The notes below the pieces were generated by a model that was not told the DNA's origin, did no database searches, and saw only the letters and a list, made by a program, of their open reading frames with translations. Position numbers and translations under genes: made by a program. Positions 1 to 64,000 of a stretch of 64,000 bases of DNA are shown in pieces (positions within the stretch are counted from its first letter, which is position 1; each line of letters starts with the position of its first letter). The stretch comes from Eledone cirrhosa (Eukaryota). Where the stretch lies: positions 307,830,001 to 307,894,000 of the forward strand of contig OZ024742.1 of the NCBI GenBank assembly GCA_964016885.1, in the 5' to 3' direction.

Positions 1-740
1 GGAGTCGGTGGAAAGCTACTATATTGGACTAAGACTTTCCTGATTAATAGAGCCCAGTTTGTTATAACCGAAGGAATATGATCAAGCTCAGCCAAAGTCA
101 GTTGTGGCGTTCCACAATGCACTGTGTTGGGCACACTTCTCTTTATTATTTACATCAATATAAATAAAAGGGTGGTGGATTGGCAGTATCGGTAGAGGGT
201 CGGACGCCATGATTTGCAGCAAAGAGTTACGGCCTTTTATGGTCTGAGTTCAAATTCCGTCGAGGTTAACTTTGCCTTTCATCCTTACGGGGTCGATAAA
301 ATAAAGTACCAGTAATACACTGGGATAATTGCTGGCCTTGTGCCAAAAGTAGAAATAATTATTTACATCAATGACACAATAGAAGGTCGTCAACGGAGTG
401 CGAGACATGTCTTCAATCAGAACATCTGGCTGTTATCCAAAAATATAAAACCAAAACAATATTCTAATAAACGAAGAAAAAATTGAATTAATCCACTTTG
501 AAAAAAGGATGCAATGAAATTACCACACTTATTTTCATGTGAAACTCACCAGGCACCCAACAACAACAGAGTAATTTTTCAGGACAACCTAAGCTGGCGT
601 ACTGACATAAATAACGATGTTGATATGGCCCACACGATACGTTCCTGGCTTCTTAGAAGTTTCTGCTCGAAAGATATTTACACCATCATCTTTTTCTTCT
701 CTGTCTTTTCCCAGCCCCTTGTCTTATATGCAAATTAGTA
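1..740 (+). pseudogene. Decayed CR1/L2-type LINE reverse transcriptase fragment, interrupted by a SINE
   Basis: Bases 1-159 translate GVGGKLLYWTKTFLINRAQFV...SCGVPQCTVLGTLLFIIYIN (RT motif B) and continue as D after the SINE. ORF 514-738 has VIFQDNLSWRTDIN...WLLRSF, resembling the CR1/L2 thumb. Stops and frameshifts present. Confidence 0.65.
160..357 (+). mobile_element. tRNA-derived SINE (main family of the window) with 15-bp TSD
   Basis: A-box TGGCAGTATCGG, B-box GAGTTCAAATTCC, core ttgcctttcatccttacggggtcgataaaataaagtaccagt. TSD attatttacatcaat at 145-159 and 358-372. Confidence 0.9.
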
Positions 741-1032
741 TGTCCATTTCAGAATAATACAAAAGAGCAAATGGGTAATATACCCATTAATGTTTCTTTG
801 TGTTTCTTTGGACTATACACGTTTGCTGATGAGGGCCTAATTAGATCGGAAAATCTGTATATCATTTTTTTAATTTACAGGGACATTTCTATTTTCTGGC
901 CTCTTGTTACGCCTACATACTAGATATCTGTATATTCAGTATTTATACACCTATTGCAGTCCCAGTTATACACTGTGTATTTATACAGATATACCTTTAT
1001 CATACACTTCAGCTGCTAGCGAACGTCTTACT

Positions 1033-1247
<215 letters not shown>

Positions 1248-1372
1248 TCTGGCACCTTAAAAATTCGCAAAACATTCTTGCGATTCAAGGTATGACAATT
1301 TCTTTTCTTTTACAACCTTCGTACCAGAAATGTGGCCAGTCAAAAATGTACTCAACATTAAGAAAAAGAGAT
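1248..1372 (+). mobile_element. Extreme 3' fragment of an R4/Dong-type LINE in (CATA)n
   Basis: 1251-1293 reads [14 protein letters not shown], homologous to the C-terminus GTVKMCKTFQKFCI* of the 1633-4996 element. Ends in gatacatacat. Confidence 0.6.
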
Positions 1373-1380
1373 ACATACAT

Positions 1381-1573
1381 GGTGGCTGCCAACTCGTTTT
1401 CGAGTACGGCCACTACTTTATATCCATGTAGGAGAAACCCTACCGATGCGCTGAACGAGTGTGATGTTTAGTCCAGCCAGCGACTTGAAAACTCTGGTAC
1501 AAACACTACACTTGTGACAGTTATTGACACATAGTGCTGGGCCCAGGTACCATGTCACGACAAGTGCAGAGAG
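1381..1573 (+). mobile_element. Probable LINE 3'-UTR fragment flanked by (CATA)n
   Basis: Unique structured segment (hairpin gtggc..actcg-tttt-cgagt..gccac) bounded by CATA repeats. It ends gag-atacatac like the preceding fragment. Confidence 0.4.
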
Positions 1574-1602
1574 ATACATACATACATACATACATACATA
1601 CA

Positions 1603-1632
<30 letters not shown>
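1574..1632. repeat. (TACA)n microsatellite
   Basis: Directly visible. Confidence 0.95.
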
Positions 1633-1634
<2 letters not shown>

Positions 1635-4600
1635 AACCATCAGAGTCTACCTTTGTATACCATCCGAGTCTACCTCGACTGTTGTGGAAAATACTATCGA
1701 TAATGATAATCAAAAGTATAAACAATTGAAAATTTCCCTCAACGAAATCTTCCAGAGAGAAATTAACTCATGTATAAATATCTCTCTGGTTGAACGTGTT
1801 AAAATGACAATGGTGAATAAAAAAACAAATAATGAAATACTACGTGTTATTGACGAAATAGGGGATGAATATTTACGACGGATAAAACCCCCAACATTTT
1901 AGCAAATCAACGCCTGTTTATATGCCTTAGCAATGACAGTGAAGCATTATCTTGGTGATAGCAGAGATATTAACTAGAACAAAACACCACCAAAAATACT
2001 ATCATATATAACTAAAATAGAAAAAAAGAGTGCTGCCTACGAAAAAACATAGTATATGTGATAATGCTCCTTACATGCAAACAAACACAAAAAAAACTCA
2101 CTCTTCACCAACAAAGAGAGAAAAATAAAATAGAGACGATGTTTGGTAACAGTAGAACCAGAACTCTCCAATATAAGCTGATCACCCTCAAACAAGAATT
2201 GAGAGCTGTTAGCGAAAAACGCCGATACCTGAAGAAGGTAGATGAGAGAAAAATGCTTAATAAAAGATTCAGACGAAACCAAACATCAGTCTATAGAGAT
2301 ATGAAGGGCAAAATAATAAGTGTCACCGAGGCCCCATCCCAGAAAGACATAGATTCCTTTTGGAGAAAAATATGGGGTGAAAAGAAGAATTTCAACCAAG
2401 ATGCAGTGTGGCTAAGAGAAATCCGAAAGAACTATTGCTCCTACACTACAACAAAAACATACGAAATAAGTGAGGGTACCCTTGAGACTGTGATGGGAAA
2501 ACTCCAAGATAAGAAAACACCAAGAAGAGACATGATTGTCGGCTACTGGTACAAAAAACTAATATTCTATCGGAGGTATCTTACTGACCTCTACCAACAA
2601 GTTCTTAAGGGAGATACACTTATACCAGAATGGTTGACATTAGCACAAACGTTACTGGTCCCCAAGAACAAAGACACCCATTTGGCAAAAAACTACCGAC
2701 CCATTGCATGCCAGAACCTGATGTATAAGATGTATACAGCCTGCCTCAACCTATTCCTCGAAGATCACTGTGAAAATAATAACATCATCACAGATGAACA
2801 AGCAGCTGGAAAGAAAAGGGTTTGGGGATGTGCTGAACAACTCCTAATCAACAAAACTGCGATGTCGGAGGTGCGACAACTTAGGAGGAATATGACTACA
2901 GTCTGGCTGGACTACAAGAAAGCTTTCGATTCTGTTCCCCACTCTCGGATGATAGAGGCCCTCCAACTTGCTAAAGTCCCAGACATTATTGTCAGAGCCA
3001 TAGAGAGGCTGTCTTCTTCTTGGGCTACTATCCTAAGGTTAAAGACAGAGCGGGAGGACTCTATATTCACTGATAAAATAAAATATTGCAGGGGTATATT
3101 TCAGCAGGACAGTCTCTCTGTGATATTGTTCATCTTGTCATTAAACCCCTTGTCCTTTCTGCTCAAGAAATGTGAGGGATACATCATTGGCTCACAGGAG
3201 GAACAGAAATACGTACCTAACCCATAACTTCTTTGTGGACGATCTGAAACTCTATGCCAAGAACATGGATGGGATGAAGAAAAATCTTGACCTGGTTACA
3301 ACGTTCTCAAAGGATATAGGAATGGAATTTGGCCAAGATAAATGCTCATACATGACTGTAAAGCGGGAAAAACAACAACCCAATCTAGCAACATTGTCAT
3401 CAATGGTCTAACTGTTTCACCGATATCTGATGAGGACTGCTACAGATACCTGGGGATAGCTGAGAACATATCCTATAATGGTATCTGTAATAAAGAACGC
3501 GTAACCAGGGAACACTACACCCGATTAAGAAAGATCTGGTCATCGGAACTCTCTGCGCAAAACAAAACAGTGGCTCACAATGTGTTTGCTGTGCCTGTCC
3601 TAACACCAACGTTTGGAATACTCAATTGGACGATAGACGAAATCCGAGCAGTTGATGTTGGAACTCGAAAAATACTGAACAACACCGGAAACTTCCACAT
3701 CAACAGTGACATAGACCGCCTTTACTTGAAACGTAAGCAGGGAGGCAGAGGCCTAACATCAGTCCAGACAACATTTGAATGTCGCATCATATCTCTCCGA
3801 CAACATCTACGAACCTCGAAGCGTAGGAGCCCGCTTCTTGAGCAAGTCTATCTGCATGAAACAGATAAGATCATGAGAGTTGGGAAGGAACTCCTTGAGA
3901 GATATTCCCTGTGTGATAATCAAAAACTCACACCCAGGGATGTCGCTCAGCAGTATCACAGTGAATCCATGGATGAAAAACTGCATGCCTATCAGCAAAA
4001 AATCATGCATGGATATGTTGCCAGGAAGCTCCAGAGTGAGAGTAATATAGATAAGGAAAGTAGTCTATCTTGGACCAACAACCGCTATATTGGCTCCCAC
4101 TTTGAAGGATACGCTTTTGCAATTCAAGAACGGGAGATTAGCACGAAATACCTAGATGTGATAACAAGTGCAGACTCTGCAGAACTAACATCGAGGATAT
4201 CACCCATGTCATCAGCAGCTGCCCAAAGATGTCATCGCGGTACTATTTACCTATGAGGCATGATGTAGTGGCCAAAACACTGTACAATGCAGTTCGTAAA
4301 AAAGATAGCCCCGATAATAAACACATTAAAAGCTACAACAATGTGGAAGACATCCATGTACATAATATGAAAGAGTACTGGTGAAATGTTCCAGTAAAAA
4401 CCCCAATAAAATGCAGGCATAACAGACCAGATATTATGATATGGGACAGGTAGAAGAAAACATGCACAGTAGTGTAAATTAGCTGCCCAGCAGATGCCAA
4501 TATAATATCAAAGATTAGTGAAAAGGAGAATATTTATGCAGAACTGATGAGAAATCTGCAGATACTCCACGCTGATTACACCTTCAGATTTATGCCTGTG

Positions 4601-4996
4601 ATTATTGGGGCACTGGGATATGTTAGTAACTGCCTCAATACAAATCTTGAGAAGCTGGGCTTCACAGGAACAGAAAGAACACAACTAGTTAGGAAATTAC
4701 AAGTACAATCCATTAATGGAACAGTAAAAATGTGTAAAACATTCCAAAAATTTTGCATCTAATAACTGCATATACACATGCACAGATACAAAGCATCTAC
4801 ACATGCACACATACAACTCAAAACATACACATCCACACATACAATAACATCCATATCTACACATGCATGCATGCAGACATACATATCTACCTAGTTGATG
4901 TTGTGTAAATTCCAATGAGAGAGTCTTGTGTCTATGTTAGAAACCGACTCTCTCTCTATTGGTAAAACTTTGTGAAATTTTAAAACCAGAAGAACA
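1633..4996 (+). mobile_element. 5'-truncated R4/Dong-clade non-LTR retrotransposon (RT, CCHC knuckle, PD-(D/E)xK endonuclease), disrupted, inserted in (CATA)n
   Basis: ORF pieces 1684-1902, 2058-3227 (YRPIAC, DYKKAFDSVPH, GIFQQDSLS), 3172-3411 (FFVDDLKLYA), 3342-4256 (DRLYLKRKQGGRGL), CRLC..EDITHVISSC..RHD near 4160-4265, HNRPDIMIWD near 4418, and 4547-4762. CATA repeats on both sides. Confidence 0.9.
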
Positions 4997-5436
4997 TACA
5001 TACATACATATGTGTGTGTGTGTCTCTGTTTACGCGCGTGTGTGTGGAAAGTAATTAAGAAAATTAAGATTTTAAACAAAAATCCTCACGTATCACCAAT
5101 GTCCAACGCTCAATGTATTATATATCATTCAAAGACATGAATGCGATAGGGATGAATGTTCGTATATGGAGATTTGGTGTATAGAGCGTATGTTGTTATA
5201 TGTAAACTGAGATTGCTAAGATAAAAATGTGTGGGGATAATTATTATGTATTCATTTGTGTGTAACTACAAACGTTTTTGTAGTTCACTTGGACTTTTGA
5301 AATATTAGGTAAATTTATAAGTTCTTCTAATCGTGTGATATTTGGTGACTAAATGGTTGGAGGAATTCGAAAATATATTGACACATCATTTATTTATTGT
5401 TTTGTTGTAACTCTTCTCATCATTAGGGGTCGATTT

Positions 5437-5656
5437 GAGGACGGTAGACTGGCAGTATCGGTAGAGAGTCGGGCACCCTGCTTTGCAGCATACAGTTGCT
5501 GTCCTTTAAGGTCTGACTTCAAATCCCGCTGAGGTTAACTGTGTCTTTCATCCTTACGGGGTCGATAAAATAAATTACCAGTAACGTACTGGGGTCGATT
5601 TAATCGACTTTCCCCTCCCCCAAATTACTGGTCTTCTACCTTTACTAGAAATTATT
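5437..5656 (+). mobile_element. tRNA-derived SINE, longer-tail variant
   Basis: Same head and core as 160-357, plus an internal ggggtcgatttaatcgactttcccc segment. Imperfect TSD attagggg(t/g)cgattt. Confidence 0.85.
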
Positions 5657-6069
5657 ATTAGGGGGCGATTTAATCGAATTTCTTCTATCGTAGTGAATCC
5701 CTGGATCCTTATTCTTGTTTATTTAACATAAAAAAAAATTAAGGAAATGACAAATCCAGATAAGTCAATATCTAAAAAATAAAGGAATATTAATTAACAA
5801 ATAAGAATAAATCCATAGTTAATTACAACTATACTAAATAAAAAGTCGATTGATTTTCGTTACATTCGATTATTTCTCAGGTTCAGCAATCAGCATATCT
5901 TTTATAGATAGTTTCGAATATTTGTTCAAAATAATTAGTAAAATAAGCATGTAAATATATCAAGGAATAACAAATAGATTTTGTAAAATAAAATAAAAAT
6001 ATGTATTCATTTTAGAGGGTTTTCACACAATGTTTATTTCTCCTTTCTCAATGATGTATCAATATAAAT

Positions 6070-6375
6070 CAAAGGTTCTCCAGCAACATAATACCCTCAA
6101 CGCCTCCAATCCTATTTCCAGAGAAAGACCTACCTACATGAAAATTGAAAATAATATATAATAAACAAAATCGTTAATTTATATGAAATAAAAAATATTA
6201 TATATACTATGTATAAATAAATATATATTTTTTGTTTTACTATACTTATATATATGTATCATTTGATATTTAGTATATTATTATATCATCTCTTCAGACC
6301 TCTTAGGCCACAGCGCCCCCCCCTGGACCTTCTCACTGCTACCCCGGGAGGGGGGGGGGAATTTGAGAACCTCTG
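6070..6375. mobile_element. hAT/Charlie-type MITE
   Basis: TIRs ca(a)aggttctc / gagaacctctg. 8-bp TSD at(a/c)taaat. Internal sequence matches 20457-20781. Confidence 0.8.
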
Positions 6376-8227
6376 ATCTAAATAATGGTATATATGATAC
6401 AGATGCTCCACTCTCTATTACGGTAAAATCCGAAACATTAAATTTTACTGTCAGCTTTACAAATATTGCCCAGACATTTAAAATGTTTTGGATATGTTGA
6501 CACGATATTATCTTGATTTTATGATGGTTTGATTGCGACATTATCGTGTTTGGCATCTTAAGAAGACAATTTACTTGAATTATCATGTTAGTCCACCCAA
6601 AATCTTTTTTAATGATTTATAATTAATTATGTAATACATTGAAACATCTAAATAAAAACAAATACGAGTGTGAGAAACTCTCATTTAAATCTGTAAATAT
6701 ACATAAATTCATATATAAATACACGTATATGTTTATACATACACGCATATATTTATACATATACGCATATATTTATACATATATGCATATATTCATAAAA
6801 CATATACCCGTAAATACATACATATATAATAATATATGTATATATACACACACATACAATGGGGTGTTCCATTTTGCAAACTATTCGTCAATCATCTCAA
6901 TCGTATTCGCATTGCTTAATTAATATTTAAGGGTTACACACTTTCATATCTTTGTATTTCTGACCTGTCCTGTGGTATATTATCTATTCTGGTCACTTTA
7001 CTGATTCCAATGAGGAAACCACATGACAGAACAAAATGAAATGAAAATAAACAGGAGAAATATGTTCTAAATACACAATAATATTGGGGTTTAGGGACAC
7101 ACTTTATATGAAGGAAATTTATTACCAGTATCAGCTCCCTTTGTCCCCTGGACACTTGTTGAAATGATAATAAACAGACAAATGAAATGAAAATAACAGA
7201 AAGAATACGTTCTTAATACACAGTAATTTGGCGTTTCCAACAAATATAGACATCTTTACATATGCATAGGAGCTAACAACGATTTGGTATCCAGAAGAAG
7301 AAATCATGTGTTTATATCTTCTGAGAGATAGTTCGAATACTTGTAACGTCTACCATCTAAAGAAGGAACTGTTCTTTCGACATACTTCTAAACAGATTTG
7401 ATTTATAAATTTCAATAATGAGGCTTTGGTTGAGAAAAGAATTTGGTAGATAGATACGGGATAGTTGAATCAAATTTCAAATCACGTAGTTGTGAAGTTT
7501 CCTTCATAATCACAAGATAATGCTTGTGTAGGTCAATCACCCTGGGAAGATGAAAATCAAAGACAAGTTGTACACTTATTCAATGTTTTAGTCATTTATG
7601 TGATTATCCTTAATGTGAATATCTATTAACCCAGAGGGAATATCCATTATTTTATGAAAACCTGTTGGTTAACGAGAGAGTCAGGTAGCGCAATTTGAAC
7701 AAAGTGTCGTACATATAAGATCTCTCTGTCAACTACGTCTACAAATTCACCGCTTTCATTTAACAAGCAAGATAAAAAATAAACAAATGCGTGTTCCTTC
7801 ATGTTATCGATTGCTAGCTAACATTGTTTGAAAGAATATTCGTCTACTCACAGCAAGTGCGCACCTAAGATATACCTGCTGCACCTCACTAATTGATATT
7901 GTCTACTATATTTTCCTAATTGTTGTCGCTGTACGTGTTGTCCACAATACTTCATTAGTGTACACCGTTCATGAATAGCTATTCTCATCTTGAAAAAACG
8001 TCAGGTATAAAATATTCTGAATAAAAGCAAATGAATTGTATAGAGGAAAGTCAGTTTCTTAAAATAAAAACACTTGACATGTTAATGTGAAGGGAATTTG
8101 AAGTTTAGAGGGAGGCCATTTTATTAAGCTAGTAATACACTAAGCAAGATCGTTTGTAGTAGCTATGTAGTTGAGTAAGTGAACGGATTATTCATGTAAT
8201 TTTACATCGAGTAGATATAATATAAAA

Positions 8228-8304
8228 GGGGTAAGACTCTTCACAATAGTTATGAGGTCTTTCTAAAATAAAGACCTCATAACTATTGTGATGAATCTTA
8301 CTCC
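8228..8304. repeat. 77-bp near-perfect inverted repeat (35-bp arms)
   Basis: ggggtaagactcttcacaatagttatgaggtcttt-ctaaaat-aaagacctcataactattgtgatgaatcttactcc, with 3 mismatches. Confidence 0.9.
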
Positions 8305-8723
8305 ATCCAATTATTCATCATACAACTTGCTAGGAATAACCACCGATTGTCCTTCGAATAAATAAGTGATTACTATTTAGGACATTAAATAATATAATTG
8401 AATATACGTTATACTGAAAAATAAGACGGTGTTGTTAGAGATGGTAAAATTAACGGAATAGATATCAGATTAATTTGAGTGGTACTATTTCTAGGAAGAT
8501 GAGCAAATACCTAGGTGTTCCCCTGTTGTATAAATGATTGATTGTCTGTACTGACCGATTTCACTCATAGATGCTCATTGAATTCCTTCGAAGTTTATGT
8601 CTTTACGTAGAAACTAAATTAGTCAAAACGAAATGCCATTCTTCTAAGCAAGGATAGAAAGAAAATTATGGTCAGCAGGCACCAATATATATTCTATGTG
8701 TTGTCTAACACTATACTACTCAT

Positions 8724-8910
8724 TGGTGGATTGGCAGTATAGGTAGAGGGTCGGACACCATGCTTTGACGAATAGAGTTACGCCCCTTGCCATTCTGAGT
8801 TCAAATCGCGCCGAGGTTAACTTTGCCTTTCATCCTTACGGGGTCGATAAAATAAAGTACCAGTAATGTACTGGTATTTTCTGGCCTTGTGCCAAAAGTA
8901 GAAACAATTA
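8724..8910 (+). mobile_element. tRNA-derived SINE
   Basis: Full head, core and tail match to the other copies. Confidence 0.9.
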
Positions 8911-10658
8911 TTTATTCATACATAACTTCTATTTTATTTCAGCTTTCACCTTTGCGTCTTTATAGGGATTTTGAAAATCATGCGAACCATGTCGTCCCCA
9001 CTTTTAAAGGCAGTGGAGTGTGATTTGAAGCAGTTGTAACTGCTATATCTAACAAGTTGAGCGACCTTGAAATCTTAAGAAATTAAACCATCTCAACTTC
9101 ACGTAGAACTCTATAAATGTGGAAAGAATATTAATTATCTCTTCTCTGTCACCTGACTCCACTTAGAAATTCTTCTGAAATACTGTTACCAAAGACACGA
9201 GGCTTAACAGTTAGGGTGTTCGGTTCAATTTCTGAGTTCTATTGTCAACAGAATGATGAGAACCTGTGCAAAACACTTTATTTCCAGAAATGTACCTGTA
9301 ATTCGTATGACGAGCATTGTCACTTTGAATCTCTCTGAGAATTAAGGTAAGGGTACGCGTGTCTATTGAATGCTCAGCCACTTGCAGGTTAATTTCTCAA
9401 GATGACTGTTTTGTTAATAAAACTGTAAAAGTGATCTTCGGAGTCGACCGAGTTCCAGCAACATCAACAATAACAACGTACTCACTGTTCTCTATTCACA
9501 TAATTACTGACCATGTACCAATGTTTGTTAGACATATTCATTATGTTCATTATAATAGCTCCAGTTATATTCACGACTAAATTCTAATCTCCTTATCTCT
9601 TATTTTCCACAATTCCTGATATGAATTTGATGCAAAGATTTTTTTTATTTTGTGTGGGTACATTTTAATTGTGAGATAAAGATTCTCCTTATAATGATTA
9701 AAATAATTATAGTTATTATCATTTCAAAATCGCTCTCAAGTTAAGATCTGCTATTCGAGAGTGATTTAAGTTAAAACAAAAATAAGATGATAATAATAAT
9801 CAAATATGAAACATGTAGCAATTCTCCGAAAGCTGAAATTAATGGTAATTTATATTAAAACAGAATACATTTTGATTGAGGCGTTATAGTAAAGTGAAAG
9901 TTCATGATTTATAGAAGCTACATAGCTTCGGAAAATTTAATTGAAATAAACGTTAGAAAGAGGAAATATTTTTGTCTGCTTGCAATTATATATTTACTGA
10001 AACGGTTCTCGGAATTCTGAAGATAAAACATCTAAATGATGTGTTATTAAATCATATATCATGCATGCACATTTTCACATACTCTTACATACGTATAGAA
10101 GCGCTCTCAATCTTTCACTCTTCCTCTATCTATCTATCTCACATATACATACAAATATACAAATACTAAATCATATAGACAAGTGTAGTAAAATCAGATA
10201 ATAAATCTCTATTTCATGCTCCCTTGCTCATAACCTATTACAAATCGTTGTAAAGGAATGACAATCGTTGAAATCATTAATTTAATAAACGTACTAAGAA
10301 GCGAAACCGGTTTTAGTTTCGGACACCTCTACTCTTAGTGTAATTCTCAGGGCGCTTCAGCGTGGCATTGTGTGCCAAAGCTAACTCTTTCAATGTCAGA
10401 TACAGTCCATCTGAAGAGCTTCCAAAATGTATCCGTCTACCAAATTTCACTGACATGGCATAGGTTAACTCGAGGCTATCATACCTGACTCTTACCCAAG
10501 ATGCCACGAAGCAAGTCGGATCTAGCTCGGGATCAAATAATTGAGAAGCGAACCTCTTTAGTATTCGTCTTTGTTGCATCCACTCAATTCAAGTAAGGGG
10601 CATATATATAATACACACACACATATTATATATATATATAATATACGAAAAAGTATGA

Positions 10659-10753
10659 CCCCGACGGCTGAGCTCAAGCTGTTTCGACGGCTATTTCTGG
10701 ACTAAATTAGAATGTTTAGCCTGGTGAATAAATAGCCGAACTTGTCAAGGGGG
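10659..10753 (-). ncRNA. Antisense-arm copy of the U3-A8 hammerhead ribozyme
   Basis: Reverse complement of 11570-11664 with a few substitutions. Confidence 0.65.
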
Positions 10754-11569
10754 TACTTCCTTATATGGGAAGATTGTAGTTGTCAAGAGGATTGGTTAAA
10801 ATTTGTTGTAAACACAAATAAGTCTATCATGGTATTGGGTGGGAGATAGGGGTGGCTGAACTTGCCTGTAGAACAATAGAGGAGTGAGTGGAGCGGTCAA
10901 GCGTTGAAAGTGATATGTATACAGCAGATGCTAAGGATAGTGTAAGTTGAGGAGGGAGGTGTATAGAATAAGTAAATCGAATGAGAGTAGGAGAAATAAA
11001 TAAAAAAATCGCAATGCTATCTTACAATTACAGGTTAATAAGTTGAGAATAGAAAAAAACTTGTAGAAATTGAGTAGTAACAAAACTAATACAAAATTAA
11101 AGGGGTTTAACACATCTGCTATAAGTAGTTAGTAAAACGTATTCGGCCAATTCTATCTTAATATTACAGGGGTGGGGGAACTGATGCTACAGAGGCCCGA
11201 TGGGCTGCATCGGGGTAGGAGAAATAGGAAAAGCAGACGAGGAAGAAAATAGGGTGTGATTTTTTTAATTAATTTCTCACTATCTAATTTTATATATTTT
11301 TTTTATTTCTTTCTATTATCTTTTACTGTCTCCTACTCTCATTCGATTTACTTATTCTATACACCTCCCTCCTCAACTTAGACTATCCTTAGAATCTTCT
11401 GTATACATATCACTTTCAATGCTTGACCGCTCCACTCACTCTTCTATTGTTCTACAGGCAAGTTCAGACACCCCAACCTCCCACCAAAATGCCATGATAG
11501 ATTTATTTGTGTTTACACAAATTTTAACCAATCCTCTTGATAACTAAATTCTTCCCATATAAGGAAGTA

Positions 11570-11664
11570 CCCCCTTGACAAGTTCGCCTATTTATTCACC
11601 AGGCTAAAAATTCTAATTTAGTCCAGAATTAGCCGTCGAAACGGCTTGAGCTCAGCCGTCGGGG
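11570..11664 (+). ncRNA. Type I hammerhead ribozyme, U3-A8 core variant
   Basis: cccc-TTGACAA-g(ttcgcctatt..ttagccgt)c-GAAA-cggct(tgagctc)agccg-TC-gggg. Stems I, II and III pair, with a GUC cleavage triplet. Confidence 0.7.
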
Positions 11665-11776
11665 CCCTACTTGTTCCTATTACCCACTCTACTACCCTAA
11701 GTATTGAGTACTCTGGTGCGTTATGGTCCATCTGGTTCCTTACCACATTTTCTTCGTTATATATATATATATATAT

Positions 11777-12001
11777 AAGTGGTAACACAACAGTTAGTTC
11801 ACCATACTGAGAACAATTGTTTTACCTTAGCGGATCTTCAGCTCGGACTGGTCGTGGTTATATCGTATAACTGCGACTTCCGAGCTGAAGATCCGCTAAG
11901 GTCAAACAATTGTTCTCGGTATGGTGAACTAACTGTTACCACTTCCACCTAACTCGTCCCATGGACTGAGTGCTCTACCACTACGGATATTACTTTCCAG
12001 T

Positions 12002-12006
<5 letters not shown>
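11777..12006 (+). mobile_element. Short Penelope-like fold-back pLTR (family P2) with minimal hammerhead and tail
   Basis: 11777-11849 is inverted at 11879-11944. Motif ccgag-CTGAAGA-tccgctaaggt-(C)AAA-caattg-tt-ctcgg. Same family as 28009-29390. Confidence 0.8.
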
Positions 12007-12046
<40 letters not shown>

Positions 12047-12057
12047 TATATATATAT

Positions 12058-12402
12058 TTGGGGTGGGTAAGCGATGTCTTCTCTTGTGAAAATGGGCATA
12101 GCTTTCATAATGTAAAACCTCCTCGGTGGATTGGCAGTATCGGTAGAGGGTCGGACGCCATGCTTTCCAGCATAGTTACGTCCCTTTACGATCTGAGTTC
12201 AAATCCCGCCGAGGTTGACTTTGCCTTTCATCCTTACGGGGTCGATAAAATAAAGTACCAGTAATGCACTGGTACTTGCTGGCCTTGTGCCTAAAGTAGA
12301 AACAATTATGTAAAACCTCCTCACTTGCCTCATTTCTCCCCGTTTTGGGACACATATTTTCATGGTACTCCCCGTCTGGGTTTTTAGAGGTTGGCAGGTC
12401 TG
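12058..12402. mobile_element. Partial hAT-type MITE (second family) interrupted by a SINE
   Basis: Homologous to 15376-15567. Right TIR gttggcaggtctg ends at 12402. Confidence 0.7.
12125..12307 (+). mobile_element. tRNA-derived SINE with 15-bp TSD
   Basis: TSD atgtaaaacctcctc at 12110-12124 and 12308-12322. Confidence 0.9.
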
Positions 12403-12989
12403 CAAATACATAAAAGCGTTATATAAGAGGATGAGTCTAGCATCTGTTTTATGAGATTATGAAAGAGAAGCAAGTTTCAGTTGACGATTTGTTGGTTTGC
12501 TTCTATTTCTGAACTGATCTACTTCGAGAAATTGTTACAGCAAGTGTTTGAGCCCCATAGAACAATTAGTAATTATACACTAACTTGTTTGATTATTTCA
12601 GCTCGGTGAGTTCACGTGGTATCTTATTGCGGTATTGACGTTTTTTTAGGGATGATATTGTGTGGTTATGATTTTGGCTCATATTTGCGTAGGTTTATCT
12701 GGTTTTCCCCGAGGTTGCATCTCTTGGGTATTACTATCACAAAACCCTCAGTTCTATCATGACACTCTAGCCCATGCAACGTGTGGCGGAATTCGAACTT
12801 AAAATGGACAGTGCTCGAACATTTACTGCAAGGTGTACCGTCCGACGCCTTAACAACACCACTAATTCACCGACATAGACTGGCAATCTCTTTTACTGAC
12901 ACGGATAAAGTGGAAGATAAAGTCGAACAGATCGGGTTTGGACTCGGAATGCAGAGAACCTAAACAAGTAATTAGATGCCATAAAGAAT

Positions 12990-13150
12990 TTAATAAAGCA
13001 GTAGATTGTTAGATTGTGGGGTAGACTGCTTTGTGGTATTAGTTCCCGCTTTCTTCTCTCTGAGTTCAAATCCCATCGAGGCCAACTTTGCATTTTATAC
13101 TTTCGAGATTGATATAAAAGGTACCAGTCTTGTACTGGGGTCAATTCTTC
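12990..13150 (+). mobile_element. Old diverged copy of the SINE family
   Basis: ctgagttcaaatcccatcgaggccaactttgcattttatactttcgagattgatataaaaggtaccagtc. Confidence 0.65.
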
Positions 13151-14181
13151 CTCTCTGTTTCACTTCGTCTCTCCACTCTCGATCTATTTTTTTTTTTAGA
13201 AAAAAATTTACTGTGTTCAGACCTGAAAAGTAGATGGTATGCGCCAGGCTTTCAATTACCAAGAAACGCCTTATGTCGTTACGGCGCCCCTATGATTCCA
13301 TCGAAAGTTATGTGTTAAAAACAAAGAAAAGGTATCTAATCCAACACTCTAACGACACTTCCACTTCCTCGTCTAACGTATGATTTACAATGCTATATTG
13401 CTTTATAACGAGCGAGCGGGGTTTAATAAAATGTAACTCTAATAATTACAGATAAATAGAAAAAAACTATACCATAAATGTCAGTTACGTGCCTTAGTGT
13501 TATCCATAAGATCTCAAACAATTTTGATAGGATAATTTAGCAATTCAGCTTAGAGATTTTTCACTATCAAGATTTTGCTTCAATTTTTAAATAACACTAT
13601 TTAAAGAAATGCTGTTCAAATTTAGACACTTTGAAATAAATATTTTTTTTAATGTTCTAAAATTAATAAATGAGACTGTAATCAAATTTTGACAGTTTTA
13701 ACGATACGCATTTCAAATGTTGTAAATGTAATAAATTAGATTAAAATCTGATTTATTGAATTTCTAACATTTAATACAAGTTTTAGCGAGCGAGAAATGT
13801 AGAAATAATTTACAAACGTAAGTTTCCAGTTCATCTTGATAGATATTAAGTATATAGATATAATTCTCTTTATTTTAAAACACAAAATTACAAACAATCA
13901 TACCGCATATTTCAGAAGTTTTCATTTTAAAATTTGTCAAATTTGTTAATATGTACAAAATGACACACATCCATCCACAAACATGTGGATTTCTAACCTG
14001 AGTACGACTGATTCGTGTCACTAATTAGAGCAATGGCACGGGCACAAAAAGTCACATGAGTCACATTTGGCATTGTTAAAGCAGAACGGAGTAAATTGAT
14101 GTACTTTTAAAAAGCAATTGACTTAAGAAGCATAAACAAAATTTGAAATATTTTTATGTGAGCTTCTCAACACAAATGTCC

Positions 14182-14560
14182 ATAATAATTGTTTCTATCA
14201 AATCGACCCCAATGTGTTACTATATTTTATCGACCCCGTAATGATGAAAGGCAAAGCTAACGTCGGTAGGATTTGAACTCAGAACATAAAGGGCCGTAAG
14301 TCTATGCCATCAGGCATAGTTACCAACATTCTACCAATTCTGCCAATCCACTGCCATATAGTGTTTGATTTAGGCGCAATACCAACAATTTTGTGGAGAG
14401 GGAAAAGTCGATTAAATCGACCCCAGTGCGTTACTGCTACTTTATTTTATAGACTCCGTAAGGATAAAATAAAGTACCAGTAACGCACTGAGGTTCATTT
14501 AATCAACTTTCCCCTCCCCGCAAAATTGTTGGCCTTGCGCCTTCATCAGAAACTATTATG
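14182..14560 (-). mobile_element. SINE (minus, 14182-14356) followed by a fold-back pair of SINE 3' halves (14360-14560)
   Basis: Core and tail matches. cagtgcgttactgctactttattttat is inverted as ataaaataaagtaccagtaacgcactg around 14455. Confidence 0.8.
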
Positions 14561-15375
14561 AACAGATGACTATAATGATAAAAGTCGATCCTTACAAATA
14601 ATAGTTGAGAAATCGGGTAAAATAAGAGAAGGGAAAAAATTGGCTAGAGGCCCCCACATTTTCCAACTCCAGATATACTTCATCTAATTTTCTGATCTAT
14701 TATTTAAAGTGATCAACTATTATTATAGTCATTTGTGTTGGGATGAACACATTTCAAATTTCATAGATCGTCTTATTTGCCTGCATTCATTGTCGTTTGT
14801 ATAGTGATCAATTCAAAACATTGTCTTGCTTGAATATTTATTGTTACACAAGGATTAGTGATCAATATCAGATGTTCGTCTATTCCTGCAGGCATTAGAG
14901 TGGGTTAATGTTTGCAATGTAGAGAACGACAAAATAAATAAAAGAAACGCTTAATCAAATAACATTTCATGTGTAATGAAAAAAAAAAGAACAAAAACTG
15001 AATTAATCATTATCGTTGATTTATTTTTTTACTGCTTGTCAAGGATGGAAGTGCGGTGGCTATGACACATTGTTGTACCTACGAGATAGTTAGGAGGGAA
15101 ATATCTTCAAACTTGTATTCTGATCCAAAAGCAATAGAATGAACTCCGGAAAAAGCACCCAACTATAAATGCTGGGGTTAAAATGGGCGGCATGATAATG
15201 ATAGCAATTTTTTAATATTATATTGCATTTATATTAAATTGCATTGGGCTCTTGTGATCAATCAACGAAATCCTTATATTAAATGTCCTAATCACTGATT
15301 GTTTTACATTGATACATTATTTTTCCGTGTATGCTAAGGTGTGTTATGTTCACGTAAGTCTATATATCACTGAAG

Positions 15376-15567
15376 CAGACCTGTCAACTCTTCCCGTCCT
15401 ATGGAGAGATCTCCCCTCCACTTTGGGTGGTTGAGAGATGTCTTCTCTTGTGAACATGGGTATAGCTTTCATTATCTGTAATCTTCCCATTTTGTCTGAT
15501 TTCTCCCCGTTTTGGGGCACTTCTTTTCATGATACTCCCCGTTTGGGCTTTTAGAAGTTGGAAGATC
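15376..15567. mobile_element. hAT-type MITE (second family)
   Basis: Left TIR cagacctgtcaac, degenerate right TIR gttggaagatc, 8-bp TSD (c/a)actgaag. Homologous to 12058-12402. Confidence 0.7.
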
Positions 15568-15784
15568 AACTGAAGGATGTCTAGGAAGAAAGTAATACGT
15601 TTGCAGTTTACATTGTATTTGGCAAAGATATGACTTACATCCCATTGCACGCATCCATTCAAATTTTATTCAATTTGATCATCAGTGTTATGCATCATGT
15701 CTTTTTTTTGTTTCACTGAATTGTGTATGAGCCATCCCCCGCTACGGGCCAATTAAATTTTAACAAAATAACGTAACTGAAATA

Positions 15785-15970
15785 TCGATTTCTTATTTTG
15801 GCATAAGTCCAATAATTTGAGGAGAAAGAAAAGTCGACTATATCAACCCAATTAGTTAACTGATACATTATTATATCAACCACAGATTTGAACTCAAGAC
15901 TTAGAAAGTCGTAAATATATACTGCAAAGTATTTTGTCCGACGCTCTACCGATACTGCCCATCCATCACC
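15785..15970 (-). mobile_element. Diverged SINE copy
   Basis: gatttgaactca...tccgacgctctaccgatactgcc head on the minus strand. Confidence 0.7.
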
Positions 15971-18487
15971 CCAACGGAATTGAAATATTGACAAACAAAG
16001 CAGGATTGTATTTGAACGTGGTTTATAAAGCGAGAAAAAGTTAGAGTATTAAACTTACCAAATTTCAATGTTTGGTTATAATACGGTTTTGTGCTTAACC
16101 TGAAACTTTACATTAACGAGCATCAGCATAGAGATTTGCATTTAAATGTTTCCATAAATATTTTGCGCTAAATGCTTATTCAACAGGAAGTTACTTTGAA
16201 TCATCTCAAGAAAAAACATAAAGGCGACCACTATATTCATAACTATATAATTATTCAATAGGTCTTATTGGTTATATGACTAGTCCTTTTGGTAGTTTGG
16301 TGATTTTAAACAATTAGTTAATGCATTGACAATCATAATCAATATATTTAAATGATCTTTCATTCTATGTGTGCACTCAGCCATACAATTTCATTAACTT
16401 AGCTAAAATTGACATTTATTGTCGTCACTCAAAATGTCCCGGACATTTAACAACACATAATTGACTTTTAAGATTCATCGACAGAATTAAAATAATTGTC
16501 ATTAAGTATATGATATACCTCTCCGTTGTGAGTAGTCCCTATGTGCAATTAATCATGAATAACATTAACTAAAAAATATTCCCATTTGACATAACCTGGA
16601 AAATTTCAATTGTAACATTTCGAAATGTGTATTCATATTTCAATTAAATATGTACATGTTGTTGGAAATAAAGTTGTATAATTACATTTTGTTTTGATAA
16701 TTCCACTTAAAAAAAATTAAGTGCTCATCTGAGTAGAATGTCAGAACAAAGAATAATCTGAATGATAAAATGAATATTCATTGTGATTTTAATTAATTTT
16801 CAGAACTCTCTTTAAATATTTAATAGGCGCTCCTCTTCTTCTGTGTTAACACGAAGATAATGAAATGTAATGTGTTAAATGTAAATTAAAAAGGTTAATA
16901 ATAAATGATTTCTTCCCATTTAGACGAAATCATCTGCCAAAATTGTTTGTAAACTATGTCTAATTTGATTTTAAACGTTGTGGGGAATTTTTTGTTTAAA
17001 ATGTTTATATTGCATTTATTTCCATGTATGAATTTATAAATGCCCATTTGTACATATATTCACGACAAACGAACAATAATTACAACTAATGACTGCATTC
17101 CTTTTGAAGAAGCAGAAACCCACAGAGAGAAGCGGTCGCGTTCTGTTTCAATTTTCAAAAAGATGACAATTCAAACTATAAACCAGTAAATTATACATTT
17201 GTATAAATTATACAGTTGTAGAGATATCCTCTTCTTCTGTAACAAGTTCATTCTCGTATACAGAAGGGATTCTTGTTAATGCCTGCGATTTAGTTATCTT
17301 CCGTACTTTTGATTTAACCGCCCGTTTTTTTGTTCTGGTGGAAGGGACGAGGTTGGCACAGGGAAATGTGTCGCTGCATATGATGCCGCGGGTGAGTGAC
17401 TTACTAAAAAATTAAAATAGTTTAGGGCGATTATTGTTACAGCGATCGAGGTAGACATGCTCCAATTATGACAGGAAACAGGCCACATTTTAGCTTCTCT
17501 ATAACGTCATTCAAAGAGGCTAAGTATTTATCTATCCCTTTGTAGTATTCTTGAGATTATCTAAGTAGAATTGAGTTACTTTCACGACCTGTGTGTTTAA
17601 TTATTATCAATAAAACTATATTCTTTTCTTTACAAAAGTATTAAGTATCCTTGGACTATTTTGAAATTAAGAAAGGTATTGGCAATTTTAAATATTCTAA
17701 ACTCACTTCATCAAATTCGTCATTCTCAGCCATGAATAATAAAATAGCTACATTTTGCTCGCGACGTAGACTAAGACTAAGATTGTATATTTGTTGAGAA
17801 GGCTAGCAAAGCAATTTGGTAATTCCTTTTCAATAGATACTTTTACTTTTAATAGATACTTTTACATACATGTAAGTCTTGAGACTTTAATTGATTCACT
17901 TATTCTTTTCCATATTTATCATGTAGACTAATACCGATGTTAGAAATATCCTAATCTGTGGTTAACGATTTATCGAACACGTAGTGGCGTTATGCATAAG
18001 AAGAAATCGGTCAGATTGTATAGTGTTTAACCCGATGTATTTAGTTACCCCCCCCCCCCCCCCACACACACACACACACAGAAACACATTCCTTCAATGG
18101 CTATTATATTTGGAGTCGATACGTCATGTAAAGTTAGAGGTCCCTGAGTTTGCAATAAACTTATTCCAATTCCTGTCCATCATTATATGAATTATTGACA
18201 TGCTATAGAAGTCTACGGCCATGTATATATTAACAAGAGATGTCTGTAACATTATCATAATGCTGATATTTTGGGTTACAGACGTGTAGACGTTGTGTGG
18301 GTGGATGTTTATTGTGGATGTAAGATAAATGTTATTCCATTTCTTGAAGTGTTCATAAGGTAATAGATTTTTTCTTTTGTTCTTAAACTCACGCCCTATT
18401 TGATCAATAGCTCACGTTATATAATTCAAATCAACCTATGGCGCTTTGTAGGAAAGGTGTGCTGAATATTCTGAACTATTTATATGT

Positions 18488-18814
18488 CTGTGTGTGAAAG
18501 AGTATGTGTGTGAATATCTTCCTGTGTATATCCCGACATATGAGTTACATGGAGAGAAGGGTTTATATATGAGTGATTGAGTGAAAGACATCATTATGTG
18601 TATAGCATGCACTGTATGGGAATAGAAAGAGAAAAGAGGAAACAGTGCTGTGTGAGAAAGAGTATGTGTATATGCATGTGGATGTCTTTCTGTGTACATT
18701 CCGACATATGAGTTACATGGTGAGAATGGTTTATATATGAGTGATAGAGTGAAAGACATCCTTTATGTGTTTGGCATGCGCTGTGTGCGAATAGAAGGAG
18801 AAAAGGAAACAGTG
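18488..18814. repeat. Two-copy tandem repeat, period ~160-168 bp
   Basis: ccgacatatgagttacatgg at 18533 and 18701. gaaacagtg ends both units. Confidence 0.85.
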
Positions 18815-19358
18815 TAATCATACAGATTACAACTGTTCAATATTAAATATGATTAAAAATGAGATAACAGAGATATGATTGCCAAATACAGATTTGTATC
18901 TTATTTTAGTATTTAATTAGATTAGCTTTCTTTTGTTTTTTTAGGATTTTCATTTTAGATAAACATGTTGATATATTAAACCTTAGGATTTTATGTACAT
19001 TTCTAAAAATTCTAATTATTTCTGAAGTCTTTCGGTGCATTTACTATCGCGTGAATTGACCGACTTGACCTCAAAACAACTTTCCAAAAATCAATTTATA
19101 TTTCTGTACGAGTTCACCCCAGAAAAATACAATAAACTCGGTTAATAAGAGAAACAAAGAGATAACCTAATATAAACACTAACAAATAAATGTAGTGAAC
19201 CAGAAACAGTATTTAGTATTATCACTTCTAGGTCTATCCAATGGTGAAATATTTACACAATCACTCGTTTTTCTACAAATGTATCACTCACTTCTGTCTC
19301 AAATCATTGCATTTGTCAGTGATAAAAACAAAATAAAACGATGAATACGTTAGATAAT

Positions 19359-19546
19359 TGTTTCTACTTTTAGCACAAGGCCAGCAATTTCCCAGTGTAT
19401 TACTGGTACTTTATTTTATCGACCCCGTAAGGATGAAAGGCAAAGTTAACCTCGGCGGGATTTGAACTCAGAATGGCAAGGGCCGTAACTCTATGCTGCA
19501 AAGCATGGCTTCCGACCCTCTACCGATACTGCCAATCCACCGCCCT
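19359..19546 (-). mobile_element. tRNA-derived SINE with 17-bp TSD
   Basis: TSD tgaatacgttagataat at 19342-19358 and 19547-19563. Confidence 0.92.
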
Positions 19547-20456
19547 TGAATACGTTAGATAATGTCGTGCTAGCTACACAATGGGTGAAAACAAACATGG
19601 TCTGGAATGTCTTTCATCATAAATCCGCTAGTTCAGGGATGAGCTGAGTTTGAACATGAATGGTATTTCACTAAGTGTCAGCTCTCGAAAAGAGTTTCAA
19701 TTAATTTATTGGTACATAAAATGGTGTGTTGCATATAGTACGAATTGAATGATATTCCAAGCTGCGTCTATACAGAACGGTAGACATATAAGGAGATAAA
19801 GCAGCAGCACCAATGGACTCTTAGCCTCGCCACCTGCATCAACTCTACTCCCACATACAGAAACACCATACCGTTTAACACTGAACGTTAAGAACTACAC
19901 CTATTGTTCTCTGACCTTGTCCATATTGATCATATCTACTGTGGCCAATATCAGAATATACAGTTGTACAGAAAGAGACTGCAGAATTAAGAACCTATAA
20001 CATCCCAATCTCAATTCAACACTGTATATTTGAGCTAGTTTCACAAATTACCCAAGTGCAATATATGGAATGGATCTCAGTCGGTTTTGGCGATGACTGT
20101 TCGAGTTGTTCGATCAAAGGAGCAGTCAGCTCTAAAAATTCCACACGTGAATTCTTAGCGATAAGCTTCCAAGTAGTTTCTGTCATCCCGCTTGACTGAC
20201 AAGGCTTGATTCGACCAGGGGTTATGGTAAATGGTGCTTGCTCAAATCGAAACCGAGAACTAATGATTATGAAGGGATCTTCTACACGATTAGGCCAATC
20301 TACGTTTACAATGTTTGGCATTGGCGTTTGTATCAACAATCATTAGCAATTGTATCACCACCATGCAGATATATTTCACTGATGACACACATTTATATTG
20401 AAATCGGTACTGCTATGCTCACGGACACGATGACTAAGAACAGGATTGCTATATAT

Positions 20457-20781
20457 CAGAGGTTCTCAAACTGTTTGGGCCACCTCACCCCCTCATGGCC
20501 ACGTAATACCCTCAGAGCCCCCCCCATTTTTTTCCAGAGAGACCTGTCTACGCGTAAATTGTAAATAATATATAATAAATAACATTGTTAATTTATATAT
20601 AATAAATAATATAATATATACAATGTATAAATAAATACTATTTTCTTATTTTACTATATCTATATATACTATGTATCAATTGATATTTAATATACTATTA
20701 TATCATCTCTACCGCCCCCATATTCCCCTGGACCTTCTCAATGCCCCCAGGGGGCAGAAGCGCCCACTTTGAGAACCTCTG
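20457..20781. mobile_element. hAT/Charlie-type MITE, 325 bp
   Basis: Perfect 14-bp TIR cagaggttctcaaa / tttgagaacctctg. 8-bp TSD ctatata(t/c). Confidence 0.9.
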
Positions 20782-21272
20782 CTATATACTATGAGAGCAA
20801 CAGTCATGAAAACAAGACAACTGTCTTCTAAGTGGCTGCTTCATAAATATATACATAGTAGTCATCTTGCCAATAAATCACACCTAGGCATAAAAACAAA
20901 AGTGACATTGAATTTTCTCAACTTAAGAGAAAGGGAAACGTGCTTCAGTGTGTGAAGGGGCTGCCTGTGTTCAATGGTTGTGTGAGTGAGGGGGGGGGAG
21001 GCGTATGTATCAGTGTTCACTTTGTGTGTATGCATGCCTAATGTATGCTCAATGTGTGTGTGTATATGCGTGTGCCCGTGTATGTGTGCTCAGATTGTGT
21101 ATCTGCGTGACCAACGTGTGTATGGTGTGCGTGTGTATGTTTATGCTCAATGTGTATGTTTGTGTGTGCGCATGTTAATGTGTATGTCTGTGTACCCAAT
21201 GTGTACTCAACTTGAGTGTGAGTGTGTGTGTGTGTGTACGCGCGTGTGTGTGTGTGTACTAATACTATTACA

Positions 21273-21459
21273 GTGGATTGGCAGTATCGGTAGAGGGTCT
21301 GATGCCATGCTTTGCAGCATAAGGTTATGCCCCTTTATGATCTGAGTTCAAATCCCGCTGAAGTTAACTTTGCCTTTTATCCTTACGGGGTCGATAAAAT
21401 AAAGTACCAGTAATGCACTGGGGTAATTGCTGGCCTTGTGCCAAAAGTAGAACAATTAT
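21273..21459 (+). mobile_element. tRNA-derived SINE
   Basis: Full match to the family. Confidence 0.9.
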
Positions 21460-21915
21460 TTCTAGATATCCCTAATAAGATGAGTCTTTGCTAGAGTAAC
21501 CAAATAGCTCTTATAGATCAAGGCGGACCAGGTGCTACACAACATCTCATCACTATATAATTACTGCATTCAATTCAATATTATTACTGTCTTCCTGGAT
21601 TTACCTCAAATACTAAGGCTAGCTCTTCAATCAAAACAACACAACCACTTACACTATAGCCCCTATCATGAATGAGAACACTTTAGAAACAACGAAAGCC
21701 ACAATTAAGAAGAATAGTATAGATATTTGAAATAGGAAATAAGAAATATGTACTGATGTAGTGCTCAGGAATCCAGTTGTTAAAGATTATGTTTAAAATT
21801 ATTGTGAAATATTCATGGTCAACTGCTTCGATATATATATATATTCTTAGTTGTTAAATCACAATAATTGAGTGTCTAACTTACTGTGGTTACCCCAGAT
21901 TGAACCCGGGATAAA

Positions 21916-21957
<42 letters not shown>

Positions 21958-21959
<2 letters not shown>

Positions 21960-22047
21960 ATGTTCTTCTTACCCACTCTACTGCCCTAAGTATTGAGTAC
22001 TCTGGTGCGTCATGGTCCATCTGGTTCCTTACCACACTTCCTTCGTT
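21958..22047 (+). mobile_element. Isolated Penelope P1 3' tail in (TA)n
   Basis: ttacccactctactgccctaagtattgagtactctggtgcg... matches 11680-11758. TA tracts on both sides. Confidence 0.8.
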
Positions 22048-22594
22048 ATATATATATATATATATATATATAGTTATACTTGGGGAGGGTCATATTTGCG
22101 TAATATTGCCAGAATTAATAACAGAACACACTCACTGTTTGGTTGGTTTTCGCTTCTCGCTGTCTTTTATATCTGCGATCTAACTTACTTGGTCCTCAAT
22201 GTTGCCATTGACTGACCGACGGTCAAAAATAATACAGATACAATATAGACACAAACACATATATATAGTTTACATAATTTACATAAATCTTTCGTTGCAC
22301 ATCTGCAACATCGTCAGTGGTGTTATATTTTTTCCTCCTGTTGTGTTGTATGTCTACGCCATTTTTTATTCAGTCTGTCTATATATTTATTTATTTATTT
22401 GCTTGTTTGTTTATTTTATTTTGTCTTCTTTGCGCATGCGTTTGCGTGTGTGTATAGTGTTGTGTGTGCTGTGTGACTAGTGTGTATAGTGTTGTGTCTG
22501 CTGGGTGACTAGTGTGTGTTTATGTGCTTGTTGTTATTGTGCTTGTGTATGTATTTATTTATCTTATTTTATTTTATTTTATTTATTTACTTAT

Positions 22595-24046
22595 TTATAC
22601 TTCTCTTAGGTCAGTGTTGTTTGTTTGGGTGTTGTTGTTGTTCCACTCATTCTTTCTGTTTAGCTTTGGTCTTCTAATTTCTATTTCACTGGCCTCTCTG
22701 ATTTGCCTATCTGCTGGGTCATTCCTATGTTTAGATATTATTCTAATTTCTATGTTGTCTATGTTACCGTCATGTTGTTGTCTAGCATGTTCGTATAGTA
22801 CTGACCCGTTTTTTCGTCCTTTTAGTTCCCCCCAGTGTTGGTCTATCCTTTCACCTATGCTACGAGCTGTCTCACCTATGTATGTTGTTGTCATGTTTCT
22901 GCAAGTACCCTCTGTACATCTTATGCTATAGACTACGTTTCTAGTTTTACAGTTTATCCGGGGGTTCACCTTACATATGATACATTTCCTATTGGTACAG
23001 TGGGTTTTCTTAAAAGGGTAGGTTTTGCTGATCAGGGATTTTATGGTGGTTCCTGGCTTTTCTACCACCTTTATTTTTAAGTGGGTCTTTCTCAGGGCCT
23101 TTCTACACTGGTTAGCTAATTTCCCTCCAGGGGTGGCTTCCACAAACATGACACTCTGATATCTCTGGTTGTCGTACCATGATGTGGCCTTCCCTATCTT
23201 ATGTCTAGCCCTATCTAAGCTATTCCATGATTTGCTCCTGTATAGTGGGCAAATTCCTTTCATGTCCAGTTCTATGAGGGTCTTATACTTTTCCATGGCT
23301 CCTTCGTATACTCTGACTCTGTCTCTTTGGTTGTAGCCAGAGAACTGCATGCGGTTGATGAAGTGTTGGATGTGTCTTTCCATTTCTGTTGGGTCGCACA
23401 TGCTGGACACATTCTTCATCACTCGTACCAAATCTGCGATCAGAATATTAAACTTAGCACTACTGGACATTGCTGAGTTTTTGAGTATCAGGTATTTGGA
23501 GGCCATGGGTTTAGCATAGTGTGAGTGGAGAATTTGGGCTCTCTCGTCTATAGTGTTAATCCAGAGTTCTGTGTCTAATACAGGTAGTCTATTGTTAGGG
23601 TGTTTGGAAGGGAAGTCGATAGTTACAGTTATACTCTGGTGTATGGAATTAGCTATCTGCTGGATGCTTTCCATCGTGCTACGTTCTAAATCAAACTTGT
23701 TAGTGCTCTCTAGTGGGGGTGTTCTTATAACTATATTGATATCGTCTACATAACGAGAGTACATGATGAGGTCTATGGAGCTTTCATTAAGGAGATCTTT
23801 AAGTCTCCTTTCCCACCATACCATGAAAAGGTTGGCAACGTCACCAGCTATGCTGACGCCGATGGCTGCTCCCTCATTTTGGGTGTAGATTTTCTCATTG
23901 AACTTAAATATGTGGCCCTTTAGGGTAGTTTTGATACTAGCCCCTATTGCATGTGCGACCATTTTTCTTACCTGATCAGTGTTTTGGGGGGTCCGTATAG
24001 CTTTGGTCCACCCAATCCACCTTCCTACGGGAGTCTTTTTAGCCAT
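22595..24046 (-). pseudogene. Penelope ORF, C-terminal half: RT motifs B-C, thumb, GIY-YIG endonuclease
   Basis: QNEGAAIGVSIAGDVANLFM, YSRYVDDI, LPVLD, HCTNRKCIICK..NCKTRNVVYSIRC..YIGETARSIGERIDQH..READ-like REASEI..LN. Confidence 0.92.
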
Positions 24047-24051
24047 TGAGG

Positions 24052-25719
24052 TTATGGTGGGGGTCTACCTCTTATAGGTCTACTAGGGCAGAAACATCTA
24101 AGGTCATGGCTGTCTAGGTAGTCAGTGTCGTAGGTAAGTCTAAGTAGGAGGCCCAGTTCGTCTGTGTCGACGTCGCAGAACTCCACCTCACTCTCAATGA
24201 TCACCTCCACACATCTTTTCACAGCAAAATCAATGTTAATGGATGGGTACAGTGACACCACATCCATGCTGCCTATTATGCAGTTGGATAGGCTCCTGTT
24301 TTTGTTGCACTCACTGATTCTGCTGAGGAGGTCCTCTGTACTTTCACATACATCTGGGGACATCTTGATTATGGGGCCTATAACCATTGAGAGGAAGTAG
24401 GAGATCCTGTAGTTGCTAGCTATATTAGCTCCGCATACGGGTCTTGTTGGTGGTCCTGTTGTCGGGTCGTTGACTGTCTTGTGGTCTTTGCGGAGCACAT
24501 ACAAGGGTGGTATGCCATTGTTAGACGCCTGGAAGTTGTTGGCAGTGCGTCTGCTTGGCTTTAGGATGTCAGTCCACATCATCATGTGAGCGTTGAGGAT
24601 TTTTTCTCTCCCATCGTGTGTTTGTTGTGCAACTTCGCTCGTGTTGGTGATGTGGGGTTGCATAGCCTCGATGTAGTTCGGCATGCTATCTATTGACATC
24701 CTACCAGACTTATCTGTGGGTAGACACACTACCTCACCATCCCTTGTGCGCTGCTTGAGGCTAACCAAGCCTTCTACAGGTTTTCTCCCAAGTTGTTGGG
24801 CCTCTGGTCTGCTCTGTCTCTTAGTATACCTGTCTACTACTTGTCTAATCTTATTTCTAGCTATGGTGAACTGTGCCTCCGTCTCGTCATCTATTTGCTG
24901 TGGTATGCAAACTCTTTTATTAAAGGGTAACCTCGTAGGATAGATATTACCCATCTTATATGTTTTGTCAGCTGGGTTGAAAAATAGTTTCTCCAAGGGG
25001 TTGTCATTATATCTATCGTCATAGTTGTGTGTGTTGCTATTGTTGTTGTTATTATCAGGGTGGTTGTTGTTGTTCCTATCATTAGCATTATTATTATTGT
25101 TATGATTGCTAGATGTATTGTTGTTTACTTCACCGTTATTGTTGTTGTTGTTACTGTTATTTCTACCATTGTGGTTGTTACTATTATTATGTTTCTTGTT
25201 TTTGTTGATGTTGCTACATGTACTATTTCCATTATTACCACTGTGGTTATTGTTGTTGTTGTTGTTCGTATTGTTACCGTTATTACTCCTGTGGTCACTG
25301 TTGCTGTGTCTGTGGTTAACGTTTCTATTATTATTATTATTATTGTGGTTGTTGTTGTTCCGTCTATCGCAAGTATTATTGCCATTATCACTATTTCTCA
25401 CTTTCCTGCTATTGTTATGGTTATGGCTGTTATTTCTATACCCAGAGTTATTGTTCATATTACTACTACCGTTATTATTGTTGTTGTTGTTTACCTTTGC
25501 ATTCCAACACTTTTCCAGCTCCGTTTTGCATTCCATAGGGTTAATCTTTTTGTAGATGGCACATTTTGGTGGTAACCGTAGGATTTGTTGTTCTTGTTCA
25601 CTGATTAAAGTGTTCCCATAGATATTTACTGTGTGGTCATTGGTAAATTCTTCCGGTAGTTTTACATCAGTCATACAGATACTGTCGATGTTATCTGGGT
25701 ATTTTTGAGATGACCACAC
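24052..25719 (-). pseudogene. Penelope ORF, N-terminal half (Asn-rich insert, RT motifs 1-A); frameshift near 24056
   Basis: PTDKSGR, YVLRKDHK, PTRPVCGA, GSMDVVSLYPSI. A one-base shift restores RPPTITSMAKK into the next ORF. Confidence 0.88.
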
Positions 25720-25739
25720 AGTAAATATCTATGGGAACA

Positions 25740-25783
25740 AACTTAAACTTTCTTTCTTTCTCAACCCCTCTCCCTTTTTTTCA

Positions 25784-25860
<77 letters not shown>

Positions 25861-26670
25861 GCTCTCACGCATACCCCTCGCTCTCGCTTAGAGAGAGTTG
25901 CAACATGTATGTAGTTTCATAGATTTTTGAGAATGAAAATATAAACAGAGCATATAAATAAATTTAACATAACAAATATGTTTTAAAAATATACATAAAT
26001 AACATTACAAATATACATAAATAACATTACAAATGCCTCGGTAACACTACAAAGGATGATACAATGAAAGATATATTCCTTCAATGCTTCAATATTAAAG
26101 AAAATGTAACGGAAGGGGTGAACAACGGAGCCAACACCAGAGCAAAAGACAGCAGTGTCGCGAGTACTGGGCAACCTTCTCTTATGATTTTTTAGGCAAG
26201 CCAGCACACTCGGGTGATGGCGAGGCTGATGCGCTGAAATATTGTTTTAAAAGACTTTTTAATGGAAATGAAGCAAAATGGAAGCTTAATGTTGAAACTT
26301 CGAACTCATGAATTTTTCAGGTATAAATTTTGCTGGCCCGAAAACTGTTCGCGTATTTTTGTACGTGTCGTTTGTTCCTAACGTAAATAGATTAGACAGA
26401 ATGACGCCATAAAAGGGAAATAACTCGTCTCTCATCTCTATTTATACATTTGAACTGAAAAATCAATACATTACAAATTCGATTTTTACACTTGGCGTGG
26501 GTCGATTTGAAACATTTTTTGACCGATGACTCCGCCGGAGCTTCATCTATAAGTGTAGCAATTTCACCGAAATTTGAACGTACGGTTTAAGAGGAGATCT
26601 GTGCCGAAGGTTTTAGTAGACAGACAGACAGACAGACAGACAGACAACCTCAGTTTTATATATATAGATA
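25740..26670 (-). mobile_element. Probable non-autonomous Helitron (5' end at about 26670)
   Basis: The minus strand begins a|TCTATATATATAAAACTGAGGTT followed by (GTCT)n, the typical TC start plus tetranucleotide-repeat layout of animal non-autonomous Helitrons. Internal (TC)n at 25788-25860. Confidence 0.55.
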
Positions 26671-27333
26671 TATATCCTGGCCTCTATTTCTATTTGTTCA
26701 TTTAAATATATCATATTCAAATATATCATATTTGCAACAACACAGCTCGCCATTTTTCATTCATATATGCTTTCTCCTTCGCTATAATCTATCTTTTTCT
26801 CTTCCCTCACTGCTATCCTTTTTCTCTCTCGCCCTTCTCTCTCCTTCTCCCTCTTACTTTCACTCACCCCCTCTGCTAGTCGCCCTCTCTCGGCTAGCCT
26901 CTTTCACACACTTTCACTCACTCACTCTCTGCTACTCACCCTCTCTATCACTCCATCGTCCCACACCATACGAAATTCTTTCCTCGCTCACTTTCGCACG
27001 GCTAAGATGTATCTTTGCCTTCTCGCCAATATTCGCAAGTTCTTATGTTCAAAATGAATCATTGACTTGACTTTCTCATTTTTTCCTCTCTTTATGTTGC
27101 CTCACTATTCGTGTTTGTTTACCTGTCTCTCTTTCTCCACCCAATTCTTTTTCTCTCAATAACTTATTTTAGTTATTGTATTGCCCTAGCCGGAGGTATA
27201 TGGTCTGTAATGCGAAGAAATGCCTATGATGGCTAGTAGACCACTGATAATGGATAGTACTGGCTTCTATTTCTAATTGTTCATTTTATTATATATATAT
27301 CATACTTGCAACAACACAGCTCGCCATTTTTCA

Positions 27334-27395
<62 letters not shown>

Positions 27396-27401
<6 letters not shown>

Positions 27402-27932
27402 TAAGATAACAAGGACGATTGGTTACTCCTTCATTACGTTTATTGGTTGGTGATGCACGTTTCCCCACTGATCAGCTCAAGGTTCGATCTGTATCGAACT
27501 GACGTGACTCTGTAATCCGCGGCTCGTCAGACCCCTTGTAGTATTAATGGAAGAATGAATACATGCTGTATCATAAACCCAGAAGTTCCAATGGTGGTCA
27601 TTAAAGTTTGTTTTGAGTGGTGGATTAGTTCATAGGGATGTGTTTTTCTGTAGCGTATGTGGGGGGTGGGTGTGGGGGTGGATAAAGGTTGGTGGTGTCG
27701 TTCGCAAGCTGAAGTGGGCGGTGGTGTGGGGGTCCTGGCTGTCGATAGACAGTTTGGGTTTGTAGATGTGGCTGATTTTTGTGTGTGGTGTGGGTGTGGT
27801 GTTATTGTTTGTGATAAAGATGAAAGGTTGCGGTGTTTATGGTGGTGTGATGATTGTGTTCGTGGTTTTATTTCCATAAGGAGATACATATATAGACACA
27901 CTAAGTCCGACATATACGTTGTATAGATACAC

Positions 27933-27934
<2 letters not shown>
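27396..27934 (-). mobile_element. Penelope-like pLTR/3' fragment with decayed hammerhead, between two (TA)n tracts
   Basis: Minus strand ggt-CTGACGA-g..long stem II..GAAA-cgtgc-atc-acc at 27449-27534, followed by AATAAA. Confidence 0.55.
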
Positions 27935-28011
<77 letters not shown>

Positions 28012-28039
28012 TGGTTACACAATAGTTAGGTCACCATGC

Positions 28040-28076
28040 CGAGAACAATTGTTTCACCTTACGGATCTTCAGCTCG
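28040..28076 (-). ncRNA. Minimal type I hammerhead ribozyme
   Basis: cgag-CTGAAGA-t-cc(gtaa)gg-t-GAAA-c(aatt)g-TT-ctcg. The palindromic stem III is typical of Penelope minimal hammerheads. Confidence 0.75.
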
Positions 28077-29251
28077 TAATGGATATGGTTATACGGAACT
28101 GGAGGGACAACCGTACGAACGCGCATGCGCAGAAACCGGTCACTTCACACAGGCAATACTAAAATGCGTACGAGAAGTATAAGGCATATAACTGCGAAAG
28201 TCCGAAAAGTGTTTAGTTGATAAGAAAATTATGAGGTTGTTGTAATGATTCAATCCGGAGATTTGTAGTTATACAAGAGGTGTTTCGAGACGTGTGGACA
28301 ACGTGTGAAGAATTCATTTCTCGTGTTTAGGCAATCACTCTTGCATAATCTCTTGAGAATATGTATTCGTTCATAAATACATAGTCCACACGACGGATTT
28401 CCCCTTGCGTATGGCTTGGACTTAGTGATGGCTTTCCATTGAATGGAGTAGTCTATACCTGAGTCCTTGAGGGACCATACGTGGCTCGCGAGTTTCGTGG
28501 ATGAACGTCTGTCCGGGTATCTAAAGGTCGACTGGTGGTTCAGGAAACGTTCCATAAATCGACCCTCCGCCATGCCCACATAAGATTTGATCTCCTGTGA
28601 TTCGTTTGGTCGGTTGGAAGTGACCAGGATGCCCTTGCCGTAAGCCCGAAGCTTGCCCCCTTCAACAGCAATGCAACACACCCGCTGTAATTTATGAAGC
28701 TGTGGACACTTCCAACAGACCAAACCAATCACAGGAGGTCAAATCTTATGTGGGCATGGCGGAGGGCCGATTTAAGGAACGTTTCCTGAACCACCAGTTA
28801 ACCTTTAGATACCCGGACAGACGTTCATCCACGAAACTCGCGAGCCACGTATGGTCCCTCAAGGACTCAGGTATAGACTACTCCATTCAATGGAAAGCCA
28901 TCACTAAGTCCAAGCCATACGCAAGGAGAAATCCGTCGTGTGGACTATGTATTGATAAACGAATGAATATTCTAAAGAGATTATGCAAGAGTGATTGCCT
29001 AAACACGACAAATGAATTCTTCAAACGTTGTCCACACGTCTCGAAACACCCCTTGTATAACTACAAATCTCCGGATTGAATCATTACAACAACATCATCT
29101 TTTTTTTTATCAACTAACAACTTTTCGGACTTTCGCAGTTATATCCGTTACACCTCTCGCACGCATTTTAGTATTGCCTGTGTGAAATGACCGGTTTCTG
29201 CGCATGCGCGTTCGTACAGTTGTCCTTCCAGTTCCGTATAACCATGTCCAT

Positions 29252-29294
29252 TACGAGCTGAAGATTCGCTAAGGTGAAACAATTGTTCTCCGTA
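29252..29294 (+). ncRNA. Minimal type I hammerhead ribozyme (second arm)
   Basis: gag-CTGAAGA-ttcgctaaggt-GAAA-caattg-tt-ctc. Confidence 0.65.
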
Positions 29295-29411
29295 TGATGA
29301 ACTAACTGTTGTTTAACCACCTGTACCTAACTCATCCCATGGACTGAGTGCTCTACCACTACGGATATTACCTTCCAGTGTTCTACCACTATATATATAT
29401 ATATATATATA

Positions 29412-30737
29412 GGAAGAGTGAGTGGGGATGGCGTTTATACAAATACACTTACACACAGACGCGTTGTTTAAGGAGGGATTATATGTGTTGGTTATGTTGA
29501 TGGTTGTGTAAGTATGGCGATGTGTCTGGGGGTGGTGGGGGTGGTTGCGACATGATATTTGCAGGGTCGAATTTTACGATGAATTACAGGTTAAAAAGTG
29601 ACATAGGGAACACTGGATACTGGACTGAGGGATGGTGGACGTATGGCGATGTGTTTGTGGTGGTGGGGGTGATTTGTTCGACATCATATTTACAGGATCG
29701 GATTTTACGATGCGTTACAAGCTAATACCTGACAGAGAAAACACATAGAACACAATGGTATTGAGATGAGGGGTGTATGGCGATGTGTTTAGTGGTGGTG
29801 GTGGTGGTGGGGGGGGGGGAAGGCTTAAATGGTGCGACATGATATTTACAAGATCTGATCTTACCATGGGTTACATGTTATAGAAGACAAATTTATTGAG
29901 ATGAGGGTGTAGCAAAGCAAAGGTGGTTATCCCTATGTCGGGTCAGGGTTAGTGATTGGCCGTTGGCTGAATGTTTGAGCAGAGAAGGTGGTCATTCTGG
30001 TGTATCTGCAGTTTATAATTATGGCAGAGCTGGAGTTTATGGCCGAATTCAATTTAATGATCTCAGCCGCTTCAGCCAGGCATAATCTGCAGTGGTTTTT
30101 GTCGTTGGAGAGTTGGGCCACACGTCTTTTAAATGACCACTTGATCTGGTATTCCATGTTCTTATCTTTGAGGTTCCAGATCAAGTCCGCCAGTCTTGTT
30201 TGGGATCGTTTGGGCCTGTGTTTGAAGGAGTTTTTGTGGTTATACCAGCGTTCCTTAAACGTCATCGATGTCGCCCCTGTGTAGAAGTAATCTTTTTGGC
30301 CCGCTTTGACATCGCACGGGTAAAGAAAGTTTTTAACGAGGCACTCCCCGTTTAGTGGGTATTCTACCCACTTTTTTCAGTTGCAGTTGGGGGTTATTGG
30401 TTTGTTGCCACGTTGTCGGTTGTTCATATTCTGTGTGGAGCTGGCATGCAGGGTGTTGCGTTGTGTTGTGTGTTGCTTCGTTCCGGGTTGTGCTAGTGGT
30501 TGGTTGGGGTGCTATCATGTGTTTGCGTATATTTGTCCTATTTGCGTGTGCTATCGTGTCGTCTAGATTTGGTGTTGTGGAGAAGGAGAATTTGACAGTG
30601 TATCTATTAAGTAGCTTGTGGTATTTATGTGTGGGTGGGAAGGATTGTTCAAGAGCTCTGAAGAAGGTTCCCGGTATATTGGTGGCAACGTGTATAGAGT
30701 ACTGGGCGTTGTACCTTGTCACAGGTCTGCTTCGGGC

Positions 30738-30740
<3 letters not shown>
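29412..30740 (-). mobile_element. Penelope-like fragment (thumb/linker, GIY-YIG, 3' UTR), different family
   Basis: 30333-30740 gives YNAQYSIHVATNIPGTFFRALEQSFPPTHKYHKLLNRYTVKFSFS. 29933-30290 gives YTGATSMTFKERWYNHKNSF..CRLCLAEA. Bounded by (TA)n. Confidence 0.85.
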
Positions 30741-30802
<62 letters not shown>

Positions 30803-30804
<2 letters not shown>

Positions 30805-31004
30805 GGAAAAAGTATGACCCCGACGGCAGAGCTCAAGCCGTTTTGACGGCTATTTCTGGACTAGAAATAGCCGTCGAAACGACTTGAGCTCTGCCGTCGG
30901 GGTCATACTTTTTCCTATTTCCCACTCTACTACCCTACTACCCTAAGTATTGAGTACTCTGGTGCGTTATGGTCCATCTGGATCCTTACCACAATTCCTT
31001 TGTT
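30803..31004 (+). mobile_element. Mini fold-back Penelope P1 element: ~115-bp palindrome plus tail
   Basis: aggaaaaagtatgaccccgacggcagagctcaag... is inverted. It holds only the 3' half of the hammerhead. Confidence 0.85.
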
Positions 31005-32239
31005 TTATATATATATATATTAGCTGACGAAGCTTTCCGATATATACATATATATATTGTAAAATATAGTTAGTTAATTTCCAGCACTATTGTATGCTGA
31101 ATAGAGCACTCAACGAAGTATAAGATTGCATACTCCGAAGTATAATTATAATAATGAGGACAAATCAACAGGTTAGAATTGTAGTTTTACGAAGAGAGGG
31201 CAAAGAACGAGTAGTAACTATTCAGCTCTCGAGAAAAATGAAGCCGTGTGTAAGCAGCCTAAGATACAAAAAGTGGGGGAAGAAATATAAGCAGATTCAA
31301 AAGGATGTGAAAAATTAAGAGATGGAAAGAGAGAAAGAAAGAGGTAAAGAAGTAGAGAAAGAAGAAAGGAGAGAAATCGCAGGAGGCATACTGTCTACGA
31401 TAGGTGTTACGTAGCTAAGACCATATCGAATAGGAATCCAGAAAAGCCGACAAAAGCTCCCTGTTGAATTGATAACTTGATTTATATGTTATTGTAGTGA
31501 TTTCCGATTGTGGTTAATTAAGCCAAGTTTGAGACATCAGCTCCTACAGGCGAATGTTTTAATAATATAGTATGCCAAGTCGAAATAATCCTTTGTACTC
31601 ACCCACCAACAGATTAAATGTTACGTACGGCACATTTCACATTCATATACGTGTTCTTGATCTTGTTTAGCCCAAAATCAGGCATGGCGAACAAGCCATT
31701 ACCGTTTTATCTATATATTTCTTTTTAATTCCAGCATAGAGTATCTTCAATTACTTTATGCGACCGTCTACTTTTATAGACAATAAATTTTTATTTAAGG
31801 GGTTTATGGTTTCTACTTCTAGCCGCTTGATACACCACGAAGAGGTTCATATAGTTTTCATTCAATCTTCACTCGAAGGTTAGTTTTTATTGATCAATGC
31901 TATGAACGTGCTCTATTCGTTTCCGTGCCGAAGTTTTGTATATGTAAGATAAAGTTAAATGTGACCAATGGGATGTAATTTGAGGGGAGTTGACTTTTTT
32001 CTAGGAAGAAGAACGAACGCACTAAGACGCCCTCTCGTGCGAAATATTGTTTTCTGAAACTGTTTAAGTTCAGAGATTTGTAGCTGTGTGTTAGATGTTT
32101 TATTACCGTTTAATATAAAATAAAGGTTTTCCAGCACGGAACACACACACACCTGCCACCCACAAAACAAATATTGTACCAAGCCGCGGTAACAGAACGC
32201 ACCAGCAGCAGTAACAGCAGCAGAAACAACAGTATCATC

Positions 32240-32426
32240 ATGTGTAGTAGTAGTAGTAGTATTAGTAGTAGTAGTAGTAGTAGTCACAGCGACGATAATG
32301 ATGTTGATGAAAAACAGTTAAGGTGATGATGATGATAACACTGATGGTGTTGATGATGATGAGAATGGTGGTGGCGGTGATGATGATGGCGATGATAACG
32401 ATGATGATGAAGAAGATGATGATGAT

Positions 32427-32473
<47 letters not shown>

Positions 32474-32605
32474 GGTGGAGGGGAGGGGAGGAAGAAGATG
32501 GAGGCGGAGGGGGAGAAGAAGAAGAAGAAGAAGAAGAAGAAGAAGAAGAAGAAGAAGAAGAAGAAGAAGAAGAAGAGGATCATGATGATGATGATAATGA
32601 TGATG
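32240..32605. repeat. Compound trinucleotide repeat (TAG)n/(GAT)n/(GCT)n/(GAA)n
   Basis: Directly visible. Confidence 0.95.
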
Positions 32606-32958
32606 TCGATTATATTGACGACAAGTTTATTTCCCTGGAGATTTGATTTACTTAAACCTGTTTACGTTACACTTTAGACATCAAAACATTTCATGGCGCC
32701 TGTTTAACTGTCAGGTATTAATAAGTATTGTTAAACCAGGAATCATGGAAGGGAATTTACAATCATTTCAATCAATAATTTACTCTTTTTTTTTTCTTTA
32801 CTGAAGATCTTCCAAATGTAAGTTTCAAATTATACGTTCATAACCTAAAGCAGGACATTATTATCAGAGGTTTCATATAATTTAAAAACAAAGGAGGTTC
32901 AGAACAGGAAATAAGTGGCTTCAATCACTTCTATAATATATATATATATATACAGTAT

Positions 32959-33152
32959 ATAGGAAAAGGTTTACCCCGACGGCAGAGCTCAAGCCGTTTC
33001 GATGGCTATTTCTGGTCCAGAAATAGCCGTCGAAACGGCTTGAGCTCTGCCGTCGGGGTTAAACTTTTTCCTATTACCCACTCTACTACCCTAAATATTG
33101 AGTACTCTGGTGCGTTATGGTCTATCTGGTTCCATACCACACCTCATTCGTT
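32959..33152 (+). mobile_element. Second mini fold-back Penelope P1 element
   Basis: Same palindrome and tail as 30803-31004, flanked by TA. Confidence 0.85.
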
Positions 33153-33186
33153 ATATATATATACATACATATATAAGTAAATTTAT

Positions 33187-33230
<44 letters not shown>

Positions 33231-34025
33231 CATAACCATGGTATAAATCATCATTCATATTTATAATTTGCTAGGAATTTGTTTCGAATAAATTCATACA
33301 AACAAACATTTGAATAGAAAAGAAAAGATAACACTGAGCTTAGTGATTGGCTCTCAATATAAAGGCATAAGAATAATCTCGTGTTTTCTGTGTATAGAGG
33401 AATTATTGTGTTTAGACTTTCCAATTCATTCTCTTCACATCTAAGGCTTCTAATTAAAAATATACTTTAAGTTTGCCATAAATCATCTAATACACTCAGT
33501 TCTAGTATAAATGGGTATTATCTATTTAAGAACGTCAATAAATGTATGGACGTAATCCATCTTACACTGACATACTCTATATGTCATATATAGCGTTGCT
33601 ATAGTAATATTCCACTGGAAACGGAATCATAGGGGTAGTTATTCTCTGATGAGAGTGGCATTTGAAATGCAGACGTAAGTAAGGTTTCTTATGGTTATTT
33701 TGTACACGGAAGGATAGACCAAAGTGCTAAAATCTCATTCTTTTAAAACCGAGGGCTGGCAATTAAAACCAAAATGTCAATTCATTAAAGATGTTTATAT
33801 TTTTGTTTAATTTACAAGATGAATCCTATTTTCTGACAAAATTTCAAAGACTGGAAGTGTATATTATAGCAGACCGCGAAAAAAGGCCATAATCATCAAA
33901 TGCAACTTGTACCTAGTTGAAGTACCTAGCTGGGGCAATACATACAGAATAGATAGTCTGTTATGGTCATTCCTACAGTCACACTGAAATAACGAACATA
34001 ACGCGATAGTAAAATGAAGCGGTTG

Positions 34026-34110
<85 letters not shown>

Positions 34111-34287
34111 CATATATATATATATGATAACAAGGCATCGTTTAAGGTAATCCAGTTAAAGGTTGTGAGTAATCTGTACTGTGGATAGTTTTAACGTACA
34201 GCGTTGTTTGACTCAACAAGAAGTTTTCTTAGTTAGGTGACGAGTTTACAAGAATGCCTATGCAGATGATTCTATATATATGTATGC

Positions 34288-34322
<35 letters not shown>

Positions 34323-35318
34323 TGTGCGCGCGCGTGTGCGTATGTGTGTGTATGTATGTGTGTGTAAATATATATATAAATTTATATCAAATAAAAAGAT
34401 AACTTATTTATTTTATATGAAAAATGGTAGATGAACGCAATATAAGGTTCCTTTTATTATGTATGGAATATTTTAATCTTTCTCCTCTTGTAAATTAATA
34501 TTTTCGTATCACTCTATGTACTTTAATAAGTAGAGTTTTCTCGAAATCACGAGATATAATTAATCTCCTGCGTAACCAAGGCAACGATGAACATATTGCG
34601 AACAGACAGCTGTTTTAGATTCAAGAGCCAACGTAAAATATCCTTCCTTACTTTCAGAACACTTCAGTTGAAGAGTTATCTCAGATTATAACTTCAGATT
34701 TATTAAAATTCGTAATTTACTATATATAGTGTAATTATACATTTTGTTGATATATAGCCGTTATAAAACAATCCAGATGTATTTAAAGCAACATATGATA
34801 ACTCCAGAAGTATTTTCATATGATCTAAGTATTGTATTGTGTATTTTATGTTAGCATGAAAAACCTTTTACACAATTAGTATCATTCAGTTAAAAGAGGA
34901 ATATTTTACGAAAAGAGGATCAGGGTTTGCGCAGACAGGCAGACAGGCAGACAGGCAGACAGGCAGACCTGTATATTTTCATAATCATAGACATACATAG
35001 AATTATACATACACTCATGAATATATATGATTCTCTGATAAACAAGACTCACTATTTAGCGTTAAGAATTAAATATCAAAACTCTACTTAGGTATTGAGT
35101 ATTCTTATCTCTCAATCGGCAGCCACCTGGTCTGAGAATCGAAATATATATAAAGGATATAAATATTTCTTATAAGACTGTCTGTAACTAGCTGGTGAAA
35201 GTCAAGTGTTCAGCCATCGGGACGTGACTCTCTATAATATAACCACACTCTACCTCCTGAAGTATCGAGTACTCTGTTGAGGAATAATCTAACCAGTTTC
35301 AAACTGATTCCAAACCTG

Positions 35319-35360
<42 letters not shown>

Positions 35361-35555
35361 GTAATAAACAACACAAAACAATTATTCCATTTACCAAAGG
35401 TTTCAAGAAGACAGACGAGCACAACAGAGACGTCTGAAATCGCTCGTCAGAATGAAAATTTAATATGGACGTAAGATATGAATTTATAAACAAAGGCTAT
35501 TACAATTGAAAGCGAGGTTGAAATATAATAAAATAAAGATAAGAAATAAAATATG

Positions 35556-35728
35556 ATAACTGTTTCTACTTTTGGCACAAGGCCAGCAATCACCCAGTAG
35601 ATTACTGGTACTTTATTTTATCGACCCCATAAGGATGAAAGGCAAAGTTAACCTCGGCGGGATTTGAACTCAGAATAGCAAGGGCCGTAACTCTATACGT
35701 CAAAGCATGGCGTCCGACCCTCTTCCGA
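35556..35728 (-). mobile_element. tRNA-derived SINE (5' few bases lost)
   Basis: Core and tail match. Confidence 0.88.
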
Positions 35729-35799
35729 TAATAAAATATAATAACAGGAAAAAAATATACTCACTGAAGCAGAACGAAAGATTATGTGGTAAAAATAAA

Positions 35800-35869
<70 letters not shown>

Positions 35870-36123
35870 TACCTACCCACACACATATATACATATACAC
35901 AAACATAAACATATGTACATATACATACATACATACATAGACACGTACATATACACATACATACACACATACATACACACACATATATATATATATATGA
36001 CAGTCGATTGACTTTCGTTAAATCGGACCGAGGAAACAATGTTTCCATTGGTCTTTCCGATTGCTAATACTATCTATCGGTCACAACTCCAGGTAGAAGG
36101 AGCAACGTGAAATAAAGTGTCTT

Positions 36124-36443
36124 ATATAAACAGACTAAATAAACAGACTAAATAAAGATGGCGTAGAAATACAATGCAACGGGAGGAATCTATAGCACCA
36201 CTGACGATGTTGCAGATGTGCAACGAAAGAACTTTGATAAACTATATATATGTGTTTGTGTCTATATTGTATCTGTATTATTTTTGACCGTTGGTCAGTC
36301 AATGGCAACATTGAGGACCGAATAAATTAGATTACCGATATAAAAGACACAGAAGCGAGAAGCGAAAACCAACCAAACAGTGAGTGTGTTCTGTTATTAA
36401 TTCTGGCAATATTACACAAATATGACCCTCCCCAAGTATAACA
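36124..36443 (+). mobile_element. Solo pLTR of the 22071-25730 Penelope family
   Basis: Reverse complement of 22071-22385. Contains CTGACGA-t-gttgca(gatg)tgcaac-GAAA. Confidence 0.85.
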
Positions 36444-36467
36444 ATATTTGTTTGACACACGATGTTT

Positions 36468-36657
<190 letters not shown>

Positions 36658-36768
36658 CTGCGTCTGTTTGTTTTTATAACTTACTATTTTGTTTGTTACT
36701 TTTTCGGCTGTCTGGTCAGTTGGATACATATATTATGTCAATAACCAGAAACGCGCTTATGCTTATAA

Positions 36769-36820
<52 letters not shown>

Positions 36821-36862
36821 TAGCGAGGTTTTTTATATGAAATCGTGTGTCGAAACAGATAT

Positions 36863-36992
36863 TGTTATACTTGGGGAGGGTCATATTTGCGTAATATTGC
36901 CAGAATTAATAACAGCACACACTCACTGTTTGGTTGGTTTTCGCTTCTCGTCTTTTATATCTGCGATCTAACTTACTCGGTCCTCAATGTTG
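36863..36992 (-). mobile_element. Short pLTR tail fragment of the same family
   Basis: Matches 22072-22204. Ends in a local fold-back tactcggtcctcaatgttgaggaccgagta. Confidence 0.85.
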
Positions 36993-37067
36993 AGGACCGA
37001 GTAAGAGTGAGAAATGAAATTTGGTTTTCATTTTATTACAACATATATATATATATATATATATATT

Positions 37068-37885
37068 AGTCGTAGGATCTCAAATCTATCAGTAATGAGG
37101 GAGATACTCGATAAGGCTGCCTCATACTTTAACCAAGCCCTCCTAGATAGCAGTTTTAAGGACAAAATTAAGTACACACCTGATCAATTCCAACCATACT
37201 AAAAATGCCAACAGAATAAAAAAAAATATCTACTTTGCACACCCCTCCCTTTTTTTCGATTAACGTAAAGCCTAATGTAGGTAAGACATTTTAGGTCTAA
37301 TCGATAGATATTTTCCACGACAACATAGATAGAGCAATATCTTCAATTGCAATTCCGTGATGATATCCTATTCATGTGGCCAGTCTATAAGAGTAAATTA
37401 CCGCAAAGAATAAATCCGATGTAAATCTAAGTTACTCTTATAGCATTAAAAAGAACTGTCTTCCCCAACAGAAATGTAATATAAAATCCATTGTGTATGA
37501 GGCAGTGATTACACACTACACCTCAGAAGATTCTGAATTTAGTGAAAGATATGTGGGTATGATGCAAGATCATTTTAAACAACGGTTTTACTTGCATCTC
37601 CTCTCCTTCACGAACCCTGATATGAAAACAAGAATGGCTCTAGCAAAAGAAGATCGGCAATTAAAGGAGAAAGAAGTCCCACATAAGGTTACTTAGAAGA
37701 TAGTTGAAAGGTCCAGACCTCCTACCAACCGTACCAAGTGATGTGGTCTCTGCCTCAGTAAACATTTTAGGATATAACAAGGTTTGTCGTCTGCGAAGTA
37801 TAAATATTTGAACTCTTAAGAAAGAAATTTTTAGAGGATGTCTACATATCAGAAGCCATCTCCTTGTTAAGTGGAAACACTAAAT
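37068..37885 (+). pseudogene. Decayed Penelope RT-thumb/GIY-YIG fragment
   Basis: SRRISNLS..YFNQAL..KIKY, IVYEAVI..YVGMMQDHFKQRFYLH, CGLCL. Multiple stops. Confidence 0.8.
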
Positions 37886-38159
37886 AAATTCAACTGATTT
37901 TTACCCACCTTGACATTGATTTCTATACTATCGTACTAACTTTTCTACATAAATTTGCACCATTTTGTTGACATCCTAAAGGCTTTAGGGGAGTGCTCTA
38001 GCAGAGTCCACATACCCTGGCGTATGTAAGGCACTTGACAAAGTTGTTTACGGCATTCTAGCATGAGAATCGGTGGGAGCTTTTATATAGGAGTAAGGAA
38101 CTTCTGCTGAACGCATATTGTGGTCAAAAGCATGCACTTATCTCAGCAAATGTCATTAG

Positions 38160-39050
38160 TGCTGTTTGACAATGCACTATGTGGGGCCCCCATTATTTAT
38201 ATTAATGACACAATAGACGTCACCATGGAGCAAAATAAGAATGTTTGCAGATTGCTCTAAATCTCTAAACAACACGAATGGAATAGATGGTTTGACATAG
38301 CTTCAATCGGATCTGCTCTCTATTCTTGAATAGACAGGAAAATAAAATATGCTGTTAAACAAGGATAAATGTGAGCTAATCCGATTTGAGAAAAGCTGAT
38401 GCACTTAGATAACCATGTTCGCTTCCTTCTAGGAAAATTATTGTCATGTCAAATGTCTTGGTGTAAATGTTGACAATAACATACAGTGGAGTGTCCACAT
38501 CAAAAACGAAATCTATATTATTCGCTGGATGTGTTACTGGAATCTTAGTACTTCAGATTCTTTCGTTCTTTAAATGCGCTCGGTTTCACATCTAATACTG
38601 TCGCTCCGTACTGTCTCCCTTATCTAAACAAATATCATAAACATTGAAGGACTTTAGAGGCCATAGTAAATAAATAGATAAATAAATGGCGTGAGAAACC
38701 TAGATTACTGGGATTCGCTAGAAAGACTTAAAGAATATTCTCCTCAAACCCGCCATGAGCTCTAATCTGTATTATGTGGAAAAATTTAATCAGTATTTCC
38801 AAATGATAGTGGCATCAACTTTACAAATCATCAAGAAATTGAGCTTGCAACACTATTATATTACGTTAAAACTATTTCATATCACATATATATATGCGTC
38901 CCTATATCTCGAAAAATACTAGTGTAGAAAAGGATTCTATAACATTCAACTGGTTCCAGCAGAAATTCCTCCAGAATATTCTAGATAAATCATGTACACC
39001 AGGGTATTTTTCGGCAAATAATTCCTTACACAAGTTGGCTCTGGTGTCCG
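38160..39050 (+). pseudogene. Highly decayed CR1/L2-type RT relic related to 1-740
   Basis: attatttatattaatgacacaataga matches 358-381 (IIYINDTI). Also IRMFAD and LGVNVDNNIQWSVHI. Confidence 0.55.
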
Positions 39051-40154
39051 ATATATGACTTAGATCCAAGATTTAAATGATATTTCCATTGTAATGCTTT
39101 ATGGATCTCTTTTAACTCAGGGGCGATGCGTTGCATAATAATCTCTTATGTCACGTATACACACTGAACTCGTCTTAAAGAATATTGCATTTGGTTTTGC
39201 TTAGCTTGAGAATTTCTATTTTGATGCTCCAGCTGACTAAATAAATCTTTTACGCTGTGTATCTGTACCGCCTATTTGAACTACCGTACCTCTGCTGCGA
39301 AGTCTTAGACTGCTGGGTAAGTTTTGAAAGAGGTTCCAAGCATGTTAGTAAATCTATTTAGTGGAGGATAAGTATCATGGGCGATAGTTTTCATTCATCA
39401 TATTAATACATAAGATTTCTGACGAATGTCCATTTGCTGCTGACTGATTTTAAACAGGATCACTACATTCAAGTTTCTCGTATCTTCCTCTAAGAACCAT
39501 CTTCAATATGCACGATTTTCGCTTTTCATTTCCCGATGCTTTCAAAAATACATATTTCAAATTATGCAATGAGGAATGAAGCAATTTTTCGACTCAGTAT
39601 ATTATTAACAGTAAAGGTTAAATTGTTTGATTAATCAAGGTTGATCTGACCAGAAACAACACCGCCAAAATTACCACTACAACTCCATCGCCAGCCACAA
39701 CCCACAACAATATCCATAACTACTACATCAGCAACGACCGCATATACAGTAATGAATTCTAATTTAGGCACAAGGTCAGCAAATTAGGGGAAACTCGATT
39801 AAATCAAAATCAGTACTCTACTGATACACTACTGTATCGACCCCAGAAAAATAGCATATCTGACCTCGTTTAAATTTGAACCTTATCATCTTCAACATCA
39901 TCAACTTCCTCCTCCTCCTCCTCCTCATCATCATCATCATCACCATCATCATCACCATCATCACCTTCAACAACAACAATATCAACAACTATATATTTTA
40001 ACTTACATTTAGATTGGCCACCATTGCAGAGTCTACCGTCCAGATTCGTTTGTGTTTTCCATCCATGTTATCTAAGTCGATAATACACTTGAAGACACAT
40101 GACCTCTGCACAGTCTTATCTCGTATTCACTAAATATACGATGCCATTATCTAT

Positions 40155-40335
40155 GTGGATTGGCAGTATCGGTAGAGGGTCGGACGCCATGCTTTCCAGC
40201 ATAGTTACGTCCCTTTATGATCTGAGTTCAAATCCCGCCGAGGTTGACTCTGCCTTTCATCCTTACGGGGTCTATAAAATAAAGTACCAGTAATACACTG
40301 GGTAATTGCTGGCCTTGTGCCTAACGTAGAAACAA
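40155..40335 (+). mobile_element. tRNA-derived SINE
   Basis: Full match. TSD attatctat. Confidence 0.9.
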
Positions 40336-41073
40336 TTATCTATTTTAGGAAAGCAATGCCTAAAGAAATCTTCATTAATTACTAATTAATGTATTTTCAC
40401 TGAGACATGATGTTTTCTGAAGCAATAATTTCTATTTAATTAAATTCAAGAGGAGTCTATCTTGGTACTGCAAAACTTCAAAACTACAAACCTGCATGTC
40501 GTTTAACATCAATGTCGAAATAGGGCAAATTTCATCTCTCAAACCATTCCCTCACACTTTCTATCTTTTACTCTAAATTCTTGTTTGTATTACACGTTGT
40601 TTGTTAAGTTGATAATTAAATTGCATGTCTCACTGAATAAAACATACACTGTAACTAAATATTTCAGATAAAATAGGCAACATCTAATTGATATGACATT
40701 ATAGCCTAGAATAGTGTTAAACGGTTACGTTGTGTAAGTTATTGTGGGTTATCGAAAGTTTATTGCTTGTCGTACAGTCAATTACTTGAATTACTAGCCG
40801 TGATTATCCCATCTTTTTAGAGAATTTATCAGCGATTATGTTATCCAAAATCTTTCATTTCCCATGCGCACTTGGGAATGTGGTTTGGAAAAGATTGAGC
40901 TATTATTGGTAGAATGCCAAGGAAACTCGTAAAGTGACCATCATTGCCTTGTAATAAAAATGGTTCTATGCCTTAGCTACGGACGGGCAACTATTGTTAA
41001 ACGAAGCAATGTGGTTAATTAATAGACATTAGTATAATCTCTAGATTGAGAGAAGTCATTTATCTAATTAATT

Positions 41074-41257
41074 GTTTCTACTTTAGGCACAAGGCCAGCA
41101 ATTACCCAGTGCATTACTGGTACTTTATTTTATCGACCCCGTAAGGATGAAAGGCAAAGTCAACCTCGGCGGGATTTGAACTCAGATCATAAAGGGACGT
41201 AACTATGCTGGAAAGCATGGCGTCCAACCCTCTACCAATACTGCCAATCCACCACCT
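41074..41257 (-). mobile_element. tRNA-derived SINE with 18-bp TSD
   Basis: TSD gtcatttatctaattaat at 41056-41073 and 41258-41275. Confidence 0.92.
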
Positions 41258-41501
41258 GTCATTTATCTAATTAATGCCACAGGGAAATATAGAAATATCA
41301 AGACACCATACCAAAAATCTATTTGGTGAATTCGAAGATGTATTAGAATTAAATAGAATTTAAATTTAATCATGCTTCGGCATAAATTCTTATATAGTGT
41401 TTTTTTCTAACTTGGGTTGTATATAGGCATACATACACATTCAACCAAGCATACATCATACTTACGAGTACATATGCGCACACACATACACGATCACACG
41501 C

Positions 41502-41548
<47 letters not shown>

Positions 41549-41906
41549 GAGAGATAAATGCATACGTGTGTGTATATACGTACATAAACATATATGTCTA
41601 CACACACATACATATATATATATTCATATGTGTTTGTGTGTGCGTGTGTCTGTGTGTATGTGTGTGTGGTTTGGTTAGTTTGGAATTAACTGGCACAATG
41701 CAAATCAATATAAAGTTATGAATTACTTATAATATAAAGTTATGAAATACTTTCGTATTTTGGAGTTTAAAAACATTTTTCAAACAGCAGAAATAAGTCT
41801 GTGATGAAATACGATAATTGAAGTGAATATAAATATAATTGTCTGTCCTGAAATGTCTATAATGCACCAGTGATTGAATGGTTGTTAATACACACACACA
41901 CACACA

Positions 41907-42007
<101 letters not shown>

Positions 42008-42053
42008 AGTTAAAACAATGAAATAAAAATTCAAGTCATTAGAAATATACTTC

Positions 42054-42138
<85 letters not shown>

Positions 42139-42204
42139 TTATATATAGTGTATTGATATGATTGATGTTATATTGATAATTCCTACTTGCTCCTTATTAT
42201 ATAC

Positions 42205-42600
42205 ATAATGGTTTCTTATATAGGCACAAGGCCGTCAATGTTGGGGGAGTAGAAAGTCGGTAAAATTGACTCTAGTGTATTACTGGTACTTTATTTTATC
42301 GACCCCGTAAGGATGAAAGGCGAAGTTAACCTCGGCAGGATTTGAACTCAGATCGTAAAGGGCCTTATTATATACATAATTGTTTCTATTTTTGGCACAA
42401 GGCCAGCAATTTGAAGGAGAAGGAAAAGTCGATTAAATAGAACTCAGTACTTACTGGTGCTTTATTTCATCGACCCCCGTAAGGATGAAAGGCAAGTTTA
42501 ATCTCGGGATGGCATTGAAATCAGAGTGTAAAGGGCCGTAACTCTATGCTAAAAAGCATGGCATCCGATCTTCTAGCGATACTGCCAATCCACCGCCTTT
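42205..42600 (-). mobile_element. Two tandem SINE copies (one 5'-truncated)
   Basis: 42209-42364 and 42380-42598. ccttattatatacataat is duplicated around the first copy. Confidence 0.85.
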
Positions 42601-42629
42601 AGTAGTAGCAATAATAATAATAATAATAA

Positions 42630-43012
42630 TGTGGACAAAGAAAAAAGATTGTGTCTGATTGTGGATGTGACCTGCCCGTTCGACACGAGAGTGCAAGAGA
42701 AGGAGAGGGAGAAAATTAACCGATACCAGGACCTAAAGTGGGAGGTGAAAAGGATTTGGAACTGCCATGATGTCAAAGTGATCCCGATTGTCATAGGCGC
42801 ACTGGGGACTATCTCCAAAAGTTTCCAGGGATGGTTAAAGAACATCGGCCCCTTCACGCTTTTTGGAACGCTTCAAAAGGCATGCTTGCTTGGAACAGCA
42901 AGAACCCTCCGATACGTCCTGAATATCTGAGGCTGCAGGTAGTGGCTTGATATTCATTCCAACGGACTTTCCAGTTAACCAACATCAATGACTGAGATTC
43001 AAGGAATAACAA
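42630..43012 (+). mobile_element. R4/Dong LINE family D1, 3' fragment (endonuclease C-terminus plus UTR)
   Basis: ORF 42631-42930 IVDVTCPFD..EKINRYQDL..PIVIGALG. (TAA)n on both sides. Confidence 0.92.
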
Positions 43013-43034
43013 CAATAATAATAATAATAATAAT

Positions 43035-45229
43035 GATTTCTTTATTAACCACAAGGGTTACATAAAGTAGACATTAAGGACAGTACAGGACAATATAGGG
43101 CGGTACAAATGGGCATTTCTGCGCGTAAAAAACAAGAAACAGAGGATGTAATAATAGAACAATGAAAAAAGTCCCCTATAGGGGGGATACTTCCGAGGGA
43201 CATTTGTGGAGAAAGCCCATTAAAAGGCCACAGTGACCCTGACCACCAGGGCAAGTGCCCTATCCCAGTTTTCCACCTTTAATTTACAGACAGATACTCA
43301 GAGTAAGCCCATTCACTCGGGCCATACTTGCTTCTCTCACCCATCTTTCGAACAAATGCTGGGAAGAGAACACTTCTCTCTCTAACTTGATTTTCCATTT
43401 CAAATGAAAGTTAAAAAAGTTAATCAGGGCATCACCGAAGAGGGCTGTGAGCGCCTGAAGCCATTCCAGTCTCCAAGCGCCCCCTCTCGGTCTTGGCTTG
43501 ACCCAGGACTGCAGCTCCGTCAAGGAAACGAGCTGGGGAAAGACGCGTCTAGCAAACGGCGACCACACCTGATCACCGTCGAGGAAGAGTGGAGATGTCG
43601 TAGCCTGAGCGCGTGTCTGCGCATCATCAGCCACGGCATGCCCAGCTCTCCACGTAGCGGGTGTTGACAGCAGATGGACCGCCTGACCATCGGAGCCCGT
43701 CCCTTCCACAAAAAGCGAAAGAGCAAGCGCTCCACCGCAGTCAGGCGGGGCTTAGGACAAGGTACGACGGTCAGGCGGTAGTAGATGACGGACGCGGTAG
43801 TAGATGACGGACGCGGACTTCTGTTGTTGCTGCTACAGTTGTTGCTGCCATCTCTGCTACTGGTGGTGTTGATGGTTGTGTCACTGGGGTGGGTAGGAGA
43901 GGTGGCCTCAACCTTTTAGCCTGAGGGCAGAAAGCCCTTAGGTGGGTTCCTTCACCACAAACGACACTCCTAGGTCTTCTGCCCTCGACAATTACCGTGA
44001 GGTGGCTGCCGTCAGTGAGGTCTATTACCTCTGGGATCTCCTCAATGCTTTTTTTGGTCCGCTTGGATCAGGAGATCCATCCCAGATCCGGACCAGTTCT
44101 CCTGCTTTTCTTTTGCTATTGCTATTATTTTTGTGTTGGCTTCGATGCCGGCGAGGACGGCCGCTATTAGCCAGGGAATTTCGATCGCCGGTGGAACGTG
44201 GGTCACCCTGATCTTTACGAGTCTCTGGCCACAATAGCTTGGGACGAGTGTGAAGTCGTCACTTCTTAATGGGGCCATGGAGTGTTCTCTAGCCTCCTCT
44301 GGTGTTTCAAAGAACACGTCCACGGTTCCATATTTCTGCCCACGTCTGGTGTGGTTTGTTTTGCCGACACATGTCCCAAAGCTTTTTGGATTTGGGACTC
44401 GGATGCCCGTTCCACTCGGCGCGATTTTACATTTATTGTTCGATACAACACGGTGCATAGGCGCCGATGCTCCATTTTATTAGGTGTGTGGGGGGGGGTG
44501 AGGCTGACCCTGTACCCACTTTCTTTACCATTTGTTTGGCATTTTCTAAATCCTCCTGAGTTACCGTAAATGCTTCGAACTGTTTTGCTACTCTGGCGAA
44601 ACTGAGGGTGGTTTTTATAATGTCATTGTTGTTGTTGTTGCTATCGTTATTTGTGTTAATATTAATTTTAGTTTCAGTTGTGGTGGTGGTGACGTCAGTC
44701 GTCTTTGGTGTCGGAAGAGTCCATTTTGCTTGATTTCATTTCGACATCACGAGTTAATTTATTTTTTCTTCTTTTGTTTCTGTTGTCGCGGTGGGGGTGG
44801 GGGTTGTTGCGGTGGTGGTGGTGGTAGAGGCTTTAACACCTGCAGTCATTGGTAATGGCGGGAAATGAATGTCTGCCTGAGACAAATTTAAAATATTGCT
44901 ACTGCTTATATTTTTTGTCGTGTTGGCAAACGTAGTAACATTTACAATGGTGGTGTCGGTGTGAGGTGTTAATTTATGAGGAAGGCTTTCAGCTGCTTGG
45001 TGCAGAGGTGAATTAGCCATTTTTTTTCAAAGAAATTTTTTGATAATAATAAAGGTTTAAATTTTGGGCACAAGGCCCTAATCTTTTTGGGTGTCCTTTT
45101 CGGAAAACAATGTATGTGCTCTTATATATGGTTAACAATAAAAATTTCCCATAAATGGCAATTTTTAACAAACGGAAATAACAAAACTTTGCGGAGCTCA
45201 CGATGATACGATTTACTACGTAGGTCGCC
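43035..45229 (-). mobile_element. Internally deleted Tx1/L1-clade LINE (type A 5'/ORF1 plus remnant of ORF2 3' end)
   Basis: ORF1 from 45020 with RPRSVVCGEGTHLRAFC knuckle. 43035-43800 matches 46944-47355 and 47866-48225. AATAAA then (ATT)n tail. Confidence 0.88.
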
Positions 45230-45277
<48 letters not shown>

Positions 45278-45290
45278 TATTATTATTATT

Positions 45291-46915
45291 CTGTTGTTTG
45301 TCCTTGCCCTGATGCCCTTGACCATTATGCTGCGAAAAGTGAGAGCAGGATACAAGTTGGGAAGGGGAGAGCTTACCATCAATCACCTCCTCTTCATGGA
45401 AGATCTTAAGCTCTTCGGGAAAAGTGAGAAGGAGTTGGATGTGCTTGTTGACACTGTCCGTATTTTCAGCAGTGATATATGTATGCAGTTTGGTATTGGT
45501 AAATGTGGAGTCATTGTGATGAAGGGGGGTAGGTTGAGCAGAAGTAACGGGATCCAGATACCAACAGGTGAGATGATAAAGGAAATTGACTCTGAGGAAG
45601 GATACAAGTATTTGGGCGTTCTGGAGGCTGATGGCATAAAGAACAAAAAAATGAAGGAATTGTTAAGAACTGAATACATTCGGAGAGTAAGGAGCGTATT
45701 GAAGTCACATCTGAACAGCAGAAATGCCATAAGCGCAGTAAATTCCCGAGCTGTGTCTATTATTAGGTACAGTGCGGGAATTCTGAGATGGAATGTTACT
45801 GAACAAAAAGAAATGGATAGGAAGACTAGGAAGCTATTGACTATCTACAACATGTTCCACAAGAGGAGTGATGTCGATAGACTCTACCTAAGGAGATCTG
45901 AGGGTGGAAGAGGTCTTATCAGCATAGAGGACTGTGTTCAGATGGAGAAAAACAACCTATACAAATACGTGACCTATAGTAAGGAGCCAATGCTCAGAAC
46001 TGTACTGAAGGAGGGGACAGTAGGCCAGGGGATGTCCAAGGAGGAAATAACATTAAGGAGGAAGAGCAGCCTTAAGGGAAAATCCCTTCATAGTACCTTC
46101 TTTGAGAAAACTGAATTTAGAGATCCACAAACATGGAACTGGTTGAGAAGAGGAGACCTCAAAAAGGCTACAGAAGGAATGCTAATGGCTGCGCAGGAGC
46201 AGGCCCTCAAAACGAAGTGGTTGAAGCACCATATCTACAAGGAGGAGGCTAGCCCACTGTGCAGGATCTGTGGAGAGAGAGAGGAGACTGTGGCTCACAT
46301 TGTGTCCGAGTGTAAACACCTAGCCCAGACCCACTATAAGGGCTGGAGACACGATGTGATGGGCAGGGTGATCCACTGGCACCTGTGCAAAGTAAACAAT
46401 TTACCACATTCTGAGAAATGGTATGAGCATAGGCCAGAGGCGGTGATGGAGAACAATCAGGTGAAGGTGCTGTGGGATTTTAGGATACAGACGGACAAAA
46501 AACTGGAACACAATAGACCTGACCTGGTGGTTGTGGACAAAGAAAAAAGATCGTGTCTGATTGTGGATGTGGCCTGCCCGTTCGACACAAGAGTGCAAGA
46601 GAAGGAGAGGGAGAAAATTAACCGATACCAGGACCTAAAGTGGGAGGTGAAAAGGATCTGGAACTGCCATGAAGTCAAAGTGATCCCGATTGTCATAGGC
46701 GCACTGGGGACTATCTCCAAAAGTTTCCAGGGATGGTTAAAGAAAATCGGCCCCTTCACGCTTTTTGGAACGCTTCAAAAGGCATGCTTGCTTGGAACAG
46801 CAAGAACCCTCCGATACGTCCTGAATATCTGAGGCTGCAGGTAGTGGCTTGATATTCAATCCAACGGACTTTCCAGTTAACCAACATCAATGACTGAGAT
46901 TCAAGGAATAACAAC
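45291..46915 (+). mobile_element. R4/Dong LINE family D1, 5'-truncated, with open 512-aa ORF 45294-46832
   Basis: HLLFMEDLKLFG, DRLYLRRSEGGRGL, CRICGEREETVAHIVSEC, RHD, HNRPDLVVVD..DV..EK. TAA flanks. Confidence 0.95.
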
Positions 46916-47194
46916 AATAGTAATAATAATAATAATAATAATACTGATTTCTTTATTAACCACAAGGGTTTACATAAAGTAGACATTAAGGACAGTGCAG
47001 GACAATACAGGACGCTACTAATGTGCATTTCTCCGTGTAAAAAACAAAAACAGAGGATGTAACAAAACAATAACAATGAAAAATTCCCCAATATGGGGGT
47101 GACTTCGGAGGGACATTTGTGGAGAAAGCCCAGTAAAAGGCCACAGTGACCCTGACCACCAAGGCAAGTGCCCTCTCCCAGTTTTCCACCTTTA

Positions 47195-50100
47195 ATTTAC
47201 ATATACGTACTCAGAGTAGGCCCATTCACTCGGGCCATTCTTGCTTCTCTCACCCATCTTTCAACAAAATGCTGGGAAGAGAGCACTTCCCTCTCTACTC
47301 TGATTTTCCTTTACAAATGAAACTTGAAAAAGTTAATCAGGGCATCACCGAAGAGGTGAGTGCTCGTCTTCAGCCCTTTCAAACGTGTCCACCATACTAT
47401 CTCTTTCGCCATGGCCACCAGACAGATAAAAACTGCCTGCCCTTCCCGGCTAAAGGAAGAAGGCGGGGCAATCCTCACAATGAACTCAGATGGTAGCCGG
47501 ATCCGTCCTACACACGACAGCAGGTGTTCGACATAAACCCACAAGTCAGAAATTTTCGGACACTGAACGAATGCGTGCAGGATGGTTTCGTCGCCCTGCG
47601 CGCATCTCGGACATGCCCGGCTGACGGCACATCCATGCCTATAGGGTTTATACCGAACTGGCAAGGCTCCTCGGTAGCACTGCCAGGCCAGGGATTTCTG
47701 GAAGTTGTCCATAGGTCCCGGCTCGAAAGTCCTTCCGAGGAGATTGGCTAGTTGATTTTCGTCGACGCCTAGAGTCTCCCCAAGTACGTCGTCGCTCTTC
47801 CCCTCCACTAATCCTCTATAGAACGCCGTGGTGGAGTTTCCACCGATCACATTGCCCGATTGGTCGAGGGCTGTGAGCGCCTGAAGACATTCCAGTCTCC
47901 AGGCGCCCCCTCTCGGTCTTCGCTTGACCCAGGACTGCAGCTCCGTCAAGGAAACGAGCTGGGGAAAAACGTGTCTAGCAAACGGCGACTACACCTGATC
48001 ACCGTCGAGGAAGAGGTGGAGATGTCGTAGCCTGAGCGCGTGTCTGCGCATCATCAGCCACGGCATTCTCAGCCCTCCACGTAGCGGGTGTTGACAGCAG
48101 ATGGACCGCCTGACCATCGGAGCCCGTCCCTTCCACAAAAAGCGAAAGAGCAAACGCTCCAGCGCAGTCAGGCGGGGCTTAGGACAAGGTACGACGGTCA
48201 GGCGGTAGCTGATGACAGACGCGATGTACGCGTTAGCCACCTCCGCTCGACTTTTCAGGGATAGCTTCCTCTCCGCCCATTTCTGGGTGAGAGAAGCCAC
48301 CCTGCTCGTCACCTCGTCCCAGTTTTTGTCCGTCTGGAGGTCCGGACCGAACCAGACCCCTAGCAATTTAACCGGTCCGTCCGTCCCGCGTCCGACGACG
48401 CTGTTGGACGGCATGGACCTGCCTCTCCAGGTGCCAAGCTGCAGGCTCACTGACTTTTCCTGGTTGATCATTGCTCCTGTCACCGCTTCGTATTCTCTTA
48501 GTGTAGTGCCGATCGCCTCGATGTGTTTGGAGTTCGACACCACGACGGTGACATCGTCCGCATATGCTGACACGGATATTCCGCATCCTAGTTCGCGCGG
48601 GACGCCTCTCAACGTCTCCAGTTTGTGCAGTAATGGCTCGAGAGTCAATACGTACAAGAGGGACGAGAGGGGACATCCTTGGCGGACCGAGCGCATGATG
48701 TTGAACGGTTCCGAAAGGTGACCGTTCACTCTCACCACAGAGCAGATGTCACTGTGCATGGCAGCGATCCAGCCTCTGAAGACGGGCCCAAAGCCAGCCG
48801 CCCACAGGACTGCCGCTAGGTAACGAAAGCTTTCGACTGATCTAAATTGATCAAAGACCCACCCGTGCCAGGTTCCCTAGCTACCCTCTCTACGATGTAT
48901 CGCATGAGGTGGAGATTGTCGTGGATGGATCTGTAGGGAATGGCGCATGTCTGTGCCTCTCCCACCAGACCATCAACGACAAGCGCCAACCTCTTTGCTA
49001 GCACCTTGGCCAAAATCTTGAACTCTGTGTTTAGCAGAGTTATGGGCCTAAAATTATCTATCTTATCCCCCTTGTTCGGATCCTTTCTCAGCAGTGCCAC
49101 CGCTCCTCAGCTCACAGAGCTGGGAATTCTCCCGTTCTGTTGCCAGTTGCAGTAGACGTCCGCCAAGAGGCTTCCGAACAAGTCTGGCATCTGTACGTAA
49201 AGTTCATAGGGCAGACCATCCAAACCAGGCGATTTACCCCTTGTGCAGCCAGTCATTGCCTCCCGTACTTCAGCGGCTGTTATCGGCTTTTCGCAACACT
49301 CCGCCTCAGTGGCCGAGAGCCGCGGCAGTCCGTCGAGGTAGACACTAAAGTCCATCCCTCGACCCGGCCCACCGCTGCTCCCGAACAGCTGAGCGAAGTG
49401 TCGCTGAAAAGCTTCACACATTTTCCCGGGATCGAGTAGCATGCGCCCGTTGTGGTCCACCAAAGACCTGATCGTGGCTTTGTTGCCACGGCGTGCTTCC
49501 GCCACTGGGGCCCATTGAACGGCTTTCGTCCCCTCGTGTCGCGATGCCTTTACTAAGCGCCTCGTCTAATTTTCTAACTAGTTCTCCCTCTGCTCTATTT
49601 TTCTCCATTGCTAAAGCCTTACTAAACCTAATGGACTCTATTCTAATCGCTCTTTTCGGAGCAAACCACCACTTGTTGTTGACGATGGCCCCCGTCAACG
49701 CCCACTTAACTAGTTCGCTAATCCGGTCTCTGTAGGCCTTGCGCGCTGGTAAGGACGCGTTTAGCTTCCAGTAGCCGTGTTCTTGTCTATGAAGCCTATC
49801 TAAGTCAAGCACACAGATCACGAATTTGTGGTCCATGTAGCTGACTATCTTGAATTGTGGACAGCCTATGCTAGACCTATCTATTTCCCTACAAAATACT
49901 CTATCTAGATATGATCTGGATGACCCTATGCGATTTGTCCAAGTCCACATTAGCACATTCGGGAAATCCAATCGGTACATGTCAGACAGTTCAAAACGCC
50001 TGAGCAGGTTGGTGAGGCTATTGCACCCTCCTCCTCTATCCGCTAATCCCACACAGTTCCAGCGTGCATCTAAGATCCAGTTCCAGTCGCCCACTAACAC

Positions 50101-50508
50101 TAAAGAGTGGGACGTTCCAAGAAAGGTATCCAGACGCGGGAAGAAATCAGGCCGCCCTGATCCTGTCGGGGCATAGATGGCCACTAGCCTGAAAGCTTGC
50201 CTGTCTCCGCTGGTCACGTCCAGCACCACCAACTTACCCTCTGAGTCCAGGAAGATGGCCCGTATGGCGAGATCCAAACCTCTCCGAAAAAGCACAGCAA
50301 CTCCTCCCCCCGATCCAGGACGGCTGGGAGATGCATACACATCGTAGCCGCCGAAGATCGGTGCGAAGGCCCGTGATTCGGAGATTCTGGTCTCGCTGAT
50401 GGCCACTACTTCTATGTTTAGTGACCTGAGGTCATTGAGCAGGTGGCCCTGTTTCCATGACGACCCCAAGCCACGCGCATTTATGCTGCCTATTCTCAGT
50501 GAGGTCAT
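47195..50508 (-). pseudogene. Tx1 ORF2: APE endonuclease, RT and C-terminal CCHC (zf-RVT), disrupted
   Basis: SINARGL, ISETR, IYAP, GDWN, SYLDRVF, DH; KSPGLDGLPYE, FRPITLLNTEFKILAK, DQSKAF, RQGCPLS, AYADD; CPRC..ETILHAFVQCP. Confidence 0.93.
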
Positions 50509-50542
50509 GTTGAAATGGTGTTGAAAAGATAGGAAAGACCAC

Positions 50543-52292
50543 TTACCTTACTTCTTCTCTCAGAGGAAGGATGGTTTCTCCATCCCTTTTCACTTGATCG
50601 TCTGGTGAAGGGACCGTTGAATCGTCCCTTCGGCTGGTCGTCGGCTCTTCTATGAGTGTGTTCGAATATACTCTCCGGTTGAGAGTCCCTCCTAGGTCTG
50701 TGAAATCACCAACTGCGTTGGGGAATTTCGTTTTAATGTTTGTGTATTGTTTCTGTGCTATTCTTAGCAGTCTTATGTTCGTTTGTGTTTTGATTGTTGC
50801 TGGTATTATGTAGTCGTGCTGTAAAATGTCTGTGTTCAATTATGTAAGTCATTAGTTTCTTGTGTATTTATTGCCGTGCATTTGTTTTTCTGGGGGTGGG
50901 GTGTGGTTCTGCTATTTTCTTGTCGTTGTTGCTGGGTGTGTGTGTTTTGTTGTTGTGTTTGCGATGTTGGTGCTTGTGGTGGTGGTGTTGAAGGTGTTGT
51001 TGTTGTTGGCGGTGGGGTTGTCGCCGGTGGTGATGGTGGTGCTAGTTTGGGTGGTGATGGTGTTGGTGATGTTGCTGCTGTAAGTCTCTTTGCAGTAGCC
51101 TTTACCCTTTATTCATTTCTTTCCTCCCTTTTCGAAGGCGACGATGCGCTGCTTCTGCGTTTGTGCCTTCTTGCGACCTTTTGCCATCCCTCTCCCACCT
51201 CACACTCCATGTCTGATTCTGTGAGGTCGGGGAGGGGTACCAGCTCCACTCTTTCACTTGTTGTTGTTGGCGATGTTTGCAGTGGAGTCTCTGTTGGAGC
51301 TGCAGTTGGTATTACTGTTGTTGTTGTTAATACTTCCACTGCTGCTGCTGCTGTTCTTGATTTCCGTGGCGTGGGTATGGGTGCCACGGACCTATCGTTC
51401 CTAGTTGCCGCTTGTCCTGTTGCTGGTAGCAGTGGAGCCGGTTTCGGAAGCAGGAGGGTTTTCTCCTTTCTCAGGGTCTTCTCGTTGCAGAAGGCCCTGA
51501 GGTGAGTCTTCGATCCACAGCGAAAGCATTTCGGGCGTTTGCCTCAACACTTATGGGCAGTTGAGTGCCGTTATCGAAGTCTATCACATCCGGGATAGCT
51601 TCGATGCATTCCTGGTTGGTTTGGATTAACATCTCAATGGAGGTGCCGAGCCAATCTTCTCTTACTCTTTTCTGTACTTGCAGTACAGTTGTTTTGTCCT
51701 CGATTCCGACGAGGACAGACGCGGTCAGCCAAGAAGGGGCCATCCCGGGGGGACGGGGACGGGGGGACGTGGGTCAGTTTGACCCTCATCATTTTTTACC
51801 CGCAGTAGGAGGGCACCCACACCATTTCCTCGCTCCTTAGGATCACTAAGGATTGAGCCTTTGCCTCCTGGGGTGTGGCAAAAAGCACGTCTACGGTGGC
51901 ATATTTCTTGCCTCGGGTGATATGCGTTTTCCGCTTCCACACAGACCCTAAGGCTTTTTGTATTTGAGCCTCTGTGGCTCTTTCAACCCTACGGGATTTT
52001 GTGCTTACTGTACGGTCCGTGACCGTACAGTGCTGTTGGGTTTCGAACAATTTTTCGGCTGCCTTGCAGATTGCTCGGTGTCCGGTTTTCGTCACCATCT
52101 TCTTCGCTTCCTGTAATTCCTCATTTCTTATGAGGATGGTTTCCAGGTTCTTTGCGATACCTGCAAACGAAATTGGTTTTTCTTTGCTGCTGTTGTTGTT
52201 GTTGTTGTTGTCGTCGTCAGAGCTGCTGTTACTTTTGTTGTTGCTGCAGGTACTACGACTACTGCCGCCGCCGCTGTTGCTGTGGTTGTTGT

Positions 52293-52324
<32 letters not shown>

Positions 52325-52668
52325 TTGCTGCTAATGGTGTTGTTGTTTATGCTGCTGCTGATGCTGTTGCGGCTGCTACTGTTGTTTTCCTTGTCACTGT
52401 TGCTGCTGCTGCTGTTATTACGGCTGCTACTGCTATTATTCATGACGTCAGACGAATGAAATGGGTTTTCGTATTTACCGCACACCTTTTTCGTCATTGT
52501 CGTCGTCGTGGAGAAATGTTCCATGATTTTCACGTGATTTTTCTTGACTGGCGTCGCTTGCGAAAGAGAAGGGAGGGAGAGAGACAATCTTCTCTCTGCT
52601 GTAGTGACGATTGAGGAAGAAGACGGAATGAATGGGAGTGACTTGTGAAAATTCTTTTTGGTAGCCAT
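50543..52668 (-). pseudogene. Tx1 ORF1 type B (S/N-rich N-terminus, zinc knuckle, T/P-rich C-terminus), disrupted
   Basis: ORF pieces 51796-52668, 51471-51743, 51109-51387 and 50543-50839. CFRCGSKTHLRAFC near 51490-51530. Confidence 0.8.
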
Positions 52669-53187
52669 GTTTTTTTGGGTTTAAAATAAATATTGGGCAC
52701 AAAACCTCAATAAGCGGTTATTTAACCCCGAAGGGCCAAATAACGGACAGACAGACCCCTCTCACGAGGAGGAGGGTGTTTTTGTCTACAATTTGGTTAA
52801 AGTTTTAAACAATTTACAATTGTTATAACGGTCAAAATTTACAATACTTTACAGAGCCGAGCCTCCGTCAACCATGGCATTCAATAATAATAATAATAAT
52901 GATAATAATTTCATTTATTAGCCACAAGGGCCGACATGTAGGGGACAATATAAAGACAGGGACAGTGGGGGTTTACAATAAGGTTTAGAAAAAGTTCACA
53001 ATGGCAAGACTAATTTAACAATGCAGATATAAAAAAATATAAAATAAACTATGCATAAATATAAGAAAATATATTCCCCGATATGGGGTGGACGACCCCG
53101 GGGTGACTCAGGTACCCCACCAATCCTGAACCGCCCAGCGCTTCTAGGGCACCCAGGGAGAGCACCCCTCTCCTCAAGATAGCTAGC

Positions 53188-56100
53188 CTATAGGCGCATG
53201 GTCAAAGTAGGCCCATTCACATGATCCATTCTCGCCACATTCATCCACCTTTTAGCAAATGTACTGGGGGCAGCACTTCTCTCTCCACCCTCACCTTCCT
53301 TTCCGGGTGAAACTTGAAGAAGTTGATGAGGGATTGGCCGAAGAGAAAAGTGCCTGTCTTCACTCCTTTTAATCTGATCCACCATATAACCTCTTTTGCA
53401 ACTGCCACCAGACAGAGGAAAATTTCCCGCTCTTCTTCACCTAAGGAAGGCGGCGGATCGATCTTTACTATGGTCTCGGCCGATAGCCGGATTCGTTCCA
53501 CACGCGACAGTAGCAGTTCGACATAACTCCACAAGTCAGTAATGCACGGACATTTGACAAGTGCGTGCAGATGGGTTTCGTCGTTCTGTGCGCATCTTAG
53601 GCAGGTTTGTCTGACAGCACTTCGGTGCCTGTAGAGTTTATCCCGAATCGGCAGTGCCCCCCGGTAGCACTGCCAAGCGAGGTATTTCTGGAAATTGTAC
53701 ATCGTCCCCGGATCGAAAGTCCTCCGGTACAGACTGATCAGTTCGACTTCGTCGAGGCCCAAAGCTTCTCCGAGTGCGTCATCGCACTTGCCCACCACTA
53801 ATCCTCTATAGAACTCGAGAGTGGAAGTTCCACTGATCGCATTGCCCGCTTGGTAGAGGGCAGTGAGTGCCTGGCAACATTCCAGGTGCCAGTCACCCAG
53901 TCTCGGTTTCTTCTTGACCCAGGACTGCAGCTCAGTCAAAGAAACGCGCTGCGGAAAGGACCGTCAGATAAACGGCGACCACACCTGTTCACCGTTTAGG
54001 CAGAATACCTGGAGATGTTGCAGCCTAAACGCATGTCTGCGCATCTTTAGCCACGGCATGCCCAGCCCTCCGCGTAGAGGGTGCTGGCAGCAGATGGACC
54101 GCCTCACTAACGGAACTTGTGCCCTCCAAAGAATTTGAAGAGGAGCCGTTCCAACTTGACGAGGCGCAGACGGGGGCAAGGCACGACGGTCTGGCGGTAG
54201 TAGATGACGGACGCGATGTACGCATTCGCACCTCCGCGCGACCTTTCAGTGATAGCTTCCTCCCAGCCCATTTTTGGGCGAGACTGGCTACTCTGCTCGT
54301 TACCTCGTCCCAACTCTTTTCCACCTGGACGTCTGGTCTGAACCAAACCCCGAGCAACTCTACCAGTCCGTCCGTCCAGCGCCCCACGACGCTGTTGGAC
54401 GGCATAGGCCTACCTCTCCAGGTTCCGAGCTGCAAGCCCACCGACATTTCCGGGTTAAGTTTGGCTCCTGTCAACATTTCATATTCCTTCAATACGTTGC
54501 CGACCACCTCGATTTCTGAGGTGTTCGACACAATCACAATCACTGCCTTTCCACGTCCCGGTTCGAGCGGGATGCCCTGCAACAGCTCCAGCTTCCGCAG
54601 TAAAGGCTCGAGAGTCAATACGCACAGAAGGCAAGAGAGGGGGCACCCTTGACGGACCAATCGGGAGAGCCGAAATGATTCCGAAAGGTGGCCATTAACC
54701 TTGACCACCGAGCGTGTGCCGCTGTGCATTGCAGCGATTCAGCTTCTGCAGACAGGGCTGAAGCCAGCTGCTTTGAGGACAAATTCCAGATACCGATGGT
54801 CGACCCTATCGAATGCTTTCGATTGATCTAAATTGATCAGTGCCCCACCGAAGCCAGGTTTACACGCTACCCTCTCTATGATGTAGCGCATGAGGTGGAG
54901 ATTGTCATGTATGGACCTGGCTGGGATTGCGCAAGTTTGTGCCTCCCCAACCAAATCCTCGACGACAAGCGCCAATCTCTTTGCTAACACCTTGGCCAAA
55001 ATCTTAAACTCTGTGTTGAGCATAGTTATGGGCCTGAAGTTGTCTAATGTATCCCTCTTGTTCTCGTCTTTCCTTATCAGCGTCACCACTCCCTTGCTCA
55101 CAGAACTGGGAATACTCCCATTCTGCTGCCAGTTGCAGTAGAGTGCTTCGAGGAGATCGGAGAACAAGCCTGGTATATTTACGTAAAGCTCGTAGGGCAG
55201 GCCGTCCAAACCGGGTGACTTGCGCCTCATGCAGCCGACAAGGGCCTCTTGAATTTCGGCTGAAGTAATCGGCCTTTGGCAGCGCTCAGCGTCGACCGTC
55301 TAGATGCGCGGCAAGCCGTCAAGGTAGGGACTGATATCTGCTACTCTCTCTGACTCGCCACTCTCTCCGAACAACCGAGCAAAGTGCTGGCGAAAGGCCT
55401 CACACATCCGCTTGGAATCGCTTATCTCGTGTCCGTCTCGGTCCGCAAAAGACCGAATTGTGGTTTTATTACCAAGCTGCGTCCCCGCCACGCGGGCCCA
55501 TCGAACAGCTTTGGTTCCCTCGTTTCTCAGCGCACGTGCCTTAGCTCTGACAATGCAACCTTCGTGTTTCGCATGGAAGAAATGGGCTAATGCCATTCTC
55601 GCCGCTAGAACATCAGTTGCAATGCCACTACAAATAGCCTCGTCTAACTTATCTACCAGCTCCCCCTCCTTTCTATTTTTCTCTAACGCTAGTTCTTTGC
55701 TGAACTCTATCGAAGTTATTCTAATCTCTCTTTTGAGAGCCCCACCATCTGTTGTTGATGATCCCCCTGTCAACATTTGCTTAACTAAATTGTTGACTCG
55801 GTCCCTGTAAGCCTTACGTGCCGGAAATGACATGTTCAGCTTCCAGTAACCCGGTCCCAACCCACGCGTTTTATCTAGCTTGACCATACAGATCACAATT
55901 TTGTGATCTGAATAGGCGACTGTTTAAAAAGTGGGCAGCCTACACTATTTCTATTTATTTTTCTAATGAAGATCCTGTATATATACGATCTAGATGACTC
56001 CATTCGGTTGGTCCATGTCCATACTGGCACATTGGGGAAATCTAGTCGATACCTGTCAAACAGTTGGAATTGGCTGAGTAGGTGCTTGAGGCTTTTGTAC

Positions 56101-56582
56101 CCCCCGCTCCTATCAGCTACTCCCACACAATCCCAGCGTGCGTCTAAGATGGCATTCCAGTCCTCCGCTAACAGTAAAGGGCGAGACGTACCCAGAATGG
56201 TCTCCAGGCGCCTAAAGAAGTCCGGTCGTCCGGCCCCTGTAGGGGCGTAGACGGCCAGTAGTCTAAAGGCACAAACTTCGCTACTGCTCACATCCAAGTC
56301 CACCAACTTACCGTCCGGGTCCCGGAAGATCAACCTTACCTCAAGATCCAGTCCTTTCCTAAACAGCACTGCCACCCCACCCCCCATTCCCGGCCTGCTA
56401 ACAGATGCGAAGATCTGATAGTCATCGAAAATGGGGGCTAGTGCGCGCGTGTCGGAAATTATGGTCTCGTTGACGGCAATCACATCCATTTCCAGTGACC
56501 TGAGGTCGTTGAGCAGGCGACCCTGCTTTCAGGGTGACCCCAGGCCGCGAACATTTAAACTTCCTACTCTTAATATGGCCAT
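53188..56582 (-). pseudogene. Tx1 family C ORF2 (APE, RT, CCHC), disrupted
   Basis: SLNVRGL, VYAP, PGYWKLN, KSPGLDGLPYE, DQSKAFDRVDH, RQGCPLS, CLRC..ETHLHALVKCP. Confidence 0.92.
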
Positions 56583-56611
56583 GTTGGCAAGCTAAAAGTG
56601 AGAGGGGAGGT

Positions 56612-58533
56612 TTACTTACCTCCCGGGGTCTTGTGAAGGTCGGGTGGTTCGACCTCCATGGGTGGTGGGGTTTCTTTTGGGAACCTCTTTAAAAGTCTCG
56701 ATGTGGGTTTCACATTCGGAGTTCCCACGTCTTGAGGAAAGCTCTCCCGAATTTCTTTTAAGGAATCGAGTGACATTCGGACCAGAAGCAAATCTTCTGG
56801 CACGCAAAATGTGCTCATTTCAAAAATCTCCCGCTCTGTTTGAATGTCCTCGCTTCGTGCTAAGAGGGCCATCAGTTTATCGTTGGCCCTCCTGACAAGC
56901 ACGAAGTTTTTAACATTTTGTTGGTGTAGTTTTATTTGTTTTCGTTTTAGTGACTGTGGTGCTGTTGATGGTTTTAGTGGTGTTGTTTCGGATATGTCTG
57001 TGTTTGTTGTAGGTGTGGTGTCTGCAATTTCAGGTATTTGTGTGTTTATTTGTACTTGTGTTTGTTTAGGTTGTTTGCGTTTCGTAGATTGTGGGGGTGG
57101 TGTCGATGTTGCTGTTGGTGGTGATGTTATTGGGGAAGTGTTTGCGTTAGTGGTGTCTGTATTTTTTGTTGTGTATATTTTTCTGTTTTGTTGGGGCTTT
57201 TTTTTGTGAGTTTTCTGTTTTCTTTGCACTTTTGGGTTTTCCTTCATCTTCGCTGCTGGAAGACAAAGGGTCTGTGGCTGTGAGTGTCTCTGTGTCTGTG
57301 TGTGCGTTTATTATTTTGTCTATGTGTATAATGGGGGGGGGGTAGGGGGAGTGGGAGAGCGTTTTCCCCTTGGATTGGGTTCGGTGTTGGTGGTGGTCCG
57401 GCTGTTTTTATCCGTGTCTTTGTTGGTGTTGTTTTTGGTGGTGGTGGTGCAGCTTTCCGTGCTGACACTGGCGTTGGCAACAAAGGAGGTTTGCGACCCC
57501 CTGCATTTTTGCGCTGAGGGCAGAAGGCTTGCAGATTCGTTGCTTCCTTGCAGTCGAAGCAGTATGGCCTTCTTCCTTCAGTGATTAGTTGGATTGTTGT
57601 CCCGTCCTGCAGGCGGGCAAAATCCGGGATGTTGTTCATGTCCTCCGGTTTATTTGGAGAAGAATCTCCAAATCCATTCCGGACCAGTCTTCTCTCTCTG
57701 TCCTTTTGATATCCAGGAGGGTAGTGTCTGTCCCCTCCTCGATTACGCATCCCAGCAGCCACCATATGTTCATTCCAGGTGGGATGCTGGGAATTCGGAC
57801 CTTTACTGTCCTTTTACCCATGTAGGATGGGTGCATGATAATGCGTTCCGTTCTGCAGGAGGTCACCGATTGCTTAATAGCAAGGCCCTCGGTTTTGAAC
57901 AGTACCGAGATGGTACCGAACTGTTTGGCTCTTGCTTTATACTCTATGTCACTCCCGATGCACTCCAAAGCAGCCTCAACCTCTGCTTGGCTGGCAAGTT
58001 CCACTTTTCGTCTCTGCACCGAAATGCATCAAAAGTACACCGTCCTCCTTTGCATGGCCGCTATTGCCCCGTCCGGGATGGTCAGGTTTGCCCAGGACTT
58101 CTCCCGTTTAATTAACCTCCACGCCTGGGCCAACTGTTCGTCTTTATCGCTAATATCAATATTCAATAAGCGCTTTGTTTTTGCTGCTTCTGCAGCAAAT
58201 GTGGTGCTTCTGATGCTCTTGTTGTTGGTGTTGTCATTCTTGCTTTTGTTATAGGTGTTGTTGTTGTTATTTTGTTTGTTGTTGCTGTTGCCACCGCCAT
58301 CCGTGTTTACATTGAAGTTGTCGGTGTTATTGTCGTTGTTGCTCTGAGTTGTTGTTGTTGTTATGGTGGTGGTGGTGGTGGTGGTGATGTCGTTTTCAGA
58401 TGATACTGCTGCCAACACAAAAGGTTGTGATGGTAGCTTTTGAGTTTTGCCTTCACATTCACAAATATACAGTGGCTGCTTTTGAAATTTTGACCTGAAC
58501 GATGTTTACCGTTTCGAGGTCGAAAATTTCCAT
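56612..58533 (-). pseudogene. Tx1 family C ORF1, disrupted
   Basis: Homologous blocks RRKVELASQAEVEAAL, FGTISVLF, PSYMGKRTVKVRI and EGRRPYCFDC. Confidence 0.78.
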
Positions 58534-58779
58534 ATTTTTTTTATTTTGGTGGGGAAGCGATTTTTTTCGAAGTTTTTAAAAATAAATCTGAATATTTGGG
58601 CTTAAAGCCCGAATATTGAGATGTATCCCTTCCTTGAAACCAAGGTAGGTACCTTATGTTTCGTTAACGACAAGAAAATACAAAAACTGATACTTTAAAA
58701 CAGCTTAAAGTTACGAACCTTTTCCCACGCAGACTTGTCCGTCTTCACACATGTGCGTCAAGTAATAAAATAATAATAA

Positions 58780-60888
58780 TGGATAAATGCCTTCACAGAG
58801 TCTCATGAGCTGTTAGCCCAACTTTACAATGAAATGGTTAAGGAGCCAGAAATGATACCATCATGGCTAGTTAACGGCATTACATTCCTACTTCCGAAGA
58901 ATGATGAGACAAACAATCCCCAAAATTACAGACCAATAACTTGCTTGACCACAATGTATAAAATTTTAACATCAGTCCTAACTGAATACACATATGATCA
59001 CCTGATAACAAATGATCTATTTCCCAATGACCAGAAAGGGTATAAACGAGGCTCATATGGCTGTAAAGATCAGCTTTTGGTTAGCAAAATGATACTGGAA
59101 GATTGTCATAATAGACACACAAATCTATCAATTGCTTGGATAGATTACAAAAAAGCATTCGATAGTTTACCACACGGTTGGATTGAAAAATGTTTAGAGA
59201 TTTTCAAAATATCTCCCGTTGTCAGGAGGTTGCTGTCATTCAGTATGAAGACATGGAAAACGACACTCCTTTTGAATAGTGAAAAAATATCACTGGATGC
59301 TGGAGAAATTAATATTAATTGTGGAATTTTTCAGGGTGACTCTTTATCACCGCTTTTATTCTGCATCGCACTTATACCATTAAGTAAAATGCTCAATCAA
59401 ACAAAACATGGATATAAAGTCTATGACAAAACCATTAATCACTTGTTCTACATGGATGACATGAAACTATTTGCAAAAAATGATGAACAATTGCAAGGGC
59501 TATTATCCACTGTGAAGCAGTTCAGTGATGACATTAAAATGGAGTTTGGACTAGATAAATGCGCCAAAAGAACGTTCACCAGGGGAAAGCTGCTGAAAGG
59601 TTCAGACATTAATCTTGATCGGGGGAATGTGATAAGAGAACTTGATCAAGAGGAAACTTACAAATATCTAGGTGTTTGTAAAGGAAACGGAATCAAGCAC
59701 TCGAGAATGAGGGAAAGGATAAGAAAGGAATGTTACCGCAGAGTAAGAGCAAACTTAAGGACGGAATTGAATGCAAGGAATAGGATCAATGCCATAAACA
59801 CTCTTGCTATACCAGTAGTAACTTACAGTTTCAATGTCATCAACTGGTCAAAAACAGAGATCCGTAGGCTCGATACAAAAGATGCACAAATATACAGTAA
59901 TGGACTACAAATTTCAGAAGTTCCATTTACTGCTGAAATGAAAAACACAGAAAAAGCAAAGCAGGTAAAAGTAACTGCAAAGAAAGAACTGCTACAGAAA
60001 CTGGCTAAGAAATGGCAAGAAAAGCCTTTGTATGGAAAATACCCAGAAAGAGCTAACAATCCTGATGTTGACAAAATTTTAACCCATCAGTGGTTGGCAT
60101 CCCCTGGACTGAAATCGGAGACTGAATCACTAATTTTATCTGCACAAGATCAGTGTCTGCCAACAAAAAATTACCAAGCCAACATAATAAGAAAATGGAT
60201 GCAACCCATTATGCCGTGTATGTAAAAAACAACCAGAGACCATTGATCATATAATTTCAATGTGCAGTCCTATAGCTCCAAAGGAATACCTAAACAGGCA
60301 TGACAGAGCTGCGCAATGCATACATTGGATGTGTAAGCATTTTGACCTGCGCCATCAAAAGAATTGGTGGGAGCATCAACCACCTCCCATACTTGAAAAA
60401 GATCACATCTCAATCTTGTGGAACTTTAGCATCCAAACAGACCGAAAAATAGATATAATACTGATATAATACTGAAGGACTTTAAAAAGAGGGTATGCCT
60501 GCTAATTGATATGTCCGTTCCAATAGACAAGAATATATCTATAAAACATTTGAAAAATTGAGCAAGTATAAAGACCTGGAGATAGAAATTGGAAAACTGT
60601 GGAAATTGAGAACTAAAACGACACCAGTGGTTGTAGGCGCTCTAGGAATGATATCTAATGATTACTTATCGCAAATCCCAGGAAATACAAAAGATAGTAC
60701 TAGTGGGAACTGCCCATATACTAAGGAAGATTCTGTCAATATAAGTACATCACAAGTCTAAACAGCTGAAAATGCAAGTGTGTGTATGTGTGTTCTTTCT
60801 TGAACATGGCGGACCTTGTTGTCTCTTTAGGTCACTGGTTGTGACTTGGTGATAACTCGTATGAACATAAATCAAGATAAATGCAATT

Positions 60889-60889
<1 letters not shown>
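58780..60889 (+). mobile_element. R4/Dong LINE family D2, 5'-truncated and disrupted
   Basis: ORF 58834-60225 YRPITCL, DYKKAFDSLPH, GIFQGDSLSP, FYMDDMKLFA; then CRVC..ETIDHIISMC..RHD and endonuclease remnants. TAA flanks. Confidence 0.93.
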
Positions 60890-60922
<33 letters not shown>

Positions 60923-60926
<4 letters not shown>

Positions 60927-61109
60927 TGTTTCTACTTTAGGCACAAGGCCAGCAATTACCCAGTGCATTACTGGTACTTTATTTTATCGACCCCCGTAAG
61001 GATGAAAGGCAAAGTCAACCTCGGCGGGATTTGAACTCAGATCCTAAAGGGACATAACTATGCTGGAAAGCGTAGCGTACGACCCTCTACCGATACTGCC
61101 AATCCACCG
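60923..61109 (-). mobile_element. tRNA-derived SINE inserted in the (TAA)n spacer
   Basis: Full match. The tail runs into (ATT)n. Confidence 0.92.
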
Positions 61110-61118
61110 TATAATAAT

Positions 61119-63230
61119 GCTTTCTTTATTAACCATAAGTGTTTACACAAAGTAGACATTAAGGACAGTAGAGGACAATACAGGACGGTACAAAAGGAAG
61201 TCTCTGATGTCTTTGGGGAATTTTTTTTTAGTGTAGTGTACGTTTTCTGTGTGATGCGAGTGATTTGTATGTGTGGAGGTGGTGTGAACTTTTGGGTTGT
61301 TGTGTAGTCTTTTTCTGTGATGCTGGTGTTGTGTTGGATGTAGTGTAATAATTGGTTGTTGTTCAAATTTATTGATGTGTAGTGTGTATCGTTTTGGTTG
61401 TTTTGTTTTGTTTGCGTTTTTTGTGGGTTTGTTTCTGTTTCGCTTTTTGGTGACTTTTGTGGTGTTGGTGATGGTGGTGTTGGGGTTAATGATGGTGCTG
61501 GTGTTGGTATTTGTGGTGATGGGGTTGGTGATGCTGGTGTGGATGGTGGCATAGCTGTCCTAACTTTTTTGTTTGATAGTTTATTTGTTTCCCTCTGTAT
61601 TCTGTTTTTGGAGGGGGAAGGAAGGGGATTTTTTCTTTTTTGGTTTCTTTTTCTTTTTTTTCTTTTTTTCTGATACCGTTTCCCACTCCTCGTCGTCACA
61701 ATCTGTCTCCAGTTGCGATAGGTCGGGGAGTGGAAAATCCTCCACAGGCGTTGGTTTTGGTTGTGGCGTGGTGGATGATGTAGGCGCTGGTGCTAGTTCT
61801 GGCGCGTTGGGTGGTGGTGGTGTTGGTTTTGCTACTGTTGCTGGGGTTGTTGCTGTTACAGTTGCTTCTGTTGTTGCTGCTACAGTTGTTGCTGCTACAG
61901 TTGTTGCTGCCATTTCTGTTGCTGGTGGGGATGATGGTTGAGTCACTGGGCTGGGAAAGAGAGGTGGCCTCAACCTTTTAGCCTGAAGGCAGAAAGTCCT
62001 TAGGTGGGTTCCTTCACCACAAACGACACACCTAGGCCTTCTGCCCTCGACGATTACGATGAGGTGGCTGCCGTTAGTGAGGTCTATTACCTCTGGGATC
62101 TCCTCAATGCTTTTTTGGTCCGCTTGGATCACGAGCTCCATCCCAGATCCGACCAGTTCTCCTGCTTTTCTTTCGCTATTTCGATTATCTTGGTGTTGGC
62201 TTCGATGCTGGCGAGGATAGCAGCCATTAGACAGGGAATTTCGATGGCCGGTGGAACGTGGGTCACCCTGATCTTCACGAGTCTCTGGCCACAATAGCTT
62301 GGGACGAGTGTGAAGTCGTCACTTCTTAATGGGGCCATGGAGTCTTCTCTGGCCTCCTGTGGTGTTTCAAAGAACACGTCCACGGTTCCATATTTTTGCC
62401 CACGTCTGGTGTGGTTTGTTTTGCCGACACATGTCCCAAAGCTTTTTGGATTTGGGACTCGGATGCCCGTTCCACTCGGCGCGATTTTATGTTAATCGTC
62501 CGATAAGGGGTGAAGCTGACCCTGTACCCATCTTTCTTTACCATTTTTTTGGCTTCTTCTAATTCCTCCTGAGTTACCTGGGATGCTTCGCACTTTTTTG
62601 CTACTCTGGCAAAAAACAAGGTTTTCTTATTCTCATTGTTTCTGTTGTTGTTATCGTTATTTTTGTTATTGTTAATTTTAGTTTCAGTTGTGGTGGTGGT
62701 GGCGTCAGTGGTGTTCGGTGTGGAAGAGTTCATTTTGGCTGAGTTCGTTTCGATATCACGAGATAATTTATTTTTTTCTTTTGTTTCTGTTGTCGCTGTG
62801 GTGGTGGTGGTGGTGGTGGTGGTAGGTTCAACACCTGCAGTCATTGGTAATGGCGGGAAATGAATGTCTGCCTGAGACAAATTTAAAATATTGCTACTGC
62901 TTATATTTTTAGTGTTGGCAAACGTAGTAGTATTTACAATGGTGGTGTCGGTGTTAGGTGTTAGTTTGTGAGGAAGGCTCTCAGCTACTGGGTCAGCTGT
63001 GAGTCGGCCATGATTTTTCAAAGAAATATTTCTTTTATGTTTGATAATTATAAAAGTTTAAATTTTGGACTCAAGGCCCCAATCTTTTTAAGTGTCCTTT
63101 TCAGAAAACAATGTATGTGCACTTATATACATTTAACAATAAACATTTTCCATGAATGGCAATTTTAAACAACTGAAAATAACAAACCTTTGCGGAGCTC
63201 ACGATAATACGATTGACTACGTAGGTCGCC
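61119..63230 (-). mobile_element. ORF1-only Tx1 type A derivative (no ORF2) with intact 5' end and ~85-bp 3' tail
   Basis: 61860-63230 is homologous to 43820-45229. EGRRPRCVVCGEGTHLRTFC. 61119-61200 matches the 3' terminus at 43035 and 46944. Confidence 0.88.
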
Positions 63231-63236
63231 AATAAT

Positions 63237-63267
<31 letters not shown>

Positions 63268-63268
<1 letters not shown>

Positions 63269-64000
63269 GAGAAAACTGAATTCAGAGATCAACAGACATG
63301 GAACTGGTTGAAAAGAGGAGACTTTAAACAGGCTACAGAAGGAATACTAATGGCTGCGCAAGAGCAGGACCTCAAAACGAAGTGGCTGAAACACCATATT
63401 TACAAGGAGGAGGCTAGCCCACTGTGCAGGATCTGTGGAGAGAGAGAGGAGACTGTGGCTCACATTGTATCCGAGTGTAAACACCTAGCCCAGACTCACT
63501 ATAAAGGCTGGAGACATGATGTGATGAGCAGGGTGATCCACTGGCACCTATGCAAAGTAAACAATTTACCACATTCTGAGAAGTGGTATGAGCATAAGCC
63601 AGAGTCGGTGATAGAAAACGATCAGGTGAAGATGCTGTGGGATTTTAGGATACAGACGGACAAGAAACTGGAACACAATATACCTGACCTGGTGGTTTTG
63701 GACAAGGAAAACAGATCGTGGCTGATTGTGGATGTCGCCTGCCCATTCGACACGAGAGTGCAAGAGAAGGAGAGGGAGAAAATTACCCGATACCAGGAAT
63801 TAAAGTGGGAGGTAAAAAGGATTTGGAACTACCATGAAGTCAAAGTGGTCCCGATTGTCATAGGCCCACTAGGTACTATCTCAAAAAGTTTCCAGGGATG
63901 GTTAAAGAAAATTGGCCCCGCCCCGCTTTTTGGAACACTTCAAAAGGCATGCTTGCTGGGAACAGCAAGAACCCTCCGATATGTCCTGAATATCTGAGGC
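63268..64000 (+). mobile_element. R4/Dong LINE family D1, 5'-truncated, runs off the window
   Basis: ORF 63308-63997 is near-identical to the C-terminal part of 45294-46832. Confidence 0.93.

Follow-up and report, generated by a model that had tools for sequence, protein, structure and literature searches.

Penelope-like elements and hairpin sites in the window

The window, a 64-kb stretch of Eledone cirrhosa DNA, harbors several Penelope-like elements (PLEs), here named P1 to P5. P2 encodes a GIY-YIG endonuclease fragment (positions 28624 to 29079, plus strand) that fits the Hydra-clade definition, with a CxCX5C motif in the linker before GIY-YIG, CxxC and CxH motifs around the conserved E and N, and no CCHH motif. 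The consensus of its homologues was also consulted for these motifs; the homologues came from a full HMMER search, word-based protein searches with the P2 endonuclease having returned none. The element is 5' truncated, has (TA)n as its insertion target and carries a minimal type I hammerhead-like motif (29253 to 29292, plus strand) with a U.U at the base of helix II and an NUU site, like published Hydra hammerheads. Its core resembles the type in File S2 of Craig 2021, with weak hammerhead model scores (E values of 0.39 and 1.2). The P2 tail (29324 to 29387, plus strand) extends from a short end (about 29323) to a long end (29386-7), as read from the loose ends of public reads and contigs.

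In P1, a hammerhead-like motif with long helices II and III was identified by eye (11568 to 11666, plus strand). Its U3/A8 core is atypical, and a core variant of this kind has already been described. A strict scan recovered neither the P1 nor the P2 core, and the hammerhead model did not match P1. Protein matches identified P4 (29933 to 30740, minus strand) as a Hydra-type reverse transcriptase (RT)/endonuclease fragment and P5 (37083 to 37880, plus strand) as a decayed remnant of the same type. P3 (22595 to 25728, minus strand), a non-Hydra PLE with a Neptune/Nematis-like linker by eye, served as the negative control.

The original prediction had listed nine copies of a hairpin with a fixed outer stem, a variable inner stem and a 3' RCTCT, and a regular-expression search of the window found all nine. 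They fall into five families. P1 accounts for four plus-strand copies, at 11686 to 11714, 21975 to 22003 (a stub), 30924 to 30960 (with an 8-nt duplication in the loop) and 33080 to 33108, the last with one mismatch. P2 has two (11952 to 11976 and 29330 to 29354, plus strand), and three orphan stubs have one each, at 35081 to 35105 (plus strand, with a (TA)n end), 35247 to 35275 (plus strand) and 31103 to 31141 (minus strand, with a long inner stem). The P2 sequence held at 11952, a variant with a 1-nt bulge, but not at 29330, where the window reads ACTC-ATCC; the public reads and contigs carry G at 29334 in about 97% of cases, restoring the pair, and A29334 is a single-copy change. A tenth, degenerate copy, absent from the prediction, was found by eye at 37971 to 37999 (plus strand), 3' of the P5 remnant, with one outer pair broken, a 6-bp inner stem and a 1-nt bulge.

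A covariance model built without any window sequence (R1) placed six of the nine sites at the top: the four P1 copies in the above order (32.1 bits with an E value of 1.3e-6, then 28.4, 27.6 and 26.2 bits), 35247 (24.2 bits) and 35081 (19.5 bits, E value of 0.006). It missed both P2 sites and, on the sense strand, 31141. A fixed descriptor gave eight matches in the window, seven of them at the nine sites (11952 and 31141 included) and one elsewhere, compared to a mean of 2.3 and a maximum of 5 in 30 shuffles. This excess is modest by itself, and the strong evidence comes from loci outside the window. In the fold of P1, the outer pairs reach a probability of only 0.4 to 0.7. A second hairpin follows the box, as we call the hairpin with its flanking anchors, in four of seven box-bearing window folds.

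The hairpin lies about 25 nt downstream of the hammerhead-like core in P1 and about 42 nt downstream in P2, where 20 to 40 nt had been predicted. RCTCT is separated from the repeat by 27 to 50 nt, slightly wider than the 30 to 45 nt expected. As predicted, the hairpin is not part of the fold-back arms, which end 5 nt (P1) and 7 nt (P2) short of it.

No endonuclease match was found beside P1, 35081, 35247 or 31141, all truncated stubs. For 35081, 35247 and 31141, three of the five families in the window, PLE membership is not backed by any protein. By the box and the (TA)n ends, all four are candidate members of the Hydra clade. The 35247 stub is possibly a diverged relative of P1, to which it aligns weakly (71.5% over 123 nt, TA runs counted).

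A covarying hairpin in Hydra-clade elements

Judged from sequence comparison, the hairpin motif is a feature of Hydra-clade PLEs. At 87 Hydra-type loci outside the window, the consensus is GCTC-stem-NN-GAGC-ACT, whereas the window families have A-U outer pairs. P2 and P5 both show the A-U pair and cluster in the endonuclease tree (support 97/88), so the A-U pair may represent a single inherited change. To call the families "unrelated," as had been proposed, is an overstatement, as they share the Hydra clade, and the non-Hydra P3 does not have the motif. A dimer through self-complementary GAGURCUC was considered as a reading, but most families have GAGCACU.

The box is located on the sense strand, 40 to 81 nt 3' of the hammerhead. 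Descriptor matches numbered 18 in 10,130 nt of sense tail versus 1 in antisense, 0 in 59,875 nt of sense open reading frame (ORF) and 0.02/kb in shuffled sequence, and an anchor-only search gave 54 matches versus a shuffle mean of 2.4. At positions 6 to 8 in 30 family/box rows, 57 cells were Watson-Crick pairs compared to a permutation mean of 24.9 (maximum of 42 in 20,000 permutations); this excess is confined to the register with a 2-nt bulge. Changes on both sides of the stem occurred in 32 cells versus 10.3 after shuffling. Inner pairing was present in 13 of 14 Hydra matches but in 6 of 119 chance matches from prokaryotes. Within helices, G.U exceeds A.C by 3 to 1 on the sense strand, a ratio that does not separate RNA from single-stranded DNA. 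These data bear out the proposal that PLE tails contain a cis element that is conserved and covaries, and the box, like the stem-loops that bind RTs and position their templates, has a conserved secondary structure.

The endonucleases of box families have a median identity of 47%, and neither the flanks nor the inner stems can be aligned among families, while anchors and pairing are kept. This persistence argues against a functionless relic of common descent or a partner strand for the ACTC/GAGT helix III of the hammerhead, which we regard as very unlikely. All proven carriers do belong to one clade, and the consensus helix III likewise reads ACTC-N-GAGT; however, across 14 families the helix III arm occurs in six versions, the box arm always being GAGC (which was the selection anchor), and GAGC does not contain the U required at the cleavage site. 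A box acting as hammerhead helix III or cleavage strand was also rejected on structural grounds, as GAA directly before the 5' arm, a U-H site and arm-ribozyme covariation were not found.

Assignment to an Rfam family was likewise rejected: none of 66 matches in the window (E value of ≤5), nor the single match in eight loci, represented a specific family over the box, and all scored below the gathering score. The hairpin was not found described in the literature searched, in agreement with the original prediction. By eye, three of six new Hydra-clade consensus sequences (Craig 2021) contain the box, two do so loosely and one does not; no box was recognized in the Hydra-1_Obim consensus and a weak one in Hydra-1_Amil. 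Three box 8-mers occur at 16 places in the Craig supplement, where line breaks may hide matches: five in the Hydra file, one in a 5'-end hairpin of Chlamys-9 and the others, as judged by eye, outside any hairpin. Window-type 10-mers were not found there.

A search of genome contigs gave no relatives of P3 (0 of 85), so the control for other clades consisted of P3 itself and the Naiad and Chlamys sequences of Craig. The box model found no box in the 28-nt tail of P3. No box was found at the apparent short end of P4 (27395). In viral contigs, neither a Hydra endonuclease (0 of 27 candidates) nor the two-box pattern described below was found; in prokaryote genomes, the single-box pattern gave only chance matches. 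When the two-box pattern was searched regardless of protein, 1 of 12 loci (L217) was a further PLE with a hammerhead, both boxes and an RT ORF, and the other 11 had no PLE match.

Two boxes and the ends of insertions

Complete readable leaders contain two boxes, 61 to 67 nt apart, directly before the start codon. About 50 nt separate the hammerhead from box 1, and about 38 nt separate box 1 from box 2; the start codon follows after another 18 to 46 nt, a distance that holds in seven of eight families. The stems of box 2 are often weak, and no box 2 was seen for any window family in the public reads and contigs examined. The second box and the location of insertion ends just upstream of each box are new observations that go beyond the original prediction.

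Of 54 box-less hammerhead cores, 17 could be mapped as distinct short ends; the others lacked a relative with a box (29), were situated at a contig end (7) or were duplicates (1). Fifteen of the 17 ends lie at -6 to +3 nt of box 1, seven of them at -5; these 15 come from six families, and one is a contig end. At L048, the junction apparently falls 2 to 3 nt inside box 1. The window elements end at -5 (P1) and -7 (P2). Long, tailed ends, known from two families and, by eye, from a published consensus, lie at -2 (F12) and -10 to -2 (F6) relative to box 2. Since short ends lie beside box 1 and long ends before box 2, the tail corresponds to the box spacing. The two discrete ends of the P2 family are likewise separated by about 64 nt, matching the spacing of 61 to 67 nt. 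With insertion ends as a proxy, the distance from the box to the cDNA start is fixed.

As inserted copies end a few bases before the hairpin, each hairpin likely marks where the RT starts copying. We propose, with a probability of about 60%, that the RT-endonuclease of the element is loaded onto its RNA at each box and is thereby placed to start a few bases upstream. A read-through or tandem RNA would bear both boxes 3' of the pLTR. Protein on box 1 would start cDNA just before box 1 and yield the tail-less end, while protein on box 2 would copy box 1 and the spacer and yield the tailed end; such a start signal would account for the puzzling optional tail. The box in use would not be copied, so a lone truncated copy could not supply it. 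UAU(A), which is frequent where copying would start, may pair with the (TA)n target once this is nicked. Biochemical precedent comes from Poseidon, a clade other than Hydra, whose purified protein initiates within the RNA at two sites, one on either side of the tail, and, according to the initiation experiments in PMC11167929, needs RNA to +172, beyond the start at +111 to +118.

TAT or ATA is present within 12 nt upstream of the box in 27 of 30 rows, and at L008 a (TA)n run lies right before box 2. Both would also be expected if the boxes were DNA marks for the GIY-YIG endonuclease, which would cut the TA-rich stretch just upstream during resolution of an intermediate or insertion into the element's own leader and give the same two ends. 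Craig 2021 attribute the tail to endonuclease-mediated resolution in their discussion of it (PMC8557442), and earlier work cited by Frangieh 2024 (PMC11167929, in its treatment of the tail) reports that the Drosophila virilis tail is necessary for endonuclease recognition. We nevertheless consider such marks unlikely, because duplex DNA would hardly allow recognition of a bulged stem that covaries while its inner sequence is free, the box would be missing from short-end cDNA, and the Poseidon tail ends coincide with RT start sites in vitro (PMC11167929, same experiments).

The same end positions are predicted if the RNA is cut, or its 3' end formed, a few bases upstream of the box by a nuclease of the host or by a small ribozyme of unknown type, so that ordinary RNA 3' ends serve as starts for the RT. 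Poseidon start sites do coincide with RNA-seq read ends, but the purified protein starts internally on uncut RNA (both PMC11167929, in the sections on start sites), and the box is only about 25 to 35 nt long and matches no Rfam family, which makes RNA cutting quite improbable. The proximity of box 2 to the start codon in seven of eight families would suit boxes that act in the 5' leader as promoter elements or in translation, e.g., for cap-independent initiation after hammerhead cleavage or autoregulation, with the ends adjacent for another reason, and the 34-bp tail repeat of D. virilis was once proposed as a basal promoter. Normal transcription did not require that repeat, however, and ends at about -5 of both boxes would be left unexplained. 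As the sole function, a leader role has little to recommend it, though it can coexist with loading sites.

How PLE proteins choose their RNA, start internally and form an optional tail are open questions, and the sole in vitro PLE study located, in its account of initiation, start sites and not a signal (PMC11167929). A 30-nt covarying box with two copies just behind the two ends allows an exact mutational test, and genome annotators could use it to recognize the ends of Hydra-clade elements. It is also relevant to the question of how the use of an internal, structure-defined template arose in the sister clade of telomerase. Extrapolating from the sequence patterns, we consider it possible, at somewhat less than even odds, that PLE RTs in general select and register their template via an RNA box that is repeated, lies 3' of the start and is not itself copied, resembling the fixing of the internal template in telomerase. 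The tail would then be the inter-box distance, other PLE clades would have box pairs of their own, and adding the 30-nt box to any RNA could define the point at which a Hydra RT-endonuclease initiates its insertion at (TA)n.

Relation to known template-positioning systems

The closest systems are endonuclease-positive PLEs with an optional tail of 30 to 40 bp and two internal RT starts (PMC11167929, PMC8557442 and PMC3846280), which share two discrete 3' ends, a one-sided tail, an upstream hammerhead and a requirement for RNA that lies downstream of where copying starts. The passages on tails in these papers (Frangieh 2024, Craig 2021 and Arkhipova 2013) name no conserved sequence-structure motif or duplicated box. 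Poseidon starts within what the initiation section of PMC11167929 calls an "AC-rich stem loop," and the Hydra tail described here is about 60 to 80 nt rather than 30 to 40 bp. For Hydra-clade PLEs, section 11 and Files S1, S2 and S7 of Craig 2021 give the same endonuclease motifs, (TA)n targeting and hammerhead type, and the box is not mentioned in the text and tables devoted to this clade.

Stem-loops in the 3' untranslated regions (UTRs) of R2Bm and zebrafish LINE-2, as presented in the relevant parts of Rodriguez-Vargas and Collins 2024 (PMC11194090), bind their own RT and fix the template position, R2 using two of them; binding of the box is putative. These stem-loops belong to the part of the 3' UTR that is copied and precede a terminal start, whereas the boxes are located on the 3' side of an internal start, would be left uncopied when in use and represent one motif in repeated form. 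The template boundary elements of telomerase, in the sections of Podlevsky and Chen 2016 that treat them (PMC4993307), are similar in being short template-adjacent helices with a conserved base that are bound by a sister-clade RT and fix a copying boundary. The telomerase element lies 5' of the template and halts synthesis, in contrast to the boxes, which lie 3' of the start; the likeness drawn here is one of putative role.

A bulged hairpin in the tails of Hydra-clade elements

The hairpin (GCTC-stem-NN-GAGC-ACT outside the window; here called the box) had been noted at nine sites, and a regular expression found all nine: 11686, 21975, 30924 and 33080 in family P1, 11952 and 29330 in P2, and the orphans 35081, 35247 and 31141 (-), together representing five families. 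A tenth, degenerate box (37971 to 37999) sits after the remnant P5, and a TTGACA word near 37910, ahead of it, resembles the P1 hammerhead-like motif. The claimed motif-to-microsatellite distance of 30 to 45 nt held broadly, with 27 to 50 nt measured, and the motif indeed lies outside the fold-back arms, which stop 5 nt (P1) and 7 nt (P2) short of it. A fixed descriptor applied to the window alone gave 8 matches versus 2.3 in shuffles (maximum of 5 in 30), an excess that is suggestive only. Overall, the window resembles animal DNA rich in microsatellites, of a cephalopod-like kind. The Rfam search proposed with the original prediction yielded nothing reaching the gathering score in the window or eight outside loci.

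A full HMMER search revealed 4,411 relatives of the endonuclease at E ≤ 0.001. An alignment of 16 of 150 listed proteins was used to fetch outside loci (7 from genome contigs plus the best 80 of 155 confirmed metagenome stretches), a set of 87 biased toward canonical Hydra endonucleases. A hammerhead core lies 3' of the endonuclease in 60 of the 87 loci, with at least 120 nt beyond it in 48, and 17 of these 48 carry the strict motif. Against a shuffled frequency of 0.02 per kb, sense tails (10,130 nt in total) contained this motif 18 times and their antisense strand once; ORFs contained it 0 times in 59,875 nt sense and twice in antisense. All 18 motifs outside the window have G-C as outer pair, and those within it have A-U. 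In PMC8557442, the box is clear by eye in three of Craig's six new Hydra consensus sequences (the tails of Hydra-2_Amil and Hydra-2_Ajap, and two copies at the 5' end of Hydra-1_Ajap) and loose in two, and none was recognised in Hydra-1_Obim.

Because circularity was to be avoided, only the outer anchors served to select rows for covariation analysis (54 matches versus a shuffle mean of 2.4), and the four outer pairs are thus invariant by selection. Two antisense re-reads were removed, and the remainder was collapsed by eye to 32 rows, 30 of them family/box rows and the other 2 probably chance matches. At inner positions 6 to 8, the 30 rows contained 57 Watson-Crick cells versus a permutation mean of 24.9 (maximum of 42 in 20,000) and all 32 rows contained 58 versus 26.9 (maximum of 45), with shuffles that ignore relatedness. 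Median endonuclease identity between the families is only 47% (28 to 74%). The data support the predicted conserved, covarying hairpin. Alternative bulge registers (0, 1 or 3 nt) paired no better than chance. In a MAFFT alignment 96.6% of cells were paired, 32 being changed on both sides versus 10.3 after shuffling, and slid structures were only 20 to 56% paired. Inner pairing was present in 13 of 14 Hydra loci versus 6 of 119 chance anchor matches in prokaryotes. A model from the 30 outside rows ranked six window sites at the top (E of 1.3e-6 to 0.006; next match, 1.8), missed both P2 sites and 31141, and had no significant match in P3, a non-Hydra element used as negative control.

Endonucleases and hammerheads of the window families

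The Hydra clade is defined by a CxCX5C linker plus CxxC and CxH motifs (PMC8557442, section 11). All are present in the P2 and P4 endonuclease fragments, the P4 linker being decayed, and a profile search revealed P5 as a third remnant at 37083 to 37880. P2 and P5 cluster in a short endonuclease tree (97/88) and P4 stands apart, so the A-U outer pair of the window families may be a single inherited change. P4 (27395 to 27935 and 29412 to 30740, -) is seemingly interrupted by the P2 fold-back, which lies in a TA run within the P4 3' UTR. Past its hammerhead-like core, at about 27530, P4 has a short, tail-less end without a box.

The P2 hammerhead-like motif shares its U.U helix II base and NUU site with the hammerheads in the published Hydra table (PMC8557442), and it scored weakly with a model built on 28 hammerheads of this type. 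The P1 motif (11568 to 11666), read by eye, is a U3/A8 core variant; its helices II and III are long, in contrast to the minimal form of other Hydra loci. The hammerhead model matched best at 35384 to 35456 (-; E of 0.025), from where (TA)n is reached about 35 nt on without a box, resembling a short-end copy.

Two boxes and two insertion ends

Eight families having a complete leader carry two boxes, with a spacing of 61 to 67 nt in seven of them and of 83 nt, including an internal TA run, in the eighth. The downstream box 2 precedes the start codon by 18 to 46 nt in seven of these eight families. At pair 5, U-A is usual in box 1 and C-G is present in box 2 in 8/8; the bulge is usually UU in box 1 and mostly UC in box 2. 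A protein-free search for the two-box pattern gave 12 loci, of which L217 is a further Penelope-like element with hammerhead, both boxes and RT ORF; the other 11 lacked matches to such elements. Four bacterial matches (L207, L208, L213 and L215) have in common a repeat that ends in TTGAGCAC, separated by spacer-like gaps, and resemble CRISPR arrays. Animal-type Penelope elements also occur on contigs filed under bacterial genomes (L001 to L007 and L217), which are probably host contamination.

Box 1 follows 26 of 80 hammerhead cores and not the other 54, of which 17 gave distinct ends mappable on a boxed relative; 29 lacked such a relative, 7 were located at the end of a contig and 1 was a duplicate. 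Of the 17 mapped ends, fifteen, stemming from six families and including one contig end, fall between -6 and +3 relative to box 1, with seven exactly at -5; the two others belong to an internal fold-back and to a long copy whose box is mutated. Ungapped mapping placed ends mostly at -2 to -8, with a few at -13 or -14, and the L048 junction is seemingly 2 to 3 nt inside box 1. In the two families whose box 2 is known, long, tailed ends map +57 to +65 relative to box 1 and precede box 2 by 2 nt (F12) or 2 to 10 nt (F6). In public runs (four, from at most three samples), the P2 family shows two ends separated by about 64 nt, one at about 29323 (1,074 reads, one run) and one at 29386-7 (33 to 46 contigs per row). 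The loose ends listed in these runs included no extension into box 2. The 29330 copy has the word AGTGYTCTACCAC at the box (29345 to 29360) and again at its long end (29375 to 29389).

A unit-length copy in L055 (1200 to 1225 and 3630 to 3660) has its start 8 nt upstream of box 1 and its end 4 to 6 nt short of the same point. A 9- to 13-nt repeat resembling a target duplication accompanies it, and its 5' join contains 7 additional bases. This single example has the layout expected from one round on circular or tandem RNA.

The duplicated, clade-wide hairpin marking both 3' ends of Hydra-clade elements is real and apparently undescribed; a literature search, with Repbase reports and subscription journals outside its reach, found no description of it.

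A candidate positioning signal

The structure, duplication and position of the box and its tie to the ends are direct observations, and the box probably works like an RT-positioning stem-loop. A protein would bind it on the RNA and start cDNA about 5 nt upstream, so that the choice of box would decide between a short and a tailed end. The same ends could come from endonuclease resolution on DNA or from RNA cutting; G.U and A.C wobbles in the helices number 3 to 1, which does not discriminate between RNA and single-stranded DNA. TAT/ATA occurs within 12 nt upstream in 27/30 rows versus 11/30 downstream, and the P2 ends are without TAT/ATA homology.

The 28-nt tail of P3 (36448 to 36475 and 36830 to 36858, -) includes a small hairpin, TGT-TT(C)G-ACA, immediately past the short end, possibly a clade-specific analogue of the box. 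The P3 ORF also contains a long Asn-rich insert (24988 to 25575), which resembles N-rich inserts shown in drawings of rotifer Penelope elements. Poseidon, of another clade, offers a comparison for an RT-positioning box: its purified protein initiates internally, at two sites on either side of the tail, and depends on RNA past the +111-118 start (PMC11167929). These two-site starts are consistent with the box-positioned start proposed for Hydra-clade elements.

Follow-up and report, generated by a model that had tools for sequence, protein, structure and literature searches.

Dong-like and Tx1-like retrotransposons lie on opposite strands of (TAA)n microsatellites in Eledone cirrhosa

In the genome of Eledone cirrhosa, Dong-like and Tx1-like LINEs adjoin the same microsatellite, (TAA)n, in opposite orientations, and this is a genome-wide rule and not the feature of a special locus. 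Very probably the two lineages nick and prime on opposite strands of one (TAA)n tract, and reinsertion into leftover tracts builds polarised arrays of the kind described below. The window, i.e. the whole stretch of DNA that was analysed, is 64,000 nucleotides long, and the array fills it from position 42,600 to its end.

Structure and genomic site of the array

The array comprises nine elements joined by (TAA)n only: four Dong-like RLE elements on the plus strand, and four Tx1-like APE elements and one SINE on the minus strand. Coordinates are given in Table 1. Order, strands and tracts were checked by self-comparison, by a listing of the tracts and by mapping to full-length natural copies. 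This bore out the order and strands claimed in an earlier note on this DNA. All nine (TAA)n junctions that it described were found in the same polarity, with AAT on the plus strand, and within the window all four RLE elements are indeed plus and all four APE elements minus.

Table 1. Features of the array and of the sequence directly before it (window positions)
Feature	Position	Strand	Remarks
SINE remnants, older	42192..42600	-	Precede the array; final remnant adjoins the first tract
(AAT)7 tract	42610..42630	+	Between SINE 5' end and D1 5' truncation
D1 copy 1, Dong-like RLE, 5'-truncated	42630..43006	+	Final 377 bp; 98.1% vs full-length natural copy
(AAC/AAT)n tract	43007..43034	+	Tail-to-tail junction D1 / Tx1-A
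Tx1-A copy 1	43035..45229	-	5' and 3' ends intact, two internal deletions, without APE domain
(AAT)16 and inverted (ATT)5 stub	45230..45290	+	Head-to-head junction; tail of neither element
D1 copy 2, 5'-truncated, youngest	45290..46908	+	99.4% vs full-length copy
(AAT)n tract	46909..46943	+	Tail-to-tail junction D1 / Tx1-B
Tx1-B, near full length, with stops and frameshifts	46946..52882	-	ORF1; ORF2 with APE, RT, zf-RVT
(AAT)n tract	52883..52909	+	Between Tx1-B 5' end and Tx1-C 3' end
Tx1-C, near full length, broken	52910..58762	-	ORF1; ORF2 with APE, RT, zf-RVT
Short imperfect (AAT)n, four perfect units	58763..58780	+	Head-to-head junction Tx1-C / D2
D2, second Dong-like RLE family	58780..60888	+	5'-truncated, internal deletion; RT domain
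(AAT)12 tract	60889..60926	+	Between D2 3' end and SINE 3' end
SINE	60927..61110	-	3' hairpin, loop CTTGT, matches Tx1 3' ends
Short tract, fewer than three perfect units	61111..61118	+	Between SINE 5' end and Tx1-A 3' end
Tx1-A copy 2	61119..63230	-	5' end intact, internally deleted: 5'UTR/ORF1 part fused to final ~80 bp; without APE domain
(AAT)n tract	63231..63268	+	Head-to-head junction Tx1-A / D1
D1 copy 3, 5'-truncated, older subfamily	63269..64000+	+	Runs past the window end

A Pfam search of the window returned RT in D2 and APE, RT and zf-RVT in both Tx1-B and Tx1-C. D1 copy 2 keeps the RT end together with the CCHC and PD-(D/E)XK motifs. The tract in front of it is closed by the inverted (ATT)5 stub at 45276-45290. 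Only four tracts of at least three units occur in the initial 41.5 kb, and none of them adjoins a D1, D2 or Tx1 copy. Rfam yielded no match at gathering score, neither for window positions 40,000 to 64,000 nor for the 5' region of D1.

In window-continued coordinates the array extends to ~65,110 with a D1(+), a Tx1 fragment(-), two SINE pieces(-) and a further D1(+). About 220 bp after its end a second array of opposite polarity begins (65,327-74,560), which opens with ATT tracts and contains a SINE(+), a Tx1-C(+) and then four Dong-like pieces(-). This neighbour is flipped and yet obeys the same rule of element strand versus tract strand, so the rule tracks the tract and not the chromosome. 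The site is interstitial, at 307.9 Mb on a 378.9-Mb contig of the 3.0-Gb assembly. The array is sharply bounded and is one of many such arrays in the genome. Contigs of four of the seven listed runs, compared with the left part of the array, matched as fragments only, bridged no junction and showed no vacant orthologous site.

The Dong-like, Tx1-like and SINE families

Full-length D1 measures ~4.55 kb and holds a single frame of ~1140 aa (1141 aa), which is open in five fetched loci. The frame contains RVT_1 and, as read by eye, CCHC and PD-(D/E)XK motifs; there is no Exo_endo_phos/APE domain. For an N-terminal zinc finger or Myb domain we found no Pfam match at E<=0.05, which is a weak negative test. 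The R4/Dong clade, unlike R2 and NeSL, is not known to have such N-terminal domains. Among solved structures the best relatives of the D1 protein are R2 proteins. In domain order and in their TAA target, D1 and D2 appear to fit the R4/Dong clade. Among the 120 homologues listed, none has a name that would assign it to a clade. A search of D1 for an HDV-like 5' ribozyme gave no Rfam match, and our own descriptor, run without a positive control, found none; such a ribozyme is not a defining trait of the R4/Dong clade.

Over its 3' 306 bp, D1 copy 2 is identical to copies at 18 further loci (19 identical hits in all). Judged by these identities, the D1 family is very young, with open frames remaining. 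One of two AAC-interrupted patterns is carried by 35 of 51 D1 tails, and since these interruptions are shared, the first tail units were likely copied from the element RNA.

The Tx1-like elements are ~5.9-6.0 kb long and consist of a zinc-knuckle ORF1 and an APE-RT-CCHC ORF2, the latter with the Pfam domains Exo_endo_phos, RVT_1 and zf-RVT. The motif CX2CX4HX4C is present in ORF1 of Tx1-A and Tx1-B; a gag-like zinc knuckle in ORF1 is a trait of the Tx1 clade. The best solved relative of ORF2 is human L1 ORF2p (174 bits). A Stylophora protein annotated as 'Transposon TX1 149 kDa' scores 304 bits at 32% identity, and the closest named relative is a protein of Argonauta hians (73% identity). By this similarity, A, B and C belong to the Tx1 clade and are nearer to Tx1 than to mammalian L1. 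Tx1-A and Tx1-B are ~94% alike over ORF2 and the 3'UTR and have different 5'UTR/ORF1 regions. Tx1-C is ~73% alike to Tx1-B over ORF2. A common ancestry of the Dong-like and Tx1-like 5'UTRs, hinted at by visual comparison, received no support: local alignments of 15 pairs at two lengths gave p >=0.007 and no consistent region.

The final 30 bases of the SINE resemble the ends of Tx1-A, B and C (anchored alignment, p 0.001-0.0025) and show no resemblance to the D1 or D2 ends (p ~0.75). In the SINE and in Tx1 alike, a short stem encloses the loop CTTGT, and the Tx1 subfamilies differ in this stem by A-T/G-C exchanges; the loop was preset by the search pattern and the exchanges amount to few independent events. 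By its 3' end, the SINE is likely a passenger of Tx1.

Most SINE copies land outside microsatellites: at least four ATT units follow the 3' end in only 19 of 91 near-full copies, while ATTAT lies directly 3' of 74 of them. Outside microsatellites 40 of 61 copies have target duplications of 7-30 nt, mostly 12-20 with a peak at 18-20. The base preceding the duplication is C or T in 37 of these 40, which gives the site as Y|ATTAT. The duplications and the preceding C/T place the putative Tx1-type nick at 5'-ATAAT/R-3'. L1 likewise nicks at a T/purine step. The available text of PMC4758252 contains nothing about the SINE of this array.

Strand preference and clustering across the genome

The queries for a search of the same genome were six element ends and the SINE, and for each of them we evaluated the best 30 of 40 scored matches. 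From each LINE-end query the own copy was removed, leaving 29. Depending on the query, there were at least 140 to at least 2367 first-look candidates. Because the searches return the best-matching copies, older copies are under-sampled.

Outside the window, 168 of 174 LINE ends sit in tracts whose strand is the one predicted. For the 3' ends the counts are 29/29 (D1), 28/29 (D2) and 28/29 (Tx1-A/B), for the 5' ends 29/29 (Tx1-A), 29/29 (Tx1-B) and 25/29 (Tx1-C). The 5' ends of Tx1 (83/87 together) form the decisive class, as no tail of their own could account for (TTA)n at that position. With 83/87 of the 5' ends and 28/29 of the 3' ends in (TTA)n, Tx1-A/B/C lie above the >20% of flanks that Kojima uses as the criterion of target preference.

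In a count centred on the tracts (341 tracts at 201 other loci), 235 of 241 Dong-like ends run with the TAA strand; the opposite direction is taken by 176 of 181 Tx1-like and 65 of 67 SINE ends. The 201 loci are what remained of 235 after removal of 34, namely the window, own loci and their right neighbours, contained loci and one overlap. Rule-breakers are six Dong-like ends, which stem from short inverted stubs, and five Tx1-like ends. These counts uphold, genome-wide, the earlier proposal that RLE and APE lineages target TAA/TTA on opposite strands. Random flanks or orientation of the genomic copies had been named beforehand as evidence against it; the ends follow the strand rule instead.

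Tracts flank insertions on both sides, with medians of 8-14 units. Among 5' truncation points within the loci, those of D1 lie in tracts in 14 of 14 cases and those of Tx1 in 7 of 11, several with non-library flank beyond; the other four Tx1 5' boundaries have no tract. Copies extending off the locus numbered 14 for D1 and 18 for Tx1. D2 was left out of this count, because the internal deletion of its reference copy imitated truncations. LINE neighbours across a tract have the predicted orientation in 93 of 93 cases, and the binomial p of 2e-28 is overstated, since members of the same array depend on one another. Metagenome relatives (best 80 of 530 loci) are distant, with best segments at 24-42% identity; a TAA-type tract of at least five units occurred at 0/80, which is uninformative on conservation of the target.

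Six further loci, picked because their arrays overran a 10-kb stretch, were extended. The polarised arrays measured 20.9, 11.6, at least 20.5, 20.7, 20.2 and at least 29 kb, so that five of six reach 20 kb or more; the longest includes one inverted Dong segment. As a baseline we used a small systematic sample of 390 kb (39 stretches), in which Tx1-like sequence covers 13.7 kb and Dong-like sequence 2.0 kb. It contains 30 tracts of at least four units, 9 of them beside these LINEs. A second LINE was found across the tract for 93 of 174 element ends versus 11 of 60 tract sides in the sample (Fisher p 2e-6). The excess is smaller for tracts of at least seven units (93/174 versus 8/26, p 0.036). 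Sampled tracts beside LINEs have a median of 11 units (n=9), free ones of 5 (n=17). The elements do cluster, and much of this is explained by their preference for tracts that are long and pure. The arrays likely pile up because each insertion leaves repeats on either side for the next.

Origin of the arrays and relation to known systems

Based on the strand rule and the SINE duplications we propose the following mechanism. In standard target-primed reverse transcription the strand nicked first is the complement of the element RNA. For Dong-like proteins this would be the TTA strand and for Tx1-like proteins the TAA strand, in the latter case probably at 5'-ATAAT/R-3' as the SINE duplications suggest. 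Repeat units at the 3' end of the RNA would pair with the primer. After each event two tracts, as a rule long and pure, would stand in place of one. Every insertion would in this way open the door to further ones, and array growth would require no host function. That insertion regenerates the target, as the earlier note proposed, agrees with the tracts on both sides of the copies, 5' ends and truncation points included.

Alternatively, the array might have arisen by tandem or segmental duplication, or reflect wrong joins made in the assembly across TAA tracts. Identical junctions of this origin exist elsewhere (L025-L027, L151/L152, L157/L164, L217), and duplication does add to some arrays in the genome. 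In the window, moreover, the D1/Tx1 tail-to-tail junction occurs twice, at 92.6% over 827 bp. The two halves of this repeated junction have diverged unevenly, however (D1 98%, Tx1 89%), and junctions of this type are found on other contigs as well. The D1 copies of the window are 98.1%, 91.2% and 91.5% alike, copy 3 being 91-93% alike to copies 1 and 2, and the two Tx1-A copies are 85.5% alike. With its 3' end identical at 18 loci, D1 copy 2 is nearer to copies elsewhere than to its neighbours. Copies so unlike in age and truncation point favour serial insertion over one duplication, as was first supposed. Mis-joining would preserve polarity but cannot place tracts at differing 5' truncation points. 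We consider duplication or mis-assembly highly improbable as the source of this array. Serial insertion could also be guided mainly by pairing of the RNA 3' repeats with any nicked, AT-rich primer, the endonucleases being loosely specific; the strand rule would then stem from the tail of each RNA and not from endonuclease reading. The inherited interruptions of the D1 tails point this way, as does the SINE, which requires ~5 matching bases and mostly inserts outside microsatellites. Pairing cannot, however, yield a C/T preference just outside the duplicated sequence (37/40), and the LINEs keep to tracts much more strictly than the SINE does, as the Tx1 5' ends illustrate. In addition, endonuclease swaps shift the specificity of TRAS and SART (Takahashi and Fujiwara 2002, as cited in the text of PMC4494074). 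Pairing as the main determinant is thus possible, if doubtful; as a contributing step it is compatible with nicking of opposite strands by the two lineages. Of the original claim that RLE and APE endonucleases read opposite strands, the strand rule stands, whereas the endonucleases need not be the sole readers, as RNA-primer pairing may contribute.

A further reading would regard the arrays as silencing loci kept by the host, as a putative dual-strand piRNA source or a heterochromatin seed. By geometry, read-through from either lineage would always be antisense to the partner, AATAAA is present at the Tx1 3' ends and absent from the D1 3' end, and arrays of at least 20 kb recur. The insertion rules proposed above would explain this geometry fully without selection; moreover, this is an interstitial site with sharp borders, and D1 is still very young, with 19 identical 306-bp matches and frames of ~1140 aa open in five loci. 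On balance a silencing role seems unlikely. Similarly speculative, and rather unlikely as a whole, is the broader proposal that octopods harbour dispersed, self-building, polarised traps in which an RLE and an APE lineage nick opposite strands of (TAA)n, rebuild each other's target, are mutually antisense through their fixed head-to-head and tail-to-tail arrangement, give rise to putative piRNAs and form a main source of long AAT tracts.

Several components of this system have counterparts. R1 and R2 in 28S rDNA are an APE and an RLE element on one repeated target. Unlike the elements described here, each of the two has its own site within a gene, both have the same orientation, and they are not known to rebuild each other's site. 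Dong, like D1, has a single ORF with RT, CCHC and PD-(D/E)XK motifs. Dong targets TAA in silkworm, mosquito and snail (PMC3812793), and Bombyx Dong, DongAg and snail DongBg lie, like D1, on the TAA strand (PMC3812793, PMC3774820). Bombyx Dong bears an HDV-like 5' ribozyme (PMC3774820), whereas none was detected in D1 by the descriptor run without positive control. In contrast to these Dong elements, D1 and D2 build long arrays, both tandem and mixed, together with a Tx1-like partner. PMC4640811 describes RLE clades, and PMC3747384 SINE/LINE pairs with common 3' stem-loops.

Among Tx1 families, Kibi targets TC and Koshi TTC, crocodilian families TTCC/TTTC, and Tx1-1_ACar is telomeric, according to PMC4494074 and PMC10088271. 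These microsatellite-specific families share with ours two ORFs, an APE-RT-CCHC ORF2 and insertion into simple repeats; unlike those covered there, the present ones use (TTA)n, share this target with an RLE element and have a 3' hairpin in common with a SINE. TRAS and SART enter Bombyx (TTAGG)n in opposite orientations and form arrays (PMC10088271), and thus likewise represent two families on one simple repeat. Both are telomeric APE elements of the R1 clade, whereas here an RLE and an APE lineage meet on dispersed interstitial microsatellites. In Octopus vulgaris, Dong-R4 is an abundant group with recent activity (PMC13282606), and Dong-R4 and L1-Tx1 are described likewise for octopus (PMC13282606, PMC8967140, PMC9115989); in the portions available, these annotations count the groups and describe neither targets nor arrays. 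The literature searched contained no TTA-specific Tx1 family and no Dong/Tx1 arrays; Repbase and the supplement and Fig. 3 labels of PMC4494074, outside that scope, may list such a target. What we describe combines known behaviours in a new way: (TTA)n as a probably new Tx1 target, its strand-wise division with Dong, and a SINE paired with Tx1.

The strand rule is a simple rule for the layout of two major LINE groups of octopods. Nature here allows two endonuclease folds of unrelated origin to be compared on the two strands of a single 3-bp repeat, and the duplications of the Tx1-paired SINE mark the nick site. The rule may further account for some transposable element hotspots, as well as for problems with AAT microsatellite markers, in octopods.

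The 3' hairpin of the SINE and the Tx1-like elements

The SINE ends 3' in a short stem with the loop CTTGT, which is common to the 3' ends of Tx1-A, Tx1-B and Tx1-C, the Tx1-like APE retrotransposons. It is abundant; its insertion site is Y|ATTAT, and the target duplications are clear. The SINE is likely mobilised by Tx1.

A hairpin with this CTTGT loop, followed by a short TTA run, is also present in the 5'UTR of Tx1-A, where it may represent the captured 3' end of a one-time upstream neighbour. Tx1-A and Tx1-B are ~94% identical in ORF2 and the 3'UTR and clearly different in the 5'UTR/ORF1, which suggests a swap of the 5' module. The Dong-like RLE family D1 likewise has two 5' variants.

Features in the window and at two further loci of the genome
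Feature	Position	Strand	Remark
RLE element	window 2016-4760	+	broken
Penelope-like element	window 22595-25728	-
SINE copy	window 60927-61110	-	3' stem with loop CTTGT
Further SINE copies (examples)	window 12124-12304, 19359-19542, 40155-40334, 41073-41253
Tx1-A 5'UTR hairpin	window 45050-45075	-	loop CTTGT
Inverted (ATT)m stub	window 45276-45290
Tx1-A/Tx1-B comparison	L228:2086-7975, L231:2013-8049

Array junctions and genomic distribution of the hits

At several loci (L025-L027, L151/L152, L157/L164 and L217) the arrays have identical junctions, in tandem or 58-133 kb apart, so parts of the arrays are also copied by duplication. In the window and at L003, L012, L217 and L156, the (AAT)n tract is separated from a truncated Dong-like 5' end by a short stub of inverted (ATT)m. 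One count gave 3 of 119; the window and L156 are additional cases from a tract-centred count. Such stubs may stem from snap-back synthesis while the 5' end was joined.

Counted from the hit tables, some three quarters of the top-ranking LINE matches in the genome lie on the four largest contigs (~54% of the assembly), compared with 16 of 40 hits for the SINE; this may be a ranking artefact.

Other retroelements in the window

The Penelope-like element was recognised by a weak RT match and a GIY-YIG-like motif read by eye; it terminates in TATT-type repeats. A further RLE element is of the same general kind as D1, with a protein identity of ~32% to it. It is flanked by ATAC/ACAT-type repeats, not TAA, and possibly belongs to a family with another microsatellite target.
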